Shown one piece after another: positions 1 through 64,000 of a stretch of 64,000 nucleotides of DNA. Numbering within the stretch: the first letter of the stretch is position 1; every line of letters begins with the position of its first letter. The position numbers and the translations under genes were made by a program. The notes beneath the pieces are model-generated. The model searched no databases and was not told where the DNA came from. It saw nothing but the letters and a program-made list of their open reading frames with translations. Source of the stretch: Bdellovibrionales bacterium. GTDB taxonomy: Bacteria; Bdellovibrionota; Bdellovibrionia; Bdellovibrionales; JAGQZY01. The stretch covers positions 34,991 through 98,990 of the forward strand of contig JANOYW010000080.1 in assembly GCA_031429075.1 (NCBI GenBank), given 5' to 3'.

Positions 1-556
1 AGTTCTTGTGCTTAGCCAGCTTGTATCGCAGCCCTATTTTTCTGAGCTAAGAACAAATCAGCAACTAGGCTACGTGGCCCGCGCTGGCGGTGTTCATCAG
101 AGTGGCTTTGTTGGATTGAGTTCAATGTTGCAGTCGCCGAAAGTTGCGTCGGTAACTTTGCAAGAAAAATCGCATGCGTTCTTGGTGCAATTCTTACAAC
201 AAAAGATAGGGACTTTAACTGACGCAGAATTGAAGCCCATTCTGAGTTCCATCGAAAATGAGCTGTTGATGAAGCCCACAACTCTTCCTGAGCGCGAAGC
301 TGAGTTTTTTCAGGCAGCGGTAAAATATGAAGGACGCTTTACGATCCGCAAAGACATCGCAGCGGCGGTCAAAAAAATAAATGCTCAACAGATGAAAGAA
401 TTTATAGAAGCTCATTTTTTAAAACACAAGCCGGCCACGGTCTCACTTTTTTATTTTGGAACCGGGACAAGTTTGGATAAGAAAAAGCTGCCGGGCAATA
501 TTTTTGAAAAGACGGGTGACGTCGCTTGGGATGTGGTAAATCCCTACGTGCGCTAA
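1..556 (+). CDS. Insulinase/M16 peptidase (PtrA/IDE-like), C-terminal part; 5' end lies outside window
   Basis: PYFSELRTNQQLGY matches the conserved M16A C-terminal motif FxxLRTxEQLGY; frame is open from the window edge. Confidence 0.8.
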   Translation, partial: VLVLSQLVSQPYFSELRTNQQLGYVARAGGVHQSGFVGLSSMLQSPKVASVTLQEKSHAFLVQFLQQKIGTLTDAELKPILSSIENELLMKPTTLPEREAEFFQAAVKYEGRFTIRKDIAAAVKKINAQQMKEFIEAHFLKHKPATVSLFYFGTGTSLDKKKLPGNIFEKTGDVAWDVVNPYVR

Positions 557-574
557 TTTTTCAATGGATTAAAA

Positions 575-1408
575 TCATACAGGCGCGATGGCTTGCGCCT
601 GCATAAATGAATACAGGAATACGGCATTGGGATTTTTTTGCGCTTTTTTGAGTTCTAGCATCCCAGCGTCCACAACCTCTTGCGTAACGTAGCCCGCTTT
701 TACTAATTGATCGGCAGCACTCAACAACAATTCTGCCCAGTACTCAATTATTTTTCGCCGCTTCTCTGGCTGTCGGTTGTCTAGATGCCAGGTAATGACC
801 TCGGTTTTTATTTTTTGAAATCCCACGGCGGATAAAAAGTTACCTAACTTTGCACCCACAAAGGGATCCCCGGCACCGTCAAACTGATAGTCGTTAAAAG
901 CCATCCAGTATTTCCACAAGTTTGGGGAATAGGGGTCGAGAAAAAACGAAGAATTAACGACCTCTGTGATGTAAACCACTCCACCGGGGCGCAACACGCG
1001 GCGAACTTCGTTTAAGATTTGTAATGGATCTGGCACATGCTCCAGAATCCAACATAAAAAGGCCCCATCGAAGGAGTGCGCATTAAAGTCCATGTTCTGT
1101 GCGTCCATTTTTTGAATTGTGTAGCGTCCTTTAGCAAGAGGCTGCTGTTCGAGAGTTGCCTGCGCGGCGGCCAGCTGCTCCTCATTGAGGTCGATCCCGG
1201 TGATTTTGATTTGTGGAAAACGACGTAGGAGAATGGAAGTTTGAGCTCCAACGCCGCAACCCACTTCTAGGAGGTTGCGAACTTCGGTCAAATCGACGTT
1301 CTTGTAAACCGTGTGTTCTGCAAATTCTGCCTGTCGACGTAAGCGATCTTGTTCGAGGGGGGAGTAACCATGCAGATAGGGAAGGGAATTTTGGTCTTTT
1401 TTGGCCAT
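575..1408 (-). CDS. Class I SAM-dependent methyltransferase
   Basis: LLEVGCGVG motif I, GIDL motif II, FDGAFLCWILEHV, RRVLRPGG. Confidence 0.9.
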   Translation of the reverse strand: MAKKDQNSLPYLHGYSPLEQDRLRRQAEFAEHTVYKNVDLTEVRNLLEVGCGVGAQTSILLRRFPQIKITGIDLNEEQLAAAQATLEQQPLAKGRYTIQKMDAQNMDFNAHSFDGAFLCWILEHVPDPLQILNEVRRVLRPGGVVYITEVVNSSFFLDPYSPNLWKYWMAFNDYQFDGAGDPFVGAKLGNFLSAVGFQKIKTEVITWHLDNRQPEKRRKIIEYWAELLLSAADQLVKAGYVTQEVVDAGMLELKKAQKNPNAVFLYSFMQAQAIAPV

Positions 1409-1443
1409 GGGTTATTTTTAGAGGAGAATGGCCGACGCTGCAA

Positions 1444-1480
1444 CTAAAAGAAACATGGGTCACAAACGACCCATGTTTCT
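1444..1480 (-). terminator. Rho-independent terminator downstream of 1495-1689
   Basis: 13-bp perfect stem AGAAACATGGGTC/GACCCATGTTTCT (1449-1480) followed by a T-rich run on the minus strand. Confidence 0.75.
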
Positions 1481-1494
1481 GCCCTTAAAAGCGA

Positions 1495-1689
1495 TTAAGC
1501 GTTTTCGGCAGGAGCAGCTTCTGCGGGGGCTTCTTTTTTCTTAGGAGGTGCTTTAAACAAGCCTTCTTTTGTAAGAATCTCGATTTTTTTCTCTGCGTTG
1601 ATCCACTTGTTCTGAGTGTCCAAAACGCAATAGCGGCCACTAGATTTCTTGAATACTTTGTATTCTTTAGTTTCTTTTACTTTTTCCAT
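1495..1689 (-). CDS. Small basic hypothetical protein (64 aa)
   Basis: ATG with GGAG RBS, own terminator, Lys-rich body and Ala/Pro/Glu tail. Confidence 0.75.
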   Translation of the reverse strand: MEKVKETKEYKVFKKSSGRYCVLDTQNKWINAEKKIEILTKEGLFKAPPKKKEAPAEAAPAENA

Positions 1690-1777
1690 AAATACTCCTA
1701 AAAAGGTTGTGAGGTTCCTGTCTACTGGCGCAGAACGACCTTGTCAATTGTCCATGACCCCAGTTAAGTTTTAGACG

Positions 1778-2935
1778 ATGGAACGAGAGTTAAGCGTCAG
1801 TCCTACTTTAAATAACGACAAGTACTGTCCTCTTTTCTGGAACAGCCTTGCATTGAACGCCACGGGGGCCATTAAGCCCTGTTGTCGATTTATGGAGGAT
1901 CCGCCAGCACCTCAAAGTTTAAAGCCAGGAGATTTAGAAGCGGCCCTCCATAGCTCCAGTTTTATCGCCGCGAGGCAGGCTGTTTCTGAGGGGCTCAAAG
2001 TCTTAGCTTGCAAGCGCTGTCACAACGAAGAAAGCTCCGGCATCCGAAGTCTCCGTCAAACACGGCTAAATCCAAAAGCCAAAACTTTTCATGGTCTAGA
2101 AACCTCTTTGCAGCAAATTGAATTTGTAGAAATTTTTCTAGGTCGAGAGTGCAATCTGGCGTGTCACTCTTGCAAGCCATCCCTGAGCACAAGATGGGGA
2201 GCCGAGTTCAAAAAAATGGGTTTACCTCTTGAGACCTACAAATCCTTTGATTATGAGGAATTAAATCTTTCAAGTTTTGAGTCTTTAAAAGAAGTAAAAT
2301 TTGTTGGTGGGGAAACGTTTATCAATGACCAGCATTTAAAAGTTTTAGCAACGATTCCCATAGAGCAGCGAAGAAATTTAAACATCGAATATTACACCAA
2401 TGCCACCAGACCCATTCCTCAAACATGGTTTGATTTTTGGAGTGACTTTAAGAGAGTCACTATTAGGTTTAGCATCGATGGTTACGGCGCTCTCAATGAA
2501 TACATTCGGTATCCAAGCCAGTGGTCGGTCATTCAGGAGAACATTAACAACGCAGTTTCAAAAAAAAGAGAAAAGATAGAGTTTAGAGTTCAAACGACGG
2601 TGAGCGTGTATAACGTATTTAAATATAAAGAAATTGTGAATTGGTGGGAGCAGGTCATTTCCACTGCGACAAATAGTATACAACCAGTGAAGTTAAATTT
2701 ATTAGATGAGCCTTCATTTATGTCACTGCCTGTTTTGAAGTTAGCTCCAAAATTGTTGGAAACGATAGAGATGCCAGCTGAATGGCTCCGTTTTATCAAA
2801 AATGCCGAGGCAAACCCTGCTCAGGTTGAAAGATTGAAAAACTACACGGAGTCTCTTGATAAACATCGGCAACTGCAGGTGGGCAGGTTTGTTCCCGAGC
2901 TCCTCGACTTATTTTCTGAAGCTAAGGTGATGTGA
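1778..2935 (+). CDS. Radical SAM protein with N-terminal twitch domain (subfamily A)
   Basis: YCPLFW..G.IKPCC...CKRC, then ECNLACHSC, VGGE, FSIDG..NEYIRYPS.W. Confidence 0.9.
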   Translation: MERELSVSPTLNNDKYCPLFWNSLALNATGAIKPCCRFMEDPPAPQSLKPGDLEAALHSSSFIAARQAVSEGLKVLACKRCHNEESSGIRSLRQTRLNPKAKTFHGLETSLQQIEFVEIFLGRECNLACHSCKPSLSTRWGAEFKKMGLPLETYKSFDYEELNLSSFESLKEVKFVGGETFINDQHLKVLATIPIEQRRNLNIEYYTNATRPIPQTWFDFWSDFKRVTIRFSIDGYGALNEYIRYPSQWSVIQENINNAVSKKREKIEFRVQTTVSVYNVFKYKEIVNWWEQVISTATNSIQPVKLNLLDEPSFMSLPVLKLAPKLLETIEMPAEWLRFIKNAEANPAQVERLKNYTESLDKHRQLQVGRFVPELLDLFSEAKVM

Positions 2936-3041
2936 GGCGGGCTGCGCAGAGTCAAAATTGATGGTCAATTTGATGAATTGCGTCGATTATTTCTAAGTTT
3001 AAGTCGGTGGAAAATCATGTAGAGTTTGTTGGGGAGCTCGA

Positions 3042-4322
3042 ATGGAAAACCAGGGTGAATTTGTAGCAATGAAATTTAAATCCAATTTTGTAGGCGCTAC
3101 AAGTGTGGACTGGTATGTCGGAAAGCGCTGTAACTTTGACTGTAGCTACTGCGTGGACTACCTGCACGACAGCACTTCGCCACATGTACCACTAGCAAAT
3201 ATGAAGAAGTTTGTGGATTTTGTGCACGAAAAAAGTGGTGCGAACGTTTTGTGGAGCCTCACTGGTGGCGAGCCAACGCTGAACCCAGACTTCGAGAGCA
3301 TTTGTGAATATATTCGCGTGAAAGGTTCCTCGAATATTAGCATCACAACAAACGGATCTAGAACCGCAAAATACTATGTACAGCTTTTTGAACACCTTGA
3401 TCATATTACTTTGAGTCTTCATTTTGAACATATCGCGCCGAAAAGTTTGTCTTACGTCGAAAAAGTTATTCAAATCGAAAACTGGCGAAAAAAATGGAAC
3501 GAAGAGAATCGAGCAAACTTCAAAAAAGGTCTCGCCCGTAAAAAAACTTTTTTAGTTCGTTTTATGGTCTATCCAGGACTTTTTGAAATGATTGAAGAGA
3601 TGAAGGCGCGCTTTCAAGAGGCTAGTGTTGAGCGCGTTGAATATAGATACATCAGGCCGCTGTCGGGTGGAGCCAACGAACAAATGCCAAGCAAACGGCT
3701 TGAGTTTGCGCAGAATCATGATACCGAAAAAAATCTTTCTCGAATCCATCGGATAGGTAGCGAAATAAAAACGCGAATTACAAAACACTATTTACAATTA
3801 AAATATAAAAAGTTTGATCCTAAGGAAACGCCCCAGGACACGCTTTCTTCAAAGGATCGGCTGGCGATTAAAGACATCGTCGCTCGGGAAGAAAATTGGT
3901 ATTCCGATGGTGAGAAAAAGAAGCTGGATGAGTATTTTTCGGAAGATAACGAAAAAAAACTAATGCTTTTTTTCGAAAAAGAGGGAGAAGTTCAGCCTTC
4001 GGATTATCACTACAATAAACTTAATTTTGAGCGAAAGTCGAATTTTGAGGGATGGTTGTGTTGGGCTGGAATTAAACATATGAAAATCGCCCCTAATGGG
4101 GACATTTACGTTGGTTCATGCCACGTTGGTGGCAAGCGGGGAAATATTTACGAGATAGAGAAAGGCATTGATATGCCAGCGGAGCCATTGCGCTGTCCAA
4201 AGTGGCGCTGTACGGATCATTTGGATTTACGCGTTCCCAAAATTAAAGATTGGAAATACTACAAGCATGTTGAAATAGCCGTGGGAGGGGCGGAGAGATC
4301 CGCACAAAATCAAAATGTCTAA
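3042..4322 (+). CDS. Radical SAM protein with C-terminal SPASM/twitch-like domain (subfamily C)
   Basis: WYVGKRCNFDCSYC, TGGEP, TTNGS; C-terminal FEGWLCWAG..G.I...C..CPKWRC; GGGGAG RBS. Confidence 0.9.
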   Translation: MENQGEFVAMKFKSNFVGATSVDWYVGKRCNFDCSYCVDYLHDSTSPHVPLANMKKFVDFVHEKSGANVLWSLTGGEPTLNPDFESICEYIRVKGSSNISITTNGSRTAKYYVQLFEHLDHITLSLHFEHIAPKSLSYVEKVIQIENWRKKWNEENRANFKKGLARKKTFLVRFMVYPGLFEMIEEMKARFQEASVERVEYRYIRPLSGGANEQMPSKRLEFAQNHDTEKNLSRIHRIGSEIKTRITKHYLQLKYKKFDPKETPQDTLSSKDRLAIKDIVAREENWYSDGEKKKLDEYFSEDNEKKLMLFFEKEGEVQPSDYHYNKLNFERKSNFEGWLCWAGIKHMKIAPNGDIYVGSCHVGGKRGNIYEIEKGIDMPAEPLRCPKWRCTDHLDLRVPKIKDWKYYKHVEIAVGGAERSAQNQNV

Positions 4323-5748
4323 AAAATCAGTTTTTTGCGTAGCTCCCTTTGTTGCACTAAACACTCGCGGACATGGGAACATTCGTGTTTGCTGCTCTAT
4401 TTTAAAAACAGATCGTGGAATTCCAAAAGAAATGACAGTTGACGATAATAATAAAGCCTACGATGAGCGCCAAAGCGATTTTATCTACAACGGCAGTTAC
4501 TACAACTTAACTTTGGACTCCTTTGAAGAAATTTGGAACAGTCCGTTTTATAAAGATATGCGAAAAAAAATGGTCGTCGGAGAGCCGATTTCGAACTGTG
4601 CGTACTGCTACGACATGGAAAAGAATGGTCTTTGGAGCAAACGAATGGGCAGAAATTTGCATTTTTTGGGAAATCCAGAGGGTGACTACGAAACAAACCC
4701 ATCGCCAGAGCCACTTCATCAAAAAACCAGCCAACTCATTCGCAACTGCATTCAATCAGAATACGTGGCCACAGAGACTCCACAGTGGTTGGAACTGCGG
4801 TTTTCAACAATCTGCAATTTGCGCTGTGTGATGTGCTCACCGTCGTTGAGTACTTCGCTTTACGAAGAGTACGACAGCAACCAAAGTTTGTTAAGCGATC
4901 GACAAAAAGGATCTTTAAAAATCGCCAGTAAAATTGCAGAGACAGGGCAGGTTCGGGATTCTGATTTTTTTATGCAGGAAATCAGAAAGATCTCAACCAA
5001 AGGCTTATTTTTTGAGTTTCGCGGTGGCGAAATCTTACAAGATAAAAAAATGTTAAAATTTATGGAAGAGCTTTCGACCGAGGAGCGCGCGCCACAGATG
5101 ATGCTGGATATTACCACCAACGGTATCGGTCTGAACCAAGATCACATAAAGATTTTGAGTCGGTTTAAAGGTGGTAAACTCAAAATCAGTGTCGATGCCT
5201 TTGAGCGAGAAAATGAACTGATTCGGTATCCTTCAAAATGGAAGATGACCGTGAATGCTTTAAAGCAATTTAAAGGCTTACACAAAGGTTGGGTACCCTA
5301 CGTGCAACCGACCTTGAGTGCCTTTCAGGCACCAACAATTGACAGACTCTTGTTATTCTTAGAGAAATTTTCCTTAGAAGAAGGCATCGATCTTCGAGTC
5401 AACGTAACTAAAGTGCGCGGCTTTGAGCACTTGATGTTGAACCTTGTTCCTCTTGAGGATCGTGTCGCAGCGGCCGAGAGTGCCATGGCCATCGCGCAGA
5501 AATCGTTTCTTTGTGCACCAGATGCTATTTATGGAAACAAAAATCGCGAAAGTATTATTGGGCTAAGTCAGGCTCTCAGAGAACCGCAAATAAAAGATGC
5601 TAAAAGTCTTCGTAATCTTTTCGCGCACGTGGACAGCCTTTCGGCGATACGCAAAATCAATTACTACGACACTTTTCCACACTTAGCTCGTATGAAAAAA
5701 GAATTCGAAGAAATACTTTTGCAGGAGCAAGATAGTGCAAGATACTGA
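4315..5748 (+). CDS. Radical SAM protein with N-terminal twitch domain (subfamily A)
   Basis: FCVAPF..RVCC...CAYC, then ICNLRCVMC, RGGE, ISVDA..NELIRYPSKW. Confidence 0.9.
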   Translation: MSKKSVFCVAPFVALNTRGHGNIRVCCSILKTDRGIPKEMTVDDNNKAYDERQSDFIYNGSYYNLTLDSFEEIWNSPFYKDMRKKMVVGEPISNCAYCYDMEKNGLWSKRMGRNLHFLGNPEGDYETNPSPEPLHQKTSQLIRNCIQSEYVATETPQWLELRFSTICNLRCVMCSPSLSTSLYEEYDSNQSLLSDRQKGSLKIASKIAETGQVRDSDFFMQEIRKISTKGLFFEFRGGEILQDKKMLKFMEELSTEERAPQMMLDITTNGIGLNQDHIKILSRFKGGKLKISVDAFERENELIRYPSKWKMTVNALKQFKGLHKGWVPYVQPTLSAFQAPTIDRLLLFLEKFSLEEGIDLRVNVTKVRGFEHLMLNLVPLEDRVAAAESAMAIAQKSFLCAPDAIYGNKNRESIIGLSQALREPQIKDAKSLRNLFAHVDSLSAIRKINYYDTFPHLARMKKEFEEILLQEQDSARY

Positions 5749-6397
5749 ACTTCTAGAGAGCGAGAAAACCCACTTTCTTTTGCCTAACTTTCCACAAGAG
5801 TTCATTCTAAAGGGACGAGAGCTTTGGAAAGAAATTCAAGCACTGGATGTAAATGGACCGGGAAGCCACGAAGTTCCAAAAATGATTCCGCTCAATGGCA
5901 GTCCGCATTTTTTTGTTCGTCGAGCCTCCAGAACGTTTATCATGTACAAAATTACTGGGCCGCAAAAAAGAATTTTTCAAGTTATCGATGAAGACGATTC
6001 CGTTGAATTTTATGTGGGTCTTGCCGAAAAATATGTAGCCGATCCGCACCTGGATCGAGGTCGAAGACTGTGTGCAATTAATCTACCCATCGACGTGAAC
6101 TACGCTGAAAGTTTTTTTATGATAGGGAAGTACTTCGACCATTGTAAATACCGAGAGAAGCCAGTGGCCGATTCCCCGTATCAATTTCAACTCGACAATT
6201 CCGATGATCCAGGTGGTAAATTTTATTACGACAAAGAACATTTCGAGCAATATAGCATGGAGACGCCAGTTCTCTTCAGCGCGAAAACTCCTCACGGGGG
6301 TAGAAGTTGGGCAAAAACACCACGTGTAGTAATGAGCATCGGGTTTGCGCAACCCCTCAGCGTGATACAACGTAAACTACCCAAAGAGTGGTTTTAA
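5735..6397 (+). CDS. Putative 2OG-Fe(II) oxygenase / cupin-fold protein
   Basis: PHLD (HxD) ... AINLPI ... PVLFSAKTPHGG ... RVVMSIGF gives an HxD...H triad plus distal Arg; overlaps both neighbours. Confidence 0.6.
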   Translation: MQDTELLESEKTHFLLPNFPQEFILKGRELWKEIQALDVNGPGSHEVPKMIPLNGSPHFFVRRASRTFIMYKITGPQKRIFQVIDEDDSVEFYVGLAEKYVADPHLDRGRRLCAINLPIDVNYAESFFMIGKYFDHCKYREKPVADSPYQFQLDNSDDPGGKFYYDKEHFEQYSMETPVLFSAKTPHGGRSWAKTPRVVMSIGFAQPLSVIQRKLPKEWF

Positions 6398-7650
6398 TGT
6401 CGTTAAATGATGCAAAAATCACATCGACAACTTATTGCGTAAATTTGTTTTACCAATTAGGTACCAAAGTTGATGGAAGTTTTCGCCCCTGTTGTAATTA
6501 TTCAGGTCCAATTATGGATAAAGATGGGCAACCCGTGCATGCATCGACCCATTCCATCCAGGAGTATTTTAACTCCGAGGGTATGAAAGCGCTGCAAAAC
6601 AAATCTCTAAATAGTGAAAAAGTACCGGGGTGCGAGAGTTGTTACCACTATGAAGCGAATACGGGGCAGTCCAAGCGCGTAAGGGACAACATTAAATTTC
6701 AAGAAGCTACCGCCAACGAAAATCCTTCAGAGGGCGGTAAAATTAAAATTCTTGATTTGCGAATGGGGAATCTTTGTAATTTGGGCTGTGTCTCCTGCCA
6801 ACCATTGCTATCTTCAAAATTAGAAAAATTGTGGGGAGAACACGGTGCCGACAAATTTTCGGATAAAAGTGTAGCCGCCCAAATACCCGCCAAACATCGT
6901 TCGTGGTACAAGAGTAGTCAATTCGTTGATGAAATTGGTGAGAACAGTCATGGCATAGTGTCCCTCGCATTGGTCGGCGGAGAACCGTTGATCAATCCGT
7001 ATAATATCGCGCTGCTTAAAAAGCTCAGCCACCTTGGAAAAAAGCTTAAGCTTTCGGTCACCTCGAATATCTTTTCTGTTCCCGAGGATGTGCTGGAGCT
7101 GCTTAAAGTATTCAATACAACAATTGATTGCTCTCTTGATGGCATCGGTCCCATGATTGAATACATACGTTACCCGGTGAAGTTTGATGATGTGGTAAAT
7201 AATTACAAGCGTATTTGCGAAGTGGGGATCTCAACACGAATCATATGTACGATTTCGGTTCTCAATCTATTTCATATCGCAGAAAGTTATGAATTTTACC
7301 ATCAATTGAACAAGAATTTTGGGCGAAAGCTAAAAATGTCGGTGGGTAATCTTGTGTTGAAACCTGAGCACTTAGCAATTAGACATCTCCCCGAGGCTTA
7401 TAAACAGAGGGCCATCCAGCAGTTAACAGATTTTTATGGGACGCTCTCGAGAGATCATCACGAAGACACCATTAGAGGAAGTACGCGGAACCTCATCAGC
7501 TATCTACAGAACTCTAAAGGCGATATTAAGAAGATTCGCGATAAATGGAAATTCATCGAAAACTATGATCAAATCAGAGGAAATTCTTGGCAAAAAGTTG
7601 CTCCTCACCTGCAAGGAATCTTAGATGCTCAGCCTGAACTCAGCATTTAA
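6397..7650 (+). CDS. Radical SAM protein with N-terminal twitch domain (subfamily A)
   Basis: YCVNLF..FRPCC...CESC, then LCNLGCVSC, VGGEP; ATG overlaps the upstream TAA (TAATG). Confidence 0.9.
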   Translation: MSLNDAKITSTTYCVNLFYQLGTKVDGSFRPCCNYSGPIMDKDGQPVHASTHSIQEYFNSEGMKALQNKSLNSEKVPGCESCYHYEANTGQSKRVRDNIKFQEATANENPSEGGKIKILDLRMGNLCNLGCVSCQPLLSSKLEKLWGEHGADKFSDKSVAAQIPAKHRSWYKSSQFVDEIGENSHGIVSLALVGGEPLINPYNIALLKKLSHLGKKLKLSVTSNIFSVPEDVLELLKVFNTTIDCSLDGIGPMIEYIRYPVKFDDVVNNYKRICEVGISTRIICTISVLNLFHIAESYEFYHQLNKNFGRKLKMSVGNLVLKPEHLAIRHLPEAYKQRAIQQLTDFYGTLSRDHHEDTIRGSTRNLISYLQNSKGDIKKIRDKWKFIENYDQIRGNSWQKVAPHLQGILDAQPELSI

Positions 7651-8932
7651 ATTTCTTACCAAAGAATTGCGTTTCATTGCAAGACGTCGCTGGCGAAAAC
7701 GTCAGCTGAACAATACATTTTGCATTAATTTTTTCTCCCAGGCATCGACTAAGACAAATGGTCTGTTTCGCCCATGTTGTCATTTTGTGGGAGTGATCAA
7801 GGATGAAAATGAGAAGCCGTTCCATGCCGCAACCCATTCTATTAAGGATTACTTTTTTTCCAATGCCTTGAAAGAAATTCGGCGCAAAGCCTTAAACAAA
7901 GAGGCAATTAAAGGCTGTGAGAATTGCTACGAAATAGAAAAAGCAACTCAGCAGTCAAAAAGAGTCCGAGATAATGATCGGTATCATGAAATTTGGAAAG
8001 AGATCCGAAAAAAACCGGAGCGAGCAGAAATTAAAATGTTAGATTTACGGCTGGGAAATGACTGCAATTTAGGATGCGTTAGCTGTATTCCGGCTTTGTC
8101 ATCAAAATTAGAGCAGCTTTGGGATAAGCATGGCGCAATTCATTTTACTGACGACCCAATGCTCACCAAACCTGTGAAACCCAAAGAGGTATCGATTCCG
8201 TGGTACAACCAAATAAACCTGGTTGAGCAAATTAATGAATTACAAAATGATCTTTCCTATTTGGCCTACGTCGGCGGAGAGCCACTCATTAATGATACAA
8301 ATTTTGACATTTTGGAAAGTCTTGAAGGTAAGGGTAAGAAATTAAATTTACATGTCACCTCCAACCTCATGGCTCTTACCGATGAAAAATTACGCACGTT
8401 AGAAAAATTTAACACCCAAATCAACTGCTCCCTGGATGGGGTGAATGAAACCATCGAGTACATTCGTTTTCCAGCCAAGTTTTGGGTCATCGAAAAAAAC
8501 CTTAGAAAAATCCTAAATTCGTCGGTGAACGTGCAGATTATTTTCACGGTTTCTGTGCTCAATATTTTTCATATCGTTGAAGCCTATCGAGTGTATCGAA
8601 AAATCCACGATGACTGCGGGCGGGGTCTCAATTTAACGGTCGGCAACTTTGTTATCAAGCCAGGCCATCTTGCCGTTAAAAATCTCCCAAAAGAGCTTAA
8701 GCAACAAGCCCTCACCCAACTTGAGCCGTTGTATTATGAAATCAAGCGCGACGAAACACAGGCGGTGTTCAGTGCCAGCTTGCTCAGTCTTATTAAGTAT
8801 CTCCATAACACCGAGGGCGATGTTGACATCATCAAAAGCGGCTGGCGATTTGTGAAAAAATACGATGAAATTCGAGGAAATAATTGGAAAGAGTGTGCTC
8901 CATGGATGGGAGAAGTTCTCAATGAACTCTAG
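7625..8932 (+). CDS. Radical SAM protein with N-terminal twitch domain (subfamily A); tandem paralog of 6397-7650
   Basis: FCINFF..FRPCC...CENC, then DCNLGCVSC, VGGEP; collinear similarity to the upstream gene. Confidence 0.9.
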   Translation: MLSLNSAFKFLTKELRFIARRRWRKRQLNNTFCINFFSQASTKTNGLFRPCCHFVGVIKDENEKPFHAATHSIKDYFFSNALKEIRRKALNKEAIKGCENCYEIEKATQQSKRVRDNDRYHEIWKEIRKKPERAEIKMLDLRLGNDCNLGCVSCIPALSSKLEQLWDKHGAIHFTDDPMLTKPVKPKEVSIPWYNQINLVEQINELQNDLSYLAYVGGEPLINDTNFDILESLEGKGKKLNLHVTSNLMALTDEKLRTLEKFNTQINCSLDGVNETIEYIRFPAKFWVIEKNLRKILNSSVNVQIIFTVSVLNIFHIVEAYRVYRKIHDDCGRGLNLTVGNFVIKPGHLAVKNLPKELKQQALTQLEPLYYEIKRDETQAVFSASLLSLIKYLHNTEGDVDIIKSGWRFVKKYDEIRGNNWKECAPWMGEVLNEL

Positions 8933-10052
8933 TAATTTTATTGGTCTAAACGACATTGAGACAATTCAGGTGGATCATAATTCCACTTGCAATCTGCGGT
9001 GCCCGCAGTGTGCGCGTATCGTCAATGGAGAAATTAATAAATGTTTACCCGTTAAAACTCTGCCACTGGATTTTTACGACCGGGTTTTTACCCGCCAAAT
9101 GTTTGAAAGTGTACAACGAGTTTTCTTTTGCGGGAATTACGGAGATGTAGCGGCCAGCGAAAATATTTTGGAAGTTTGCAGACTATTAAAAAGTAGAGGT
9201 CTAAAGACCATATCAATAACCACCAATGGCAGTTTAAGAGAAGCGAGCTGGTGGGCAGAATGCGCAAAAATTTTGGCCGGCCCCACAGATAAGGTGCTTT
9301 TTAGTATTGATGGCCTTGAAGACACCAATCATCTTTACCGGGTTGGCAGTCGTTTTTCGCAAATTATGAGTAACGCTCAGGCGTTTATCGATGCCGGCGG
9401 TAATGCACGTTGGGAGTATTTGGTTTTCGCGCACAATGAACATCAGGTCGAAGAAGCACAGTCCATGGCAAAAAAAATGGGTTTCAAATCTTTTAAGATT
9501 AAAAAAACGAATCGATTTATTCAAGATAAGGAATATAAGTCTGGGAGAGCTGCCGAAAAAAGCGAAGTTTTTAATAAAAAACTAAATAACACTTACACTC
9601 TTTCGCAACCGGCTTTAGATAAAAACCAACCTCTTGCGCTCACAAACTTCAAAAACATTATTCAGGATCATGGGAGTTGGAATAACTACATCAACAGCAC
9701 GTCCATCTCTTGCAAAGCACAAAAAGAAAAAACTGTATTTATTGATTTTAATGGAGATCTTTGGCCCTGCACCTGGCTTGCGGCACCTCGATATTTTAGC
9801 GGAGACGAGAATTTGCAAAAACAACAGATCCTTAAACTGCTACAAATTTTTGGCGAATCATTTAATAATCTTAATTCGCACACTTTTGAGGAGATATTAA
9901 ATCACCCATGGTTTGCAAAAGAGCTAACTAAGAGTTGGTCAAGTCGTATGGAAGATAGTCTTCCCAAGATGATGACCTGTGGACGAACCTGTGGACAGAG
10001 CTATGAGTTTTCTAGCAATGCTCCCGAAAACAAAGTGATTGTGCAGTTTTAG
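8922..10052 (+). CDS. Radical SAM protein, subfamily B (C-terminal Cys-rich twitch-like domain)
   Basis: TCNLRCPQCAR, CGNYGD, FSIDGLEDTNHLYR, WEYLVFAHNEHQ, ISCK..WPC..CGRTCG; start placed at ATG 8922 with GGAG RBS. Confidence 0.9.
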   Translation: MNSSNFIGLNDIETIQVDHNSTCNLRCPQCARIVNGEINKCLPVKTLPLDFYDRVFTRQMFESVQRVFFCGNYGDVAASENILEVCRLLKSRGLKTISITTNGSLREASWWAECAKILAGPTDKVLFSIDGLEDTNHLYRVGSRFSQIMSNAQAFIDAGGNARWEYLVFAHNEHQVEEAQSMAKKMGFKSFKIKKTNRFIQDKEYKSGRAAEKSEVFNKKLNNTYTLSQPALDKNQPLALTNFKNIIQDHGSWNNYINSTSISCKAQKEKTVFIDFNGDLWPCTWLAAPRYFSGDENLQKQQILKLLQIFGESFNNLNSHTFEEILNHPWFAKELTKSWSSRMEDSLPKMMTCGRTCGQSYEFSSNAPENKVIVQF

Positions 10053-10053
10053 T

Positions 10054-10635
10054 ATGATTAAAAAAACGATTATCTCAGGAAATAAAAATTATGGGCTAGG
10101 AATGGCCTTGTGTCAAAAAGTTCCAGGAGCTGACTTTTTCAGTCGGAGCTGCGGAGGTTATGATTTCTCCAAGCACGAAGCGCGCGTCAAATTTGCGGAG
10201 TTAAGTTGTGACTACGAGGTCTATATAAGTTGTAGCTGTTTAGCCCAGTTTCGCCAAACCCTGCTTCTCGAGGCGGTCTATCAAAAGTGGCTAGAGACCG
10301 GCAAAAGCGGCTACATCATTTGTCTTGGAAGTTCGGCAGACGCCACAGTGAAAGGGACACAGTGGCTGTACCCCATAGAAAAGAAGGCATTGAGAGACTA
10401 TTGTAGAAACTTGAGCTTAGCAACTTTAGGCGGTCACGGTTCAAAACCAACGGGAATTCGCATAACCTATCTTAGCCCTGGCTATTTACAAACTTCGGGA
10501 GCGGATAAAAAACATCCCGACGTGCAAAAGATAGATCTCGATTACATGGCTGAATTAATTCAGTGGCTTATTCAGCAACCACCCAATATAAATATTAGTC
10601 ATATGGGATTAGATCCGATTCAAGGAAATTTATAA
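10054..10635 (+). CDS. Short-chain dehydrogenase/reductase-like protein
   Basis: N-terminal ISGNKNYGLG Rossmann-like motif, YPIEK (YxxxK), IRITYLSPGYLQT. Confidence 0.75.
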   Translation: MIKKTIISGNKNYGLGMALCQKVPGADFFSRSCGGYDFSKHEARVKFAELSCDYEVYISCSCLAQFRQTLLLEAVYQKWLETGKSGYIICLGSSADATVKGTQWLYPIEKKALRDYCRNLSLATLGGHGSKPTGIRITYLSPGYLQTSGADKKHPDVQKIDLDYMAELIQWLIQQPPNINISHMGLDPIQGNL

Positions 10636-11744
10636 TGTACCACACGTTTGAATCTTTGCAGGAAATGCATGTTGAGGTTACCAGTCGGTGCAATGCAGCC
10701 TGTCCGATGTGTGCGAGAAATAATTTTGGTGGCTCTGAAAAAGACGGACTGGTTTTGTCAGATTGGTCCGCTCAGGATGCTGAAAAAGTATTCGATGTGA
10801 GGTTTAAAAATTTACGCAACGTCCTCCTTTGTGGCACTCATGGTGACCCAGCGGTGAACCCTAACAGCCTCGAAATTGTACAAACTGTTCGGAAAAACGC
10901 TCCCAATGCGACCGTCGAATTTTATTCCAATGGGAGCTTGCGAACTCCCCAGTGGTGGTCAGAGCTCGGGCGTGTTTTGCGAAAAAAGAATGAAGATGGA
11001 TATTATAGACGAACCGATCTGTGCATTTTCAGTGTTGATGGATTGGGTGATACAAACCATTTGTACCGACGAAAAACCAATTTCGAAAAAATAATGGCTA
11101 ATGCCGAGGCTTTTATTAAAAGTGGCGGAATTGCTCGTTGGGATTATATTGTATTCAAACACAACGAACATCAGGTCGAGGAGGCCGAAGCCCTAGCTAA
11201 AAAAATGGGTTTTAAGCAATTCCGCATTAGAAAAACCTCAAGGTTTGCCTATAGCCCCGACGGCCCAATGAAACATCGAGTTCTCAACAGCAATAACGAA
11301 ATAGAATATTTTCTCGAGCCGACGTCACGAAGTGAGTTTTTAAATAAAGAAAAAGAAACTTATGAAAAAATAGTCTCCAAAGAAAAGCAAGAAACCTATT
11401 CTTACGAATCGCAAGTGAAGTGTCTTAACAAAACACAGTTCCAAAGAATTTATATCAACGCTCAAGTAAAAGTAATGCCTTGCTGTTTTGTGGGTAATGA
11501 TTTTTACCCGGGAAGCGGACTGGTGTTTCGAGATACCAAAGCCAAGGTGGGCTTAAAATACGGGGAAGAATTTAATTCCCTGAAAGAAAAAACATGGGAC
11601 GAAATCCTAAATCACGACTGGTATGCAAAAGATCTCGTGGCCAGTTGGAATCAAGCCGATACGCGACTTGTGAGATGTCAAAGAACGTGCGGTGCTCAAT
11701 GCAATCCAATCACGTCTCAATCACAAGACGTTCAATTCGCTTAG
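10635..11744 (+). CDS. Radical SAM protein, subfamily B
   Basis: RCNAACPMCAR, CGTHGDP, FSVDGLGDTNHLYR, WDYIVFKHNEHQ, PCC, CQRTCG. Confidence 0.9.
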   Translation: MYHTFESLQEMHVEVTSRCNAACPMCARNNFGGSEKDGLVLSDWSAQDAEKVFDVRFKNLRNVLLCGTHGDPAVNPNSLEIVQTVRKNAPNATVEFYSNGSLRTPQWWSELGRVLRKKNEDGYYRRTDLCIFSVDGLGDTNHLYRRKTNFEKIMANAEAFIKSGGIARWDYIVFKHNEHQVEEAEALAKKMGFKQFRIRKTSRFAYSPDGPMKHRVLNSNNEIEYFLEPTSRSEFLNKEKETYEKIVSKEKQETYSYESQVKCLNKTQFQRIYINAQVKVMPCCFVGNDFYPGSGLVFRDTKAKVGLKYGEEFNSLKEKTWDEILNHDWYAKDLVASWNQADTRLVRCQRTCGAQCNPITSQSQDVQFA

Positions 11745-12926
11745 TCGAGGAAATGTATTCAAAAAATTTTGATTTCTTATGGAGTCGAGTGCTTTTGTTT
11801 TTTGCGCAAAAACTAAAGCCTGGTCGTTCAGGTCGGCCTCCAAAGCGTGGTTCAGAATATATTGCAAATGAACTTCGCCTGGAAATTGCGAGTTTTGCTC
11901 GAGAAAGGTTTTGTAGGTTTGCTTGAGTTCTTCTTTTAGAGAACTCGAGAGAATCTGCGGTGATAAGTAAGATGGGAAGCTAAGGTGCGTGGGATTTTCG
12001 GAAACCCTTGAAAGTAGATGGGTTGGAATCTTTTCCAACTTCTGCTTATACCACCAAGCTAAAATCTCTGGAAATTGAAAAACATTGAGTACGCTCACTG
12101 TCGTTCGTAGGATAAGATGGATATTGTCGGACTCTGCAGCGAGGGATAAGAATTTTTTTACGTTTTCTAAGACGGTCTCGCCGTGGCTGGGATAACGAAT
12201 ATAATTAATGTCTTGTGGTAAAATGGCATCAAGGCTGAGGGCCAATTCCACACGTTCCAATTCTTTCCACATCGAAAGAACTTCGCCACTTGGGTACACT
12301 GTTAGATTCGTGCTGTAATTTAGATACGTTTGTTTTGGATTTCCAGACGCTAAAAGTATTTGCAAAAATTGCGTATGTTGCGGGTCTACAAAAGGTTCGC
12401 CGCCAGTGACTTTCACATGCTTCAGCGTTGGCGCCATTTTTTTTAGGACTGACATATCAAAAGACACCACCCTTTGCTGTCCAATGGGGGCACCCAATAA
12501 ACTGAGTTCATCTTTAATCCAGCGTGTGCTGTAGCGTGAATCACACATGCGACAGGCTATATTGCATATGTTTGAAAATGGAATTTCGAGCCAGGTGATT
12601 TTTGGGGTCGAAAAATCTACTTGTGACAAGCCAAGAGAGGGATGTTTATTGTAACGCTGTCTTAAGCTGAGTTTGCCTGAGGATTCTTCTTGGTAACATC
12701 GTGTACAGCCGGATAAAGCCTTATTCTGCAACATATTTTCACGAATGGAATTCATCTGATCCCCATTAAAAAACTCGTCAAGATTGGCATCTTTGGACGA
12801 CATTTTTCCATGAAAACGGCAGCAGGGTTTAAATTCTCCCTGAGGAGATACAAAAGAGTGATTCCATGCGAGGGCGCATAGAGTGTCAGAAGGCGGGTTT
12901 ACATTATTTGAAGTGCGGTTCTTCAT
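11721..12926 (-). CDS. Radical SAM protein with N-terminal twitch domain (subfamily A)
   Basis: LCALAW..FKPCC...CTRC, then ICNIACRMC, TGGEP, NYIRYPS. Confidence 0.9.
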   Translation of the reverse strand: MKNRTSNNVNPPSDTLCALAWNHSFVSPQGEFKPCCRFHGKMSSKDANLDEFFNGDQMNSIRENMLQNKALSGCTRCYQEESSGKLSLRQRYNKHPSLGLSQVDFSTPKITWLEIPFSNICNIACRMCDSRYSTRWIKDELSLLGAPIGQQRVVSFDMSVLKKMAPTLKHVKVTGGEPFVDPQHTQFLQILLASGNPKQTYLNYSTNLTVYPSGEVLSMWKELERVELALSLDAILPQDINYIRYPSHGETVLENVKKFLSLAAESDNIHLILRTTVSVLNVFQFPEILAWWYKQKLEKIPTHLLSRVSENPTHLSFPSYLSPQILSSSLKEELKQTYKTFLEQNSQFPGEVHLQYILNHALEADLNDQALVFAQKTKALDSIRNQNFLNTFPRLSELNVL

Positions 12927-13007
12927 GGTCTCACTCTATGGGAAATACTTGTCGACTCTTTACACACTCATTTATAATATGTACTTTTGGAAATAAAAAG
13001 GGAATTG

Positions 13008-14366
13008 ATGCTTAGCAAAAAACTCGAATATTTTTGGGTACCTTTAGTCAGCATCAGCGTGTGGACTGCATTTTGTGTGATTTTCTGGCCAGCCCTTGTG
13101 ACCTCGGATGGAGCACGATATTGGCAGCGTCTGTTCTTCGAAAACAGAAGTATTTGCCAGTTGACCTGGGAATCCGTCTTGTATTCGTGTTTTTTTGGGT
13201 ACGCTTCTTTAGTAAATTTGGGCCTTCCTACGATTCTTCATGTTTTGCTGGCAACGGTGGTTCTTTGGAGAGCTTATTGGGTTCTCCTTGAGAGGCAAAA
13301 ATCAAAGTCTGCAGCAGCAGTATTTGTTTTATTGATACTGTTGGTTCCTGCCCACGGCCATTTGTTGATGATGACAGAGCGGGATATTCTTTTTGCCTGG
13401 CTCTGCCTACTTCTCACCGTAGAATTCATTCCCTACCATGAACCAAACCGAGGAACCATGGCAACATGGGGAAAGCAAACATATTGGTGCCTTTTGGGTT
13501 TACTAGTATTTGGGGTGCGAGCGGATGGAGTGATTTATCTTCTGAGTCTCGCATGGTTGTGCAAAAAAATATTTTTCTACAGCAAAGATGCTCTCAAAAC
13601 ATTTTTGCAACAGCAAAGCGCCATGTTCCTAGTATGGATTTTATTTTTCGCGGTGGTCGTTAAGTCTGAACTGTGGATACAACATACTGCGGATTACACT
13701 CGTAACGGCTATGCTCATTCCCTTCTCTACATCATACATCAAAGGCCCGCCCTTCTTGAATTGCCGGCAGGCCAGGACCTCGTGGAAATTATAGATCCCG
13801 ACCAAGTTTGGACAGAACTTCCCACTGAAAAACAAAATTATGATTTTCTTAAAAAAGACATCCCCGCAAAAAAGCTTTTTTTTGTTTCTTCAAAATACAT
13901 TATTTTAAATTTAGACATCTTTTTTGAAGGACGAGTTTTGACGATGCTAAGGCTTTTCGACAGAGGATATTTTTATCCGCTAAAAAACGAAGAGGAGCTT
14001 AAAACCGTCAAAAGCTTAATCACAGAAGACAAATCAAAACGTCTTCAGGAATACCAAGATTTAATAAATGCCAAAAGTACAGTCAATGCAACCTCAGTGG
14101 AAACAATCTTTTTATGGCGCCCCTGGTATGTACTAATTCTATTTTTTATTATTCTGCCGGCTCTTTATATTTATTTTCGACAAATGTTTTATCTTTCATG
14201 TCCGATGCTGGCCCATTTTATTTTAGTATTTTTAACCCAACCAACAGGGAAACCAAAATATATCTATTCCGAAACCCTTATTGCATTGCTCATTTGCATT
14301 TTGGGGATGTTACAGGTGGTAAAGAAAATTCGTCAAATAAAGGTTAAGGCGAAATCCGTTGCTTAA
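13008..14366 (+). CDS. Multi-pass membrane protein, GT-C/DUF6020-like putative glycosyltransferase
   Basis: Many TM helices; FWPALVTSDG..Y, ERDILF, VRADG, C-terminal KYIY shared with two paralogs; start could be TTG 12987. Confidence 0.55.
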   Translation: MLSKKLEYFWVPLVSISVWTAFCVIFWPALVTSDGARYWQRLFFENRSICQLTWESVLYSCFFGYASLVNLGLPTILHVLLATVVLWRAYWVLLERQKSKSAAAVFVLLILLVPAHGHLLMMTERDILFAWLCLLLTVEFIPYHEPNRGTMATWGKQTYWCLLGLLVFGVRADGVIYLLSLAWLCKKIFFYSKDALKTFLQQQSAMFLVWILFFAVVVKSELWIQHTADYTRNGYAHSLLYIIHQRPALLELPAGQDLVEIIDPDQVWTELPTEKQNYDFLKKDIPAKKLFFVSSKYIILNLDIFFEGRVLTMLRLFDRGYFYPLKNEEELKTVKSLITEDKSKRLQEYQDLINAKSTVNATSVETIFLWRPWYVLILFFIILPALYIYFRQMFYLSCPMLAHFILVFLTQPTGKPKYIYSETLIALLICILGMLQVVKKIRQIKVKAKSVA

Positions 14367-15009
14367 GCAAAGACTCCGCCAGAACGAAGTCCTGCGGTGA
14401 ATCTATCTCGTGGGTAAATTCTTCTGGTAGAACAAAAGTTCCAATTGTCCCAAAAAGTCGGCAGCCATGGGCTTTTAATCCTGACACATGCATAAAGTAG
14501 AAGGCCCCGTTTTCGATGTAGCATCCTTTAAAATCCTGTCTGCGTGGGCGGTTCAGAGGCTCGTAATTGAGTGCCACACCTTCGTGCGACCATAAAAATC
14601 TTTTAAATTCACAAACTGATAAAAGTGAATCGTAATTACTATTTTGAAACAAGGCAGCTGCTTCCTGGATATGCTCTTTGGTAATGAAAGGGGAGGTCAC
14701 CTGAAAAAGGCCCAACCAATCTGATTGTAGATTGAGGCTTTTATCCAGCAAAACCGCCTCGGTTGAGGTTGTGTCGAGCGCTAGCTCTTCGGAACGTGGG
14801 TGGATTTTTACCGCCGTACCAAAATCCTTTTCCACAGCGCGTGCAATTTCGCTGGATTCTGTGGAAACAATAATCTGATTAAATACCTGTGCCTCAATCA
14901 ATGCGGAAAGAGTCCAATGGTAAAGGGGCCTTCCAGCAATAAGTTTTATATTTTTCTTAGGTATTCCTTTAGACCCTAATCGCATGGGAACGAAAGCTGT
15001 AGACGTCAT
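14344..15009 (-). CDS. neuA: Acylneuraminate (nonulosonate) cytidylyltransferase
   Basis: PMRLGSKGIPKKNIK, QVTSPF, RPRRQD, ENGAFY, EIDSPQD. Confidence 0.9.
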   Translation of the reverse strand: MTSTAFVPMRLGSKGIPKKNIKLIAGRPLYHWTLSALIEAQVFNQIIVSTESSEIARAVEKDFGTAVKIHPRSEELALDTTSTEAVLLDKSLNLQSDWLGLFQVTSPFITKEHIQEAAALFQNSNYDSLLSVCEFKRFLWSHEGVALNYEPLNRPRRQDFKGCYIENGAFYFMHVSGLKAHGCRLFGTIGTFVLPEEFTHEIDSPQDFVLAESLLKQRISP

Positions 15010-16268
15010 GGTATTGATTCCTTTTCACAAAGAAAAGCCAAGGACTGAATTTCTTTATCCAATGTATTGCAGTAAGCTTCGTACTCAGTTGCCCAATGGG
15101 GTGTTTGGCTGTAGTCAGAAAATTTTTGTAGATTCTCTCCCGCACCTAAGCTTGGCTCCCATTGCAAAACAAGGCTTGCGGAATTAAGAAACGGGAGGCG
15201 TTCCGCACTTACAGCTTCGATTTCGGGCACAAAAAAACTCGGCGTACTCAAAGACAAAAAATCTAGATGAACGTTTGAGTTGCCTGCCCAAACCATATCA
15301 ATGTTCTGCGTAATGTTCCTAAGGGGGTGGAAAAGCTCACCCCTGATATGCGCAGGCTGCTCCCGCCGAGCCTTGAACATATCCATGGCAGTGGGGTGGT
15401 AGCGCACGTAAAAATCACAGTCATTATTTTTTTGAATAAGATGTGTGAGTTGGCTCCAGCTAAATTTCTTCGACAAGGCCAACAGGACCCTTGGTCTTCG
15501 CATATTTAAACTCTGGTTAAATTTGGGAAAAGAATGTGTATAAAAATAAGTTTTCTCAAAAACACAACCGCCACGGTCGTAAGCCCATTTTGCTGCAATA
15601 CCATGTAACACGGCAATATCTGCTGTAAAAGGAGCTGTAGATAACGGAAGGTGCGAGTGCGACAAAAAAACTGATTTCTTTTTAGAGATCTGTGCGCAAG
15701 CGAGGAAGGCAAGACCATGGGGGTTTCCTTCCGTTGAAACCATCACTGTGGTTAGCTTTGAGCCCGAAAAAAATCTGGTTCCGCTCAGAACCCAAACCAA
15801 ATATTCACAGGACCGAACATATACAAATAACCGATTCGTAATCTCGTTGTCCGAGCGCTTAGTTAAAAATTGCACATACATCTTAAGAAGATATAGACCG
15901 TCGAGTGGGGCAAGCAAAATATTCAAAAGTTTATCTAGAAAAGACGATCTAAGTCGTACTAAAAAGACATGAGAACTTAAGACTTCGATCAACTTTTCTT
16001 CATTTGTATTTTTGAAAAAAAATGCGTTTTTACCTAGCTTATCTTTCGAAATTCCTCGAGGGGAAAAATAAACATAGCAAAGGAAAAAAACTGCAAAACG
16101 AAAAGCGGTCACCTTGAGCAGGGGCTCAGCGAAGTGATAAAGCATTTTTTTGATTGGGTGTGCCTGCAAATAAGCATCAACCAGCTCCTGACGCTCTTGA
16201 GTGGCATCTTTAATGTGGAGTGTATTTAAGTATCTTTCAATAATAGAGATATTTTCAAAAAGAATCAT
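15006..16268 (-). CDS. Hypothetical protein, possible nonulosonate transferase / GT-B-like
   Basis: ATGA-coupled between neuB and neuA; VRYHP and GNSNVHLDFL resemble HP and S-T/V motifs of sialyl/Kdo-transferase-like GT-B proteins. Confidence 0.45.
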   Translation of the reverse strand: MILFENISIIERYLNTLHIKDATQERQELVDAYLQAHPIKKMLYHFAEPLLKVTAFRFAVFFLCYVYFSPRGISKDKLGKNAFFFKNTNEEKLIEVLSSHVFLVRLRSSFLDKLLNILLAPLDGLYLLKMYVQFLTKRSDNEITNRLFVYVRSCEYLVWVLSGTRFFSGSKLTTVMVSTEGNPHGLAFLACAQISKKKSVFLSHSHLPLSTAPFTADIAVLHGIAAKWAYDRGGCVFEKTYFYTHSFPKFNQSLNMRRPRVLLALSKKFSWSQLTHLIQKNNDCDFYVRYHPTAMDMFKARREQPAHIRGELFHPLRNITQNIDMVWAGNSNVHLDFLSLSTPSFFVPEIEAVSAERLPFLNSASLVLQWEPSLGAGENLQKFSDYSQTPHWATEYEAYCNTLDKEIQSLAFLCEKESIP

Positions 16269-17167
16269 TTTAACTTTTTTTGACTTGGTTTTTCTGATTG
16301 CAAAAGTTGCTTTTTGGGACGCCAATCAAGAGCGTTTCCACAGTCGGTAAGATTTTGCCCTAGCTGCGATAACTCGCCTGGAGTTAATGAAAACTTCTGA
16401 TCTGTTCCTTTCCAGGTTTTGTTCAGTGTGACGTGGCGTTCGATATGTGTGACGCCAAACAGCAACGAAAATGCATCAAGTGAAATCCCAGCATCGTGGT
16501 TAGAAAACCCTAATGAAAGGTATCGTGAGTTTAATTGTTGTAGTTCATTTTTTAGGTTTGCCATTTCTAAAAGGCAAGCTTCCGTTGGTGGGGTTGGGTA
16601 TCCTGAAACACAAAAGTAAAAAACTATCCTTTGGTTTTTAATCGCTTTCTTTGCAATACGTTTAATGAGGTTTTTTATTTGTGAAGGAATCAAGAGTCCC
16701 AAAGAGACATGCACCAAGGGCACTCGTCTGCTTAACACATAGTCCACAAGCCGTTCATCTAAATTCTTTGCCGAAGGGATCTTGATATGTTTTGGTTTTA
16801 AAGAAACTATATCCTCGGCACTCCCCATATCCCAAACGCTCGACATGTAATCGAGGGAGAATGATTCGATATATTTTTTTAAGCTTTTGTGTTCATCCAG
16901 TGAAAACTCTAGGGCAAGACGATGTTCCCCATAGGTTTTCCCGTAACTTTCAGATGGTTTAGGATGTGCTTCATAAAAATTACGGAGAGTGTCTGGACTA
17001 ATTGTTCGTTTTTGAAATTTAACAATCCCAAGCAGTGGTATTTTCTTAATGGAGTCTACCATTGAGAATGCAGTTTTAAGATCCCCTCGATGATTACAAC
17101 CAAGCTCTGCGGTGAGAGTGGGAAGATGCTTAATTCTGTGGAGGGTCAGTTGATTATACTTGGGCAT
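16265..17167 (-). CDS. neuB: N-acetylneuraminate synthase family protein (NeuB/SpsE), short form without C-terminal SAF domain
   Basis: AELGCNHRGD, VKFQKR, SVWD, IKIPSA, GFSNH, IERHVTL..KGTDQKFSL; start uncertain (ATG 17167 or TTG 17188). Confidence 0.88.
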   Translation of the reverse strand: MPKYNQLTLHRIKHLPTLTAELGCNHRGDLKTAFSMVDSIKKIPLLGIVKFQKRTISPDTLRNFYEAHPKPSESYGKTYGEHRLALEFSLDEHKSLKKYIESFSLDYMSSVWDMGSAEDIVSLKPKHIKIPSAKNLDERLVDYVLSRRVPLVHVSLGLLIPSQIKNLIKRIAKKAIKNQRIVFYFCVSGYPTPPTEACLLEMANLKNELQQLNSRYLSLGFSNHDAGISLDAFSLLFGVTHIERHVTLNKTWKGTDQKFSLTPGELSQLGQNLTDCGNALDWRPKKQLLQSEKPSQKKLK

Positions 17168-17209
17168 AAGGTATGCTAAATTAAACAATTATAGATTAGG
17201 CAGCAATTT

Positions 17210-19438
17210 GTGCTAAGGCAACACAATTTCACGGCGAAGCAGTCCAAGACGGATACCGATAAAATCCCAATTTTACTCTCTTGTCTGTCCGTTGTGTTTT
17301 GGCTTGTCGTTATAGGTTGGAATGTGTGGCCGGGAATCTATGATTCAGACTCAATCTCCTATGCCTCCATAGCAATGTTTTTACCCCCTCAGGAATGTGT
17401 TAATTTCTGGGAGTCTTGGCTTTACACTTACCTACTTTGTAAATCGTTTTCAGTCGGCATCGTTTTTGGCTTGTTTTGCCTTTTGCAGGTCGGCATAGGG
17501 TTGAGCTTGTTCGCTTTCAACGGTTTCCTAATTTTAAAAACTTCCGTAAAGTATTTTTTGATCGCAAACCTCATCTTTTGCGTGTTTCCGTTTCTTGGAC
17601 TCTCTTTTTTTTATTTAGAGCGAGATGTACTTTTTGCTCTTTGCTCCCTCCTACCGACTATTTTACTATTCAAAAATGGCAATGACACGAGATGGGGCGC
17701 CGTTAAAATCATTCTCTGTGGCGCACTTTTGGGCCTAGCCTCGTTCTTGAGGATTGAAGGTCTTCTGTTTTTGATGGTATTTCCTATTCAACTTTTTCTT
17801 TTGCGCGGAAATAAAAGCCGAGAAATTTTATTGGCAACGGTTATTGTGGGCATTTTCGCAATCGGAGTGCCGATAACGGAAATGAGCTCCGTGAAGTCCC
17901 GTAAAGACCGATATTCCCTCAATGCAACGCTCCCATGGGCCTTGCATCTTTACCAAAACCATAAAGTCTATTTAGACGTCCAAACTGTGCATATATTTGA
18001 GAAAGTGATAGATCCCCAACAGATCAGGTTTATAACGTCGCTTTACCCCAGCAATATTATCCGAGCTGAAGCGACTGCGGAAGATATTTACTTATTTCAA
18101 AAGAAATCGATTTATATGATTTTTCGACATCCCGATGCTTTTATAAGAAAAAGACTTCTAAGTTTGAGCAAGGGGAGACATCAGCTTATTGGTATCCCTC
18201 AAGAGGGAAGTTTTGATCGTGCAGACGAAGTTAGTATGAACAAGGCGGATCAACACATTACCTCCGTTCGCAGCGAATCGAGTCAGTACCTCCCGAAATT
18301 TCTTGACCTAAAAATTGCGGAAAAAGTGAATGGTCGGAAAACGCTGAGTTTTTTTTATTTTTTTGGACACTATGGATTAGTTTTGTGGTTGTTCGCTTTT
18401 ATCACTCTAATAGCAATGGCTTCAATGGTAAAAAAGAATTATTTTGTCGCAGCTATACCCAGTATTTTACAAATAATTATTTTTTTTCTCTTTGCGCCTT
18501 CCGGAAATGGGAAGTACTTGTGGCTAACTGCATTGTTCAGTGCGATGACCGCTCCTTGGGTTTTCTTGAATTTGAGATTCTCTGCCTTGTTAAAGGTCTT
18601 TCCATTTAGAAAAATAAATTTTGCAAAAGATCTATCAAAAGTCTCGCAGGATGCGATGAGGCGTTATTTGAAGGTTTTCTTGAGCCTGTTAATTTCGTTG
18701 GGCTGCTTGCTCCTACTTTATAATCAGGACATTCTGGTGGCGGATTTTTGGTCGCAAAATTCCAGTGGCTTCATTTGGATTCTTCTCTCTGTGGTCGCAC
18801 ATGCGGTGACTACTCTTTTAGCGAGCCTTCGGTGGCGAATAATTTTACAAGCTCCTGCTTTATCTCTAAAAGACTTATTCTTTATCAGTTGGCGATCGCA
18901 ATTGACGGGTATGATTAGCTTGGGATCCATCGGCGGGGATCTTCACAAAATATTATATTTAAACCAAACTCATAAAATTTCGATGAAAAACGGACTTAAG
19001 AGTTGCGTATGGGAACGTTTATGGGGTCTTTCGGGAATTTTATTTCTTGTTCTTTTTTATTACATGATTGAAGAACGATTATTTATACAAGCCGTATTTT
19101 TGTTTATTATCCCTTTTACAATCTTGCGTTCGCGAAAAATTTGGCTGTTAACTCTTGCAAATCATATCGTCAAAGCCTCGCTTTTTTATTGCATATTGTA
19201 TTTCGTATTTCTGTTTTCAGGACGCCTCACAGATATTTTTCTTGTTCTTCTGAGTGAGGTATTTCCTTTGAGTATCGATGGTCTGGGCACCAGTCACTTA
19301 ATAGCACAGCGACTTTTTATTGTGGGCGGTGCTAAAGCTTACACTTTTTTCTTTTTGGGGAAGGTCTTATTCAAAATTCTGTCTTTAATCGTTTGGAAAA
19401 GAATTAGAAGAACAGAAGGGGCAACAGCTATAAAGTAA
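17210..19438 (+). CDS. Fusion of a GT-C/DUF6020-like membrane protein and a lysylphosphatidylglycerol-synthase TM (flippase-like, UPF0104) domain
   Basis: N-part WPGIYDSDS..Y, ERDVLF, LRIEG, KYLW; C-part from M483 with SLRWRIIL, GSIGGD, ERLWGL, PLSIDGLG. Confidence 0.6.
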   Translation: MLRQHNFTAKQSKTDTDKIPILLSCLSVVFWLVVIGWNVWPGIYDSDSISYASIAMFLPPQECVNFWESWLYTYLLCKSFSVGIVFGLFCLLQVGIGLSLFAFNGFLILKTSVKYFLIANLIFCVFPFLGLSFFYLERDVLFALCSLLPTILLFKNGNDTRWGAVKIILCGALLGLASFLRIEGLLFLMVFPIQLFLLRGNKSREILLATVIVGIFAIGVPITEMSSVKSRKDRYSLNATLPWALHLYQNHKVYLDVQTVHIFEKVIDPQQIRFITSLYPSNIIRAEATAEDIYLFQKKSIYMIFRHPDAFIRKRLLSLSKGRHQLIGIPQEGSFDRADEVSMNKADQHITSVRSESSQYLPKFLDLKIAEKVNGRKTLSFFYFFGHYGLVLWLFAFITLIAMASMVKKNYFVAAIPSILQIIIFFLFAPSGNGKYLWLTALFSAMTAPWVFLNLRFSALLKVFPFRKINFAKDLSKVSQDAMRRYLKVFLSLLISLGCLLLLYNQDILVADFWSQNSSGFIWILLSVVAHAVTTLLASLRWRIILQAPALSLKDLFFISWRSQLTGMISLGSIGGDLHKILYLNQTHKISMKNGLKSCVWERLWGLSGILFLVLFYYMIEERLFIQAVFLFIIPFTILRSRKIWLLTLANHIVKASLFYCILYFVFLFSGRLTDIFLVLLSEVFPLSIDGLGTSHLIAQRLFIVGGAKAYTFFFLGKVLFKILSLIVWKRIRRTEGATAIK

Positions 19439-20739
19439 ATATGAATTAAATAAAGGTACTTCATTTGCCCCAGAGAACCAAAAAGGTAGACTGCAAAAAA
19501 CTGTGTGTAGATGGGCCAAAATGCTTTCCAGGTGCGTGTCGTCAAGATTCCAATAAGCGATAAAAAGAAAACGCCAATGGCCCCCCAAAAAGACACTAAA
19601 CTCGGCCATACGGTTTGCGAGGTATAAAGATTTTCCATCACACCGCGATCCAGATGTCCCATTCTCGCGCGATGGCTTTGCGAAACGGCGCGTACCGTCT
19701 GAAGCACAGCTTCTGAGTGCTCAAAACGAAAGTTTTGACGATTGTCTGCAGGATCGAACAGTGGTGAGTTCGCAAGAAACTTGTAAAAAATATGGGTTTT
19801 AATTTTTGCACAAGAAATCACATTGTTTAGACACAATTTTAAAACCAGCAGCTGAAATGGTTGGACTTTCGAACTGTTTAAATCTGGTTTTAAACTTGGC
19901 CAGGAAATTTGATAACTTTTAAAATTGTTCTGAAGGTGAGGAGATGGTTCATCGGGAAGGATTGCCGACACCACACTTTTTTCCTGTTCAGTGAGCTGAG
20001 GTTTGGTGTTCTGCACCAAGAGGCGATAGGTGTTGATTGATGTATTTAGTGAATAATTATCCGACAGAGCAAGAGAGGGCCACTTGTCTTGAATGGCTCC
20101 TCCAAAAAAAGAAACAGCGACCAGGCAAGGAAGTAAAATTTTGAGTCGCATTGATTTGAAGCTCCAAACCAATTGAATAAGAAAAAAAGCGAGTATGATA
20201 TAGCCTTCTCGGCGGATAAGAGCGGCCCCCAAAAACATGGCAAAGGTGAGCACCAGCAAAAAAAAGTTTTTCTTTTTTGTTTTCGATTCAAGTGCGACGA
20301 TGAGCAGACAAAGGCTCCCGGCCCAGATCAACCAGGAGTAGGCTACATTTCTGTCGAGATAGGCCTGCATCTTGAAATTGATTGGCAGAAGAAGAAAAAG
20401 AAACAGGCTAATAAAAGCGCCCCAGGGGGAGAGTTTTTGCATTTGCCAAACAGTTCCGATAATCACAATACCGATAAAAAGAGTCTGGAAAACAAAAAAA
20501 TATCCGAGCAAAATGTCCTTCTGGTAAAGGATTTTTAAAAGACAGGGATAAAAAAAGCCTCTCCAATCATTCAGACAGGAGTCATTAGGGGAGTTTTCGA
20601 AAGTAAAAATGTATTTGAGGACTCCTTCGCTGTAAAAGCCAGGCCAAAAAACCACGAGTGCGGCAAGAAAATACGCCACCAGTGCTGCTGCAACTACGTG
20701 GTGACCTTGGATTGTTTTAACGAAGCGCGATGGCAGCAT
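19339..20739 (-). CDS. Multi-pass membrane protein, GT-C/DUF6020-like (third paralog)
   Basis: FWPGFYSEG..Y, DRNVAY, IRREG, C-terminal KYLY; many TM helices. Confidence 0.55.
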   Translation of the reverse strand: MLPSRFVKTIQGHHVVAAALVAYFLAALVVFWPGFYSEGVLKYIFTFENSPNDSCLNDWRGFFYPCLLKILYQKDILLGYFFVFQTLFIGIVIIGTVWQMQKLSPWGAFISLFLFLLLPINFKMQAYLDRNVAYSWLIWAGSLCLLIVALESKTKKKNFFLLVLTFAMFLGAALIRREGYIILAFFLIQLVWSFKSMRLKILLPCLVAVSFFGGAIQDKWPSLALSDNYSLNTSINTYRLLVQNTKPQLTEQEKSVVSAILPDEPSPHLQNNFKSYQISWPSLKPDLNSSKVQPFQLLVLKLCLNNVISCAKIKTHIFYKFLANSPLFDPADNRQNFRFEHSEAVLQTVRAVSQSHRARMGHLDRGVMENLYTSQTVWPSLVSFWGAIGVFFLSLIGILTTRTWKAFWPIYTQFFAVYLFGSLGQMKYLYLIHIYFIAVAPSVLLILFQTIKDRILNKTFPKKKKV

Positions 20740-20861
20740 GAGAAAAGGCTACAGAATCTTCGCAGGCTGTTCATTGTTTTTGCTTTAGAATTTATAGATT
20801 AAACACCGCAACAAAATGGCTATATCTAGCGCGCACCCACAAGGTCGGATAAGAATTATAT

Positions 20862-22172
20862 GTGGAAGATACTTATTGCCCCATTCCCTGGAATTTTCAA
20901 GCCGTTCGCTCTAACGGGGATATGCGCGTTTGTTGCCAAGCCAATATTAGCAAAACTCAGGGTCTTTTAAGAAAAGAAAACGGCGACTGCTATAACGCCG
21001 CTGAGGGAGATCTTATTAGCCCTCGAAACAGTTCTCTGATTAAAGAAATTCGTGCGGAGATGCTAAAGGGACGTTGGCATTCGTCGTGCGAAAGATGTCA
21101 TCGAGAGGAAAAAGCAGGCTTAAGCTCTCGACGAAAGTACGAAAGAGAACAGTGGTCCCTGTCGCAGGAACAGGTCGCAGAAAAAACTCACTCGGATGGA
21201 AGCATAGATCCAAAAGATTTCTCCGTTTCCTACTACGACCTTCGCTTTGGCAATTTGTGCAATTTAAAGTGTCGTATGTGCGGCCCAACCGACAGCTCTG
21301 CTTGGTATGAAGACTGGTTTGAGCTTAACGGAACGTTAGAGTTTAAAGACACCTCGGGACCAGTGCAGATTACCAAAGGGCCGGGAGGTTATTCCTCAAA
21401 AGCCTACGACTGGCATTACAGCGATGAATTTTGGAATAGTTTCGAGCAGCAGCTCCCTCAAATTCAACATATTTATATGGCTGGCGGCGAACCGCTTCTG
21501 ATTAAAAGACATTATGAATTTTTAACCAAATGTGTTGAACGTCAATATTCAGCAAACATGATTCTTGAATACAATACGAATTGCACAAAAATCCCTGACC
21601 GGGCTCTCGAGCTCTGGAAACATTTTAAAGAAGTGCGTATTGGCGCGAGCATTGATGGCTACGGAGAGGTTGCGGAATATCAGCGCTATCCCAGTCGGTG
21701 GAATGAAGTTTATGCAAATTTGCAAAAATTAAATGCACAAGACGGACCGCTCCACCTTTGGTTGGCTTACACCGTTACAGCTTACAATGTGTGGCACATG
21801 CCCGACTTTATGAAATGGAAATTGAAAGAATCAGGTTTGCATCGTTTTAATGGAAGCGAGCGAAAACCAATAATTACATATCATATGGCACACAATCCTC
21901 CGCACTTAAACGTGCGTGTTTTACCAAAAGAATTTAAGGACCAGGTCGTAGGGCGATTTGAAAACTTCGTAGCTTGGGTAAAGCAAGAGGGGTTTCCCGC
22001 CAATTATGTGCAGCAAGCAGAATCTATTGGTAAATCTATTAAAGATTACATGTTAGCTGACGATAGCCACGTCCAACGCTGGCCGCAATTCAAGCAATAC
22101 ACTTTAGGTCTTGATAAAATAAGAGGCCAAAACATATCCGACCTTATTCCGGAGTTAAGTCCTTTTTTATAA
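20862..22172 (+). CDS. Radical SAM protein with N-terminal twitch domain (subfamily A)
   Basis: YCPIPW..NGDMRVCC...CERC, then LCNLKCRMC, AGGEP, YNTN, SIDG..EYQRYPSRW. Confidence 0.92.
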   Translation: MEDTYCPIPWNFQAVRSNGDMRVCCQANISKTQGLLRKENGDCYNAAEGDLISPRNSSLIKEIRAEMLKGRWHSSCERCHREEKAGLSSRRKYEREQWSLSQEQVAEKTHSDGSIDPKDFSVSYYDLRFGNLCNLKCRMCGPTDSSAWYEDWFELNGTLEFKDTSGPVQITKGPGGYSSKAYDWHYSDEFWNSFEQQLPQIQHIYMAGGEPLLIKRHYEFLTKCVERQYSANMILEYNTNCTKIPDRALELWKHFKEVRIGASIDGYGEVAEYQRYPSRWNEVYANLQKLNAQDGPLHLWLAYTVTAYNVWHMPDFMKWKLKESGLHRFNGSERKPIITYHMAHNPPHLNVRVLPKEFKDQVVGRFENFVAWVKQEGFPANYVQQAESIGKSIKDYMLADDSHVQRWPQFKQYTLGLDKIRGQNISDLIPELSPFL

Positions 22173-22190
22173 CCCAAAGGTAGTGCTACT

Positions 22191-23354
22191 ATGCTTGAAA
22201 CACAAACAACACCTTCACCGTCAGGAATATGGCAAAGTAGCTATGACTTTGTTTGTACTTGGGACTTAGGCCGTCGATGCAATTTAGACTGTTCCTATTG
22301 TCCTCCGCATCGACACAATAATTGGTCTTTGCATGCCAAGCTCGAAGATCTAAAAAATACGGCTCGACTGCCCCTTCAATATGGACGGCGACTTCGAGAG
22401 TACTCGAACGGTCAAATCGCTACCCAAGTAAGTTTTACTGGCGGAGAGCCCACTCTCAATCCAGCTTTTGTGCCTCTTTGTGCGTATATCAAACAACAAG
22501 ACCCACAATTAGAAATTGGACTCACAACAAATGGGCTGATGAGTTCGTCTTTGTTGGAGGAGCTAATCCCTGTTATTGATCATTTCACAATCAGTTTTCA
22601 TTTTGAAGCCACAGCAGGGGCAAAGACTAGAATCACCGAAAATATCTATGCGATTGATAAATTTTTTCGTTCCGGCCAAATTAGAAACTACTCAGTAAAC
22701 GTGATGGTTCATGCTAAGAACGAACTGTTTGAGGAGTGTCTCAAATTAATAGCTGATTTTTTAGAAAACGGGATTCGCTATAGTTTAAGAGTTATTGGCG
22801 AGCACCCAGGAGATCCCGAAGCGCATATGTACACTGAAGCGCAAATTGAGTTTATTAAAAACAATGGAATTATAAAATTAGCTCAAGCGGGTTTTAAGCT
22901 GTCCACTGAAAAAATCCAGGGTCACCATGCAGGGCGCGTTTGCTGTGGAGGGCGATCGTTTAAAGAAGTCTACACCGTGGATGATGAAAGTGTTAATGCG
23001 GCCACGATCAGTGCGCAGCCAGAGGTCAAACGCTTATCTTACAGAAAGTTTAAAGGGTGGTCGTGCTTTGTAAACCTGTTTTTTTTGCATATTCACGATG
23101 AAGAAAAGAAAATATATTACCACCAAACGTGCCAGGCGCGCCCACAGGGTGGACGGGGGCCCATTGGTTCCACCGATAGAGTTGATGAAATTCTCAGTGA
23201 ATTAGAAGCTAGATTTCAAAGCAAGAAGCTGCAGCCCGTGGTTTGCCCCAACGAAATATGTAATTGTGGACTGTGTATCACTAAATCAAAAAATCCGCAG
23301 ATGTTGAAAAGCTTTATTCACCAAACTTTCGCTGATTTCGAGTTGAGTACATGA
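22191..23354 (+). CDS. Radical SAM protein, subfamily C
   Basis: WDLGRRCNLDCSYC, TGGEP, TTNG; GRVCCGG; FKGWSC..C..CPNEICNCGLC. Confidence 0.9.
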   Translation: MLETQTTPSPSGIWQSSYDFVCTWDLGRRCNLDCSYCPPHRHNNWSLHAKLEDLKNTARLPLQYGRRLREYSNGQIATQVSFTGGEPTLNPAFVPLCAYIKQQDPQLEIGLTTNGLMSSSLLEELIPVIDHFTISFHFEATAGAKTRITENIYAIDKFFRSGQIRNYSVNVMVHAKNELFEECLKLIADFLENGIRYSLRVIGEHPGDPEAHMYTEAQIEFIKNNGIIKLAQAGFKLSTEKIQGHHAGRVCCGGRSFKEVYTVDDESVNAATISAQPEVKRLSYRKFKGWSCFVNLFFLHIHDEEKKIYYHQTCQARPQGGRGPIGSTDRVDEILSELEARFQSKKLQPVVCPNEICNCGLCITKSKNPQMLKSFIHQTFADFELST

Positions 23355-24433
23355 AATACTCCTACGTTGAAAAAGCACACTCGATTCAAATCGAAATCTC
23401 GACAAAGTGCAATGCCCAGTGCCCAGCTTGTATTCGTACCGATTCGAAGTCATTAGTGCACACGCAAGAGATTATTCCGAAAAATAAGGAAATGCCGCTT
23501 GCGACGATGACGAAAATATTTTCGTCCCAGTTCACGCAGAATCTGCAGGCCATTGAGTTTTGTGGCACCATGGACGAACCGCTCATGCACTCTGAGTTTT
23601 TAGAAATGATTGATGAAATCTACCGCCTCAATCCTAAGGTCTCTATTAAGGTGCACACCAACGCAGGTTTGAGAAACGAAAGTTACTTTGCAGAGCTGGC
23701 CCGAAAACTTCAAAGGGCTGGCGAAAGCTCTTGTGTAAAGTTTAGTATCGACGGTCTTGCCGATACAAACTCCATCTATCGCTACAAGGTGGAGTGGGAT
23801 CGAGTTTACAGTAATCTTAAGGCGTTTGTAGATGCTGGGGGGCGCGCCGAATGGCAAATGCTTATTTTCCCTTGGAACCAGCATCAGGTAAGTACCGCAC
23901 GACAGATGGCTCAGGATATTGGCTGTATCGCTTTTAAAGCAAGGCCAGATCGTACAATGACTTCGGCCTGGGGTTTAGAACAAATTTTAAAGACCAGAGC
24001 AGAAGAGGTTACCCCCGTTGGGCGTTTGCGCTCGGGCGATCCTGCCGCTATGAATCTGATCGAACAGCGTATGGGGGAGCCCATTGATTGTGTTTACAAA
24101 GACTCCCGACAAATGATCTTTGTTTCTTGGGATGCGCAAGTGTGGCCCTGCTGTTTTTGGACCAACATCCGATACGAAAACCAACTTAAAAAACAGAAAC
24201 TCCAAGAAACTGTTTTTGAAAAGTACGGAGACACTTTTAACTCGCTCGAGCATCACTCACTCGATGAAATTTTGCGCCATCCATTTTTTGCTCATGATTT
24301 GGTAAAAAGCTGGGAAGAAGGCTCGTCTCTGAAGTGGCGCTGTGTGGATAAGTGCTCTACGGCACGAGTGCGCACAGCTGATGGCAAGCCGGATGACAAA
24401 AAGCCCTACGAGTTTATCGAATTTTCTAAGTAG
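23351..24433 (+). CDS. Radical SAM protein, subfamily B
   Basis: KCNAQCPACIR, CGTMDEP, FSIDGLADTNSIYR, WNQHQ, IDC..WPCC..CVDKC. Confidence 0.9.
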   Translation: MKYSYVEKAHSIQIEISTKCNAQCPACIRTDSKSLVHTQEIIPKNKEMPLATMTKIFSSQFTQNLQAIEFCGTMDEPLMHSEFLEMIDEIYRLNPKVSIKVHTNAGLRNESYFAELARKLQRAGESSCVKFSIDGLADTNSIYRYKVEWDRVYSNLKAFVDAGGRAEWQMLIFPWNQHQVSTARQMAQDIGCIAFKARPDRTMTSAWGLEQILKTRAEEVTPVGRLRSGDPAAMNLIEQRMGEPIDCVYKDSRQMIFVSWDAQVWPCCFWTNIRYENQLKKQKLQETVFEKYGDTFNSLEHHSLDEILRHPFFAHDLVKSWEEGSSLKWRCVDKCSTARVRTADGKPDDKKPYEFIEFSK

Positions 24434-24437
24434 AAAT

Positions 24438-25454
24438 TTACACTTGGCCGCAGTGTTTTATGCATGCCGGTGAACAGCGTTGCGAAGTGTTTTCGTTTCG
24501 TTCCCATGACGAAGGAATATCCTTTGCGAAAAAATCATCCTGAAGTATTGTTTGTAGAGAATATTTTTTTAACGAATTAAAACCGAAACTTTTGTCTTTG
24601 AGCCAATGGCGATGAAAATATTCTCTTTCGATGATGGAAAGTCGTCGCTCTCCCAAATTTCCAATCCAGCAACAGGGCCAAACTTCGCCCAAAGAGTCGA
24701 TATAAATTTCGTTACGCTGCTGGGCCTTGCAGCTGATGGGGGTGGAAGCATCATAAAGCTTATTAATTTTAAGACCGAGTTCCGCTTCGGTTGTGTCTGC
24801 AAATGGTCGGCTTTGGGTCTTCATTTTTTTTACGTCCTCCAGACTCACCGTGGTAGGTTGTCGTTTTGAATCGTAGTTTTTCCTCGTCGTAAAGCGAGCG
24901 AAACCAAGACTTTTTGCCAATTGCTCGGCTTCGGGCAATTGGTGGATGTTGGTGTCGAAGAGAATATACTTCCATACAGCCTGCCCCCCATGCTCCATAA
25001 AGGTTTGTGCATTCCTTATAATCTTAGACCAAGAAGTCCCGATACGGTAAAGCGCGTGGGTGTCCTCCAGACCATCAATGGAAAACACACACTCAATGGA
25101 ATGTTTTTTCGAAAGGGCTCCTAACCGTTGCCAGGTGAGTGTGCTCCCCAGAGATCCGTTCGTATGAATGACAATATTTAAATTTGGCCAGGCGGCGACA
25201 GCGTACTCGATGTACTGGAGAAATTCAGGGTGGGCGAGGGGATCGCCCATAACGCCGCAAAATAAAAGCTCCTCAAGGCGAAGCGCTTCATGATCATTAA
25301 GCACGTCTTCAAAAAATTCAAGAGAAAGATGATTCGGTGTGATTGGATTTTCAATTCCCTCTGCCATATCGCTCGTGCGTGAGCACCCAAGGCAGGACGC
25401 ATTACAAAACGTCGAGATCTCTAAATGAATTTTTTGAATTTGGCCTCGATACAA
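24438..25454 (-). CDS. Radical SAM protein, subfamily B
   Basis: FCNASCLGCSR, CGVMGDP, FSIDGLEDTHALYR, ISCK..WPCCW..CIKHCG; TTG start with GGAG RBS. Confidence 0.9.
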   Translation of the reverse strand: MYRGQIQKIHLEISTFCNASCLGCSRTSDMAEGIENPITPNHLSLEFFEDVLNDHEALRLEELLFCGVMGDPLAHPEFLQYIEYAVAAWPNLNIVIHTNGSLGSTLTWQRLGALSKKHSIECVFSIDGLEDTHALYRIGTSWSKIIRNAQTFMEHGGQAVWKYILFDTNIHQLPEAEQLAKSLGFARFTTRKNYDSKRQPTTVSLEDVKKMKTQSRPFADTTEAELGLKINKLYDASTPISCKAQQRNEIYIDSLGEVWPCCWIGNLGERRLSIIEREYFHRHWLKDKSFGFNSLKKYSLQTILQDDFFAKDIPSSWERNENTSQRCSPACIKHCGQV

Positions 25455-25476
25455 GGAGTCTCCAATACTTAGATCG

Positions 25477-26622
25477 CTACAAATCTTTTTGTTTCAATAA
25501 AGCGTCCCATTCGGGAACAATATGTCGCAAGCTATTTTTTCGCAAGTTTTCTAAGTCTTGCAGATAAGTGACGGCTCGTTTATCAAAGGGCCTTTTTGGA
25601 ATTTGTTGTAACTGTCGCATTAATCCAGAAAATATTGGCGAGGTGGTAGATAGCTTTTTAACTGCTTTTTCAAAGTCTGGTTGAGGCAAATTGCCAGGAG
25701 CGAGATACGTAGGATCATAAACCGGTTGAAAATTGGCTCGCACCCGCTCGTTGGGGTGAAACGCTTTACTCACCTCGCGATACCATTGGTAAAGTTCCGA
25801 TAGAGAAAATAGATTACAATTGCTGACGGTCACCTGCAGCGTGATGGTCATGGACGGGATTTCTATTGCGAGTTTAAAAAATTCCCTCACGTTTTTTTCG
25901 ATATCTTGCCACTTGCTAGGAAAACGTAAATATTCGTTAAGTTCGCCGTAACCATCGATACTTAAAAAAAGACGAGTCAATCGAGTTTTTTTCCAAACTT
26001 CGATAAGTTCATGCGAAGGAAGTACGGTGACGTTGGTGTGATACCAAAGCTCGAGATTTTTTATCACGTCAAGATTGACATCAGTAAACATATGGTGCGA
26101 ATTTTTGAACATGAAAGGCTCGCCGCCAAGAATTTTCACACGCTCAAGATTAGGAAATCCGCCGAGGTGAAATTTTTTATCAGCAGCCTGACTACTGTCG
26201 TCGTCCATTTCCCAGTTAAGTTTTTGGTAATCTTCACGCCACTTTGAACTAAATTTTGGATGACAGGAGACACATTTTAAATTGCATTGGTTGCCAACAA
26301 AATATTCGATAAATTTAATATCGTTTGTTGTTACCACATCAGTTAATTTTGATTTTTCCAGGACGAAGGCGTCGTTACTGTGCTGCCGGTAGCTTTTGAT
26401 TCCAGATTTCTCTTCGAGATCGCATTTGTAACAGCCTGCGATGGGCTCGTTAATCAAGGCTTGTTGACGAATTTCTTTAAAGTGCGGGCTGTTGAAGGCA
26501 GTTTCAATCGACGAAAAATTCGCAACGTAGGCGCCGGGGTTTTCATAGCGACAGCAGGCCTTAAGCCCTCCGTCAGGGTTTAAGCAAGCGTGTGACCAAA
26601 GCAATGAGCAATACGAATTCAC
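25477..26622 (-). CDS. Radical SAM protein with N-terminal twitch domain (subfamily A)
   Basis: YCSLLW..LKACC...CYKC, then QCNLKCVSC, LGGEP, LSIDG..NEYLRFPSKW. Confidence 0.9.
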   Translation of the reverse strand: MNSYCSLLWSHACLNPDGGLKACCRYENPGAYVANFSSIETAFNSPHFKEIRQQALINEPIAGCYKCDLEEKSGIKSYRQHSNDAFVLEKSKLTDVVTTNDIKFIEYFVGNQCNLKCVSCHPKFSSKWREDYQKLNWEMDDDSSQAADKKFHLGGFPNLERVKILGGEPFMFKNSHHMFTDVNLDVIKNLELWYHTNVTVLPSHELIEVWKKTRLTRLFLSIDGYGELNEYLRFPSKWQDIEKNVREFFKLAIEIPSMTITLQVTVSNCNLFSLSELYQWYREVSKAFHPNERVRANFQPVYDPTYLAPGNLPQPDFEKAVKKLSTTSPIFSGLMRQLQQIPKRPFDKRAVTYLQDLENLRKNSLRHIVPEWDALLKQKDL

Positions 26623-26712
26623 AGATCTCCTATGGTGTTCCTTGAGCGAATTACTCTCTGCGTCTATTTCGCCAGGATTGAATAATTTTTACCCATTGGT
26701 ATAGATAAAACA

Positions 26713-27858
26713 ATGGCAAATTACTGGTCTTCCTACGACTTCACACAAATACCCTTCCAAGATATCGAATCAGTGGGTCAAAGAACCCTTCTGCATCGCG
26801 ATCTGTTCTGCGTAAGTTGGTTGCTAGGCCGTTTTTGCAATTACCGCTGTTCTTATTGTTGGCCCTACGCTCGATCGGACAAAAAGGATCATCGCTCCAC
26901 GGAGCTTGTCTTAAAAACGTTAGCCGAAATAAAGCGCCAAGCGCGCGAGAGAAATTTTAATTCGTTTCATTTTTCGTTTAGCGGTGGCGAGCCGACCATG
27001 CACCCAGGGTATTTGGAGATTTTGAAAACTTATTCTGAGGATCAAAAAAATTGCAATTATCAATCGCTGCATATGACGAGCAATGTGAGTGCGGGTTTAG
27101 GTTGGTTTAAAAAATACGTCGAAACGACCAAAGACATCAATCGTGTGAGTGTGACCGCAAGTTATCACAAAGAGTTTACAACAAAAGAACCGTTTGCGGA
27201 AAAACTCGTTTTTCTGCAAGAAAACGACATTAATGTCACCATCAATATGGTGATGGTGCCAGAGCGCTTTGAACTTCTTTGGGAGGAAGCTCTTTATTTT
27301 CACGAGCAAGGAATTAACGTCACTCTCAAGCCACAAAGCAACCCGACGGCAACTGCTGTGGTTCAGGGTTATACGGACGAGATGCTCAAGCGGTTGCGCA
27401 ACGGGATGCCGCAAAGAGATTATACAGCAAAGCGCTTAGAGACCAATTCCAAGTCTTCCCTTCGGCCAAAAGCATGCTTTGCGCCTTATCCAGAGAAAGA
27501 TGCTTCGGGAGAAGAAATTCCACAAATTATGCAGGTGGAGCTCAACGACAACAAAGGTCAAAAATTTTTTATGGATCAAGCCGAGCGCTTTAACGCCTTC
27601 AATTTTAACCAATTTAAGGGGTGGGAGTGCAGCGCCGGTTACCGCAGCATTATTATCCGTGAGCCCGATGGAGCGATTAAAAGAAGTTACAGTTGTAATG
27701 ATAAACCTCTCGGTTATCTGGAAACCGGCTTTGAATTGTTTCCAAAGGCCATGCCATGTATCACTCAGAGTTGCGTAAGCAGTGCGGATAGCAAAATCCC
27801 CAAACGCAAAGCGGGCACTCAGTGGCCGCTTTGGCCCGGAGACACTGCGAGTGTATAA
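26713..27858 (+). CDS. Radical SAM protein, subfamily C
   Basis: WLLGRFCNYRCSYC, SGGEP; C-terminal FKGWECSAG..SC..PCITQSC. Confidence 0.9.
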   Translation: MANYWSSYDFTQIPFQDIESVGQRTLLHRDLFCVSWLLGRFCNYRCSYCWPYARSDKKDHRSTELVLKTLAEIKRQARERNFNSFHFSFSGGEPTMHPGYLEILKTYSEDQKNCNYQSLHMTSNVSAGLGWFKKYVETTKDINRVSVTASYHKEFTTKEPFAEKLVFLQENDINVTINMVMVPERFELLWEEALYFHEQGINVTLKPQSNPTATAVVQGYTDEMLKRLRNGMPQRDYTAKRLETNSKSSLRPKACFAPYPEKDASGEEIPQIMQVELNDNKGQKFFMDQAERFNAFNFNQFKGWECSAGYRSIIIREPDGAIKRSYSCNDKPLGYLETGFELFPKAMPCITQSCVSSADSKIPKRKAGTQWPLWPGDTASV

Positions 27859-28924
27859 GGCACGAGAAATCAAGGTCGTGCATTTAGAAATCACAACTAA
27901 GTGCAATGCTTCATGTCCCATGTGTTTACGTAATGTCTGTGGAGGGCAAGTGAACCCCCAGCTTCCGCTGGCAGAACTTTCCCTTTTTGATATCGAAAAA
28001 ATATTTCCGGTCAATTTTGTTCAGCAATTGGAACGGATTCTTTATTGCGGAAATTACGGAGACCCTGTGGCGGCAAAAGACACTTTGGATTCGCTCAAGT
28101 ATTTTAAAAATGCAAATCCACGTCTTCAGATATCACTGTTTTCCAATGCGTCAGCCCGACCGGCTGGGTGGTGGCAAGAGGTCGCAACGTTAACGACGGA
28201 TGTTCACTTTGCAATCGATGGCTTGGCTGATACGAATGCTTTGTATCGCCGGGGAACACAATTTGACGTAATCATGAGGAATGCAAAGGCATTTATTGAT
28301 GCTGGCGGAAGAGCCGTTTGGGACTACATTGTGTTCAAGCACAATGAACATCAAATTGAAGAAGCACAATCGTTAGCGCGAAAAATGGGCTTTTATAAAT
28401 TCAATTTAAAAAAAACCGGCCGTTTTTTTAGCAATACCAAATCGGAAGTCAAAACACAGCAGGCTGTCTTGGGCACGGACGGGCAACTTGAATATTATTT
28501 AGAAATGCCGGTAAATACAAAATACCACAATGGGGCCCTGGCCAAAGAAGAAGCTCTTGTGCAAAAATACGGTCATCTCGAAAAATATTTAGATCAGACC
28601 CAAGTCGAATGTAAAGTCGCCGCTGAAAAAAGCGTTTACGTGTCTGCCGAAGGATTTGTTTTTCCTTGCTGCTGGACGGCCAACCAACTCTATCCCTGGT
28701 ATTTGAAACCGCGCTCGTCTCAGCTGTGGAAGCTCATCGAGGCTCTTCCTGATAACGAAAGCTCCATTTCAGCCAAAAACCACAGTCTTGATTCCATTGT
28801 AGAAGGTGATTTTTTCGAAAGCATAGAGAGGAGTTGGGGGCTGGCCTCGACAAAGCTCGGAAAACTCAAGCCCTGTGCTAAAACCTGTGGAAAAGAGTTT
28901 GATCCATTTCGTGCTCAATGGTGA
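27851..28924 (+). CDS. Radical SAM protein, subfamily B
   Basis: HLEITTKCNASCPMCLR, CGNYGDP, FAIDGLADTNALYR, WDYIVFKHNEHQ, PCCW, CAKTCG; GTG start 27851 with GGAG RBS. Confidence 0.9.
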   Translation: MYKAREIKVVHLEITTKCNASCPMCLRNVCGGQVNPQLPLAELSLFDIEKIFPVNFVQQLERILYCGNYGDPVAAKDTLDSLKYFKNANPRLQISLFSNASARPAGWWQEVATLTTDVHFAIDGLADTNALYRRGTQFDVIMRNAKAFIDAGGRAVWDYIVFKHNEHQIEEAQSLARKMGFYKFNLKKTGRFFSNTKSEVKTQQAVLGTDGQLEYYLEMPVNTKYHNGALAKEEALVQKYGHLEKYLDQTQVECKVAAEKSVYVSAEGFVFPCCWTANQLYPWYLKPRSSQLWKLIEALPDNESSISAKNHSLDSIVEGDFFESIERSWGLASTKLGKLKPCAKTCGKEFDPFRAQW

Positions 28925-30102
28925 GCAAATTGAAAATTAAAATTGCGCTCTCTTTCGCTTCGATACTAATATCTCCGGTGGTCATTTTTTCTGCTCTAGA
29001 GTGCATGGCTCGATGGTCTGAACTGCCTCAATTTTTAAATTTTCAAACCGATTCAAAACCTGTAAATTGTAGTAACGCCACGAAGAGTTCCTACCGACTC
29101 TCAGTGGACTTCAGTCATCAGCAAAAGACAAAATACTTGAGCGAAGAGATTACCTATAAAAAACTAGTAAAAAACTACGACTATATTTATACTAACGAGC
29201 TCGGTTATCCGGTCCATAAAGAAAATCAAAATTTCCAACAACGCGCAACGGTTATCGAAACGGGAGAAACTGCCTACGATGTTAAGTACAGCTTTGATGA
29301 GAGGGGACGTCGTAAAGTTCCAGGAGCGGATAAAATTTTTGCCAATTCGCATTTAGCCATTAGTGGGTGCTCCGTTGTTTTTGGAGAAGGACTTGAAGAT
29401 GAGCAAACCCTACCGGCACAACTCCAAAAAAAGGTTCAAAAAACTAAAGTATATAATTTGGGCCGCGCAGGCGGATCTGTAGTGGATGCGATCTCAACGA
29501 TGCAAGTAACCAATTTGTGGAAGGATATCGATCCCAAAGAAGGAGCTCTGCTTTTCTTTCATTCCTCGCAAACTCATGTGCCTCGGTTTCTTGGCACCAT
29601 CTCGACGGTGGGAGTGTGGAATAATTACGGTGCTTTTTTAAACGAAGAGGCTGCCACGGGAGCGTTCCAGTATGGCGGCGTTTACGACAGAAACAGACCA
29701 ATTTGGACCTTGTTGAGTCGTTGGGCAACGAGATCTCAGTTCTTAAAAAGAATAAATTTTGATTGGCCACCAACTACAAATTCTGCACTTGAAGCTTATG
29801 TGCGAGCCTTGAGTTTTTTACAGCAGCAGTACCAGCTAATCACAGACGCCAAAAATCCAATGGTGGTCTATTTTCGCCCCGGCGAAAAGGATTCGTGCAA
29901 GATCATACCTTATCTCGAAAAATATAAAATTTATTATTTGGACTATTCCGATTTTGAAATGAAACGCTACGCAACACGGCCGCTAAAAATCCAATATGAC
30001 GCTCACCCTACTGAAGAATTTAATCGAATTCTTTCGCAGCAATTAATGCACGATTTGACCTTCCACGAAAACACCCAAAAAATTCAACGTACATTTTTTT
30101 AA
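28918..30102 (+). CDS. Membrane-anchored SGNH/GDSL-like hydrolase/transferase
   Basis: N-terminal TM helix, GCSVVFGEG block I, YNLG block II, DAHP block V. Confidence 0.75.
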   Translation: MVSKLKIKIALSFASILISPVVIFSALECMARWSELPQFLNFQTDSKPVNCSNATKSSYRLSVDFSHQQKTKYLSEEITYKKLVKNYDYIYTNELGYPVHKENQNFQQRATVIETGETAYDVKYSFDERGRRKVPGADKIFANSHLAISGCSVVFGEGLEDEQTLPAQLQKKVQKTKVYNLGRAGGSVVDAISTMQVTNLWKDIDPKEGALLFFHSSQTHVPRFLGTISTVGVWNNYGAFLNEEAATGAFQYGGVYDRNRPIWTLLSRWATRSQFLKRINFDWPPTTNSALEAYVRALSFLQQQYQLITDAKNPMVVYFRPGEKDSCKIIPYLEKYKIYYLDYSDFEMKRYATRPLKIQYDAHPTEEFNRILSQQLMHDLTFHENTQKIQRTFF

Positions 30103-30105
30103 AAA

Positions 30106-31263
30106 TTATATTCCATTTAGCCTTTTTTTATTTTCAGCAAGCTTGAGATCACATGTCATCTGTTCCGCAAGCAATCGATTGTATTCAGCGGTTGGGTGCC
30201 CATCGCCCGGTATAAAAATTTCGGTTTGGGCATACTTCGATAATGAAAAATCCGTATAATCCAGATAGTGAATTTTGTATTTTTCAAGATATGGAATGAG
30301 ATGGTTCCATTTTTTCTGAGGTTCAAAATAAACAACAAATTGATTTTTATTTCCGTAGAGCTTTAGGTAGTTTTCTTTAACCTGAAGAATTGCTTTTGCA
30401 TAGTTTTCAAGGGTAACATTGGTGACTCTAGGCCAGTCGAAACCTATCAGCTTAAAAAGTTTCGACTGAACAAATAAATTTGAAAAATGTACGTACCAGC
30501 GCTGATGTTTGCTATACACACCGCCAAAAGAATATTTATCTGTCGATATATCATAGTTCAAGTAAGCGCGATGCCCCCCGTGCTGGCCTATGCTAGATAG
30601 TGTTCCAAGGAATCTACGCATATGCATGGAGTAAGAGAAGTTGAATAATACGAGCCCTTCTTTGGGCTCGATACCATCCCACATCTTGGTTTTTTCTTGC
30701 GACGCAATAACATCGGCCACGGACCACCCCGGTAGGCCGATCGTGTACGAGTGAGATTCTGGGTTTTTGACCTGCAGAAAAGTTGCTAAAGTTTCGTGGT
30801 CAGGTAGTCCCATTCCAAAGACAAAAGAGCATCCAATAACAATTGTATGTCTTTTGGGCCGTTCTGAGGTTTTGGGCGTAGTTCTTCTACCATTGTCGTC
30901 TATTTGGTAGGTCATATCGAAAACAGTCTGCCCTGTTTGTGGGATTATGAATTGCTGATAGCCTTTAAAACTAGGCATGGCAAGCCACAGACCGCTTTCG
31001 TCTTCTCTGTAGAAGTCGGAGCGTATTTCCATGTCTGCTATAAATAATTCGGGCTGTTTGAAGCTTTTTAAGGGCAAACATTTTTTGCTTCTCACGAGCC
31101 TATATTGGGAGGTTGGGGGAAGGGAGAGTCTTTGTAAGTCAGAAAACGGCAAGGGAAATTTTTGGTCGCTAAAGTAAAAACGCACAGCAAATTCGGCACA
31201 AAAGAAAATGATAATCAGCATGATTAGGGCGATACAACTTCCTGTAATACTTTTTTTAATCAT
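30106..31263 (-). CDS. Membrane-anchored SGNH/GDSL-like protein, paralog of 28918-30102
   Basis: N-terminal TM helix, GCSFVFGMG, DGHP; shares WxxIxPKEG, RFLGT, FDWP and IPYLEKYKIxYLDY with its convergent neighbour. Confidence 0.75.
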   Translation of the reverse strand: MIKKSITGSCIALIMLIIIFFCAEFAVRFYFSDQKFPLPFSDLQRLSLPPTSQYRLVRSKKCLPLKSFKQPELFIADMEIRSDFYREDESGLWLAMPSFKGYQQFIIPQTGQTVFDMTYQIDDNGRRTTPKTSERPKRHTIVIGCSFVFGMGLPDHETLATFLQVKNPESHSYTIGLPGWSVADVIASQEKTKMWDGIEPKEGLVLFNFSYSMHMRRFLGTLSSIGQHGGHRAYLNYDISTDKYSFGGVYSKHQRWYVHFSNLFVQSKLFKLIGFDWPRVTNVTLENYAKAILQVKENYLKLYGNKNQFVVYFEPQKKWNHLIPYLEKYKIHYLDYTDFSLSKYAQTEIFIPGDGHPTAEYNRLLAEQMTCDLKLAENKKRLNGI

Positions 31264-31275
31264 ATAATAATTTTT

Positions 31276-31425
31276 TTAAAAAATTGTATAGATAAACGGC
31301 GAGGCCACAGTCCCGCTACCCAAATAAAGAAGTGCAGATAGAGTCAGGAGTATCAAAAAAAAGGGGATCATCCACCATTTTTTATTTTCGATCGCAAACT
31401 GCCAAAGTTCAATAATAATTCTCAT
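31276..31425 (-). CDS. DUF5989 / SxtK-like small membrane protein (49 aa; not in ORF track)
   Basis: Hand translation MRIIIELWQFAIENKKWWMIPFFLILLTLSALLYLGSGTVASPFIYTIF; KKWW and PFIYTxF signature; ATGA overlap with the carbamoyltransferase stop. Confidence 0.88.
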   Translation of the reverse strand: MRIIIELWQFAIENKKWWMIPFFLILLTLSALLYLGSGTVASPFIYTIF

Positions 31426-33236
31426 GTATTTTCCTTAGTTATTATTATCTTATGCAGATTTTTTTGCTTTTCCAAGACGTAATTTCCAAGAACAAGGAAA
31501 TCGAGATCAGTTTTTAAAAAGCACAGTATGGCGTCGCGAGGATGATCTACGATAGGTTCTCCTCGAACATTAAAGCTCGTATTTACAAGCATAGGCACGT
31601 TCGTATGTTGATCGAACATTTTTAAAAGCTTGTGAAGCAATGGGTTTTGTTCGTGGGTGACAGTCTGTAGGCGTGCGCTGTAGTCCAGATGGGTGACGGC
31701 GGGCACCGTCGAACGGGTCGTATTTAATCTCTCTTGGGAGGTTGAAAAAGCCTGTGCTTGTAATCGATGGACTTTTAACAAATCGGCAACAAACAGCATG
31801 TAAGGACTGTCTGATGGGCAATTTTCAAACCACTCGTGGGCTTTTTCCGCCATTACAATTGGCGCAAAAGGACGGAACGATTCGCGAAATTTAATTTTTA
31901 AATTGAGTTTCGACTGCATAGTCGCGCAGCGAGCATCAGCAAGGATCGAACGCGATCCCAAAGCACGAGGGCCATATTCTGATCGCCCCTGAAACCATCC
32001 CACGGCATCCCCTTGGATCAATGAGTGACAGGTTTTTTCTAAAAGTAGGCTCTCATCACAAAGCTCATAAACGACACCCATTTCGTCGAGACATCTTTGG
32101 ATTTCATTATCGTCGTAAGCGGAACCCAAATAGGAATAAGACATAGTGTCTTTGTTCTGAAGTTTGTAGCGCGGTTGTTTAAAATGCAAAGAGTGGGCGG
32201 CGAGCGCGGCGCCCAGGGCGCTGCCAGCATCTCCAGAGGCTGGCTGAATCCAAATGTTTTTAAAACGGCCATCGCGAAAAATTTGACTGTTGCTCACACA
32301 GTTGAGCGCCACACCGCCAGATAAACAAAGAGCTGGGATGGAGTATTCTTTAAACAACGCACGCGTTAACTGAATCATCAGATGATTGAGTACGGCTTGC
32401 GTCGAAGCCGCAATATCCATGTAAACCGGTTCTATGAAAGATTCGGGGCTTCGCGGCGGCACGGCAAACAGTTTGCTGAGCTCTTCGGTAAACATTTTCT
32501 GCGTGGATGAAAAATCAAAATATTTAAGGTTGAGTTGAAAAGAGCCATCATCTTCGATGCGAATGAGATTATCTAAGATCGTGGCAAAGAAGCGTGGCGT
32601 TCCATAAGGAGCAAGCCCCATCAATTTGTATTCACCAGAATTTACTTTAAATCCACAAAATGTCGTGAGGGTGGAATAAAAAAGTCCCAACGAGTGGGGA
32701 AAATGAATCTCCTTTTGCAGCTCAATTTGATTTTCGTTGCCAATGGAAACTGTGGACGTGGCCCATTCGCCAAGGCCGTCCAAGGTAAGAATCAAAGCCT
32801 TTGAAAAAGGCGATGGAAAAAAGGCACTGGCAGCATGACTCAGGTGATGTTTGGAAAATAGTAGTTTTGCTTCGTTAAACCGAGGGTCAATACGACGAAG
32901 TTCCTTAAGAAGGTCACTTTGCATAAAAAGAGTTTTGGTGAATGTTTCGGAAAAACTATCAACAAAGGCGACGGGGTTCCATGGAGCGTCCTTTAAGTAG
33001 CTTTCGATTTGTCGATCGAGTTTTAATAAGGGTTTTTCATAAAAGACAATAGCATCGAGCTCGCGAAGTTCCATTTTGGCATAGGAAAGGGCCGCTAAAA
33101 CGGCATGATGGGGAAAACGGGAATCGTTTTTTAGCCGCGAAAAGCGTTCCTCCTGCGCCGCAAACACTGGCTTACCACCGACCACAAGAGCGGCAGCACT
33201 GTCATGAAAATAACAAGAGATTCCTAAGATTTTCAT
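31422..33236 (-). CDS. O-carbamoyltransferase (NodU/CmcH/SxtI family)
   Basis: ILGISCYFHDS, QEERFSR.K, HHLSHAASAF, DGLGE, EYKLMGLAPYG, GGVALNC, EYGPRALGSRS, RESFRPFAP, NTSFN; start set at ATG 33236. Confidence 0.95.
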   Translation of the reverse strand: MKILGISCYFHDSAAALVVGGKPVFAAQEERFSRLKNDSRFPHHAVLAALSYAKMELRELDAIVFYEKPLLKLDRQIESYLKDAPWNPVAFVDSFSETFTKTLFMQSDLLKELRRIDPRFNEAKLLFSKHHLSHAASAFFPSPFSKALILTLDGLGEWATSTVSIGNENQIELQKEIHFPHSLGLFYSTLTTFCGFKVNSGEYKLMGLAPYGTPRFFATILDNLIRIEDDGSFQLNLKYFDFSSTQKMFTEELSKLFAVPPRSPESFIEPVYMDIAASTQAVLNHLMIQLTRALFKEYSIPALCLSGGVALNCVSNSQIFRDGRFKNIWIQPASGDAGSALGAALAAHSLHFKQPRYKLQNKDTMSYSYLGSAYDDNEIQRCLDEMGVVYELCDESLLLEKTCHSLIQGDAVGWFQGRSEYGPRALGSRSILADARCATMQSKLNLKIKFRESFRPFAPIVMAEKAHEWFENCPSDSPYMLFVADLLKVHRLQAQAFSTSQERLNTTRSTVPAVTHLDYSARLQTVTHEQNPLLHKLLKMFDQHTNVPMLVNTSFNVRGEPIVDHPRDAILCFLKTDLDFLVLGNYVLEKQKNLHKIIITKENT

Positions 33237-33243
33237 GCGCCCT

Positions 33244-33606
33244 CTAAAACATTCGATCAAACCGTTGATTGTTCCTAGGCTTTTGCCATCCGCGGCTTGG
33301 TGTTTTAGCTCTTACCAGACGCAAACCCAAGGACAGGGGAGAAACAAGCAGAAAATAAAAAATGATTAAAAAAATGGGTTGTAGCAACCAAGCCAAACAA
33401 ATACCTACATAAAACCAAAGTGTGTTTAAAATGGATAAGTAACGTCTTAAAAAAAAGGCAGGCACAAGTAGCAACGAAGTCAGGGACCATGGAGGTGAGA
33501 TAAAACAAAATGCGCTCATCAAAAGAAAAACAAGAAATAAAGAAAAACTTTTAAGTGAGGGACGAACCGACTGTTCAAGTCGAACGAAATCAGATCGAGT
33601 CCACAT
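33244..33606 (-). CDS. SxtJ-like membrane protein
   Basis: 2-3 TM helices, W...G..L.....P.FL...YF..V.P pattern, C-terminal FDRMF; directly upstream of the carbamoyltransferase. Confidence 0.65.
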   Translation of the reverse strand: MWTRSDFVRLEQSVRPSLKSFSLFLVFLLMSAFCFISPPWSLTSLLLVPAFFLRRYLSILNTLWFYVGICLAWLLQPIFLIIFYFLLVSPLSLGLRLVRAKTPSRGWQKPRNNQRFDRMF

Positions 33607-35008
33607 AATCGTCTAATTTATGAAGCGGGGTTTCTGGCGTTAGAAGCTCTGACATCTCCGGAAACGTTTTTGTAAATGAGGTTCCTCGAATGGAATCCAT
33701 GTGCGTAATATATTCCCGAAACTGCGGCATGCGATTTGACCAATCCTCAGACTCCATAAATTTCAGCATTCCTTCGAGTCTTTTAATGCCATAAGGATTA
33801 TTTAAAAACTCTTCATCGTTGCGATGATTTTTTAACAACCACGAATAGAAAGATTCGTATTTGCAGCGAATTTTCTGTTTAAAATTTTTAGGAAAAACTT
33901 TTACGTTTAAATGCGCAGGGTGATAAACAAAATGATAATTAATCAAGCCTGCACCCAAGGGCCACGCATTTATTTTTTTGTAATTCTGCTTAAGCTTCCA
34001 GCGGATAAAATCCGGAATATAAAACATGTTTAGCATTTGTACGGCACAGGCAATGGTCACTTCCACGTGATTTGGTGTATCGTCCAGAAGTCGTAGGTGC
34101 TTTTCGATGGTCTCCCACTTTGCGGGATAACGAATGTACGAATTCATTTCTCCAATGCTGTCGATACTAAAATGAAAACGGACACGGCGAAACTTTTCCC
34201 AAAGTGCGAACAACCTGTCGGGAAGCTCAATCCCGTTACTGTTGTAGCGGAGTTCGATATTTTTTGCATAGCCCCTGCGCACACACTCTTCGAGAAGTTC
34301 GTAGTGTTCTTCGATGATAGTGCTTTCGCCACCGGCAAAATAAAGTTGCTGCATGTGGGGAATTTGCTCGTACAGTTGTTCCCAAAACGCGGGATTGTCT
34401 TTGTGCCAGTCGTAACTCGCACCATCGACTTGTCCATTGTTATCCCAAATCATAACCTGTTTCAGTTCGGCGTTTTGGATTTTAGGGTAGAGTTTCTTCC
34501 AGTCCGAAACCCAAAGCGAACTGTCGTGCGGTGAGCACATAACACATTTTAAATTACATTTTGTACCTAATCGTAAATCCACATAATAAACGCGCGGAGG
34601 GACGGAACCATCTGTTGCGGTTTCATCAATTAACTTTTGCAAATCAATTCGCGAGCTCCAATACTCAGTTTCCCAATTCCGTTTTGAGCGATGCCCGGCA
34701 GCTTCTTCCTTAAAACACTTCGTGCAGGACGATGGAATTTCGCCAGCTAGCATCTTCTGTCGCACATCGCGCATATAGCCGTTATTCCAGCCTTCCAGCA
34801 GCGGGGTATGATTTAGATTGGCAGGCTTGCCATTGTCGTTTTTTAAAATGCCCACTTCGCCACCCCAAATTTTGTCGTTTGTCGCTCCGGCCGAAGAAGC
34901 ATTGGCCGTGCAACACACCCGCATGTGTCCATTGGGACGTGTCGAAAGGTGAATCCACGGAAGCGCACAGTAAGTTGAACTAGGGGGTTGAAAAGAATTC
35001 TGAGCCAT
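33590..35008 (-). CDS. Radical SAM protein with N-terminal twitch domain (subfamily A)
   Basis: YCALPW..NGHMRVCC...CTKC, then KCNLKCVMC, AGGES, YNSNG, FSIDS..NSYIRYPAKW; start set at ATG 35008. Confidence 0.92.
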   Translation of the reverse strand: MAQNSFQPPSSTYCALPWIHLSTRPNGHMRVCCTANASSAGATNDKIWGGEVGILKNDNGKPANLNHTPLLEGWNNGYMRDVRQKMLAGEIPSSCTKCFKEEAAGHRSKRNWETEYWSSRIDLQKLIDETATDGSVPPRVYYVDLRLGTKCNLKCVMCSPHDSSLWVSDWKKLYPKIQNAELKQVMIWDNNGQVDGASYDWHKDNPAFWEQLYEQIPHMQQLYFAGGESTIIEEHYELLEECVRRGYAKNIELRYNSNGIELPDRLFALWEKFRRVRFHFSIDSIGEMNSYIRYPAKWETIEKHLRLLDDTPNHVEVTIACAVQMLNMFYIPDFIRWKLKQNYKKINAWPLGAGLINYHFVYHPAHLNVKVFPKNFKQKIRCKYESFYSWLLKNHRNDEEFLNNPYGIKRLEGMLKFMESEDWSNRMPQFREYITHMDSIRGTSFTKTFPEMSELLTPETPLHKLDDYVDSI

Positions 35009-35122
35009 TCGGGAAGAATAAGCCAGATCGCGGAGAGGAGGCAAAGGCTTGGTGCCGATTAACGAGCCGAGTTACTCCTTTTGGCCATTCACTCGGAGGC
35101 AAAAGTGGAGTATTGGCATACC

Positions 35123-36454
35123 ATGTCTGAAGTCCAAGCCAGTACGTATAAACAAAGTGTGTTTGATGAAAAGGTTCTGCAGTTCTGCCTGAGCGTTGTC
35201 GACTTTGTCGAAGTCTTTCCCGCCGACAACGAACTTTTAAGGCGCGCCGTTTTAGATGCTATAAGCTTTTGTCGATCCATGGAAGAAGTGGCGGCCTATT
35301 TATCAGCTCTCAAAACCAGCTTGCAAAACAAATCTAAGTTCAACCCTTCCGATCTTCTCAGTGTTGCGAAAGCTGTGGGGCAAGATTCACCCGCAGTGCT
35401 GTATGACTTTTTGTTAACCATTGAAAAATTGGGCGTTACCACTCATTTTTCACATTTGAGAGACCAGCGCGGCGACCAGGGTAGTAACCAGGGGACTAAA
35501 CTGTGGAGTGAGTTTTTTAATGGCGTGCACATACTCGTTAAAAACCAAGTTCAGCTTGCTGATTTTTTAAATACGACGCGTTTTTTGTGCGACGCTGAAG
35601 AGGACTCCGAATGGGAGGAGTTTTTTAGCGCGACAAAGTCTTTGCAAAAAGAAAAGTCGCAGAGCCTGCAAGATTTTTTCACCACGGTTCGCTTTCTGGC
35701 GCCGACAAAATTCCCCGCGTGGAGCTCGTTTTATACGGCTTGCAAAAAGTTAAGCCTCTCGAATAAAGGAGAGGCCGCTTTTTTCGAGGCTGTTCGGCAT
35801 TCGCGTCATTATTTTCTCACTTCACAAAGCTTTCAAGGCATTTTGCGTGCGTTATCAGAGACTCCCGAATACTCAAATGCGCTGGCCTTTGGCCAACTCG
35901 ACAGTAAAAAGTGGCTCATCGAAGAGGCGTTAAAAGTTTGGGGCTCCGCTTGGGGAAACACCGTGTTTGTTCTCGCCGGTTGGGTGGGTCTTTTGCCGCG
36001 AATGATGTACGATCAAAATATCGAAGTTTTAAAAGTTCGTTCATTCGACGTGGATGCAACTGCGAATCTCGCTTCGGAAAGCATCAACCAGGTAGAGGTT
36101 CAGCAGGATTGGGCCTACAAATCATCTACTCAGGACATCACGCAGATGCAATACCCAGCCACCTACAAGGTGTTGCGGAAAGATGGCAGCCCGTGCGAAC
36201 TTTGCGAAATGCCCGATGTTGTCATCAACACGAGCTGCGAACACATCGCTGATATAAACTCTTGGTGGAAACAAATTCCTACCGGAACCAAAGTGATTTT
36301 GCAATCCAACAACGGCTTTCATATTCCCGAGCATGTGGCGTGCTTCAAAAATTTAGCAGACTTTGCAGCAACGATGCAGCTGTCTCGCACCGATTACGCG
36401 GGAGAAAAAGATCTTCCCGAATTCAAACGCTTTATGTTGATTGGTGTAAAATAG
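35123..36454 (+). CDS. Class I SAM-dependent methyltransferase-like domain with an N-terminal helical repeat region
   Basis: C-terminal GQLDSKKWL, VLAGWVG, RSFDVD, INTSCEH, LQSNN; three 36-aa repeats upstream; start uncertain (35081/35123). Confidence 0.65.
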   Translation: MSEVQASTYKQSVFDEKVLQFCLSVVDFVEVFPADNELLRRAVLDAISFCRSMEEVAAYLSALKTSLQNKSKFNPSDLLSVAKAVGQDSPAVLYDFLLTIEKLGVTTHFSHLRDQRGDQGSNQGTKLWSEFFNGVHILVKNQVQLADFLNTTRFLCDAEEDSEWEEFFSATKSLQKEKSQSLQDFFTTVRFLAPTKFPAWSSFYTACKKLSLSNKGEAAFFEAVRHSRHYFLTSQSFQGILRALSETPEYSNALAFGQLDSKKWLIEEALKVWGSAWGNTVFVLAGWVGLLPRMMYDQNIEVLKVRSFDVDATANLASESINQVEVQQDWAYKSSTQDITQMQYPATYKVLRKDGSPCELCEMPDVVINTSCEHIADINSWWKQIPTGTKVILQSNNGFHIPEHVACFKNLADFAATMQLSRTDYAGEKDLPEFKRFMLIGVK

Positions 36455-36473
36455 GATTCAAAAATCTGTTGTT

Positions 36474-36782
36474 TTAGATTTCGGTGTTGTCGGTATCGCC
36501 AGCGGCATCGTCGTCTTGCGACGGTTTTGAATTTCCACTCAGCTGCAGTTGTGAGTTAGCTTCTGAAATTTCACTCGTTGCAGGATCGAGACTCGTCGTG
36601 CCCGGCCCGCCGCTATTCAGAGAGGCCGCAATGGCTACGAAATTTGCAACTTGATCGGCAAATGAGGGTGTTGAGGTGCCGCCGGTGCGCAGGTTTGGAT
36701 CGTCAGCCGAATTTAATCGAGCCAATGCCACGGAAGCCGTAAGTGCGCTCAATGAAACAAAAAGAATATATTTTTTTATCAC
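36474..36782 (-). CDS. Small secreted Ser/Thr/Gly/Asp-rich protein
   Basis: GTG start with GAGGGG RBS; signal peptide IKKYILFVSLSALTASVALA. Confidence 0.65.
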   Translation of the reverse strand: MIKKYILFVSLSALTASVALARLNSADDPNLRTGGTSTPSFADQVANFVAIAASLNSGGPGTTSLDPATSEISEANSQLQLSGNSKPSQDDDAAGDTDNTEI

Positions 36783-36811
36783 GGAATTCCCCTCAAAAAA
36801 TCTTAACATAC

Positions 36812-36839
36812 CTATCGACACATTCTACAAGTGATTCAA
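36812..36839 (-). promoter_or_regulatory. Possible sigma28 (FliA)-like promoter
   Basis: Minus strand TTGAA-N15-GTCGATAG versus consensus TAAA-N15-GCCGATAA, 30 nt upstream of the GTG. Confidence 0.3.
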
Positions 36840-36909
36840 ATTTTTTGTAAAAAAGTCTCGTTTTGATACATTGCCGAGGAGGCCACGATCAATGGCCAGG
36901 TCTGCGCCC

Positions 36910-37830
36910 TTATGGGCAAGGCCTATAGACGCTTCCGTTTAAGTCCAGATTAAAAAAAACAGTGGAAAATTTTAGGGCTTTGGCTCGCGTGCAAGTCGCT
37001 GCCGAATACGCATTGTACTCCGCATTCAGAACGGCTTTGTTTTGTGCAATAAAAGGCGAGTAGGCATCACATTCGTTATACTTAAAGCATTCCTCAACGA
37101 CCGCAAAGTCAAAGGTCGAAACTAAATTTTCAACCAAATCAGTGGCGTTCTTAAGGGCAATGGTCATCCCACGTTTGTGGGATTCATTGGCTAAAAAAGT
37201 GAGGAAATTAATTTGATCCTGTTTGCTAAGATTAAATCCACTGTTGTTTGCATAGCCGTCGACGTTGTCGGGCTCGACGCCATCGCAGCCTTTACTTTTT
37301 GCTAAGTCTAAGCGATTGAGCATAATATTTCGAACTGTTTGGTTTCGCACATCCAACCACTTTTCCCCGGGCCAGCCCAAGCCGTTGCCTAATGCGATTG
37401 CGGGGAATTGTTTTTCGTCGGGACGCCAATTTTCGTAAGTGCCAGCGGAAAAATAACAGATCACAAGGTGTTGTGCGGCTTTCAACGCGCTAAAGGTTGC
37501 CGTTGTTTGATCAAAGAGATCCACGTCATACACTTTTGCAGTTTGATTTAAATTTAAGGCTCCTTGTAATTGCCAATACCAACTCGTACCAGCCGGGATG
37601 CTTTTGAGCGAAGCAGCGGGAGGTGTCGCCGGAGGAGGCATCTCGGTTGGTGGCATCTCGGCGGGTGGTGTGGCGGGAGGGGGAGTGCCTTCAGCAGTTT
37701 GGTCATCTGCTGGAATCTGTGACGCGGCGGTTTGCATTCCACTCAGACTGCTCGCACTGTCGCAGTTTTGATAAAGCACACAAGTCACTGTCAAAAACAG
37801 CATAAAAAAAATGGATCTCAACTTTGTCAT
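36910..37830 (-). CDS. Endo-alpha-1,4-polygalactosaminidase (GH114), lipoprotein-like with Pro-rich linker
   Basis: WYWQL, DVDLF, ICYFSAGTYENWRPD, GWPGEKWLD, GCDGVEPDNVD, LKNA, AVVEEC; YQNC signal; TPPPATPPAEMPPTEMPPPATPP linker. Confidence 0.92.
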   Translation of the reverse strand: MTKLRSIFFMLFLTVTCVLYQNCDSASSLSGMQTAASQIPADDQTAEGTPPPATPPAEMPPTEMPPPATPPAASLKSIPAGTSWYWQLQGALNLNQTAKVYDVDLFDQTTATFSALKAAQHLVICYFSAGTYENWRPDEKQFPAIALGNGLGWPGEKWLDVRNQTVRNIMLNRLDLAKSKGCDGVEPDNVDGYANNSGFNLSKQDQINFLTFLANESHKRGMTIALKNATDLVENLVSTFDFAVVEECFKYNECDAYSPFIAQNKAVLNAEYNAYSAATCTRAKALKFSTVFFNLDLNGSVYRPCP

Positions 37831-37938
37831 TTAGCCCCCAAGCACAATTCTAGAATATCAAAGCTAGAATCGAAACTCCACGGCCAAAGACGTTTCGTCT
37901 CAGTAAGAGTCTTTCTGAGACAGTTGATGGGACATCAT

Positions 37939-38406
37939 TTAAGAGCGCTTCATTTTAAAAAAATCTTTTAAAACCAAAGCGCATTCTGTTTCGAGAGTTC
38001 CGCTGACCACTTCCACATGGTGGTTGTGTTTATTGTTCGAAAGTAAACCGAAAACACTTTCCGCCCCACCCTTGGGGTCAGAGGCGCCATAAACCAAAGT
38101 TTTAATCCGCGCCTGAATCAGGGCCCCCGCGCACATCACACAGGGTTCAAGGGTGGTCACCAATACGCAGTCCACCAGCCGCCACGAACCCAGCCGCTGG
38201 CTGGCCTCATGCAAAGCCAAAAGCTCCGCGTGGGCCGAGGGGGATTGCAGGGCTTCGCGTAAATTATGGGCACGTGCAATAATTTGGTCGTCCTTGATGA
38301 CCAGGGCCCCCACCGGGACCTCGTCTTTGCCAGCGGCAATACGGGCCTCTTCAAGGGCCAAACGAATCCAATTTTCATGTTTTTCGGCAAGTTCCAAAGC
38401 GTTCAT
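37939..38406 (-). CDS. tadA: tRNA adenosine(34) deaminase
   Basis: EVPVGA, AHAE, WRL, TLEPCVMCAGA, DPKGG. Confidence 0.93.
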   Translation of the reverse strand: MNALELAEKHENWIRLALEEARIAAGKDEVPVGALVIKDDQIIARAHNLREALQSPSAHAELLALHEASQRLGSWRLVDCVLVTTLEPCVMCAGALIQARIKTLVYGASDPKGGAESVFGLLSNNKHNHHVEVVSGTLETECALVLKDFFKMKRS

Positions 38407-38504
38407 TGCTCGCCATTTTAAAAGGCGTTTCGCCCAATGTCATTAAAGATGACAGCCCTAAGTACTTTTGTTAAGACCATCCGTTGAAGGGCAGGTGATT
38501 GACT

Positions 38505-38705
38505 ATGTCATTAGTAAGATTGCGCGATGGCGAGAGCTTTGAACAAGCCTTCCGTCGTTTTAAGAAATCCTGCGAAAAATCAGGCGTTTTATCTGAAGTT
38601 AAAAAGCGCGAACATTACGAAAAACCTGGCGTTCGAAAAAAGAAAAAATCGATGTCAGCTCGTAAACGTTCGTTGAAAAAAGTACGACGCTTTGGAGATT
38701 ACTAA
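38505..38705 (+). CDS. rpsU: 30S ribosomal protein S21
   Basis: [12 protein letters not shown]...KKREHYEKP; upstream of yqeY-dnaG-rpoD. Confidence 0.97.
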
Positions 38706-38722
38706 CTTGGAGTTTATTAATC

Positions 38723-39175
38723 ATGTCGCTTAAGCAACAGATATCAGATGACACCAAAGATGCTATGAAGGCGAGGGATGCTGACAAGGTTAGCACTCTT
38801 CGTTTTTTACAAGCTGCTGTTAAAAATAAGGAAATTGAACTTCGTCCCAACGCTTTAACCGATGAAGACGTTGTGACTGTCCTTAGAAAGTCCGTCAAAC
38901 AAAGACAGGACTCGATCGAACAGTATGTGTCAGCGGGTCGAACAGATCTCGCCGACAAAGAAAAATTGGAGTTATCGATTATCGAGGGATATTTACCCAA
39001 GCAAATGAGCGCAGATCAAATCGAGGCTGTTGTAAAACAGGCTATCAAAGATGTCGGTGCCACGTCGCCCAAGGAAATGGGAGCCGTGATGAAAGCGGTT
39101 CAAGCGAAAACTAACGGTACCGCAGACAACAAGATCGTCAGCGAAATAGTCAAAAAGTTACTTCAGCCCCAATAA
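38723..39175 (+). CDS. yqeY: GatB/YqeY domain protein
   Basis: KDAMKARD..LRFL..KNKEI, KQRQDSIEQY..GR.DL, YLPKQ, MGAVMK; canonical position. Confidence 0.93.
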   Translation: MSLKQQISDDTKDAMKARDADKVSTLRFLQAAVKNKEIELRPNALTDEDVVTVLRKSVKQRQDSIEQYVSAGRTDLADKEKLELSIIEGYLPKQMSADQIEAVVKQAIKDVGATSPKEMGAVMKAVQAKTNGTADNKIVSEIVKKLLQPQ

Positions 39176-39191
39176 TTAATGTTTAGATAAC

Positions 39192-39220
39192 GGAGCCTCC
39201 TTCCAAGGGAGCTCCTTTTT
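39192..39220 (+). terminator. Intra-operon terminator between yqeY and dnaG
   Basis: Imperfect stem GGAGCCTCC/GGGAGCTCC followed by TTTTT; analogous to the terminator ahead of dnaG in the macromolecular synthesis operon. Confidence 0.55.
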
Positions 39221-39242
39221 AATTTGGGGATTGGAATTACAA

Positions 39243-41069
39243 TTGAAATTTAACCAAGACTTTATTGAGCAGGTCCGAGATGCCAATAACGTCGTCGATA
39301 TTATTGGTCAGTACACGGAGCTAAAAGGCCGAGGGCACCAATTTATGGGCCTCTGTCCATTCCCTGACCACAACGAAAAATCTCCCAGCTTTTCGGTCTC
39401 CGACAACAAACAAGTCTATCACTGCTTCGGCTGTAAAAAATCAGGTAACGTCTACACTTTTTTGCAAGAACACAGCGGCCTTAGCTTTACTGACGCCGTG
39501 GAGTTTTTAGCTCGCAGAGCAAATATCCCGATGCCTGAAAACACCGATGACAACAAAGAGCGCACCCACAGGACCACTTTTTTTCGCATCAATAAATTTG
39601 CGGCCTCTTTCTTTTACCGACAGCTCAAAACATTGCCCGATGATCACATCGCTAAAAAATATCTCCTGCAGCGTGGACTCACTGACGAGGTGGTCGACGA
39701 AATGAAAATTGGTTATGCCGGCGACAATTGGTCGGATCTTTACGAATTTTTTCGCGACAAAAGTGTACCGCTCGAGGAAGCCGAGCGCCTGGGGCTTATC
39801 AAGCCAAAAAAGAACGGGTACTTTGATCTTTTTCACCATCGTTTGATTTTTCCCATTCTCTCAACTCAAGAAGACGTGGTGGGCTTTGGCGGACGGGTAC
39901 TCGACAAAGAGCAAAAGCCCAAATATCTCAACAGTCCCGAATCTCCCGTTTTTCATAAAGGGCGCACCTTTTACGGACTCAACTTTGCCGCCAAGGCCAT
40001 TCGTCAGCACGATCGGGTTGTGATTGTTGAAGGCTACATGGATCAGATTGCTTTGTATTCGGCAGGAATTAAAAACGTTGTTGCCACATTGGGAACAGCA
40101 CTCACCGAGGACCACGCCCGGGTGATTCACAAGTACACCTCACAAGTTGTACTGATGTTCGATGGCGACTTCGCAGGAATGAATGCCGCCGAGCGCAGCT
40201 TGGTGCCGATGTTTGCTCAGGGGCTGTGTCCGCTGGCAGTTTTTTTACCAGAATCCTTGGATCCCGACGATTATGTAAAAAAATACGGCGCCGAAGCCTT
40301 ACAAAATAAAATCAATCAGGCTCAGGAGCTATTTATTCTGATGATCAATGATTGGTTAAAGGACTCTAAATTTACGGCTGGCGAAAAACTGGTTTTTATG
40401 GAAAAGGTCGCACCCTATCTAAACGTGATCAGCGATCGCAGCCTCAAAGATCTCTACATCAAAGAGGTGGCCACGCGACTTTCCGTGGATACAAAATGGG
40501 TGAATCGGTCCCTTCAAGACGAGGCGCCAAAGCCCCTGGCTTCGCAAAAAGCAACGCCGACGGAACAAACGCCAACCGCCCCAATCACAGACCCCAATGA
40601 ACCACCCCAGTGGAAGCTCAAAGGTGCTCCGAAAGAGGAGCTTTACCTGTTGGGAGTGGTCCTTAACTCACCAGAATCACTTATCAAAGTGATTGATACG
40701 GATGTGGGATCGAAATTTTCTTCAGAGTCTGTGAAAAAACTACTGTCCCTTGTCATCGAGAGATATAGACAAAATCCAAGTGATTTTGATAAGCTGGCGC
40801 CGCTAGTGGTCTCTCGCATTAAAGACCCTGAAGAACTTACAGGTTTGTTTAAATTTTGGTCCCTGGATGGGGCCGAAGACGAGGTTATGAAGACCACGTT
40901 GAGCTGCATAAAACGGGTTGAAGCGCACAATTTTCGGCGCCAAAGCCAAATAATAGCAGGACAGCTCCAAAACGGAGTAGAAGGCACTAGTTTAGAAAAG
41001 TTGGAACAGATCATGAATATACATAAGAATCGAATTCAATTAAATCGCCCCGTAAAAGGAGAGCCATGA
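39243..41069 (+). CDS. dnaG: DNA primase
   Basis: [17 protein letters not shown] zinc finger, KYLNSPE, VEGYMD, GTALT, DGDFAG, DPDD; TTG start. Confidence 0.97.
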
Positions 41070-42865
41070 ACAAGCCGAAAAAAGAAGAGGTTCCCGTTAT
41101 AACCATCGACGAACAAAAAAAGATGATCAAAGAAGAGCTAAGAAAGCTCGTGGAGCTTTCCTTAAAAAAAGGCTCACTCACTGTTGAAGAAATCAACGAG
41201 TCCGTCGCTGTTGAAATCATAGCTTGCGAAGCTCTAGATTCCCTAATGCACGGTCTTGAGGTGCAAGGTGTGAGTATCACTGAGCACGTACATGAAGAAG
41301 AAGAGGGCGAAGAAACAGCCTTCCTCGAAGAGATCGATGACAGCGAAGAAGAAGACGTTGCAGAAGCCACCGATGTTAAAGGCAGTGACCCCGTTCGCAT
41401 GTACCTACGCAAAATGGGAAGCGTTTCGCTTTTAACTCGCGAAGGTGAAGTGCAAATTGCCCAGAGAATCGAAAAAGGGGAGCGCCAAATCGTGCGCGCC
41501 ATCCTCACAACACCGATTGGGACTCGTGAGATCATCAACCTTGGTGAGCGCGTGGACAAAGGCCGCTTAAAAGTAAAAGCGATCTTCCGTGGTCTTGAAG
41601 ATGAAGAAACTCAATACAACGAACAAGAATACATCGACAAAATTCACGAATTGATTGGCGAAGTTAAAAAATACGAAAAGAAAGCTAAGAGATTTTTTAA
41701 AGTTCTCGAGCAAGTCGAAGTTTCTGAAAAAGACAAAAAAGATGCTGAGCAGGAAATCTCTGTGATTGTGGACGAGTTGATGGTGAAGTTTGAATCCATT
41801 AACTTTAATCGCAAAACCATCAACCGTGTTGTGATTAAGTTTAAAAACTTAGTTCAGCGCATGTCGCAGCTTCAAGGGCGCGTAAAAGAAGCCGTTGCAA
41901 AGACCTTCTCGAAAGATCTTACGGTTCTTGCTGAACGCTATGCAAGAGTGGAATCCAGCGAAAAAGAAATCGCGGTGATGACTCGCGAAACAGGTTTAAA
42001 TTTTAACAAATTCCGTGGGTACTATTTGTCGGCGTCGGACGCACAATTGCGCGTTTCAACACTCACCGAAGACACTCAGATGCATTTTAACTGGATTCGC
42101 GAAACCAACACAGCCATTTGGCGTGGTGAGCGCGATGCAGACCGTGCAAAATCTGAACTCGTTGAGGCCAACCTTCGACTTGTGGTTTCCATTGCAAAAA
42201 AATACACCAACCGTGGTCTACAGTTTTTAGATTTGATCCAAGAAGGCAACATTGGTTTGATGAAAGCCGTTGATAAGTTTGAATATCGTCGTGGATATAA
42301 ATTTTCGACATACGCCACATGGTGGATCCGTCAGGCCATCACTCGCGCCATTGCCGATCAGGCGCGCACAATTCGTATTCCAGTGCACATGATCGAAACC
42401 ATCAACAAACTCGTTCGTACATCTCGTTATCTTGTTCAGGAATTAGGTCGTGAGCCACAGCCTGAAGAGATCGCGGTAAAAATGGATATGCACGTTGATA
42501 AAGTTCGCAAGGTTTTAAAAATCGCCAAAGAGCCAATCAGTCTCGAAACTCCAGTGGGTGAAGAGGAAGATTCGCACTTGGGAGATTTTATTGAAGACAA
42601 AAAGGTCATCAACCCTGCAGAAGCCATTGTGAACTTAAACTTAGCCGAACAAACACGCCGAGTTCTTTCGACGCTCACCGCGCGCGAAGAAAAAGTTCTC
42701 CGTATGCGTTTTGGTATCGGCGAAGAAAGCGATCACACGTTGGAAGAAGTGGGTCAGGATTTTAACGTAACTCGCGAACGTATTCGTCAGATTGAGGCGA
42801 AGGCTTTACGCAAGCTTCGTCATCCTTCACGCTCCGCGAAGTTGAAAGCATTTATAGATAGTTAA
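41066..42865 (+). CDS. rpoD: RNA polymerase primary sigma factor
   Basis: [65 protein letters not shown]. Confidence 0.98.
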
Positions 42866-42870
42866 TACCA

Positions 42871-42906
42871 GATATCGGATATCGAGATATCTGATATCTT
42901 GATATC
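42871..42906. repeat. Five closely spaced GATATC palindromes
   Basis: GATATC at 42871, 42878, 42886, 42893 and 42901, between the rpoD stop and the tRNA. Confidence 0.85.
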
Positions 42907-42918
42907 CGTGTAATCAAC

Positions 42919-42995
42919 GGGGGTGTAGCTTAGTTGGTTAAAGCATCCGGCTCATAACCGGAGGATCCGCGGTTCAAGTCCGTGCACCCCTACCA
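42919..42995 (+). tRNA. tRNA with CAT anticodon, most likely tRNA-Ile2 (lysidine); elongator Met not excluded
   Basis: Acceptor GGGGGTG/CACCCCT-A-CCA, D arm TAGCTTAGTTGGTTAAAGC, anticodon arm TCCGG-CTCATAA-CCGGA, GGTTCAAGTCC T arm; position after rpoD and anticodon stem favour Ile2. Confidence 0.93.
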
Positions 42996-43045
42996 TACTT
43001 TCGATCGATTGTTTTGTGGTTCTCGTTGTTTCAATTTTCCATTTC

Positions 43046-43190
43046 GTAGTTCACCTGCACGGACAGATCGCTTTCGCGATCATGCGTGCTCACCTTCGCC
43101 TTCGCTTCGGCTCGCACGCATATGCTCCGCACTAAAACGCGCCCCCCGGCGCGTTTTACCGCGGGCACAACGTGCACTCCTACCATACTT
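43046..43190. repeat. Structured REP/REPIN- or MITE-like element ending in a copy of the tRNA 3' end
   Basis: 42981-43000 repeated at 43171-43190 (19/20); internal hairpins 43066-43081, 43082-43121 and 43133-43158; bounded by GTAG (43046) and CTAC (43180-43183). Confidence 0.6.
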
Positions 43191-43311
43191 CACTGTCATC
43201 CTGAGCTTTGCGATGGATCTCTAGGCGTTATGTCATGACTTGTTTTCGACTTTTGATCGTGCAAGCATCATTTTTGATTAAAGCTAAATTGTAAAATGAG
43301 GAGAATCTTAA

Positions 43312-44142
43312 ATGAAAACAGTGATGTTATTTTTTTTAGGCGGTGTCCATCTTTTTGGTTCGGTGGCGATAGCTAACGTTTGCGGCCGAAGTCCAATTGT
43401 TCAGCAGGCAATATTAGAGGCTACCTACCTCACCTCGTGTGATAAAGTTGACGAGTTTGAACTGAATAAAATTAATAAATTACGTGTTTATACTGAGTAC
43501 GATGCTTCAGTGACTTTTTTAAAAGGGGATTTTGAAGGGCTGGCTTCACTAACGATTCTGTACCTGCATGCTTCAACGACAGATTATCCTGACCAATTAC
43601 TAGCTCCCTTGGCCAATCTTAAAGAACTTTACATAAACTTCCAGCGCTATAATGTAAAAGTTCGTCCTAATTTCTTTGTTGGTTTAACCCACTTACAAAG
43701 ACTCGAGTTGTTCGCTTTAGATGATTTGCAAGGCGGACCCATTGCTTTACCGGAAGGTCTACTGAATCCTTTAGTATCCTTACACTATCTGGATATTTCA
43801 GGTTCATGGCCATCTCCAATGATCAATCTGTTTTTGAATTTTCCCATAGATGGGCGACTAGTTCCAAATCCGCAAATATTAAGAATTCTAAAATTGGGCC
43901 ACCTCGGTATAGAGAAACTCCCTCCTCGTTTTGGTGAGAATATGGACCAGCTAAATTGTTTAGATCTAGAGAACAATAACATTACGGAAATCGATCCCTT
44001 GAATCTTAAAAATCTCGTAAGCAGTCTTGAGAATTTCGGTGTGGCCGATAACCCATTGTCGAAAGTTTCTAAAGAAAATCTACTCACTGTTTTCGGTTCA
44101 AAAGTTATGGATTTTGATGCATCGGCCTGTAGTTGGAAATAA
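43312..44142 (+). CDS. Secreted leucine-rich repeat protein
   Basis: Signal peptide, N-cap Cys pair, repeated LxxLxxLxL units (FEGLASLTILYL, LANLKELYI, LTHLQRLEL, LNCLDLENNNI), NPL C-cap; GAGGAG RBS. Confidence 0.85.
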   Translation: MKTVMLFFLGGVHLFGSVAIANVCGRSPIVQQAILEATYLTSCDKVDEFELNKINKLRVYTEYDASVTFLKGDFEGLASLTILYLHASTTDYPDQLLAPLANLKELYINFQRYNVKVRPNFFVGLTHLQRLELFALDDLQGGPIALPEGLLNPLVSLHYLDISGSWPSPMINLFLNFPIDGRLVPNPQILRILKLGHLGIEKLPPRFGENMDQLNCLDLENNNITEIDPLNLKNLVSSLENFGVADNPLSKVSKENLLTVFGSKVMDFDASACSWK

Positions 44143-44151
44143 ATTGCGAGC

Positions 44152-45366
44152 TTACTGACTTCGAGTTTTGATTACAGTTAGGATATTTTCTAAGTCGGCG
44201 ATGAGTTGATCTCGGAAACCTGTTTGAACTTCGGTCTCCAAATGATCTTTGTATTCAGTGGCCAGTGTCTGCAGATAGGTGAGGAGTTGGTGATCGAACG
44301 GGTTGTTTAACGGGCGGTGGCTTAATTCTATGACTGCTTGGTGTAACGTATTCACACTTTGCAGTCGTGCGATGACTGTGTCGCTTTGGTTAGAAGCCAA
44401 AAATCCCAATGCGCGTCCTGCGCCTTTGAGGGAATTTAACGGGTCGGAAAAGGGTGGGGCGACTCTTCGAGTTTCACTCAAATTCATATTGCCGTCGATA
44501 ATGAGAAGGTCTTCCACCGTACTCATCACGTGGCGCTGAGCGGCCCTGATAAGAGGGATGCCAATGCTCTCGGTGGGTATTTCGACTGTTTCTCCAACGT
44601 GGTGTCCAATGCGAGAAACTACGTCTCCTGTTACGAAGTAATTCGAAGTTAACATTTGTGGGATCACGATTTCGGCGGCGGCGGAATTGGGGAGAGCCAG
44701 TTCTAAAGCGCCAAAGCCATTGAATGTAACGAGCTCAATTCGACCAGGAGTAAAACGCATCAGCGTGCGTAAGCTCTGAACTTTATAGGCAAAAATCTGC
44801 GCTATACCTCCACCCAAACTGTGGCCAGTGATGATCCAATTTTTTCCGGCAATGGGGTCGCCAGCGTTGTCGATGTACAAACAGTCGATCATTTTTTTGA
44901 CCATGGCCTCCATGTGCTCGATTTGGTCCAGACCCATGTTTAAATCGGCCAGCCAATCGATGGCGGTTTCCGACCCTGCAAAGGAAAAAATCCACGGTGC
45001 CGAGGTGTCATTGGGGACGAGTATCACAAATTTTAAACCCGATTGGCGATTGGAATAAGAATCAAAATAATGGTAACCGTGAATTTGCGCGGACACTCCA
45101 CGATCCACAAAATCCACAAAATTATTAATAAACTCGTTTCCGTTTTTTGTATTTTCTAAGTCGGGCAGAGCGTAAGCTAAGGTGGAGGCTTTCATGGCCA
45201 GCCAGTGACGTTCCTCCATGGTTGTGTCCGTAAGTTTTCTCGCTGGAGTATCAAATTGCGGTTCGGTCATGGTCGATTTTTGCAAAGAGGAATAGCACCA
45301 GCCCGTGTCTTGGCCAAAGGCGAAGCTCGAAACAAAAATAATTACGACACATAAAAAAATGGGCAT
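44152..45366 (-). CDS. Secreted lipase class 3-like alpha/beta hydrolase
   Basis: Signal peptide, FSFAGSE..DW..DL, ITGHSLGG, VTFNG, GDVVS. Confidence 0.85.
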   Translation of the reverse strand: MPIFLCVVIIFVSSFAFGQDTGWCYSSLQKSTMTEPQFDTPARKLTDTTMEERHWLAMKASTLAYALPDLENTKNGNEFINNFVDFVDRGVSAQIHGYHYFDSYSNRQSGLKFVILVPNDTSAPWIFSFAGSETAIDWLADLNMGLDQIEHMEAMVKKMIDCLYIDNAGDPIAGKNWIITGHSLGGGIAQIFAYKVQSLRTLMRFTPGRIELVTFNGFGALELALPNSAAAEIVIPQMLTSNYFVTGDVVSRIGHHVGETVEIPTESIGIPLIRAAQRHVMSTVEDLLIIDGNMNLSETRRVAPPFSDPLNSLKGAGRALGFLASNQSDTVIARLQSVNTLHQAVIELSHRPLNNPFDHQLLTYLQTLATEYKDHLETEVQTGFRDQLIADLENILTVIKTRSQ

Positions 45367-45465
45367 ATGGAAATTCCTCTAATAGATTCTTTTGGATTGG
45401 TATCATGAGTTTTGATGGAACAACAAAAAATGGTTTAATTATGTAAAATAGCCATACACAGAAGC

Positions 45466-46155
45466 CTAAGTTTCACAAAAATTGAAAAGCACGTCTGCAA
45501 ATTGGTTCAGCTCTAAGATTTCGTCATGACTGCCACCAAGATCAGGGTGAAACACCCTGGCCAATTTTTTTCGCGCTAAACTTACGGCCTCTGCACTCAA
45601 GGACTCCTCTAATGCAAAACCATTTTCGGAAAAGTAGCGTAAAGCCTCTACCACGTTGTCGGGAAATAGTGGTGTTATGGGCTTTTTGGAGCTTTTGGTT
45701 TTTTTAAACTTTTGCGCGCGTTCCTTTTGCAGTTGATACTGCTGTTTTCGGTAGTCGGCTTGTTTTAATTTGTAAGCTGCCTGAGATTCTATTTGTGTTT
45801 GCGAAAGCTTGGGTCGTTGCGCCTCTGGCGCGGACGTATCGGTGGATGTTGTGAGTTCGGTTTTGCATGAAAAAAAATCAGGGTTTTTTTCTTCGACCAC
45901 AAGGAGGGTGGCCCAAATGTGTTTGCACAAACTCCCTTTTTTTCCTTGCGGGCAATTGCAAACTACGGTGACGAGGGGACTATCAATGGACGGACTTCTA
46001 AACTGCACTTTAAAGGAAGTAGACCCTCGAACGTAAGCCTGAAGCTCGGTGTCTGTCGGGCGCATCAGAGCCACTTTCCCTTTGCCGACAAAGGCTTGTC
46101 CCGCGTTGCGTACCTCTGGTTTAAAAAAATGCTCCCACGTCTCTATCGCCATCAT
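45466..46155 (-). CDS. SWIM zinc finger protein with C-terminal J-domain-like segment
   Basis: CNCP...CKHIWA (CxC..CxH); ARKKLARVFHPDLGG (HPD). Confidence 0.75.
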   Translation of the reverse strand: MMAIETWEHFFKPEVRNAGQAFVGKGKVALMRPTDTELQAYVRGSTSFKVQFRSPSIDSPLVTVVCNCPQGKKGSLCKHIWATLLVVEEKNPDFFSCKTELTTSTDTSAPEAQRPKLSQTQIESQAAYKLKQADYRKQQYQLQKERAQKFKKTKSSKKPITPLFPDNVVEALRYFSENGFALEESLSAEAVSLARKKLARVFHPDLGGSHDEILELNQFADVLFNFCET

Positions 46156-46194
46156 TTAGACCTACCTCAGGCGGGCTCGTGAGGACAACGAGTT

Positions 46195-47316
46195 TTATTG
46201 AATCGCAGCATTATCACGCGCTTTTACCGTCGACCAAATGAGGCGTGCGATGTGTTCGTATCCAGCGTCGTTAAAGTGAACTTCGTCCGAATAAAAATCC
46301 GCGGGCCGAAGGTTACTGTTATAAAAAGGATCAGAAATATCGATAACAAAATCAATTTCTCTTTTATTCAGTTCGCTTCTGGCGACAACAAAAAACTCTC
46401 GAAAATCTTTATTTAAGCTTGCAGGATTTACGCCAGAAGGAACGTCTGTAGCGGAGGCATAAAGATAGGGTTGAAAAAAAACCATAAACTTAGTTTTTTT
46501 GAGGGCGCAGTAATTATTGATCAACGTCATATTTTCCAAATAGCGATCGATGGTTTGGTGGACCCACGCATCTCGCGGAAGACTCACATTTGGTTGGGCT
46601 AAATGTTTTTTTCGATATTGCTGCTCTTCAAACTGAATGCCAAAAAAAGTAAACACCTGCCGAAGTCTAAAATGCCGTAAGATCGAGGTTTTCTGCAAGT
46701 ACTCCTTAACAGCATTGTCTCTAAACTCTGTCGAACGAATATCTTCCACCCAGGCACTAAGATCCTCAAAAGATTCGGGAGCGTCAGGGGGAATAGAAGA
46801 GTCCTTGCGATCAAAGGCGGTTATTATATCATTGAAGCCCGAAAGAGATATTACGAGTGCCGGGTTTTCGTTTTGAACTTGTTTGAGATAGCGCAACAAC
46901 TCCTGAAACGAATTCCACGAGGGAACACCCGTATTCACGAAAAAATATTCCCCCTGGATGCGGTTAAGAACTCCCGTGATTGTGGTTTCGTTGGCGTCGG
47001 TGCCATGGCCAAAAGCTGTGCTTCCACCCAGCAAGAATGCCAGCTTTCGCTTTCCGCGCTTTTCGGGGCCCGGTCCTCGGAAGCCCCTGGCATCCACCCA
47101 ACTGTTTTTATCGTTTAATTTTTCTAATAGATCAGGTCGCGTGGGAAAGGAAAAAAAATAGTAAGGATGCAAAAACTGCTGATTAAACTGAATGGTTTTG
47201 GAGGAGGTTTCTCCTCTTTTTTGAGGAGCCGAAAGATAAGCGTCCATGATTACGGCAATCAAATACAGCGAAAATATACAGACGAAGAACTTGTAAAAAA
47301 CCGTTAGCTTTTTCAA
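46195..47316 (-). CDS. Membrane-anchored SGNH/GDSL hydrolase
   Basis: N-terminal TM helix, GFRG, LGGSTAFG, NTGV, GFND, DEVHFN. Confidence 0.85.
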   Translation of the reverse strand: MKKLTVFYKFFVCIFSLYLIAVIMDAYLSAPQKRGETSSKTIQFNQQFLHPYYFFSFPTRPDLLEKLNDKNSWVDARGFRGPGPEKRGKRKLAFLLGGSTAFGHGTDANETTITGVLNRIQGEYFFVNTGVPSWNSFQELLRYLKQVQNENPALVISLSGFNDIITAFDRKDSSIPPDAPESFEDLSAWVEDIRSTEFRDNAVKEYLQKTSILRHFRLRQVFTFFGIQFEEQQYRKKHLAQPNVSLPRDAWVHQTIDRYLENMTLINNYCALKKTKFMVFFQPYLYASATDVPSGVNPASLNKDFREFFVVARSELNKREIDFVIDISDPFYNSNLRPADFYSDEVHFNDAGYEHIARLIWSTVKARDNAAIQ

Positions 47317-47517
47317 TTGGACCTTACCTCTTCTTTTCGGTTCATTGACTTTAAGGGTGATAGCGAAACTCGGGTACTAATTACATGGCGCATTTCCTCA
47401 CTCTTTGGCGTCTTTTCGAGTTTTAAAGCAAATAATTGGCCATTTTGACCCTCAGATATTGACCAGAGGGGGATTTTTATCCAATATGGGGCCCAAATCT
47501 TTAACGAGGAACGAATT

Positions 47518-47979
47518 ATGCGAGCAATGGGCGAATTTCCAGTACACATTCTGACTAAAGGCATCGAAGCTAAAAAGGCATTGATGGCCGAAGGCAAAAC
47601 CGAAGAGGAAATCTCGGCAGCCATTGGCGAAACTTTTAAGTACAGCGAAGGCAAGTTGAAAAACTTTATCACTGCCGTTGGCATCGTTGAGCCTAAAACA
47701 GAAAAACTGTATCGCGTTCGCATTTTTGCTTTTAACGAAGGCGAAAAAGTTCCTGAAAACGCAGTTCAAGTAGAAGAGCTTCACTTTGTTGCAGAGTACT
47801 TTGGCGACAAGCCAACAGGCGCTGCCCCGATCACTGAAAAAGTAAGCCGCAGCGGCGGCGCTAAAAAAGACCGTCCTCGCGGGCCTAAAGCTTCGCCTTG
47901 GGGACTATCTCCTGAAGAAATCAACGCCAAAAAAGAGGCCAGCCTCCGCGCTCAAGCCGCTAAAGCAAAACCCTCTTAA
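47518..47979 (+). CDS. Hypothetical cytoplasmic protein
   Basis: GAGGA RBS, codon usage like the core genes, followed by a terminator. Confidence 0.75.
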   Translation: MRAMGEFPVHILTKGIEAKKALMAEGKTEEEISAAIGETFKYSEGKLKNFITAVGIVEPKTEKLYRVRIFAFNEGEKVPENAVQVEELHFVAEYFGDKPTGAAPITEKVSRSGGAKKDRPRGPKASPWGLSPEEINAKKEASLRAQAAKAKPS

Positions 47980-47989
47980 GGAGGGTTTT
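47967..47989 (+). terminator. Rho-independent terminator
   Basis: AAAACCCTC-TTAAG-GAGGGTTTT inverted repeat at the stop codon. Confidence 0.7.
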
Positions 47990-48321
47990 GCGCAGCCTTA
48001 AGGCGAAGACCTCGTGAGTCTGCTTAAAATCATTAAGAGTACCTTTCCCTTTAATATTACCTGTCGGTGACACGTTCATTTCCAGCAGACGATATGCAGC
48101 GAATACATTATGGCTATTAGATGCTAGAGACTTAATAAAAATTGCAAACAAAAATTCTCAAAATGGGACGTCTGTCAGAAATGAGTTGGGCCCTCTGAAG
48201 AATCTATTGGTGAGTTTCTGAGACACAATTGTCTCTACCTGATTCGCAAGATGAAAAATTCTTTATTACAGGTCTAGGTAGAGTTAACCTAGTTATGTAA
48301 TAAAGTTCATAGGGGGGGATC

Positions 48322-48519
48322 ATGAACGGACTATTATCAAGTCTAGAACAATTGCAGTACGACACGCGACCAGTTGTGTATGCCGCGCTCGCGTTCTATT
48401 CATTTATGAATTATCGATCGGTAGAAATTTTACTCTACTGTGGAATTACGCTGAGCTTTTGTTGTGTTTACGTTCTTCACAAAAGATTCTTTAATCATTC
48501 AACTGTGAATATTAAGTAG
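48322..48519 (+). CDS. Small two-TM membrane protein (65 aa), paralog 1
   Basis: GGGGG RBS; two hydrophobic helices; similar to the next ORF. Confidence 0.7.
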   Translation: MNGLLSSLEQLQYDTRPVVYAALAFYSFMNYRSVEILLYCGITLSFCCVYVLHKRFFNHSTVNIK

Positions 48520-48527
48520 GATGTCCC

Positions 48528-48725
48528 ATGGAACACCTACTTAATTACATCGAACAGGTGCAGTACGAGTCGAGGCCGTTGTTTTATGCTGCCCTTTCTT
48601 TGTATGCGTTTTTATCTAAAGAGGTAACACCCACGGTTTTTGTGTGCGGAGTCATTTTGGCCGTCTGTAGCTTTTATGTATTTAAGATGCGCTATGTTTA
48701 CCGCTCTCAGCTCATGAAGAGATAG
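48528..48725 (+). CDS. Small two-TM membrane protein (65 aa), paralog 2
   Basis: AGGA RBS; EQxQY.(T/S)RP..YAAL..Y.F and CG..L..C..YV shared with paralog 1. Confidence 0.75.
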   Translation: MEHLLNYIEQVQYESRPLFYAALSLYAFLSKEVTPTVFVCGVILAVCSFYVFKMRYVYRSQLMKR

Positions 48726-48757
48726 ACTCCGCATAATTCTTTCGATAGCTTTAGGCC

Positions 48758-49198
48758 ATGGGCATTTGGACAAAATTACGAGCTCTGCCGTCGGCAGCTC
48801 TCGTCGAAAAATCAAGAATCTTTACCATTATTTTAATTTGGGTGCTTGGGTTTATCGTACTGGTCCGCGGCCTGGCGCTGATTCAATTTTTATTGGACCT
48901 CGATTATTCCGAAGTCAACATGGTCCGTTTGATCCAATTTGTTTTTCTTAAAATTTTGATTCTCAGTTTTCTTGGTTACTATATGCGCTTGCTGTGGCTA
49001 CGACCTCACCGCTTGGCTTTGGGATTTTTAATTTTGTTTTGTGTTATCAGTCTTTACCAGTACCGCGATTTAGTTTCTGTGTTCTCGTCGTTGAGCATCG
49101 GGATTATTACCTTCTTACTTTATCTTAAATTGTACGCCTCCGCGAACGACCTCCAAGCGCCCGAGCCTAATGCGGTGCAAATCCCTAGCAATAAATAA
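48758..49198 (+). CDS. Hypothetical 4-TM membrane protein
   Basis: Four hydrophobic segments; fills the gap in the same orientation as its neighbours. Confidence 0.65.
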   Translation: MGIWTKLRALPSAALVEKSRIFTIILIWVLGFIVLVRGLALIQFLLDLDYSEVNMVRLIQFVFLKILILSFLGYYMRLLWLRPHRLALGFLILFCVISLYQYRDLVSVFSSLSIGIITFLLYLKLYASANDLQAPEPNAVQIPSNK

Positions 49199-49255
49199 CC
49201 CCTCAGGTATTTTTAGAGGACTGGGATTTTTAATCCCCCCAGGGAGGGAAGTTAT

Positions 49256-49702
49256 ATGAAGCATGTATTCGCTTTAGTTTTATTTTTTGCAGTGAATGTT
49301 AGTGCCGTGGATGATTACAATTTTACTTGTGATATCGAGAGTGATGTTATTGCAAGTATTCCGGGTTTGAAAAAAGCCCCAGAGAGTCCCGTTGTCGGTT
49401 TGAAAATTAAGGTTATAAAGAGTGAGGTGCCACTGTACCTCATCAAAGCCTCCACTTCGAACGGCGAAAAAAACCTATTTGTCACCGATTGGGTCGCTCC
49501 CACAGAGCTCAGCCAAGAGGGCCTAGATTTGCTGGATCTGTTGTCGTTGTTTAAAGGCATCGATGTTTCAACTCTCGAGTCCCTAAGAGCCGGACTGCCC
49601 ACAGACCTCCTTGATACCTTTGCCTACCTTGAGTTAAAGGATCAGTCGGGAAGCATCTATAAGCTCGGTTTCGACGGGCTTACGATGTATGACTGTCAAT
49701 AG
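49256..49702 (+). CDS. Secreted hypothetical protein
   Basis: GGAGG RBS, signal peptide MKHVFALVLFFAVNVSA, N- and C-terminal Cys. Confidence 0.75.
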   Translation: MKHVFALVLFFAVNVSAVDDYNFTCDIESDVIASIPGLKKAPESPVVGLKIKVIKSEVPLYLIKASTSNGEKNLFVTDWVAPTELSQEGLDLLDLLSLFKGIDVSTLESLRAGLPTDLLDTFAYLELKDQSGSIYKLGFDGLTMYDCQ

Positions 49703-49838
49703 GTAGAACCTGGCTGTCTACAAACTCGACAGCTGTCACGCGCCCTTTGGCAGAGTTGATGCCAAGGGGTACCCAAGTTCGCTATAACCGCCCCCTATAA
49801 GCATGTGGATTGCTATTTCTCTAAGTAGGAGAAATACC

Positions 49839-50723
49839 ATGTTTCAAAGATACTGCATTCAACTGCTTGTTCTGATGTTGCCACTGTCCGCCTTCGCAAG
49901 CGGTAGAAACTATATAAGCAACGGCTTTATAATGTTGCAAGGCTCCAGCGAAACCACCGAGGCCGCACCCCAGGTGGGTGTGTCTGAGGTCACAAGCGCA
50001 TCGGCTGCTGTGGCAGATTCGCCGCAAGCTTTGAGCTCCTCCATTCGCCCTGAAGCGCGCCCGGCAGGGCTCACCACGCAAACCGCTCCACGCAGTACCC
50101 CCGGCCTCTATGATATGCGCGGCTGTACTTACGGACGCGGGTCTACGACGGCTTCGCGCTGTTACGGCTCCATGTCCACAGTGGATCGCGCAAGACGTAT
50201 CATGAACGCTGTAAACTACATTAATAGATTGCACGAAACACACTTCGACGGCCGCTATATGCTTTGCACAGGCTATCGCGAATCCAATTTCAATCCAGGT
50301 GCACGCGGTGCCGACGGCGAACGCGGAATGTTCCAAGTGATGGCCGCCACTGGGCGTGGTGCTCTGAGATATGGCGTTGAGTTGCCAGAGTTCGACCGCA
50401 TGAATAGCGAAAACTACATGACCCGCATGGCAAATAGCACCGTAGCGCAAGTGGAATTATCGTTCCTAGTTTTAAAAATGAAGTTGGCTGAGGCTGCGGC
50501 CGCAAGCAGCACTGTTGGCAGGACTCTACAAACACGTATCATGTCGGGCAACGGATCGGTGGATCACTACCGGACTTTGGCGGGCAAATACAACGGTGGC
50601 GGCTACAATTCCACCTATGCACGAAAGATCTCTTCCTGTTATAGTTGCTTACGAGGAAAAATGTCGGCCACAGCAACCAACATCGGTACCGAAATTCAAA
50701 GCTGTTTAAACAAAGCGAAGTAA
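49839..50723 (+). CDS. Secreted lytic transglycosylase (SLT/lysozyme-like) protein
   Basis: Signal peptide, S/T/A/P linker, RESNFNPGA (catalytic Glu), GMFQVM, KYNGG; AGGAG RBS before ATG 49839. Confidence 0.75.
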   Translation: MFQRYCIQLLVLMLPLSAFASGRNYISNGFIMLQGSSETTEAAPQVGVSEVTSASAAVADSPQALSSSIRPEARPAGLTTQTAPRSTPGLYDMRGCTYGRGSTTASRCYGSMSTVDRARRIMNAVNYINRLHETHFDGRYMLCTGYRESNFNPGARGADGERGMFQVMAATGRGALRYGVELPEFDRMNSENYMTRMANSTVAQVELSFLVLKMKLAEAAAASSTVGRTLQTRIMSGNGSVDHYRTLAGKYNGGGYNSTYARKISSCYSCLRGKMSATATNIGTEIQSCLNKAK

Positions 50724-50732
50724 GGAATAATT

Positions 50733-51218
50733 ATGCGCATGATCACACTCACTGTTTTATTGATTTCGAATGTTTGTTTTGCAAAAAGCAGTTTGCTGAT
50801 TGGAGCTAGCACCAGCGACAGCTACTTAGCCGACGTGGTCGCAAGCAACCCCATGCAGGTGATTGTGCAAAATCAGCAGTCACAAAAAAGCGAAATCATT
50901 AATTTTGAAAACACAGTCAGCGATCTTAAAAAGCTCACTATTAAAAAATCCAATTCTACAAATTCCATGGAATTATTGCTGGTTGTATTAACGGTGGCAG
51001 ATAAAGAGCAATCGGTATTGGTGTTCGATTTGCAAAAATCCAACAGCTCACTTTGCAAGCTCAGCAACGAAGGTGATTTTTCGTGGACCGACGACCAAGA
51101 CCTCATGTCTCGTGTTCGCATAGCCAGTAAAAATCAAAAAGAAGTCCTCCAATTCAAAATCGGCAACCGCAAAACCGGCAGCACAAAATTCTCCTGGATT
51201 AATTGCGGCGTTATTTAA
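50733..51218 (+). CDS. Secreted hypothetical protein
   Basis: AAGGA RBS 9 nt after the SLT stop; signal peptide ending CFA; two mature Cys. Confidence 0.7.
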   Translation: MRMITLTVLLISNVCFAKSSLLIGASTSDSYLADVVASNPMQVIVQNQQSQKSEIINFENTVSDLKKLTIKKSNSTNSMELLLVVLTVADKEQSVLVFDLQKSNSSLCKLSNEGDFSWTDDQDLMSRVRIASKNQKEVLQFKIGNRKTGSTKFSWINCGVI

Positions 51219-51221
51219 CTG

Positions 51222-52028
51222 CTATTTAGTTGTTAAAAAAGACGCTATTTCTTTTTTGTAGGCGTCGGGAAATAGTTTAAGCCCATCCAGATGGTGGGCG
51301 TTCGAAATGCTCCACACTTTAATGTTTAAATTTGAATGATCTTTAAAAATACCGTCAATATTTTTTGCAAACACCAATGGATCGAGCTTGCCGCGAATGG
51401 AGAGAATGGGAGTGTTCTTTTTCCATTTGCGCAAAGCTTTTTGTGACCTGCGAAACGCTGTGGGCCCCCATAACAATACAGACACGGTGGTAAATAAAGC
51501 GCGTAGCGGGGCGGTGGGAATATGCCAGATCTGCGTGAGCAGGCGATAGGTGCATTGCCAAACTTCTTTAAACGGACCGCTGTCGCAAATAAGATGAGTG
51601 ACGTCTGTTCGCTGGGAGCCTGCGATAATTCCTGCAATGGAGGGGCCCGACATGGCAAAAATAATTTTACTGCCGTCAACGGAATCGAGCACGTCTTGCA
51701 CTTGCTCCACCCAAACTTGATGCATAAATTGAAAGTATTTAAAAATACCAAAGGGATGGGGATCTTTGATGGAGCTGGCTCGGTAGAGATTAAAGGTGAC
51801 GCAGTTAAAACCCAGATCGTTAAACAACTGAACATGGCGATGCAAAATGCGGTGGTTGCCCCACATATTATGAATGAGAACCACTGTTGATATTTCAGTA
51901 GACTTTACGGTTGTGTTGTCTGTGGGATTACTTGGCCCTTTGCCAGGCGTCCAATAAATGAGAGTCCCACGACGGGTGATTTTTTTTCCGACCGTCGCTT
52001 TTAATTCTTGTTCCAAAGTTGTTGCCAA
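51222..52028 (-). CDS. Alpha/beta hydrolase-fold protein
   Basis: VVLIHNMWG, IFAMSGP nucleophile elbow, ICDSGP, IRGKLDPLV, AHHLDG; start uncertain. Confidence 0.7.
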   Translation of the reverse strand: MATTLEQELKATVGKKITRRGTLIYWTPGKGPSNPTDNTTVKSTEISTVVLIHNMWGNHRILHRHVQLFNDLGFNCVTFNLYRASSIKDPHPFGIFKYFQFMHQVWVEQVQDVLDSVDGSKIIFAMSGPSIAGIIAGSQRTDVTHLICDSGPFKEVWQCTYRLLTQIWHIPTAPLRALFTTVSVLLWGPTAFRRSQKALRKWKKNTPILSIRGKLDPLVFAKNIDGIFKDHSNLNIKVWSISNAHHLDGLKLFPDAYKKEIASFLTTK

Positions 52029-54811
52029 TCTGTACCACTACTCAAACCGGCATTATCGCTGGCTTGTGAGGTTTGTTCCAAAACACTGGTGGTCAGGCGC
52101 ACAGATTCCATGGCAGTTTCCGAAAGTACTTTTCCGCAGGCTTCCAAAATCGCTTCACTGTCGATGTTGTGGTAGTGGTAAATATCCACAGGTCGTCCGC
52201 ACTTGGAATGCTTGCGCACAGCCAAAGCTTCTTGTTTTACGCCCACAACGCTGCCGAGATTATCCAGCAAGCCAGGTTCGCCATCATGCACACTTACAAT
52301 GGGAATTCGGCGGCCCGAAAGAGTGATGATTTCTCCTTGAGTGGAGTGCCCATTGAGTGCTGGCTGCAAGTAAAGATCGCCCGAAATTCCGAGCTCGGTT
52401 TTTAACAACGCATAACTGTTTTGGTGAGCCAGAGTTCCGCACAATAAATCCGAAGACGTCACAACAATCACGTTGCCGTAAATGCCACGGGCCAAAAGAT
52501 TTTCCGAGGCCGCGACAGCTTCGGTCACTAAGGAGCCCATACAAAAAATATTCACCACGTTGTCGCCGGGTTCGTAATTTTGATAACCGCGGTAATCCAC
52601 CAGGTAATAAGCCCCGCGCAAAACATCCGCGCGCATGGCTTGCATAATGTCGGCATCAGTAATGGATTCAAGGCTGGCTTCGTCCACAGCTCCCTCAAGA
52701 GGATAGGCCGATAGGCACAGTTTTGTTTGCTCGTCGAAATTGATTTTAAAGCGCGTTTGTTTTTTAAGATTTTGTAACCAAATTTTTTGGTCAATCCCGC
52801 GAGTCACACCGCGAATCAAAACACCGCTTCGCCCTTCGTTGTCGCCCGTCATATGACGGCGAACAGCGTCCGATAAAATCCAATCCAGCTCTTGGCAAAA
52901 AGCCGGCTCCCAGGTGATTTGATTGGGAATTTGAAAGTCGGACTTCCAACCGTGCTGCGCGCCTTCAGGAGATAGCGTCACGCCCGATGGTGTGCCCACC
53001 AAAATAAAACTGGATTTCCAGTAAAGATTGTAAAAGTATTGATCCAGCGCCCGCTTAATAAAAAAATCGTACACGGTCATCAGCGGAAGAATTGGGATTC
53101 CCAATTGATCGCGCAACTTTCCGTAGGAGCCAGCGCAGGACATGGTGTTGGCTTCCACAATTTCAAAACGTAAAAAGCGATCCGAGTTATCTTCGCCAGG
53201 AATTAAATCTGGCGATTTGGTGTCCTTCACTCCGAGTTCAGTCTCAAGATCCTGCACCACTTGAGCGCCAAAGATTTTTCCGTCCATGGCTGGATTGAGG
53301 TTGGTGCTTGTGCCCACATCGGGGGCCATGGTGGTGAGCATCTCTGCCGGAAGTTTCCAGCGAACCTCTTCTTCGGTGAGAGATTTTTGCCCGTCTTTGA
53401 TTTTAGCGGCCATGCGATGGGTGTTGGCAATTCGCGTAAGCTTCGCTGTGCACTGTCCAAGCATCCACTGCGTGTGGGGCTGGTTGGCCATTTTAAAATT
53501 GATGTTTAAAGAGTCCGGGATGCCGCCATCTTTTTCCATTTGCGTTTGGAATTGCTGCCAGTTTTTTTCTTTCAATTTTTTCTGATCGGCGATTTCGTTG
53601 TAAAGTTTTTGGCCGCGCTCACTTAAAAATTTTCCCGCAGGAGTTTTAGCTTCAAAGCCTGCAAACAGAGTCGTGCCGCTTAAACCTTGCGTTTTTTGTA
53701 ACTGATCCATTTCTTCTTGATCGGGGAGTGCCGAGTGATTGCTCTGCGACGCCGCCATGTCTAGGCCCCAGCCCTTGAGGGTATGGGCGATGATGATCGT
53801 TGGCTGCTGCGTGGTTTTTTTACTTTTCTCAAGCGCTTCGGCCACCGCCATAATGTCGTGGCCGCCAAAATCGCGAAGGGCGAAATATAAATCATCTTCC
53901 GACGTGGTCTTTAAAAAGTCTTTCAGTTGCGTAAAGCGATTTTGCATTTCGGTTTTTAAAACTTTTTTATCTTTCACGAGCAACAGAGACTGCAAGGTGT
54001 AGTCGTCCATATCGATTTCTAAAAGTTTTTGAAACGCATCGCCACCTTTGGTTTTAAACAGGGCCAAACGTTTTTGGCCGTGGCGAAGTTGAATCACTTC
54101 CCAGCCGTTGGCTGCCATGGTGCGCTCGATGCGGTCTGCATCCGTACCATTCATGATGTTTTTGTTCACCATGCGGTGACCATCTAAACTCTGGCGATTG
54201 TAGTCCACAATCCAGGTTAGGTTGCCGATTTCGCGCTCGGCAAAATCAGGCGTGGCTTCAAACAGCGAGCCTTCACGAAACTCAGAGTCGCCAAGGATGC
54301 ACCAAAAATGCGCGTCGGGAACATTGTAGCCGTGTTTTTTAGCAAACCGATACGCAAGGGCCAAGTAACCCGCATTCACTTGCGGAATGCCTACGGTGCC
54401 CGTTGGCAAAAAGTTGTGGTTATCAGAGTCGTAAGCCGAGTGATACGACTGAAACACATAGGGGTTGTCTTCTGTGGCGTAAGCTCGAAGACCCATCATC
54501 GCCTGGTTTTTTTCGTCGGTGCTCAGGCGAGAACCATCGGGTTTTAAAAATAAATCCAAAAGATAATTAAAGGAATGATCAGCGGGAGACGCATGGGGTT
54601 TGTTGGCAATGTAATCAAAACCTGTTTTTGCAATCATGTGAATGGCGCCGAGAATATGCAGAGAGCTTGAACTCGCCGAAGAGTGGCCGCCAATTTTAGG
54701 ATCACCCGGTAGTTTATCTTTTCGATGATTGGCCTGAAAAATCATTTGATTTGCCAGGTAGTGGGCCCGCAAGCAGATCTGATCCAAGACGTCTTTAGAA
54801 ACACCCTTCAT
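52001..54811 (-). CDS. aceE: Pyruvate dehydrogenase E1 component (AceE-type, homodimeric)
   Basis: KIGGHSS, KPHASP, FQSYH, GDSEFREG..VDYNRQSLDG ThDP motif, TLKGWG, TPSGVTLSPEGAQH. Confidence 0.85.
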   Translation of the reverse strand: MKGVSKDVLDQICLRAHYLANQMIFQANHRKDKLPGDPKIGGHSSASSSSLHILGAIHMIAKTGFDYIANKPHASPADHSFNYLLDLFLKPDGSRLSTDEKNQAMMGLRAYATEDNPYVFQSYHSAYDSDNHNFLPTGTVGIPQVNAGYLALAYRFAKKHGYNVPDAHFWCILGDSEFREGSLFEATPDFAEREIGNLTWIVDYNRQSLDGHRMVNKNIMNGTDADRIERTMAANGWEVIQLRHGQKRLALFKTKGGDAFQKLLEIDMDDYTLQSLLLVKDKKVLKTEMQNRFTQLKDFLKTTSEDDLYFALRDFGGHDIMAVAEALEKSKKTTQQPTIIIAHTLKGWGLDMAASQSNHSALPDQEEMDQLQKTQGLSGTTLFAGFEAKTPAGKFLSERGQKLYNEIADQKKLKEKNWQQFQTQMEKDGGIPDSLNINFKMANQPHTQWMLGQCTAKLTRIANTHRMAAKIKDGQKSLTEEEVRWKLPAEMLTTMAPDVGTSTNLNPAMDGKIFGAQVVQDLETELGVKDTKSPDLIPGEDNSDRFLRFEIVEANTMSCAGSYGKLRDQLGIPILPLMTVYDFFIKRALDQYFYNLYWKSSFILVGTPSGVTLSPEGAQHGWKSDFQIPNQITWEPAFCQELDWILSDAVRRHMTGDNEGRSGVLIRGVTRGIDQKIWLQNLKKQTRFKINFDEQTKLCLSAYPLEGAVDEASLESITDADIMQAMRADVLRGAYYLVDYRGYQNYEPGDNVVNIFCMGSLVTEAVAASENLLARGIYGNVIVVTSSDLLCGTLAHQNSYALLKTELGISGDLYLQPALNGHSTQGEIITLSGRRIPIVSVHDGEPGLLDNLGSVVGVKQEALAVRKHSKCGRPVDIYHYHNIDSEAILEACGKVLSETAMESVRLTTSVLEQTSQASDNAGLSSGTDWQQLWNKN

Positions 54812-54901
54812 AACGCACTCCGTAATTTTAGGCTAAGCCTGTCGTTTATTATTGGCCGGTTATAGCACTGCTTAGGGCAACAGTGAATAGTCTTTTCTGA
54901 C

Positions 54902-55876
54902 CTACGACTCCAAAATAAAGTCCCAATTGAGGGTTACAAAACCCTCGCGAACGAGATCTTTTGGCGGATTTGGAAATTGCGCAGCTTCTTGCAGGGCTTC
55001 AACAGCAGCGTCATCTAAATCCTCAAGGCCCGAAGTGGTGGAAACCTGCACTCGTCGCAAGACTCCGCTCTCATCCAAGGTGATAATTACGCGGGTCGAA
55101 AGAGTTGTTTCAACGGAAGCAATTTCTCGCCCCTTTTTCACCATGGATTTGACCTTAGCGTGAACCATGGGTTCCCAATGCTGGCGCAATTTCTTTTTAA
55201 TGCGGTTGAAATACGAGTAATACAAAAACTCGCGAGTGTTGAGATGGGTTTCTGCGCCAATCGCCACGTCTTTTAAGTGATCGCTGGTTTGGCTAAGCAT
55301 GGAGTTGGCCGACATCTCTTGCATGGTGTTAGGTCGCAAATCAGCCACGGTCTTCGCTTTTGTGACCTTTTTTTGTGGCTCTTGTTTATCGTTTTGTACC
55401 ACCGGCATATCGCCGTTTTCGAAAGTTTTCATCGGCTCAGACGACGAATTGGATTTTTCGGTTTTCGCGGTTTCGCTCGGTGCTTGAGGAGGTGGCGGTG
55501 GAGCAAACTGTTGTGATGTGGCGGCCTGGGTTTGTTTATTTTGAAATTCGCCGTGGCGTGGGGCGCGGGTTTCTTTTTCCACACTTTTATCCACTTTACT
55601 TACAAACTTGGCATCTTTGGGTTTTTCGTTAGCTTTCTCGTCTTCGCTCTGTTCAACGAGCTTGCCATTATCCATGGCGGAAATATCGAGAAATTGTATG
55701 TCCGGCGTCGTCTCGTGTTTTACGACCACGGGCGGTTGGTTTTTAAAATACACTTGGTAAGTGTAAAAGCTCGCAAGAAGAAAAATATGGAGCAATGCTG
55801 AGATGACTAAAAATGAGACACTTCGCAGTCGGCTTTTAGAAGTTGAAGAATGTCTCTGAGTTTTCGCATTTTCCAT
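54902..55876 (-). CDS. TonB family protein
   Basis: N-terminal TM with SxxxH (ISALLH), Pro/charged linker, C-terminal TLNTRE..YF.RIK..W...SG..LDDAAVEA..FPNPP. Confidence 0.88.
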   Translation of the reverse strand: MENAKTQRHSSTSKSRLRSVSFLVISALLHIFLLASFYTYQVYFKNQPPVVVKHETTPDIQFLDISAMDNGKLVEQSEDEKANEKPKDAKFVSKVDKSVEKETRAPRHGEFQNKQTQAATSQQFAPPPPPQAPSETAKTEKSNSSSEPMKTFENGDMPVVQNDKQEPQKKVTKAKTVADLRPNTMQEMSANSMLSQTSDHLKDVAIGAETHLNTREFLYYSYFNRIKKKLRQHWEPMVHAKVKSMVKKGREIASVETTLSTRVIITLDESGVLRRVQVSTTSGLEDLDDAAVEALQEAAQFPNPPKDLVREGFVTLNWDFILES

Positions 55877-55979
55877 AAAACTTATTCGGAGGCGAACCGT
55901 GATTACTCAAGACGAGTCTAGGAATAATTCTACATTTCTCTTTGTTTTATTGCCGACTCTCCCCTAAAATAGGACCCAT

Positions 55980-56723
55980 ATGGAAATAACTTTGACATCT
56001 TTCGGACAAACCGACGTCGGCCTGAGACGGCTTAAAAACGAAGACTCGTTTTTAGTGGACGATGAGCTGAAACTCTTTGTGGTGGCGGATGGCATGGGGG
56101 GGCACAAGGGTGGGGACCTCGCATCCTCCATGGCCGTGGATGTGTTGCGCAGCTCGCTGTCTCATAATCTAACAAAAAATCCCAGCATGTTTTCCCCACG
56201 CGAAGCCTTGATGGATGGTTATTCCCAGGCGAGTTTGCAAATTTATAATAAAAGTCATCTCGATCAGCCTGAGCTGCAAGGAATGGGTACCACCCTGGTG
56301 TCGGCCTTTTATTTTTCGGGCTCTATCTATATAGGCAATGTTGGTGATTCGCGAGCTTACCTGGTGCGCGACAATAAAATGTGGCAGATGACCGAAGACC
56401 ACTCTCTTCTCAACGAGCATATCCGCGCTGGCTTTATTCGCGATGTGGATGTTTCGCAGTTTCAGGCAAAAAATGTGATCACGCGGAGTGTGGGTTTTGA
56501 GCGCGATGCCCTTTGCGATGTGATCGAGCGCCGAGTGTCCCCCGGGGACCGCTATGTGATGTGTTCGGATGGATTGTGCGGACTGGTAAAGCCCGAACGA
56601 CTTCAGGCCCTTTGTCAGATCCAGGACCTTCACGAAGCCACAAGCAAGTGCATCGAAGAGGCGAAGAAGAATGGTGGGGACGACAACATAACGGTGGTGA
56701 TCGTTGACGCCTCGGGACGTTAA
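55980..56723 (+). CDS. PP2C-type Ser/Thr phosphatase (Stp1/IreP family)
   Basis: TDVG.RR..NED, VADGMGGH, GMGTT, VGDSRAY, TEDHS, CSDGL, GGDDNIT. Confidence 0.95.
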   Translation: MEITLTSFGQTDVGLRRLKNEDSFLVDDELKLFVVADGMGGHKGGDLASSMAVDVLRSSLSHNLTKNPSMFSPREALMDGYSQASLQIYNKSHLDQPELQGMGTTLVSAFYFSGSIYIGNVGDSRAYLVRDNKMWQMTEDHSLLNEHIRAGFIRDVDVSQFQAKNVITRSVGFERDALCDVIERRVSPGDRYVMCSDGLCGLVKPERLQALCQIQDLHEATSKCIEEAKKNGGDDNITVVIVDASGR

Positions 56724-56790
56724 TCCATCTTTTTGTTTATTTAGTAAGACTCTGCTCAACAGAAAATCTAAACAATGGTAGGCTTGGTTT

Positions 56791-57819
56791 ATGGACCGTA
56801 ATTCGAAAAAAACGTATACAATTCTGCTATTTAGCGACAGCGCTGAAATGCCTAAAAAAGTGGTTGTTCCTGGAACTGTGGCAAAATGTGCAGTTGTTGC
56901 GCTTGGCGTCTTAATTGTTCTGGGCAGCTCGGTTTTGGTGGATTACGTTCAGCTTCTTTTCGAAAAAAATCAGACGCGTTGGTTGCGCACCGAAAACCAA
57001 TATCTCAAAGAACAGTTCAAAGATGTGGAAGGCAAACTTGTTGCCCTGGAAACCAGTTTAGAACGCGTTGAGAGTTTTTCTAAAAAATTAAAATTGATCA
57101 CTAATGTGGGCTCCGCCGATCGCGAGCTTGAACTCACTTTGCCGATGCGAGCTGACGCCGCTCCGGTCGGACAACTTCCAGCACAACAACCCTCCGCACA
57201 AATGGTACCGCAACAGCGCTGGCCAGCGAATATCGGACCGGTTGAAGGTTACTTCGAAAAAGATATTTATAATTCTCCAGTGCAAAACTCTGGGGACAGT
57301 GTGGCCATTCAAAGTAATTACAGCACGATTTCTGTGCGCATGGATAAAGTGTTGCGCGGAACCGAGCTTCGTGAAAAAGAAGCTCTGCAACTTTGGAAAG
57401 ATCTTTCCGACAAAAATGATATTTTACTCACCACACCAAGTATCCGCCCCACGGGTGGATGGATTTCTTCCACCTTCGGTACTCGATCATCACCATTCTC
57501 TGGCGATCTTTCACAGCACAAAGGTTTAGATATTGCCGCCGACAGCGGAACACCAATCATTGCTCCAGCTAGTGGTATTGTGAGCTACGCCAGTTTTGAT
57601 GAAGGTTACGGAAAATTAATTTCCATCGATCATGGTCACGGTATCGTCACTCGTTTTGGACACTGTTCACAAATGTATGTTAAGGTGGGCCAACAGGTCC
57701 GGCGCGGAGATATCATCGGCGCCGTGGGCACCACCGGTCGCTCCACAGGCCCTCACTTGCACTACGAAGTTCGCTTAGGCGGAGTTCCCGTGAACCCCGA
57801 AAAATTTATCCTCGAGTAA
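56791..57819 (+). CDS. M23 family metallopeptidase with TM anchor and coiled coil
   Basis: PSIRPTGGWISS.FG.R, HKGLD, GYG, H, GRSTGPHLHYEV. Confidence 0.95.
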   Translation: MDRNSKKTYTILLFSDSAEMPKKVVVPGTVAKCAVVALGVLIVLGSSVLVDYVQLLFEKNQTRWLRTENQYLKEQFKDVEGKLVALETSLERVESFSKKLKLITNVGSADRELELTLPMRADAAPVGQLPAQQPSAQMVPQQRWPANIGPVEGYFEKDIYNSPVQNSGDSVAIQSNYSTISVRMDKVLRGTELREKEALQLWKDLSDKNDILLTTPSIRPTGGWISSTFGTRSSPFSGDLSQHKGLDIAADSGTPIIAPASGIVSYASFDEGYGKLISIDHGHGIVTRFGHCSQMYVKVGQQVRRGDIIGAVGTTGRSTGPHLHYEVRLGGVPVNPEKFILE

Positions 57820-57822
57820 TTT

Positions 57823-58104
57823 GTGATTTTAATTCTGTTGAGTCTTTTTATTTCTGCCAAAGATCCCATCTCTCTTCAGCCAGAAAAAGAAGTTCCCAAA
57901 GCTTCGCAAAAAAACGAACTGAATTTAGAACAATATAAAAACATCGAACTTAAAAAAGAACCTAAACCGTTTGTTCCCTCGAGCGTTTGTACCAGCACGG
58001 CGGGGGTAGAGTACAAGGCGGGAACAGAGAGTTACGATTCCTGCCTTCGCGAGCAAAATCGCTATACGCCGCCAGGCTACAATCCGAACAAAATAAATAA
58101 ATAA
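57823..58104 (+). CDS. Small secreted hypothetical protein
   Basis: GTG 3 nt after the M23 stop; short hydrophobic N-terminus; Cys pair C-x17-C. Confidence 0.6.
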   Translation: MILILLSLFISAKDPISLQPEKEVPKASQKNELNLEQYKNIELKKEPKPFVPSSVCTSTAGVEYKAGTESYDSCLREQNRYTPPGYNPNKINK

Positions 58105-58183
58105 AGGCACCAGGTACAGTGCCCTCTTTCTTCTTTTTGTTGCCAGTGGATAGCTAGTTGATGTGTCAAGGTAGAGCAAAGTA

Positions 58184-58663
58184 TCAGTCTGACGGAATCT
58201 TTCTAGAACTTCGAATAGCATAAGGCACGATGCCGCTAACCTCGCAGTCGTTTAATAAAACATAATCCAGCACCGCAAAAAACTCCCGCCCCCAAGTCAC
58301 AACTCGAGAATAAGGAATCAATGCCCAGATTCCTTTTCCAAGATTTTGCGAAATAACTCCTGTGAGCGCACGAATAAACCCTCGATAAAGCTCGCGATTG
58401 GTGATTTTTATGCAAAAATGAAAATGATCTTTCTGAACGCTTTCTTTATAAACTTTGATTCCAAATCTTTTTGCATAAAAATGAAGAACTTTGCGAAGAA
58501 GAATTCGATGAGAATAAAGATTTACGTATTTTTTAGATTTCAAAACGAAGTGCAAAGGTTTACGGCTGTCCAAAACGCGCCCTGTTTTACGTTTTCCCTT
58601 TACAGCAAGAGATCCCCCAAATTCTTTAACCGCTGATTTAAAAAAACTTAATTGTCTGGCCAT
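58184..58663 (-). mobile_element. Y1 HUH transposase (IS200-like / RAYT-like)
   Basis: HFVLKS, DHFHF HUH motif, YSRVV, catalytic LDYVLLN; AGGAG RBS; no tnpB alongside. Confidence 0.75.
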
Positions 58664-58954
58664 CTTTTTCTCCTAGAAAAGGAATATACACCAGTTTTTA
58701 AAATTCAGTTTTCAGAAAATTAAAATTTTAATCTCCTGAGGATAATTCACGTATTAGTTCATTTAAAGCTTTAGAGAGCTTCGCCCCGAAGTGAAGTCAT
58801 ACCTATCTAAATCGCATGGTGTGGAATCTTAGAAAGCCTTGATAAGGATGAATTAAAAACTCAAAATCGTCGTCAAGCACTGATGAGGAACGTCAAAAAA
58901 TAAATGCCCACGGTTGAAAATCGAATCCCAAGAATAAATGATTTGAATCCAAGC

Positions 58955-59008
58955 TCGGCTGATCAGGAGGATCAGACGAAACGGGTTTAAAAGGGCAGCG
59001 GCCCTTTT
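58955..59008. repeat. Hairpin pair upstream of the HUH transposase (REP-like)
   Basis: TCGGCTGATC-AGGAG-GATCAGACGA and AAAAGGGC-AGCG-GCCCTTTT. Confidence 0.45.
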
Positions 59009-59077
59009 CGTTGAAGATGATGTCCTACAAACCGGCTACTTTATTTAGAAAGTTTCGGTACAGTGCGCTTTAATATA

Positions 59078-60004
59078 CTAATCGTTGAGAAATTGCAGAG
59101 CATCGCCATTTCCGCGAATGGCCCCGCTCGGGTCTCCCATTTTCCAATTGATAAAAGAGACTGTCACGGGTTCGCCAAGGCGCCACTGGAGAGTTTCTCC
59201 TGCAGGCCGAGCGAGTTCCACACGATGGTTGTAACTATCAACGGAATATTCAATCACAACTTGGCTGGTTTCGATTTGCACAACGCGGCCTACTTCGCTA
59301 TGGGTGCTCAAGCCCCAAACGCTTCCAAAGGTAGTGGCGGCTGCGATGGTGATTCCCGCAGCCATTCCTAGAACGCGTTTTGTAAATGGTGTCATGCGAT
59401 TTGGCTGAGCTGGCAAAGTGAGATTGGAAATTCGTGGGCCCGAGGTGTTTCTATCAACTGCCGGTGACGTGCTCGAGCGCAACGCCGCAATGGACGAACG
59501 AACTTGACTGGCATCTTTCGCCGAAGCTCCGCAGCCTGCGCAGCTAACGCCCAATTTAAAATCCACATTTCCACAAAACGGACAGCCCATTAAATCACTG
59601 CCCTTGGCAAGATTTTGCTCCTGCTGCGAGCGCGAAAGTTGACCTGGATCCACCAGCCAAAGCGCTCCGTCTTTTTCAAAGACTGCCGGCTCACGGTATT
59701 TTTCGCCCGTGTGCGGAGTTCCGCAGCCCACACACTGGATGCGCCCTTGCGGGGATGGCTGCATGGTGTTGGTGCGACTGCAGCTTTTGCAATCGTAAAG
59801 TCCCCAGTAAGTGTCGCCGTCTTTCAGATGAATGGGCTGACTTTGCATCACATTGACGGGTTCGGCCAAAGCCACTGGCGCCACCACTGCAGTGGTGGCA
59901 GAACGGCTAAACATTTCAACGCATTTCATTCCAGCGTTTGCCGAGCTCGCGCTCATTGAGAAAACTTGTAAAAATAAAAATGCGAAAAGTAAAAAGCGAG
60001 ACAT
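59078..60004 (-). CDS. Exported protein with four CxxC motifs (double zinc ribbon-like) and a late TM helix
   Basis: Signal peptide; CKSC, CVGC, CPFC, CAGC; hydrophobic VLGMAAGITIAAATTFGSVWGL; TAATG coupling with the upstream gene. Confidence 0.7.
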   Translation of the reverse strand: MSRFLLFAFLFLQVFSMSASSANAGMKCVEMFSRSATTAVVAPVALAEPVNVMQSQPIHLKDGDTYWGLYDCKSCSRTNTMQPSPQGRIQCVGCGTPHTGEKYREPAVFEKDGALWLVDPGQLSRSQQEQNLAKGSDLMGCPFCGNVDFKLGVSCAGCGASAKDASQVRSSIAALRSSTSPAVDRNTSGPRISNLTLPAQPNRMTPFTKRVLGMAAGITIAAATTFGSVWGLSTHSEVGRVVQIETSQVVIEYSVDSYNHRVELARPAGETLQWRLGEPVTVSFINWKMGDPSGAIRGNGDALQFLND

Positions 60005-62925
60005 TATTGATCTCCTTGTTGAGTGGAACCGTTCATTAAAAAGAAGTCTGTGGTAATCGAGCGATCAACCGCTGGCCAGCTGAGCAGGGAGCGAAAGCGC
60101 TCTCTCTTCGTAAAACTTGGCAAGAGTCGTCGACGACGTTTTCCTTCGTCTTCGATCTGTCGCACTTGCTGATCGCGCTGAATAGAATCAGCTCGATCTT
60201 TCAACAACTTCGATACAAATTGACGAAGTTTTTTGTGTTCGAGATATCCCGAGTAAACTTCGACTGCAGCTAAGAGGTGCGCGTCTTCGCTGTTGGCTCC
60301 CATTTGTAGGCTTTCAAGATACGCCGTCAGCTTTGGAAGCTCGATCATTTGGGCTGGTAAAAGTTGACTGACCACGTCCTCGAGATCGAGCTCTAAAATC
60401 AAATCATAGATTAAACTATCGCGAATATAACGGTGAATGCTGCCGTCTGTAATTGTAGTCGCGCGGTGCGCTTTGATTTTAAACAAAAACGAAGTGGGTA
60501 ACAGGAGAGCTCGGAACACTTCTTCCGACAGAATTTTTTGCGGGGAAAGAATGTCGTTGTCAGACAGTGGCACAAACACCGCGCGGCCTCCACCAGGAGT
60601 AATCGTTCTTAGAGCGGCAACCGTACCTTTATTTAAAATCGATTTAAATAAATTATTTTCCTGTTCTGAGAGGTCGTAATCATAGCGAATAAAAAATCGT
60701 TGTTGGGGGTCAACAGCACGGGTGACTTCGCCAAGGGCGCCAGAGTCCGGCGTCCAAAACATGAGGCGACGATAGCTGTTGTAGGCAAGATCGGTCCACG
60801 ATTGTGCGGGCGCGGAGGAATTCTTCGAAGGCACATCAAGCATCTGTTGGTAGAGGGCAGGCATGTCGTTAATACTGCCTCCCATAAAAATGACATTGGC
60901 TTTTTGTTTGGTTAACAAAGCAACTAGTTCATCGGCACGAACGGCGTTGTCGTTGCGAGCGGAATTAAAATTGTTCAGCACCACAATTGTTTTGTGAGCT
61001 AAAATGTCTTTGAGTTTTTGTCCTTGGACTTCTTGTAAAACCTGTTTAAGGTTGAGTGCTCCATAATAACTTAAATCCCAAACGTCGGTTCTCGAACCAA
61101 TAGTTTGAATGGCGCGTTTCCAAGCAAGGAAGCTTTCGCGTTCTAGATCTTTGTTGGTGATCAGTAAAAACTCAGAGTTTGGATTGTAGCTGTACAATTC
61201 CGAAATGCGCAGTACGTGCTGATTGCGTTGAATCAAGCGGTGAGTGTTGCTAAAGTCGTCGATCCACAAATCAGAATTAAAGCGCATGCTGGTGTAGGGA
61301 AGGGCGTTCGAATCAATTTTTAATTCTCCGCGAACGATGGCCTCTCCGCCGGCGCGTAAATTGAGAATGTCTTTGATAAAATTTTGTTGAAGTAGAACCG
61401 AGTTCCCATCGGAGCTGCGAAATGTAAAATCAGTGGCTTTGGCATCGCCGTCAGCAACGCCAAAGTGCGTGCGGATCTGCCGACGAATTTCTGATTCGCC
61501 GCCAAAGTCTCTTCCCGAAATATTTTTCACTTTCCAAAAAACAGAAATTGTTTGTCCTGCACCTGCGGTTTCAGCCATTACGAGCGGTGTGATTTCGATG
61601 GGAAAAGTAATCTGTAAATTTTTAGTCAACCCAAAATCCGTTTGTGCGCGATCGATACGCGTGATGCGATTGTCGGGAGTAATTCCCTGATTGAGGACGT
61701 AGCGACTGTTGAGACCTACCGAAAGATCATTTTTAATTTGAAACTTCAGCGTGTGCGGAAATGTATAATTTTGTCCTGGTCGGAGCTGTGGAACTATAAA
61801 GCTCGAAGCAGAGCTTCTGGTGGAAGCGGTTTCCGAAAAGAACATATGGAATTCTGCTTTTTGCGAGGGGCTTGGAAGATCTCCCACATTCTGAACTTTA
61901 ATTCCAGAAACTGTGACTTCTTCCATGGGTTCGAAAATACCGTCACCGTTTTGATCGCGCATTTGAAAGTCTGTGACTTTAACTTGAAAGGGTCTCGAAC
62001 CTTGATAGGTGTAACCATTTTGTTGAGTTTGTAAAACACAGCTTCCACTGCGTCCATTACTGCCAGCAGAGGTATCGCCCGAGGCCCGAGAGCCATCAGA
62101 GCCGTTCGCTCCGCGACTTCCACCGCTATTGCTGCGTGAGCGATAGCGCGGAGTGCACACTTCATCATAATCTACAGTGTAACTTCCGTTTCCGTTGTCA
62201 CGACTTGACGATACGGTTCGACAATCTTCACCATCGCGCTCCGTCCACGAGTGACTGCTGCCACCAGAGCCGCCGCTTCCACCCTGACCTGGGCGGCCGT
62301 GAGATCCAGCGGAGCCGCCGTTTCCACCCGTAGGGTTGCAACTGACTAAAAGTGAAAGATGAATGTCTTCGATGGGGATATAAATAGAGATATCGCCGCC
62401 ACGTCCCCCATCCGAGCCAGGAGATCCTGAGCCAGCGGGTCCGCCGTCTTCACCGCGCCCACCATCCGTACCGCTGGAATGTTCTGTGGCGTCTCGGCCG
62501 TCCGTTCCGTCGCGCCCATCACGCCCATCGGCACCGTCGCCGCCATCGCCACCGGCACCGCCAGAGGCATCAATGTGAATGCGCGAACGAGAATCAAGAA
62601 CGAGAGTTTGTTGAAGGGATTGTCTTCGGGGACCAGTTAATTGGTCGGTTAATTGGCCGACTAATACTATTGTTGCTCGCGACGACGGACCAGCAACCAT
62701 TTCCGAAAGATTGAGTACCACATTGCTGGCGTCGCCGCCGGGGGTGGAGTTACCAGCGTCGCCGCCGTGGCCCGAACCATTGCGCGCATCTTGTCCGGTG
62801 GTGCCGGTGGCATCAATTGTAAGGGTGGACTGTTGCGCCGTGCCCGAACTCCCCAAAGAGAGGCATGTCAAAAAAATAGACATGTGTGTAAAACAGCGTT
62901 GGGGTGAAATTTTAGTAAGCATCAT
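60004..62925 (-). CDS. Large secreted Gly-rich (GxxG, collagen-like) repeat protein with Ig-like and Rossmann-like C-terminal regions
   Basis: Signal peptide; GGDGGDGADGRDGRDGTDGRD repeats; DQNGDGIFEP Ca-loop-like motif; VQNVGDLPSP; DVWDLSYYG. Confidence 0.75.
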   Translation of the reverse strand: MMLTKISPQRCFTHMSIFLTCLSLGSSGTAQQSTLTIDATGTTGQDARNGSGHGGDAGNSTPGGDASNVVLNLSEMVAGPSSRATIVLVGQLTDQLTGPRRQSLQQTLVLDSRSRIHIDASGGAGGDGGDGADGRDGRDGTDGRDATEHSSGTDGGRGEDGGPAGSGSPGSDGGRGGDISIYIPIEDIHLSLLVSCNPTGGNGGSAGSHGRPGQGGSGGSGGSSHSWTERDGEDCRTVSSSRDNGNGSYTVDYDEVCTPRYRSRSNSGGSRGANGSDGSRASGDTSAGSNGRSGSCVLQTQQNGYTYQGSRPFQVKVTDFQMRDQNGDGIFEPMEEVTVSGIKVQNVGDLPSPSQKAEFHMFFSETASTRSSASSFIVPQLRPGQNYTFPHTLKFQIKNDLSVGLNSRYVLNQGITPDNRITRIDRAQTDFGLTKNLQITFPIEITPLVMAETAGAGQTISVFWKVKNISGRDFGGESEIRRQIRTHFGVADGDAKATDFTFRSSDGNSVLLQQNFIKDILNLRAGGEAIVRGELKIDSNALPYTSMRFNSDLWIDDFSNTHRLIQRNQHVLRISELYSYNPNSEFLLITNKDLERESFLAWKRAIQTIGSRTDVWDLSYYGALNLKQVLQEVQGQKLKDILAHKTIVVLNNFNSARNDNAVRADELVALLTKQKANVIFMGGSINDMPALYQQMLDVPSKNSSAPAQSWTDLAYNSYRRLMFWTPDSGALGEVTRAVDPQQRFFIRYDYDLSEQENNLFKSILNKGTVAALRTITPGGGRAVFVPLSDNDILSPQKILSEEVFRALLLPTSFLFKIKAHRATTITDGSIHRYIRDSLIYDLILELDLEDVVSQLLPAQMIELPKLTAYLESLQMGANSEDAHLLAAVEVYSGYLEHKKLRQFVSKLLKDRADSIQRDQQVRQIEDEGKRRRRLLPSFTKRERFRSLLSWPAVDRSITTDFFLMNGSTQQGDQ

Positions 62926-62976
62926 TCGGGCTCCTAAAGCTTTTAGGCTTAGATAATTCTTTTGTAGAATTAAAGA

Positions 62977-62991
62977 GCAAGCGCGATGCCA
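62977..62991 (-). promoter_or_regulatory. Sigma54 (-24/-12) promoter
   Basis: Minus strand TGGCATCGCGCTTGC, an exact GG-N10-GC spacing with TGGCA/TTGC, about 50 nt upstream of the 62925 start. Confidence 0.7.
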
Positions 62992-63024
62992 TTATTTATA
63001 AAAATCTTTTCCAGTTTTAAAAAT

Positions 63025-63056
63025 AAAAAAGCCAAACATTTCTGTTTGGCTTTTTT
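63025..63056 (-). terminator. Rho-independent terminator of rplM-rpsI (bidirectional type)
   Basis: AAAAAAGCCAAACA-TTTC-TGTTTGGCTTTTTT. Confidence 0.85.
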
Positions 63057-63082
63057 GGTATCCAAAATGTTGAGAACAAATC

Positions 63083-63478
63083 TTAACGTTTTGAGAACTG
63101 GGTTGAGCGACGAGCTCCGTGCTTTCCGTATTTTTTTCTTTCAACCATACGTGAGTCACGAGTGAGGTAACCGGCTTTCTTTAAAGTCGGACGAAGAGTT
63201 TCATCAAGGCTCACGAGGGCGCGAGAAACTGCGTGTCTCATAGCTCCTGCTTGGCCAGATTCACCACCACCGCGAACAGTGATGCGCAAATCAACTTTAT
63301 CGTTTTTGCTCACTAAGATGAGAGGTTGCATTAAAGCGGCGCGCGATGCGGACATGCAAAGATACTGTTCCGGCTTTTTCCCGTTGATCGTGATGAGACC
63401 AGTTCCGTTTTTAAGGAACACACGAGCTGCGCTTGTTTTTCTTCTTCCAGTTGCGTAAATAACTTTTTCAGCGGCCAT
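63083..63478 (-). CDS. rpsI: 30S ribosomal protein S9
   Basis: ATGRRKTSAARV, GGGESGQAGA, LTRDSRMVERKKYG..ARRSTQFSKR. Confidence 0.98.
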   Translation of the reverse strand: MAAEKVIYATGRRKTSAARVFLKNGTGLITINGKKPEQYLCMSASRAALMQPLILVSKNDKVDLRITVRGGGESGQAGAMRHAVSRALVSLDETLRPTLKKAGYLTRDSRMVERKKYGKHGARRSTQFSKR

Positions 63479-63499
63479 TCTTCTTCCTCTTCGATTAAA

Positions 63500-63928
63500 T
63501 TAAACGTTTAAAGCTTCAGGTTTTTGTGAGGCGTGAGGATGTTCTCCGCCTTCGTAGACTTTTAATTTTGTTAAAAGAACTTTTCCAAGACGATTTTTTG
63601 GGAGCATGCCTTTAACAGCATCTATCAACATAAACGTTGGATCTTTTTCTTTCATATCTTTTGCTTTGAATTCTTGAAGTGAACCAAAGTAACGAGAGTG
63701 TCTGTAATAGATTTTATCGTTCCACTTGTTACCAGTCATGGTTACATGTTTTGCATTGATCACAACAACAAAGTCACCAGTGTCGGCGTGAGGTGTAAAG
63801 ATCGGTTTATTTTTTCCGCGAAGTACAGAAGCGATTTGAGTTGCGATACGACCCAAGCTTTTTCCATTGGCATCAACTAGGTGCCATTTTCTTTCCACGT
63901 CTTCAGTTTTTGCCATCCAAGTACTCAT
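63500..63928 (-). CDS. rplM: 50S ribosomal protein L13
   Basis: RKWHLVDA..LGR.A..LRGKNKP.FTPH.DTGD, GMLPKN.LG, KLKVY.G..HPH..QKP; start ATG 63928 with GAGGAG RBS. Confidence 0.98.
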   Translation of the reverse strand: MSTWMAKTEDVERKWHLVDANGKSLGRIATQIASVLRGKNKPIFTPHADTGDFVVVINAKHVTMTGNKWNDKIYYRHSRYFGSLQEFKAKDMKEKDPTFMLIDAVKGMLPKNRLGKVLLTKLKVYEGGEHPHASQKPEALNV

Positions 63929-64000
63929 TGAGATCTCCTCGAAGTTTTGCGAGTTTTGCGAAGGAAAAGTGTTATAATTTTCGGCACTTATTGTCAAGAA

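Follow-up and report, generated by a model that had tools for sequence, protein, structure and literature searches.

Gene content of the island

The window, by which we mean the whole 64,000-nucleotide stretch analysed here, contains a 35-kb (34.7 kb) island of a predatory-type bacterium with 16 intact radical SAM (rSAM) ORFs, at a fixed chromosomal site of a Bdellovibrionales (Pseudobdellovibrionaceae-like) genome. A preliminary description of this DNA had counted 16 ORFs with intact CxxxCxxC motifs, and the motif was indeed found in all 16 frames. The proteins form three old paralogue groups with intact motifs throughout, identity among the groups being 22–45%: group A (n = 8) has an N-terminal twitch domain (NF033640), group B (n = 5) a C-terminal twitch/SPASM-like Cys cluster and group C (n = 3) a MoaA/viperin-like N-terminus. 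Three start coordinates were revised, since the ORF can be extended (6388, previously 6397; 8865, previously 8922; 27782, previously 27851). The genes are as follows.

1778..2935, +, rSAM, group A; CxxxCxxC at residue 125; NF033640 257 bits; PF04055 16.9 bits
3042..4322, +, rSAM, group C; CxxxCxxC at residue 30; PF04055 52 bits; NCBIfam cut-offs unreached
4315..5748, +, rSAM, group A; NF033640 239 bits; SPASM 22.2 bits (residues 8–98)
5735..6397, +, 220-aa protein, possible cupin oxygenase by motif only (H105-x-D107 and a later His)
6388..7650, +, rSAM, group A; NF033640 288 bits; 45% identity to 7625
7625..8932, +, rSAM, group A; NF033640 280 bits
8865..10052, +, rSAM, group B; PF04055 31 bits; SPASM 20.8 bits (residues 283–372); 31–34% identity to other group B members
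10039..10635, +, small SDR-like protein; weak adh_short_C2 match (E 0.005)
10635..11744, +, rSAM, group B; PF04055 32 bits; Cys pattern
11721..12926, −, rSAM, group A; NF033640 300 bits
12987..14366, +, polytopic membrane protein, GT-C-like (lead only); 7 hydrophobic segments
14344..15009, −, CMP-sugar type cytidylyltransferase (NeuA/PseF-like); CTP_transf_3 87 bits
15006..16325, −, 439-aa orphan, its gene flanked by those of the NeuB-like and NeuA-like proteins; no family match
16265..17188, −, NeuB-family ulosonic acid synthase-like; PF03102 145 bits
17210..19438, +, GT-C-like membrane domain fused to flippase-like domain (LPG_synthase_TM, residues 489–634); 14 hydrophobic segments
19339..20739, −, polytopic membrane protein; 8 hydrophobic segments
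20862..22172, +, rSAM, group A, frequent core companion; NF033640 396 bits
22191..23354, +, rSAM, group C; PF04055 55 bits
23351..24433, +, rSAM, group B; PF04055 40 bits
24438..25454, −, rSAM, group B; PF04055 38 bits; SPASM 20.1 bits (residues 242–328)
25477..26622, −, rSAM, group A; NF033640 261 bits
26713..27858, +, core rSAM, group C; PF04055 55 bits
27782..28924, +, core rSAM, group B; PF04055 22.7 bits
28918..30102, +, possible SGNH/GDSL protein; weak NF047474 match (E 4e-4)
30106..31263, −, possible SGNH/GDSL protein; weak NF047474 match (E 4.5e-6)
31276..31425, −, 49-aa hydrophobic peptide beside the carbamoyltransferase; conserved in 7 loci; no HMM match
31422..33260, −, O-carbamoyltransferase (NodU/CmcH type); Carbam_trans_N 292 bits, Carbam_trans_C 226 bits
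33244..33606, −, 120-aa membrane protein; 3 hydrophobic segments
33590..35044, −, core rSAM, group A; NF033640 432 bits
35081..36454, +, core partner, unnamed family; helical N-terminal domain and class I methyltransferase-fold C-terminal domain (residues 266–457)

PF04055 matches all 16 rSAM proteins at E ≤ 0.01, 14 of them above the Pfam cut-off; the two below it are 1778 and 27782, and 1778 clears NF033640. The additional Cys-rich domain claimed for each protein is borne out by conserved Cys clusters in 16 of 16: N-terminal C-x17-CC...CxxC in group A, C-terminal C-x19-CC...CxxxC in group B and four C-terminal Cys in group C. With genes called as longest ORFs, 15 of the 29 junctions are same-strand overlaps, in agreement with the translational coupling proposed earlier, and there is almost no intergenic room in the window. 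The island is lower in G+C than its flanks (0.39–0.44 against 0.46–0.48).

Because the DNA comes from a metagenome-type assembly in 94 contigs, the arrangement might be an artefact or coincidence: an assembly chimera, a set of pseudogenes, or a chance grouping of housekeeping rSAM genes with no relation to one another. This is refuted by several observations. The frames are intact, and independent genomes are syntenic, the same-genus genome G002 from 14344 to 36454. Contigs from two non-source runs (X5 and X6) tile most of 1000–20999 at ≥95%, filling 30 of 30 depth bins, with some pieces spanning several genes; this bridging, together with the G002 synteny, shows that the island is not a chimera. 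Finally, 15 of the 35 PF04055 matches found by profile search of the genome fall within the island, 1.1% of the genome length, so the clustering is not due to chance.

The labels given previously to the other genes have fared unequally. Those of the NeuB/NeuA pair, the O-carbamoyltransferase module (both domains present; 354 bits to phrog_1601) and the flippase-like domain stand, the first as family-level matches well below equivalog cut-offs (16265, 127 bits against 400 for NeuB_NnaB; 14344, 106 bits against 206 for PseF). The GT-C-like label is a lead: 12987 gave TM 0.76–0.82 to PMT/DUF6020 clusters in an Atlas structure search, but no Pfam or NCBIfam match. We read 19339 as a paralogue of 12987 and of the N-terminal half of 17210, their N-termini being alike by eye. 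The SGNH, SDR and HxD..H oxygenase labels have weak matches or a motif in their favour and nothing beyond those; 5735 matched no Pfam, NCBIfam or PHROG family, and 28918 and 30106 share one BLAST cluster. Only two homologues of 15006 were found among 5.8 billion clusters, and a 37% homologue occupies the same position in G002; likewise, 33244 has a 61% homologue at the same position in the genus relative G004. Family profile searches of the window gave no match to Wzx, Wzy, Wzz or ABC exporter families.

A conserved core in bacteria and T4-like phages

Comparison with other loci defines a core consisting of 35081 and one rSAM from each group (33590 from A, 27782 from B, 26713 from C), around which further paralogues of the three rSAM types are added as exchangeable cassettes. 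The core recurs across the bacterial family, and one locus (L032) has the minimal four-gene operon. Frequent companions are the carbamoyltransferase module and the second N-twitch enzyme, 20862; both other genera and phages have relatives of the latter (42–54%) adjoining the core. Orthologues of 33590 are 65–90% identical in Bdellovibrionota loci and 52–67% in 80 viral loci; for 26713 the values are mostly 61–92% and mostly 58–84%, respectively.

The partners conserved with the system are the 35081 family, the small SDR-like protein and the carbamoyltransferase. No Pfam, NCBIfam or PHROG match was obtained for 35081, whose family has 195 members across 97 loci and 1725 representative clusters at E ≤ 0.001; its AF2 model (pLDDT 88) matches SAM methyltransferases in Foldseek, the small-molecule types NodS, TehB, Fur6 and SibL among them. 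The SDR-like family has 25 members, with 16 viral loci among those that carry them, and 21 of the 25 adjoin an rSAM gene. Aminotransferase-like proteins, aldehyde dehydrogenase, 2OG oxygenases and a 5'-deoxyadenosine/MTA nucleosidase-type PNP_UDP_1 protein also recur.

Within the genus the island is hypervariable, at one site between conserved flanks. Identity to the flanks of the island is 85–94% for the left flank of G002, 96–97% and 87–95% for the two flanks in G004, and 51–73% in G009, from another genus. Across the islands compared the right-hand module is conserved, whereas the left part is replaced, and a single bacterial genome can have as many as 24 N-twitch matches, with turnover from strain to strain. 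The NeuB-like/cytidylyltransferase/GT-C-like/flippase-like block lies inside three of the four genus islands examined (this strain, G002, where it is syntenic, and G003, in part), but the G004 island has no homologue of it at E < 1e-10. These genes are thus local additions and not conserved partners. Among neighbours in the bacterial genome-collection loci GT2 is the most frequent family, yet with only 9 of 147 ORFs, and no glycosyltransferase family is among the 25 listed of the 43 families matched by viral neighbours (148 ORFs). The preliminary description had taken the glycan genes for pathway partners and had stated that a lack of conserved co-occurrence with them would count against its proposal; the glycan block does lie inside most of the genus islands examined, and the lack of conserved co-occurrence is in part what was found.

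In IMG/VR, at least 594 viral stretches contain the same core. The largest of these records are true T4-like phages, one of them a complete 328-kb genome with 22 rSAM matches, and the median viral locus has seven rSAM genes in at most 21 kb. Counting best matches of any identity, 80 viral loci contain 27782-like (70), 35081-like (65), 20862-like (64) and 26713-like (43) genes, and the order 35081-like, 27782-like, 33590 orthologue is kept in 49 of the 80. The core-plus-cassette system is common in uncultured aquatic T4-like phages. An isolated-phage collection yielded no close orthologue of 33590, only four records at 23–28% identity; CP220 and Pelagibacter phage Mosig have weak group B relatives. 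The cited parts of earlier phage reports describe 11–12 rSAM genes in the Campylobacter phages CP220/CPt10 (PMC2853527), 12 in a marine T4-like environmental genome (PMC5332604), rSAM cassettes with LPS-type genes in pelagimyophage host-recognition clusters (PMC7029224), and, in T4-like phages, genes of amidinotransferase and sugar-aminotransferase type next to rSAM genes (PMC2853527, PMC12801897).

Candidate substrates of the core enzymes

All eight group A proteins match NF033640 (N_Twi_rSAM, twitch domain-containing radical SAM protein; a subfamily model of no assigned function) over the full model length at 239–432 bits (cut-off 170). The other eight fall in the two remaining groups, the family name is silent on substrate, and a literature search on NF033640 found nothing. 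In the NCBIfam profile search none of the 16 proteins scores as high as the cut-off set for a characterised rSAM family, contrary to the outcome, raised earlier, that most would belong to such families. By sequence, 33590 has no match in the PDB. The predicted N-twitch structure shares with its best Foldseek matches, the solved SPASM/twitch enzymes SkfB, CteB, anSME, BlsE and MoaA, a partial TIM-barrel rSAM core and an auxiliary Cys-ligated domain (probability 1.0), but TM is only ∼0.3, identity is 12–17% and the group A auxiliary domain is N-terminal.

We tentatively favour a sugar-like small-molecule unit that is tailored combinatorially and, here, attached to a surface glycoconjugate. The core enzymes would make or alter a single small-molecule unit, with a sugar or a nucleotide-activated sugar the likeliest candidate, and each extra rSAM cassette would add one radical tailoring step. 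Candidate steps are C–H activation leading to epimerisation, or to dehydration/deoxygenation with the SDR-like partner, or else C–C or C-methyl formation; adding cassettes would thereby make the chemistry combinatorially diverse. The NeuB-like and cytidylyltransferase-like pair would, in this strain, activate the unit, which would also be O-carbamoylated; the flippase-like and GT-C-like proteins would then carry it across the inner membrane and join it outside to a surface glycoconjugate. Cassette turnover among close relatives may then represent diversifying selection on surface structure.

A small-molecule rather than a peptide substrate is suggested by the rSAM N-termini, with nothing ahead of CxxxCxxC in groups B and C and the twitch domain alone in group A, so that a leader-binding domain is not evident from the sequences, and by the window, in which, as reported before, no conserved precursor-like small ORF was found. 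The fold matches of 35081, the recurrent partners (carbamoyltransferase, SDR-like, aminotransferase-like and others) and the gene types beside phage rSAM genes in the cited reports point the same way. The link to glycans draws on the G002/G003 block, the GT2 neighbours, the pelagimyophage clusters as far as described and the low island G+C. Against a sugar stand the viral neighbours without a listed glycosyltransferase, the G004 island without the block, the sub-equivalog scores of the NeuB-like and cytidylyltransferase-like proteins, and the putative nature of the GT-C call, which comes from one language-model/structure look-up.

The solved structures nearest to the N-twitch model are also mostly peptide-modifying (SkfB, CteB, anSME, SuiB), and the weak secondary NCBIfam matches of the island rSAMs are mostly RiPP maturases. 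The enzymes could thus introduce crosslinks, epimerisations or C-methylations into a ribosomal peptide or into structural or surface proteins such as phage fibres or predator adhesins, with hydroxylases, nitroreductase-like, PP-loop and methyltransferase-fold proteins as co-tailoring enzymes. Viral neighbours do include Asp/Asn beta-hydroxylase-like (7/148), nitroreductase (6/148), Asn_synthase/PP-loop and B12-rSAM proteins, a combination that RiPP clusters typically show as well, and in 37 loci a conserved ∼70-aa ORF separates the 35081-like gene from the 27782-like one. However, that ORF is missing from the window, which has scarcely any room for one, and shows no enrichment in Cys, Ser or Thr; no RiPP maturase cut-off is attained (PapB, 41 bits against 340); and BlsE, MoaA and viperin score as well as the maturases in the fold comparison. 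Given also the N-termini, we consider peptide or protein modification unlikely.

A role in nucleotide or nucleic-acid chemistry, making modified nucleotides (deazapurine-like or viperin-like) for DNA hypermodification or for host, prey or phage conflict, is suggested by QueC-like PP-loop proteins, the commonest listed Pfam family among viral neighbours (10/148; bacterial loci, 4/147), and by thymidylate synthase, ThyX, dCMP deaminase and DHFR near viral clusters. T4-like phages are known DNA hypermodifiers. Group C N-termini match MoaA, viperin and QueE models (E 1e-10 to 1e-15), yet these matches are confined to the N-terminal cluster-binding part that the proteins have in common and are far below cut-offs, and genes of nucleotide metabolism may simply be usual company in a phage genome. 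Such a role would not account for the GT-C-like and flippase-like membrane proteins, for the carbamoyltransferase and its small membrane partners or for the number and turnover of bacterial N-twitch genes, and we judge it distinctly improbable.

The LPG_synthase_TM domain, with weak matches to the tetraether lipid synthase Tes in profiles and to GDGT-MAS in the fold search, could instead indicate that the rSAMs modify acyl chains or head groups of membrane lipids or lipid A, an MprF-like flippase domain moving the products outward. The Tes and GDGT-MAS matches are generic, acyl-carrier, acyltransferase and fatty-acid genes were found neither in the window nor in the 25 listed families of either neighbour set (viral or bacterial), and conservation with the core does not extend to the flippase-like gene, all of which makes lipid tailoring very improbable.

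Relation to known systems

The island resembles hypervariable surface-polysaccharide loci (O-antigen, capsule and nonulosonate islands) in its fixed site, conserved flanks, low G+C and strain-level replacement, and in its NeuB-like/cytidylyltransferase genes and polytopic transferase-like and flippase-like proteins. It differs in that the exporter families sought are unmatched and the core is no glycan gene set; to our knowledge, such loci normally carry few or no rSAM genes. The carbamoyltransferase module recalls SxtI-SxtJ-SxtK-SxtL of saxitoxin biosynthesis as described in the cited part of PMC2679770: the enzyme has the length of sxtI (612 aa; 1839 bp), and a ∼120–134-aa protein, a ∼49–54-aa peptide and a GDSL-type protein lie alongside in both. 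The agreement is in sizes and types only; gene order differs and the rest of the pathway is absent here.

A further likeness is to the rSAM cassettes of T4-like phages (PMC7029224, PMC5332604, PMC2853527), with their many paralogues, exchangeable modules and variable regions; in the parts cited, these papers note rSAM genes only and give no family, core or function. T4-like viral contigs contain the core of the window (33590, 27782 and 35081, with or without 26713). Unlike the phage cassettes, the island lies at a fixed site of a bacterial chromosome, with glycan-type membrane genes. Taken together, the core and its occurrence in phages look like a widespread enzyme system, and the presence of the same system in aquatic T4-like phages, which was not visible to the earlier reader, alters what needs to be explained.

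Sixteen radical SAM proteins and a new methyltransferase-fold family

The preliminary description had reported a supercluster of 16 radical SAM (rSAM) genes in the island, the ∼35-kb region at window positions 1778–36454, and database searches bore this out: all 16 ORFs (1778–35044) contain CxxxCxxC and match PF04055 at E ≤ 0.01, 14 of them above the gathering cut-off of 29.5 bits, with the proteins at 1778 and 27782 falling below it. NCBIfam models together with all-against-all BLAST were used to define three groups, in which each ORF is named by its start coordinate.

rSAM genes of the island by group (minus strand where marked)
Group A, n = 8: 1778, 4315, 6388, 7625, 11721 (minus), 20862, 25477 (minus), 33590 (minus); NF033640 passed
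Group B, n = 5: 8865, 10635, 23351, 24438 (minus), 27782; rSAM motif at the extreme N-terminus, C-x19-CC...CxxxC at the C-terminus
Group C, n = 3: 3042, 22191, 26713; MoaA/viperin/QueE-like N-terminus over ∼100 residues only, four C-terminal Cys

For the N-twitch class (N_Twi_rSAM) we required a full-length match of ≥170 bits to NF033640 ('twitch domain-containing radical SAM protein'), with an N-terminal Cys-rich twitch domain preceding the rSAM core. Eight proteins score 239–432 bits over model positions 1–397, and the remaining eight 25–66 bits over the core only. Within group A, the N-terminal residues C26, C44, C45, C107 and C110 (33590 numbering) and the SAM-binding motif GGE are invariant, and a YIRYPSKW-like motif is also common to the group. 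The SPASM/twitch model PF13186 is above its cut-off of 21.5 bits in three proteins (4315, 11721 and 25477), scores 16.8–20.8 bits in six and has no match in seven; conserved Cys patterns are nevertheless present in all 16. Since identities are only 20–45% both within and between groups, the 16 proteins are old paralogues. A 160-nt stretch that is 68–70% alike in three group B genes (9362–9521, 11090–11249 and 28270–28429) is the sole long internal DNA repeat of the island.

The preliminary description had named assignment of most members to characterised single-function families as one outcome that would count against it, and no such assignment emerged. None of the 16 proteins reached any NCBIfam equivalog cut-off, the best secondary matches being 40–58 bits against cut-offs of 180–855; the families tested were the RiPP maturases PapB, SCIFF, StsB and YhhB, and anSME, MoaA, viperin, QueE, BlsE, Tes and the tungsten cofactor maturase. 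A PDB sequence search returned nothing for 33590, and for 26713 and 27782 the matches were confined to the N-terminal rSAM motif. A structure model of the N-twitch protein (pLDDT 87) was about equally weakly similar in Foldseek to SkfB, CteB, anSME, MoaA, BlsE and viperin (TM ∼0.3), so the fold does not tell peptide from sugar substrates. The sole PHROG annotations of window proteins are 'radical SAM domain-containing protein' and 'Nol-like carbamoyltransferase'. The source genome has 35 PF04055 matches; 15 fall within the island, which makes up 1.1% of its length, and another three are grouped in a smaller second cluster (contig C73). The latter (C73:8937–13874) contains three N-twitch rSAM genes and a further rSAM frame with a TAA stop, possibly a pseudogene.

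The commonest non-rSAM neighbour of these genes is the family of the protein encoded at 35081–36454, with 195 members in 97 loci. It has no Pfam, NCBIfam or PHROG match, and its conserved part is the C-terminal 190 residues. In the AF2 model (pLDDT 88), a helical domain at the N-terminus is followed by a Rossmann-type one at the C-terminus, which resembles class I SAM methyltransferases with small-molecule substrates (NodS, TehB, Fur6 and SibL; Foldseek probability 1.0, TM by target 0.6–0.67 to NodS and TehB). The putative SAM loop reads AGWxG instead of GxGxG, G300, W301 and D325 are invariant, D323 is almost invariant, and no methyltransferase HMM matches. On the strength of this model, 35081 is a predicted methyltransferase-fold protein of the class I Rossmann-like type. 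A profile search of 1.84 billion proteins recovered 1725 representative clusters at E ≤ 0.001, 641 of them at E ≤ 1e-30; the family is new, and Pfam, NCBIfam and PHROG have no model for it. Some phages encode proteins of 864–1222 aa that end in the 35081-type domain and whose long N-terminal parts give only weak or spurious family matches.

Long 35081-type fusions (viral loci)
L125:1327–4995
L127:3916–7092
L131:16–3330
L122:5677–8703
L123:1198–4443
L162:4795–7389

A core shared with T4-like phages

The rSAM system is modular, with a real and conserved core made up of 35081 and one rSAM protein from each group (33590, 27782 and 26713), and it is common to one bacterial family and many T4-like phages. 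On the bacterial side, NF033640 is above its cut-off in 21 of the 24 genomes sampled from the same family, where a single genome can have as many as 24 matches, and in only three of 16 genomes from the order's other families. Orthologues of 33590 (E ≤ 1e-120) were found in only three of 150 other genomes sampled across the phylum; family f10, with 12 genomes, had none. Scanning species-representative genomes gave 78 loci. Within Bdellovibrionota families, the 33590 orthologue (65–90% identity) is accompanied by 27782, 26713 and 35081, and often by a 20862-like gene; a compact arrangement, in L032, is an operon of four genes in the order 35081-like, 33590-like, 26713-like, 27782-like.

On the viral side, 33590 adjoins clusters in the language-model Atlas that are 88–100% viral, and at least 594 viral matches in IMG/VR encode a relative, among the 600 pattern matches listed. 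The best 80 viral loci all carry a 33590 orthologue at 52–67% identity. Counting best matches of any identity, they also carry 27782-like (70/80), 35081-like (65/80), 20862-like (64/80) and 26713-like (43/80) genes, and, less often, a carbamoyltransferase (14/80) or a 10039-like gene (14/80). The order 35081-like, then 27782-like, then 33590 orthologue is kept in 49 of them. Each locus of ≤21 kb holds a median of seven and a maximum of 13 rSAM ORFs of the same three groups, with at least five in 59 of the 80. Four of the five largest viral records encode a Gp23 capsid protein and three Terminase_6N, so that the same orthologues cluster in genomes with T4-type capsid and terminase genes. One of the five (G042), a phage genome of 328 kb with terminal repeats that is rated complete, has 22 PF04055 matches spread along its length.

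A FastTree phylogeny of 33590 was built from 106 rows, with 20862-type paralogues as the root. The 21 Bdellovibrionota rows all group in a single clade (support 99), sister to a seven-row viral clade (95) and nested in viral diversity. The tree, built by a quick method and with the best 80 of many viral matches, suggests a single ancient exchange, perhaps from phage to bacterium. A wide distribution over unrelated phyla was considered and rejected, as all four such rows fall among viral rows of the tree. The bin of locus L048, labelled Gammaproteobacteria MED685, contains three T4-type Gp23 capsid genes and that of L091, labelled Chloroflexota NAT137, contains one; given these genes and the grouping of the loci with viral contigs, both are probably phage contigs mis-binned as bacteria.

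Isolated phages gave few matches: none for 26713, four weak records for 33590, one for 35081, and four weak rows for 27782 from three phages (CP220, listed twice, its relative F379, and Pelagibacter phage Mosig). In the Ralstonia jumbo phage RsoM2USA, an N-twitch rSAM gene (349) lies one gene from a 35081-like gene (347), in a region annotated as hypothetical proteins only. A conserved ORF of ∼70–77 aa, probably helical and not Cys-rich, occurs in 37 loci, mostly viral (L034:5316–5531, L048:5427–5651, L100:642–875 and 34 others); the window lacks it. Its position in L034 and L048 is directly behind the 35081-like gene, upstream of the one resembling 27782.

We found no description in the literature of N-terminal-twitch rSAM function, nor of rSAM clusters in Bdellovibrionota. 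In the parts of the sources consulted, many rSAM genes are mentioned in T4-like phages and left unexplained (PMC7029224, PMC5332604, PMC2853527): 12 in a 183-kb marine T4-like genome (PMC5332604), and 11 and 12 in the Campylobacter phages CP220 and CPt10, including an exchangeable five-gene module, where every cluster of the divergent central part seems to include an amidinotransferase (PMC2853527).

A fixed site with variable content

The island is real, and its content is hypervariable at a fixed position. In two non-source runs of a second study, contigs tile most of 1000–20999 at ≥95% identity, with pieces of up to 5.4 kb that span several genes, and all 30 depth bins are covered. An artefact has next to no likelihood. 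A prophage or mobile element was rejected, since there is no tRNA before 42919, there are no flanking repeats and no phage structural Pfam family occurs in the window; the same island site in several genomes also disfavours it. The G+C content is 0.39–0.44 inside the island and 0.46–0.48 outside, and the viral loci have a median of 0.34.

Other genes of the window
5735–6397, plus: 'HxD..H oxygenase', motif only
10039–10635, plus: 'SDR' protein, weak match
14344–15009, minus: cytidylyltransferase-like protein, CTP_transf_3 87 bits
16265–17188, minus: NeuB-domain protein, Pfam NeuB 145 bits
17210–19438 (second half), plus: flippase-like domain (LPG_synthase_TM), Pfam
28918–30102, plus, and 30106–31263, minus: two 'SGNH' proteins, weak matches
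31276–31425, minus: 49-aa hydrophobic ORF adjoining the carbamoyltransferase, conserved in seven loci
31422–33260, minus: NodU/CmcH-type carbamoyltransferase, Carbam_trans_N 292 and Carbam_trans_C 226 bits, both above cut-off

Several of these genes belong to the glycan block. Its NeuB-like protein scores 127 bits with TIGR03569 and 101 bits with TIGR03586, below the equivalog cut-offs of 400 and 340, and in the PseF/KdsB test for CMP-nonulosonate or KDO activation its cytidylyltransferase-like protein scores 106 bits with PseF (TIGR03584), below the cut-off of 206. Three polytopic proteins (12987, 17210 and 19339) have 7–14 hydrophobic segments and no Pfam or NCBIfam GT-C match; an Atlas structure search placed 12987 at TM 0.76–0.82 to PMT/DUF6020 (GT-C) clusters, which makes GT-C-like a lead. 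The orphan protein 15006 has only two homologues. Outside the block, the carbamoyltransferase scores 156 bits against the NodU equivalog, below its cut-off of 1000, and two further paralogues, 29–34% identical to it, lie on contig C77 of the source genome (17508–19313 and 22256–23737). Just outside the island, 36910–37830 (minus) encodes a Cys-containing, Pro-rich putative lipoprotein with a 77% identical paralogue on contig C11.

Comparison at the same site shows that cassette content turns over quickly. In the same-genus genome G004 the flanks are 96–97% (left) and 87–95% (right) identical and the right-hand module from 26713 to 33590 is 44–88% identical. Other rSAM paralogues, at 25–33% identity, take the place of the left 25 kb, and the glycan block has no homologue at E < 1e-10. 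In G002, also of this genus, most genes from 20862 to 35081 are 74–92% identical, with 28918, 31422 and 35081 at 42–59%, and the left 11 kb is different. The genes 14344, 15006, 16265, 17210, 19339 and 20862 are syntenic there at 59, 37, 57, 34, 49 and 80% identity, respectively. The NeuA-like/orphan/NeuB-like/membrane block (14344–20739, corresponding to L176:4096–10440 in G002) is thus 34–59% identical within a right half at 74–92%, which by analogy resembles allelic replacement at surface-polysaccharide genes. A third genome of the genus, G003, carries NeuB-like (36%), 15006-like (24%) and 17210-like pieces, and a member of another genus (G009) has a 10-kb version with four rSAM genes at the same site. 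In this genus the rSAM system carries an inserted nonulosonate-type and membrane-transferase block.

Candidate products and the meaning of the system

The preliminary description had read the locus as a glycan assembly line. For this strain, whose island contains the glycan block, that reading finds partial support, but glycan assembly is not what is conserved: the block has no homologue in G004 at E < 1e-10, and for 148 randomly drawn viral neighbour ORFs the 25 families that were listed, out of 43 with a match, include no glycosyltransferase family. By Pfam, these viral ORFs include QueC-like PP-loop proteins (10), Asp/Asn hydroxylase-like proteins (7), nitroreductases (6), aldehyde dehydrogenase, carbamoyltransferase, B12-rSAM and PNP_UDP_1 (3 each), TauD, FkbM and Asn synthase (2 each) and NifU/Nfu (1). 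Among 147 ORFs drawn likewise from genome-collection loci there were GT2 (9), QueC-like (4), NTP_transf_3 (3), several methyltransferases, and nitroreductase, TauD and hydroxylase (2 each). Most of the recurrent neighbour families lack a Pfam match. PNP_UDP_1 genes of nucleosidase type, a gene for a NifU/Nfu scaffold, and ClpP also occur in phage rSAM clusters (e.g. L149:11824–12372); they would fit removal of the 5'-deoxyadenosine by-product and Fe–S supply for the many rSAM enzymes.

As to the chemistry, we tentatively favour, at somewhat less than even confidence, tailoring of a sugar-like small molecule that would end on a surface glycoconjugate. It is favoured by the small-molecule methyltransferase fold, by SDR-like, carbamoyl, aminotransferase and dehydrogenase partners, by the fact that neither a leader-binding domain nor a precursor is evident, and by the glycan genes in this genus. 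In aminoglycoside deoxygenation, an rSAM dehydratase is paired with an SDR reductase. The glycan reading loses weight from the viral neighbourhoods, which keep two others in play, namely that the enzymes modify a protein, which we consider unlikely, and that they carry out nucleotide chemistry, which is more doubtful still. Tailoring of a lipid is graded as quite unlikely.

A broader scheme, speculative and possible rather than probable, is that of a modular rSAM cassette system common to predatory bacteria and large aquatic T4-like phages. The fixed core, with its three different rSAM enzymes and the new methyltransferase-fold protein, would make a scaffold of a novel kind, which swappable rSAM cassettes would decorate combinatorially. 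The product might be displayed by cell or virion, or forced on the host during infection, and would govern recognition or evasion among predator, prey and phage. If true, the system would amount to a diversity generator of a new class, based on radical enzymes, and to a large store of new rSAM chemistry.

Our chief finding is the core-and-cassette system shared with phages. Apart from passing mentions, it seems not to have been described, and it lends itself to experiment; the four-gene core and the minimal operon make heterologous reconstitution feasible. It is not a one-genome curiosity: most genomes sampled from one Bdellovibrionota family have the core, and so do viral contigs in public metagenomes, hundreds of them at least. 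With three rSAM groups that have no assigned reaction, the system points to unexplored radical chemistry. The quick exchange of cassettes at an unchanging site suggests that the system acts in surface recognition, and such a role would bear on both phage host range and bacterial predation.

Follow-up and report, generated by a model that had tools for sequence, protein, structure and literature searches.

The window, that is the whole 64,000-nucleotide stretch of DNA analysed, carries an island at 1.8–36.5 kb, hosted by a Bdellovibrio-like predator, with 16 radical SAM genes of three designs: eight are twitch-first (N_Twi_rSAM), while five of type B and three of type C have a C-terminal four-Cys motif. 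Judged from their sequences, the eight twitch-first copies are old, intact and distinct members of their family, and the island is a hypervariable, replacement-type locus with a core common to giant T4-like phages. The reading that we favour for its role, at a probability of about 0.4, is that the enzymes tailor a sugar-based structure exposed on the surface by radical C-H chemistry. The eight-copy locus described in the sequence-only reading is real, although that reading had missed the other eight radical SAM genes, the kinship with phages and the hypervariable character.

Family membership and conserved motifs

All eight intact ORFs, proposed earlier as paralogs with a twitch-like domain ahead of the core, were confirmed as NF033640 (N_Twi_rSAM), scoring 239–432 bits in matches that span almost all 398 profile positions (curated cut-off, 170 bits). 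They are NTwi1 (1778..2935, +; 385 aa; 257.4 bits; a 54% orthologue in L026), NTwi2 (4315..5748, +; 477 aa; 239.3 bits), NTwi3 (6388..7650, +; 288.5 bits), NTwi4 (7625..8932, +; 279.7 bits), NTwi5 (11721..12926, -; 300 bits), NTwi6 (20862..22172, +; 396.2 bits), NTwi7 (25477..26622, -; 261.3 bits) and NTwi8 (33590..35044, -; 432.4 bits). NTwi8 starts with TTG, and position 35008, the end given earlier, corresponds to an ATG 12 codons downstream in the same frame. The family named in the sequence-only reading exists in NCBIfam, with all eight copies as members; it is already catalogued and large (at E ≤ 1e-30, 7,292 clusters at 50% identity), and the island copies add members to it. The source genome has 11 such genes over the cut-off, eight in the island and three on contig C73, and because none of 14 control genomes has any, the eight matches are not due to chance. 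The earlier attribution of the family mostly to uncultured aquatic organisms was too vague: the collections searched show a concentration in Bdellovibrionota and T4-like giant phages.

Alignment of the eight copies (residues numbered on NTwi1) revealed invariant C17, G30, C35, C36, C78, C81, E85, S91, R93, C125-N126-x2-C129-x2-C132, G177-G178-E179, N208, S232-x-D234, R244 and P246. Therefore, all of the motifs quoted before (C-x12-G-x4-CC ... CxxC...E, CxxxCxxC, GGE and S(I/L/V)D...R(Y/F)P) are kept in every copy. The GGE variants are also as described, VGGET in NTwi1, RGGEI in NTwi2 and AGGES in NTwi8, the other five having GGEP. Conservation of the N-terminal Cys, the lack of which had been set as a refutation, extends to the 93 aligned sequences of the wider family: numbered on NTwi5, C17 was found in 78 of the 78 rows with a residue there (15 rows being gapped), C35, C74 and C77 in 93/93, and C36 in 92/93.

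A Cys-rich domain precedes the CxxxCxxC core in the eight copies. Pfam SPASM (PF13186) exceeded its gathering score on this N-terminal stretch in three of them (NTwi2 residues 8–98, NTwi5 17–78, NTwi7 5–68), and the domain matched the type B C-terminal domain weakly in hhalign (E 8e-4, probability 24%). In the confident AF2 model of NTwi5, the one copy modelled (pLDDT 94.8, pTM 0.91), a beta-hairpin and helices lie ahead of the barrel.

Relationships among the copies

Pairwise identity among the eight copies was 20–46%, with a median of 25%. The only sister pair was NTwi3 and NTwi4 (46–48% identity, support 100), a local tandem duplication. At least four other copies fell into supported clades with uncultured T4-like giant phages and other bacterial orthologues: NTwi2 in a 5-row clade with four phage rows (support 100), NTwi5 in a 36-row clade (18 phage and 17 cell rows), NTwi6 in a 12-row clade (10 cell, 1 phage) nested in one of 55 rows (30 cell, 23 phage), and NTwi8 in a 17-row clade with 11 phage rows (support 100). 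NTwi7 had no supported clade in the tree.

That the copies are redundant recent duplicates, or are decaying without separate functions, is hardly credible and is already contradicted. The tandem origin of NTwi3 and NTwi4 and an apparently split N_Twi copy in one congener (L112, 244 + 156 aa) point that way, but every catalytic motif is intact in all eight copies, their identities are low, they belong to distinct supported clades, and NTwi8 is nearer to its congener (80–90%) and phage (56–61%) orthologues than to its island neighbours (24–37%). The case that the sequence-only reading had set as its own refutation, redundant recent duplicates, fails on the same identities, single sister pair and separate clades. 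A distinct, position-specific job for each copy would fit these comparisons, because each copy shows conservation with orthologues of its own, congeners carry exchanged sets, and natural N_Twi-N_Twi fusions occur, as two- and three-module proteins.

Composition of the island

The type B genes are B1 (8865..10052, +; PF04055, CNLRCPQC, with a C-terminal twitch/SPASM-like domain, SPASM residues 283–372), B2 (10635..11744, +; PF04055; phage orthologues about 55%), B3 (23351..24433, +; PF04055), B4 (24438..25454, -; PF04055; SPASM residues 242–328) and B5 (27782..28924, +; 69–81% identity in congeners, mostly 35–46% in phage loci). B1 has the type B invariant Cys, and B3 was assigned by alignment. 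Type C comprises C1 (3042..4322, +; PF04055 52 bits), with CNFDCSYC at the N-terminus, a C-terminal four-Cys twitch-like motif, the type C invariant Cys and phage orthologues at 40–51%; C2 (22191..23354, +; PF04055 54.6 bits and alignment); and C3 (26713..27858, +), better conserved than any other island gene, with 81–92% identity in congeners and 61–68% in phage loci.

Between these genes lie several of other families. The protein unk220 (5735..6397, +) had no Pfam or NCBIfam match, and resembles a cupin-type 2OG/Fe(II)-oxygenase with an HxD...H motif; across seven homologues H105-x-D107 ... H187 is invariant, and hhalign related it to Asp_Arg_Hydrox-type proteins of related loci (probability 82.5%, E 1e-5). 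A compact SDR-like oxidoreductase of 198 aa (10039..10635, +), with weak NCBIfam SDR matches (E 1.6e-4), has 37 homologues in related phage and bacterial loci. A CMP-sugar (ulosonic/nonulosonic acid) cytidylyltransferase-like protein (14344..15009, -) matched PF02348 at 86.8 bits and PseF TIGR03584 at 106.5 bits, under the cut-off of 205.7, and a NeuB-family ulosonic acid synthase-like protein (16265..17188, -) matched PF03102 at 145.2 bits, with NeuB and PseI equivalog scores under their cut-offs. Between the two is unk439 (15006..16325, -), a near-orphan for which 5.8 billion proteins yielded a single homologue apart from itself; its AF2 model had a pLDDT of 54, and GT-B-like rows at a TM of just 0.13–0.18 are a weak lead.

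Three polytopic membrane proteins are paralogous: mem459 (12987..14366, +; no family match; BLASTP to mem466, E 3e-6), mem466 (19339..20739, -) and the N-terminal half of mem742 (17210..19438, +), which is 22% identical to mem466 (E 3e-11). The C-terminal half of mem742 has a flippase-like LPG_synthase_TM domain (PF03706 43.4 bits, residues 489–634). Mem466, with one homologue besides itself, is possibly GT-C-like; among its feature neighbours in the ESM Atlas are clusters of PMT and DUF6020 (score 0.98), a lead only. Further along are the membrane-anchored SGNH-like sgnhA (28918..30102, +; weak NF047474 match) and its paralog sgnhB (30106..31263, -; 40% identity), a NodU/NolO-type carbamoyltransferase (31422..33260, -; PF02543 291.6 bits, PF16861 225.8 bits, phrog_1601 354 bits) and, beside it, the small membrane protein orf120 (33244..33606, -; identified from its translation, 26–61% in three congeners). 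The phage-type protein unk457 (35081..36454, +) has a methyltransferase-like C-terminal part; its nearest ESM Atlas clusters are 91–100% viral (score 0.97), and its identity is 36–41% in phage loci and 42–47% in congeners.

Possible substrates

In the sugar-tailoring scheme, the eight genes encode distinct N_Twi_rSAM members whose N-terminal twitch-like domain, with four to five Cys (C-x12-G-x4-CC ... CxxC), is predicted from sequence and model to hold one auxiliary [4Fe-4S] cluster, followed by a putative radical SAM barrel with CxxxCxxC and GGE and, at the C-terminus, a helical domain. Each enzyme would use SAM to generate a 5'-deoxyadenosyl radical and take one specific C-H hydrogen from the surface structure, candidates being an ulosonic or other sugar linked to a nucleotide or lipid, or a complete glycan or glycolipid. 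The electron may pass to the auxiliary cluster, as has been proposed for BtrN, leaving a keto or otherwise oxidised position. BtrN, which oxidises a sugar-like alcohol, is according to PMC9012708 a twitch enzyme whose auxiliary cluster has four Cys. Presumptive partners are the eight radical SAM enzymes of other design, the cupin oxygenase, the compact SDR, the methyltransferase-like protein and the carbamoyltransferase; the oxidised position could then be handled by SDR, carbamoyl-, methyl- and acyl-handling enzymes, and the paralog set of a strain would decide the final structure.

The sugar context in the island consists of the NeuB-family synthase, the CTP_transf_3 cytidylyltransferase, the NodU-type carbamoyltransferase and the LPG_synthase_TM domain, to which we add the three paralogous membrane proteins, the SGNH-like paralogs and a neighbouring GH114 lipoprotein. 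Elsewhere, N_Twi genes lie by GT1-type, pyruvyl transferase, epimerase and SIS genes (L063), an ABC-2 exporter and FkbM methyltransferase (L049), a UDP-glucose dehydrogenase (L105), Glyco_trans_1_3 (G024) and a UDPGP-like gene (G007). Against this, GT-A/GT-B glycosyltransferase, Wzx/Wzy or exporter families were found in none of the 28 island, 122 phage-flank and 52 congener-island proteins scanned. Five well-assembled same-family genomes contained 30 N_Twi loci with 75 genes; nine of these loci (13 genes) had a gene for GT1, GT2, carbamoyltransferase or NeuB no more than 15 kb away, versus about 6.5 loci expected by chance, which indicates that classical glycosyltransferases are not enriched near the arrays, and the largest arrays of these genomes had none of the four. 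A 330-kb phage (93% complete) had no NeuB and only a distant CTP_transf_3 gene, and the second N_Twi locus of the source genome (C73) had no sugar genes except a SIS-domain gene about 2.3 kb off. The partners that recur with N_Twi arrays (Asp/Asn-hydroxylase-type cupins, QueC-like PP-loop proteins, nitroreductases and B12 radical SAM enzymes) are just as compatible with other substrates.

It is possible, if rather unlikely, that the enzymes instead modify proteins or peptides (a fibre, an adhesin or an unrecognised ribosomal precursor), introducing cross-links or epimerised or oxidised residues. Characterised SPASM enzymes are mostly peptide-acting (PMC9012708), the best profile-to-PDB sequence matches include TigE (8vpo), SkfB and CteB, the phage flanks contain protein-modifier families (Asp_Arg_Hydrox, SET, ATE_C, GNAT), some fused N_Twi proteins carry TPR repeats, and PMC7029224 places phage cassettes near tail-fibre genes. 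However, none of the 16 radical SAM proteins had a PqqD/RRE domain at E ≤ 0.001, and neither a peptidase nor a RiPP-type exporter is among the island proteins. The search for a candidate precursor found none: intergenic gaps are 22–370 bp, a single small ORF was plausible (64 aa, 1495–1689) but is rich in lysine, and orf120 belongs to the membrane proteins. Moreover, only four or five auxiliary Cys are conserved, enough for one cluster, and the single cluster predicted for the N_Twi copies is like that of the small-molecule enzymes BtrN and MoaA.

Tailoring of membrane lipids or lipid A by GDGT-MAS/Tes-like C-C or C-H chemistry, together with LpxO/OlsC-type hydroxylases, appears improbable. 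GDGT-MAS (7tol/7tom) was among the best structure and sequence matches, but viperin, BlsE and SkfB were matched no less well. The Asp_Arg_Hydrox family includes LpxO and OlsC, and cupins of this type recurrently adjoin the arrays; an LPG_synthase_TM domain and SGNH-like proteins occur in the island, yet no acyltransferase, ACP or lipid A gene was present among its proteins. Fatty-acid desaturases do occur in the phage flanks, but outside the cassette, and they are common auxiliary genes of marine phages.

Island site and kinship with phages

The island occupies one chromosomal position, between M16 peptidase/methyltransferase genes and TadA-DnaG, and the same site was occupied in three congeners; in another genus, it again adjoins TadA-YqeY-DnaG-RpoD. 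This chromosomal location in bacteria, stable across genera, argues against action on nucleotides or nucleic acids (viperin-, MoaA- or QueE-like conversion, phage DNA hypermodification, defence or counter-defence), which we regard as very unlikely. The matches to such enzymes were confined to the cluster-binding start of the core and far under curated cut-offs (viperin_w_prok 54.5 bits vs 180), with pVip matches covering about 100–150 of 257 profile positions. No nuclease, kinase, glycosylase or DNA-handling gene was found among the island proteins, and the radical SAM genes are interleaved with membrane-protein and sugar-activating genes.

The left part of the island was replaced between congeners with flanks 85–97% identical and DnaG 95% identical, while C3, B5, NTwi8 and unk457 formed a core that persisted. 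The GC content was 0.40–0.44 in the island and 0.45–0.48 in the flanks. For pelagimyophages, PMC7029224 describes radical SAM cassettes in a hypervariable host-recognition cluster with tail fibres, glycosyltransferases and LPS genes. The gene for a GH114 lipoprotein adjoins the island.

A radical SAM family with an N-terminal twitch-like domain

The island (window 1.8-36.5 kb) comprised 29 ORFs, 16 of which were intact radical SAM genes. Eight of their products matched the NCBIfam model NF033640 (N_Twi_rSAM, twitch domain-containing radical SAM protein), which covers an uncharacterised subfamily and has a curated cut-off of 170 bits, at 239-432 bits: NTwi1 at 1778 (257.4 bits), NTwi2 at 4315 (239.3 bits), NTwi3 at 6388 (288.5 bits), NTwi4 at 7625 (279.7 bits), NTwi5 at 11721 (-) (300.0 bits), NTwi6 at 20862 (396.2 bits), NTwi7 at 25477 (-) (261.3 bits) and NTwi8 at 33590 (-) (432.4 bits). 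Every match was full-length, running from profile position 1-2 to 396-397 of 398. The proteins are additional members of this known, uncharacterised family; they share its domain order, a Cys-rich twitch/SPASM-like domain followed by the CxxxCxxC core, and no feature distinguished them from other members. Eleven proteins of this genome exceeded the cut-off (eight in the window and three on another contig, C73), compared with none in 14 control genomes.

Alignment of the eight proteins revealed an invariant N-terminal motif, C-x12-G-x4-CC ... CxxC...E...S-x-R, followed by CxxxCxxC and then by GGE, N, S-x-D and R-(Y/F)-P. In all eight, C17, C35, C36, C78 and C81 preceded C125/C129/C132, and beyond these five N-terminal Cys no further invariant Cys was found among the paralogs or in the wider family alignment. 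The SPASM profile PF13186 matched the N-terminal stretch in three copies (22.2, 23.4 and 24.3 bits; gathering score 21.5), and the other five had no SPASM match in Pfam at E ≤ 0.001. About four auxiliary Cys, rather than the seven or eight of a full SPASM domain, and a beta-hairpin followed by a helix are the marks of a twitch domain, which is defined by one auxiliary cluster, against two in full SPASM (PMC9012708, available text). The sequence-only reading had described eight paralogs with a twitch-like domain and conserved Cys ahead of the core, and departures from GGEP in NTwi1 (VGGET), NTwi2 (RGGEI) and NTwi8 (AGGES), and is upheld on these points by the profile matches and the alignment. 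Its statement that such domains normally lie C-terminally also agrees with the available part of PMC9012708, which presents both kinds of domain as extensions at the C-terminus, the twitch holding one auxiliary cluster; the order seen here is the reverse of that in the known SPASM/twitch enzymes, numbered there at roughly 165,000. A full-text literature search found no paper on N_Twi_rSAM, NF033640 or an N-terminal twitch, and none on radical SAM arrays in Bdellovibrio.

Three radical SAM designs

Eight more radical SAM genes, which had been overlooked in the earlier reading, were found in the same stretch, five of type B (B1-B5) and three of type C (C1-C3). Aligned type B proteins had CN(A/L)xC(P/L)xC, CG..GDP at the place of GGE, and invariant C-terminal C283, C302, C372 and C376. 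Type C proteins had CNxxCSYC, GGEP, and invariant C-terminal C306, C328, C349 and C354. Judged from the alignments, a putative auxiliary motif of four to five Cys is thus carried by all 16 enzymes, ahead of the core in eight and behind it in eight. With hhalign, the profile of the N_Twi N-terminal domain matched the type B C-terminal domain at E 8e-4 (probability 24%) and gave no match to type C. The type B match, together with the SPASM matches in three of the eight N_Twi copies, is weakly consistent with a relocated twitch/SPASM module. Against PDB sequences, the sole match of the same profile was the SPASM region of SuiB, which was not significant (E 0.98).

Structure model and comparison with known enzymes

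An AlphaFold2 model of NTwi5, built from 93 aligned sequences, was confident (pLDDT 94.8, pTM 0.91) and had a short beta-hairpin and helices at residues ~19-93 (strands 23-26 and 31-32, helices 49-93), then a beta/alpha core and a helical C-terminal domain. The best Foldseek match in the PDB was SkfB (E 1.8e-7, TM 0.40), followed by GDGT-MAS, viperin, BlsE, CteB, DesII, anSME and MoaA, all generic radical SAM cores, and a second structure search (VIA wide) again returned generic cores only. The modelling proposed in the sequence-only reading delivered the N-terminal hairpin and helices with confidence, but in comparison with the PDB gave nothing beyond the common core; as far as the model tells, the N_Twi proteins have no specific relative among solved structures. 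Canonical enzymes with a C-terminal SPASM or twitch domain (anSME, SkfB, CteB, SuiB, MoaA, BlsE and viperin-type cores) had ≤19% identity to N_Twi proteins and TM ≤0.40 (query-normalised), with the domain order reversed.

Neither structure search had BtrN among the matches listed, nor was any specific kinship in sequence found between it and the N_Twi proteins. The spacing of the N_Twi auxiliary Cys presumably resembles that of BtrN. The N_Twi proteins match BtrN in the number of conserved auxiliary Cys; unlike in BtrN, where the twitch follows the core, it precedes the core here. BtrN (2-deoxy-scyllo-inosamine dehydrogenase of the butirosin pathway; PDB 4M7T) is a twitch radical SAM enzyme with one auxiliary [4Fe-4S] cluster ligated by four Cys, compared with three in MoaA, and oxidises a sugar-like alcohol by two electrons (PMC9012708, available text).

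Prokaryotic viperin (pVip; NF038283, cut-off 180 bits) was rejected as an identity, C1 scoring highest, with 54.5 bits across 107 residues, and the N_Twi proteins giving ≤21 bits or no match. Likewise, PADLOC returned partial pVip-core matches only, and the island is not assigned to a known defence system.

Divergence of the copies and spread of the family

Pairwise identity among the eight N_Twi copies was 20-46%, with a median of 25%. They were placed in a FastTree phylogeny of 208 N_Twi proteins, drawn from 73 genome loci and 35 viral loci in addition to the window and C73 (near-identical rows had been removed, 288 to 208; supports are local and long branches are present). The only sisters among the eight were those at 6388 and 7625 (support 100). 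NTwi8 fell in a clade of 17 rows, 11 of them from phages (support 100), NTwi5 in one of 36 rows (18 phage and 17 cell; support 99) and NTwi2 in one of five rows (four phage; support 100). NTwi6 belonged to a 12-row clade nested in a larger one of 55 rows (30 cell and 23 phage), NTwi1 had a single close orthologue, and NTwi7 had no supported clade. That the copies might be recent, redundant duplicates, the case named earlier as a refutation, is contradicted by the low identity and by the distinct clades with one sister pair only; the claim of diverged copies stands.

At E ≤ 1e-30, a profile of the eight retrieved 7,292 cluster representatives (clustering at 50% identity), and for this very large uncharacterised family the window provides a clear bacterial setting. 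The profile matches included long proteins (P0126-P0213; 770-1,413 aa) in which two or three N_Twi modules are joined; the 18 long proteins scanned had the order SPASM-rSAM-SPASM-rSAM, with TPR repeats between or before modules in two. These natural fusions suggest that different N_Twi modules act side by side. N_Twi-N_Twi and TPR fusions were the only kinds in the scanned proteins, and none had a partner that would name the substrate. Within the same taxonomic family, N_Twi genes were found in 21 of 24 genomes (1 to 24 matches each), and in other families of the order in 3 of 16. Records closest to the proteins of this genome came from Bdellovibrionales and Pseudobdellovibrionaceae MAGs, and two studies of sediment, freshwater or other, had runs containing DNA nearly identical to the window, one of these studies being its possible source.

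A second N_Twi locus of the genome lies on C73 (8784-14030) and contains three N_Twi genes and a fourth radical SAM gene, whose product has an N-terminal SPASM match and a radical SAM core and falls below the NF033640 cut-off. It is flanked by SelO, ferritin, YecM/DUF4269 and photolyase genes.

A fixed site with replaced content

The window flanks are chromosomal (TadA, YqeY, DnaG, RpoD, tRNA-Met, an E1-type dehydrogenase and L13). The island was found at the same place in three congeners, with M16-peptidase and methyltransferase genes on one side and TadA-DnaG on the other. A right-hand core was kept across all three, comprising C3 (81-92% identity), B5 (69-81%), NTwi8 (80-90%), the methyltransferase-like unk457 (42-47%), a carbamoyltransferase (59-76%) and the small membrane protein orf120. 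The flanks in congener G004 had 95-97% protein identity to those of the window, and its left-hand N_Twi genes just 25-33%, indicating that these are different paralogs; G002 and G003 gave a similar picture. Congener G002 retained the NeuB block, NTwi6, C2 and B3, and G003 had a different block of NeuB, cytidylyltransferase and GFO/IDH/MocA genes. Further afield, a member of another genus (G007) carried a 13-gene N_Twi array adjoining TadA-YqeY-DnaG-RpoD, and two relatives (G016 and G019) maintained the core order of NTwi6-type gene, C3, B5, NTwi8, one ORF and unk457. The GC content was 0.40-0.44 in the island and 0.45-0.48 outside.

The same site, conserved flanks and content differing between close relatives are the pattern of a replacement-type flexible genomic island. 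Such islands encode surface-exposed structures. Fixed site, conserved flanks, wholesale replacement and lower GC are shared with O-antigen-like surface-glycan islands, whereas 16 of the 29 ORFs here are radical SAM genes and the island has no recognisable classical glycosyltransferase, Wzx/Wzy or ABC exporter. Sixteen intact radical SAM genes of three designs, in an island that is replaced between near-identical congeners and has a core in common with giant phages, suggest a strongly selected, strain-specific product, which most probably lies on the cell or virion surface.

In G004, an extra N_Twi sequence between unk457 and TadA (contig C15, 1959-3090) appears to be split into ORFs of 244 and 156 aa and may be a broken copy. 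Array edges in relatives contained a phage-type integrase and an HTH protein (G016, locus L119, 16754-18131) and an ISL3 transposase (G024, locus L124, 16349-17638), possible agents of island turnover. An IS200-like Y1 transposase (PF01797, 31.7 bits) was found at window 58184-58663 (-).

Kinship with giant T4-like phages

A scan of IMG/VR yielded 35 loci, with contigs as long as 330 kb. In tblastn searches of the window genes against these loci, identities were highest for C3 (61-68%), NTwi8 (56-61%) and B2 (about 55%), followed by C1 (40-51%), an SDR-like protein (44-49%), NTwi6 (40-48%), B1 (mostly 40-45%), B5 (mostly 35-46%), unk457 (36-41%), NTwi5 (33-38%), NTwi2 (about 35%) and the cupin-like unk220 (28-36%). 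A T4-type Gp23 capsid protein was encoded by the records behind loci L085 (330 kb, 93% complete by CheckV), L079, L017 and L057; the L074 record (50% complete) was without Gp23. Among GenBank phages, a relative (25% identical) was found only in Vibrio phages of about 250 kb, and PHROGs gave generic 'radical SAM' families only.

Loci L017, L057, L061 and L063 had been binned as Dojkabacteria, Chloroflexota, Polynucleobacter and Acidimicrobiaceae and carried T4-like phage genes (gp15, phage lysozyme, RNase H, Gp23 in the record, or haem oxygenase with bilin reductase and CsgF/CsgG); they are probably mis-binned myophage contigs. Eleven radical SAM genes stood in a row on L057.

A T4-like environmental genome of 183 kb has 12 radical SAM genes (PMC5332604), and pelagimyophages have radical SAM cassettes within a hypervariable host-recognition cluster, beside tail fibres, glycosyltransferases and LPS genes (PMC7029224); the available text of both papers mentions the radical SAM genes and names neither the N_Twi family nor a function. 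Like the island, these marine phage cassettes array many radical SAM genes in hypervariable regions. Unlike them, the window array is in a bacterial chromosome and interleaved with sugar-activating and membrane genes.

Sugar-related, membrane and partner genes

The island encoded a NeuB-family synthase (PF03102, 145 bits) and a CTP_transf_3 cytidylyltransferase (PF02348, 87 bits). These clear Pfam family-level matches indicate NeuB-like and cytidylyltransferase-like enzymes of nonulosonic kind, scores against the specific equivalogs being below cut-off (NeuB_NnaB 127.3 against 399.65 bits, PseI 100.7 against 340.25, PseF 106.5 against 205.7). Also present were a NodU-type carbamoyltransferase, a membrane protein bearing an LPG_synthase_TM domain, two SGNH-like paralogs, a cupin with an HxD...H motif akin to Asp/Asn-hydroxylase-type proteins, a compact SDR and a phage-type methyltransferase-like protein. 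Three polytopic membrane proteins were mutually paralogous, and their PMT-like neighbours in ESM Atlas features serve as a lead only. For one of them, mem466, the PDB sequence search was empty and one homologue was found, its GT-C character being a lead from ESM Atlas features alone. At E 0.1, NCBIfam gave no match for the three membrane proteins, orf120, orf115, unk220, unk457, the near-orphan unk439 or a 64-aa lysine-rich putative ORF at window 1495-1689 (-), in the 370-bp gap upstream of NTwi1. Directly adjoining the island is a GH114 glycoside hydrolase lipoprotein (window 36910-37830 (-)) whose linker is proline-rich; it was retained in G002 (74%) and not found at the same place in G004 or G003.

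The protein unk439 is not counted as a glycosyltransferase, because GT-B structures, although forming most of its Foldseek rows, were matched only at TM 0.13-0.18 from a model with pLDDT 54; its PDB sequence search was empty. No classical GT-A/GT-B glycosyltransferase, flippase/polymerase or exporter family was detected in 28 proteins of the island, 122 of phage flanks and 52 of congener islands. In five well-assembled relatives, GT1, GT2, carbamoyltransferase or NeuB genes lay within 15 kb of N_Twi genes at 9 of 30 loci (13 of 75 genes), compared with about 6.5 loci expected by chance, and the largest arrays had no such neighbours. NeuB is not an obligatory partner, as it was missing from the 93%-complete phage, the G004 island and the surroundings of large arrays in relatives. 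The C73 locus had no sugar genes except a SIS-domain gene ~2.3 kb from its N_Twi genes. Recurrent partners near arrays were cupin hydroxylases, QueC-like PP-loop proteins, nitroreductases, B12 radical SAM enzymes, aminotransferases, GNATs and AMP-binding enzymes, all generic tailoring enzymes. The loci were gathered with an alignment of NTwi5 relatives as query, and this set is therefore biased to NTwi5-type neighbourhoods.

Possible functions of the island

The sugar and membrane genes and the BtrN-like four-Cys twitch motif suggest that the island enzymes carry out radical C-H oxidation of a sugar-based surface molecule. These enzymes would remove H through radical chemistry, oxidising specific positions of this molecule, which would then be reduced, carbamoylated, methylated or acylated. 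We hold this reading at a probability of about 0.4, because several results oppose a simple glycan pathway (no classical glycosyltransferases, sugar neighbours near chance, a near-complete phage without NeuB, C73 with no sugar gene but the SIS-domain one, and generic partners). These same results keep other substrates in play. Proteins or peptides are an unlikely choice: no RRE/PqqD-type Pfam domain was found in the 16 radical SAM proteins at E ≤ 0.001, nor any plausible precursor peptide ORF in the island's intergenic gaps, and this lowers a RiPP reading and no further, since RREs may escape Pfam. Lipids or lipid A, left in play by the same opposition to a simple glycan pathway, are less probable again, and nucleotides or nucleic acids, on the same footing, would be quite improbable substrates.

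A surface glycan edited by radical chemistry would represent a new class of glycan-tailoring chemistry and would tie phage host-recognition regions to bacterial predators in a new way. A broader and more speculative proposal, which we consider doubtful, is that the three radical SAM designs, the cupin oxygenase, the SDR and the methyltransferase-like protein make up a mobile, combinatorial toolkit for 'radical editing', exchanged between giant T4-like phages and predatory Bdellovibrionota, diversifying a surface-exposed structure for recognition of, or hiding from, hosts, prey or phages. The fixed core (C3, B5, NTwi8, usually an NTwi6-type copy, and unk457) would make or prime a scaffold, and each swappable N_Twi copy would alter a single position through C-H chemistry that has yet to be reported for glycans. 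It is at the level of the locus that the window is informative, with three designs, a core common to giant phages and a hypervariable island at a fixed site across genera, and C3, B5, NTwi8 and NTwi5 are concrete proteins for biochemical work.

Two further window proteins were unrelated to the island, a 276-aa leucine-rich-repeat protein at 43312-44142 (+) and a 973-aa protein with a DUF7932 domain at 60004-62925 (-).
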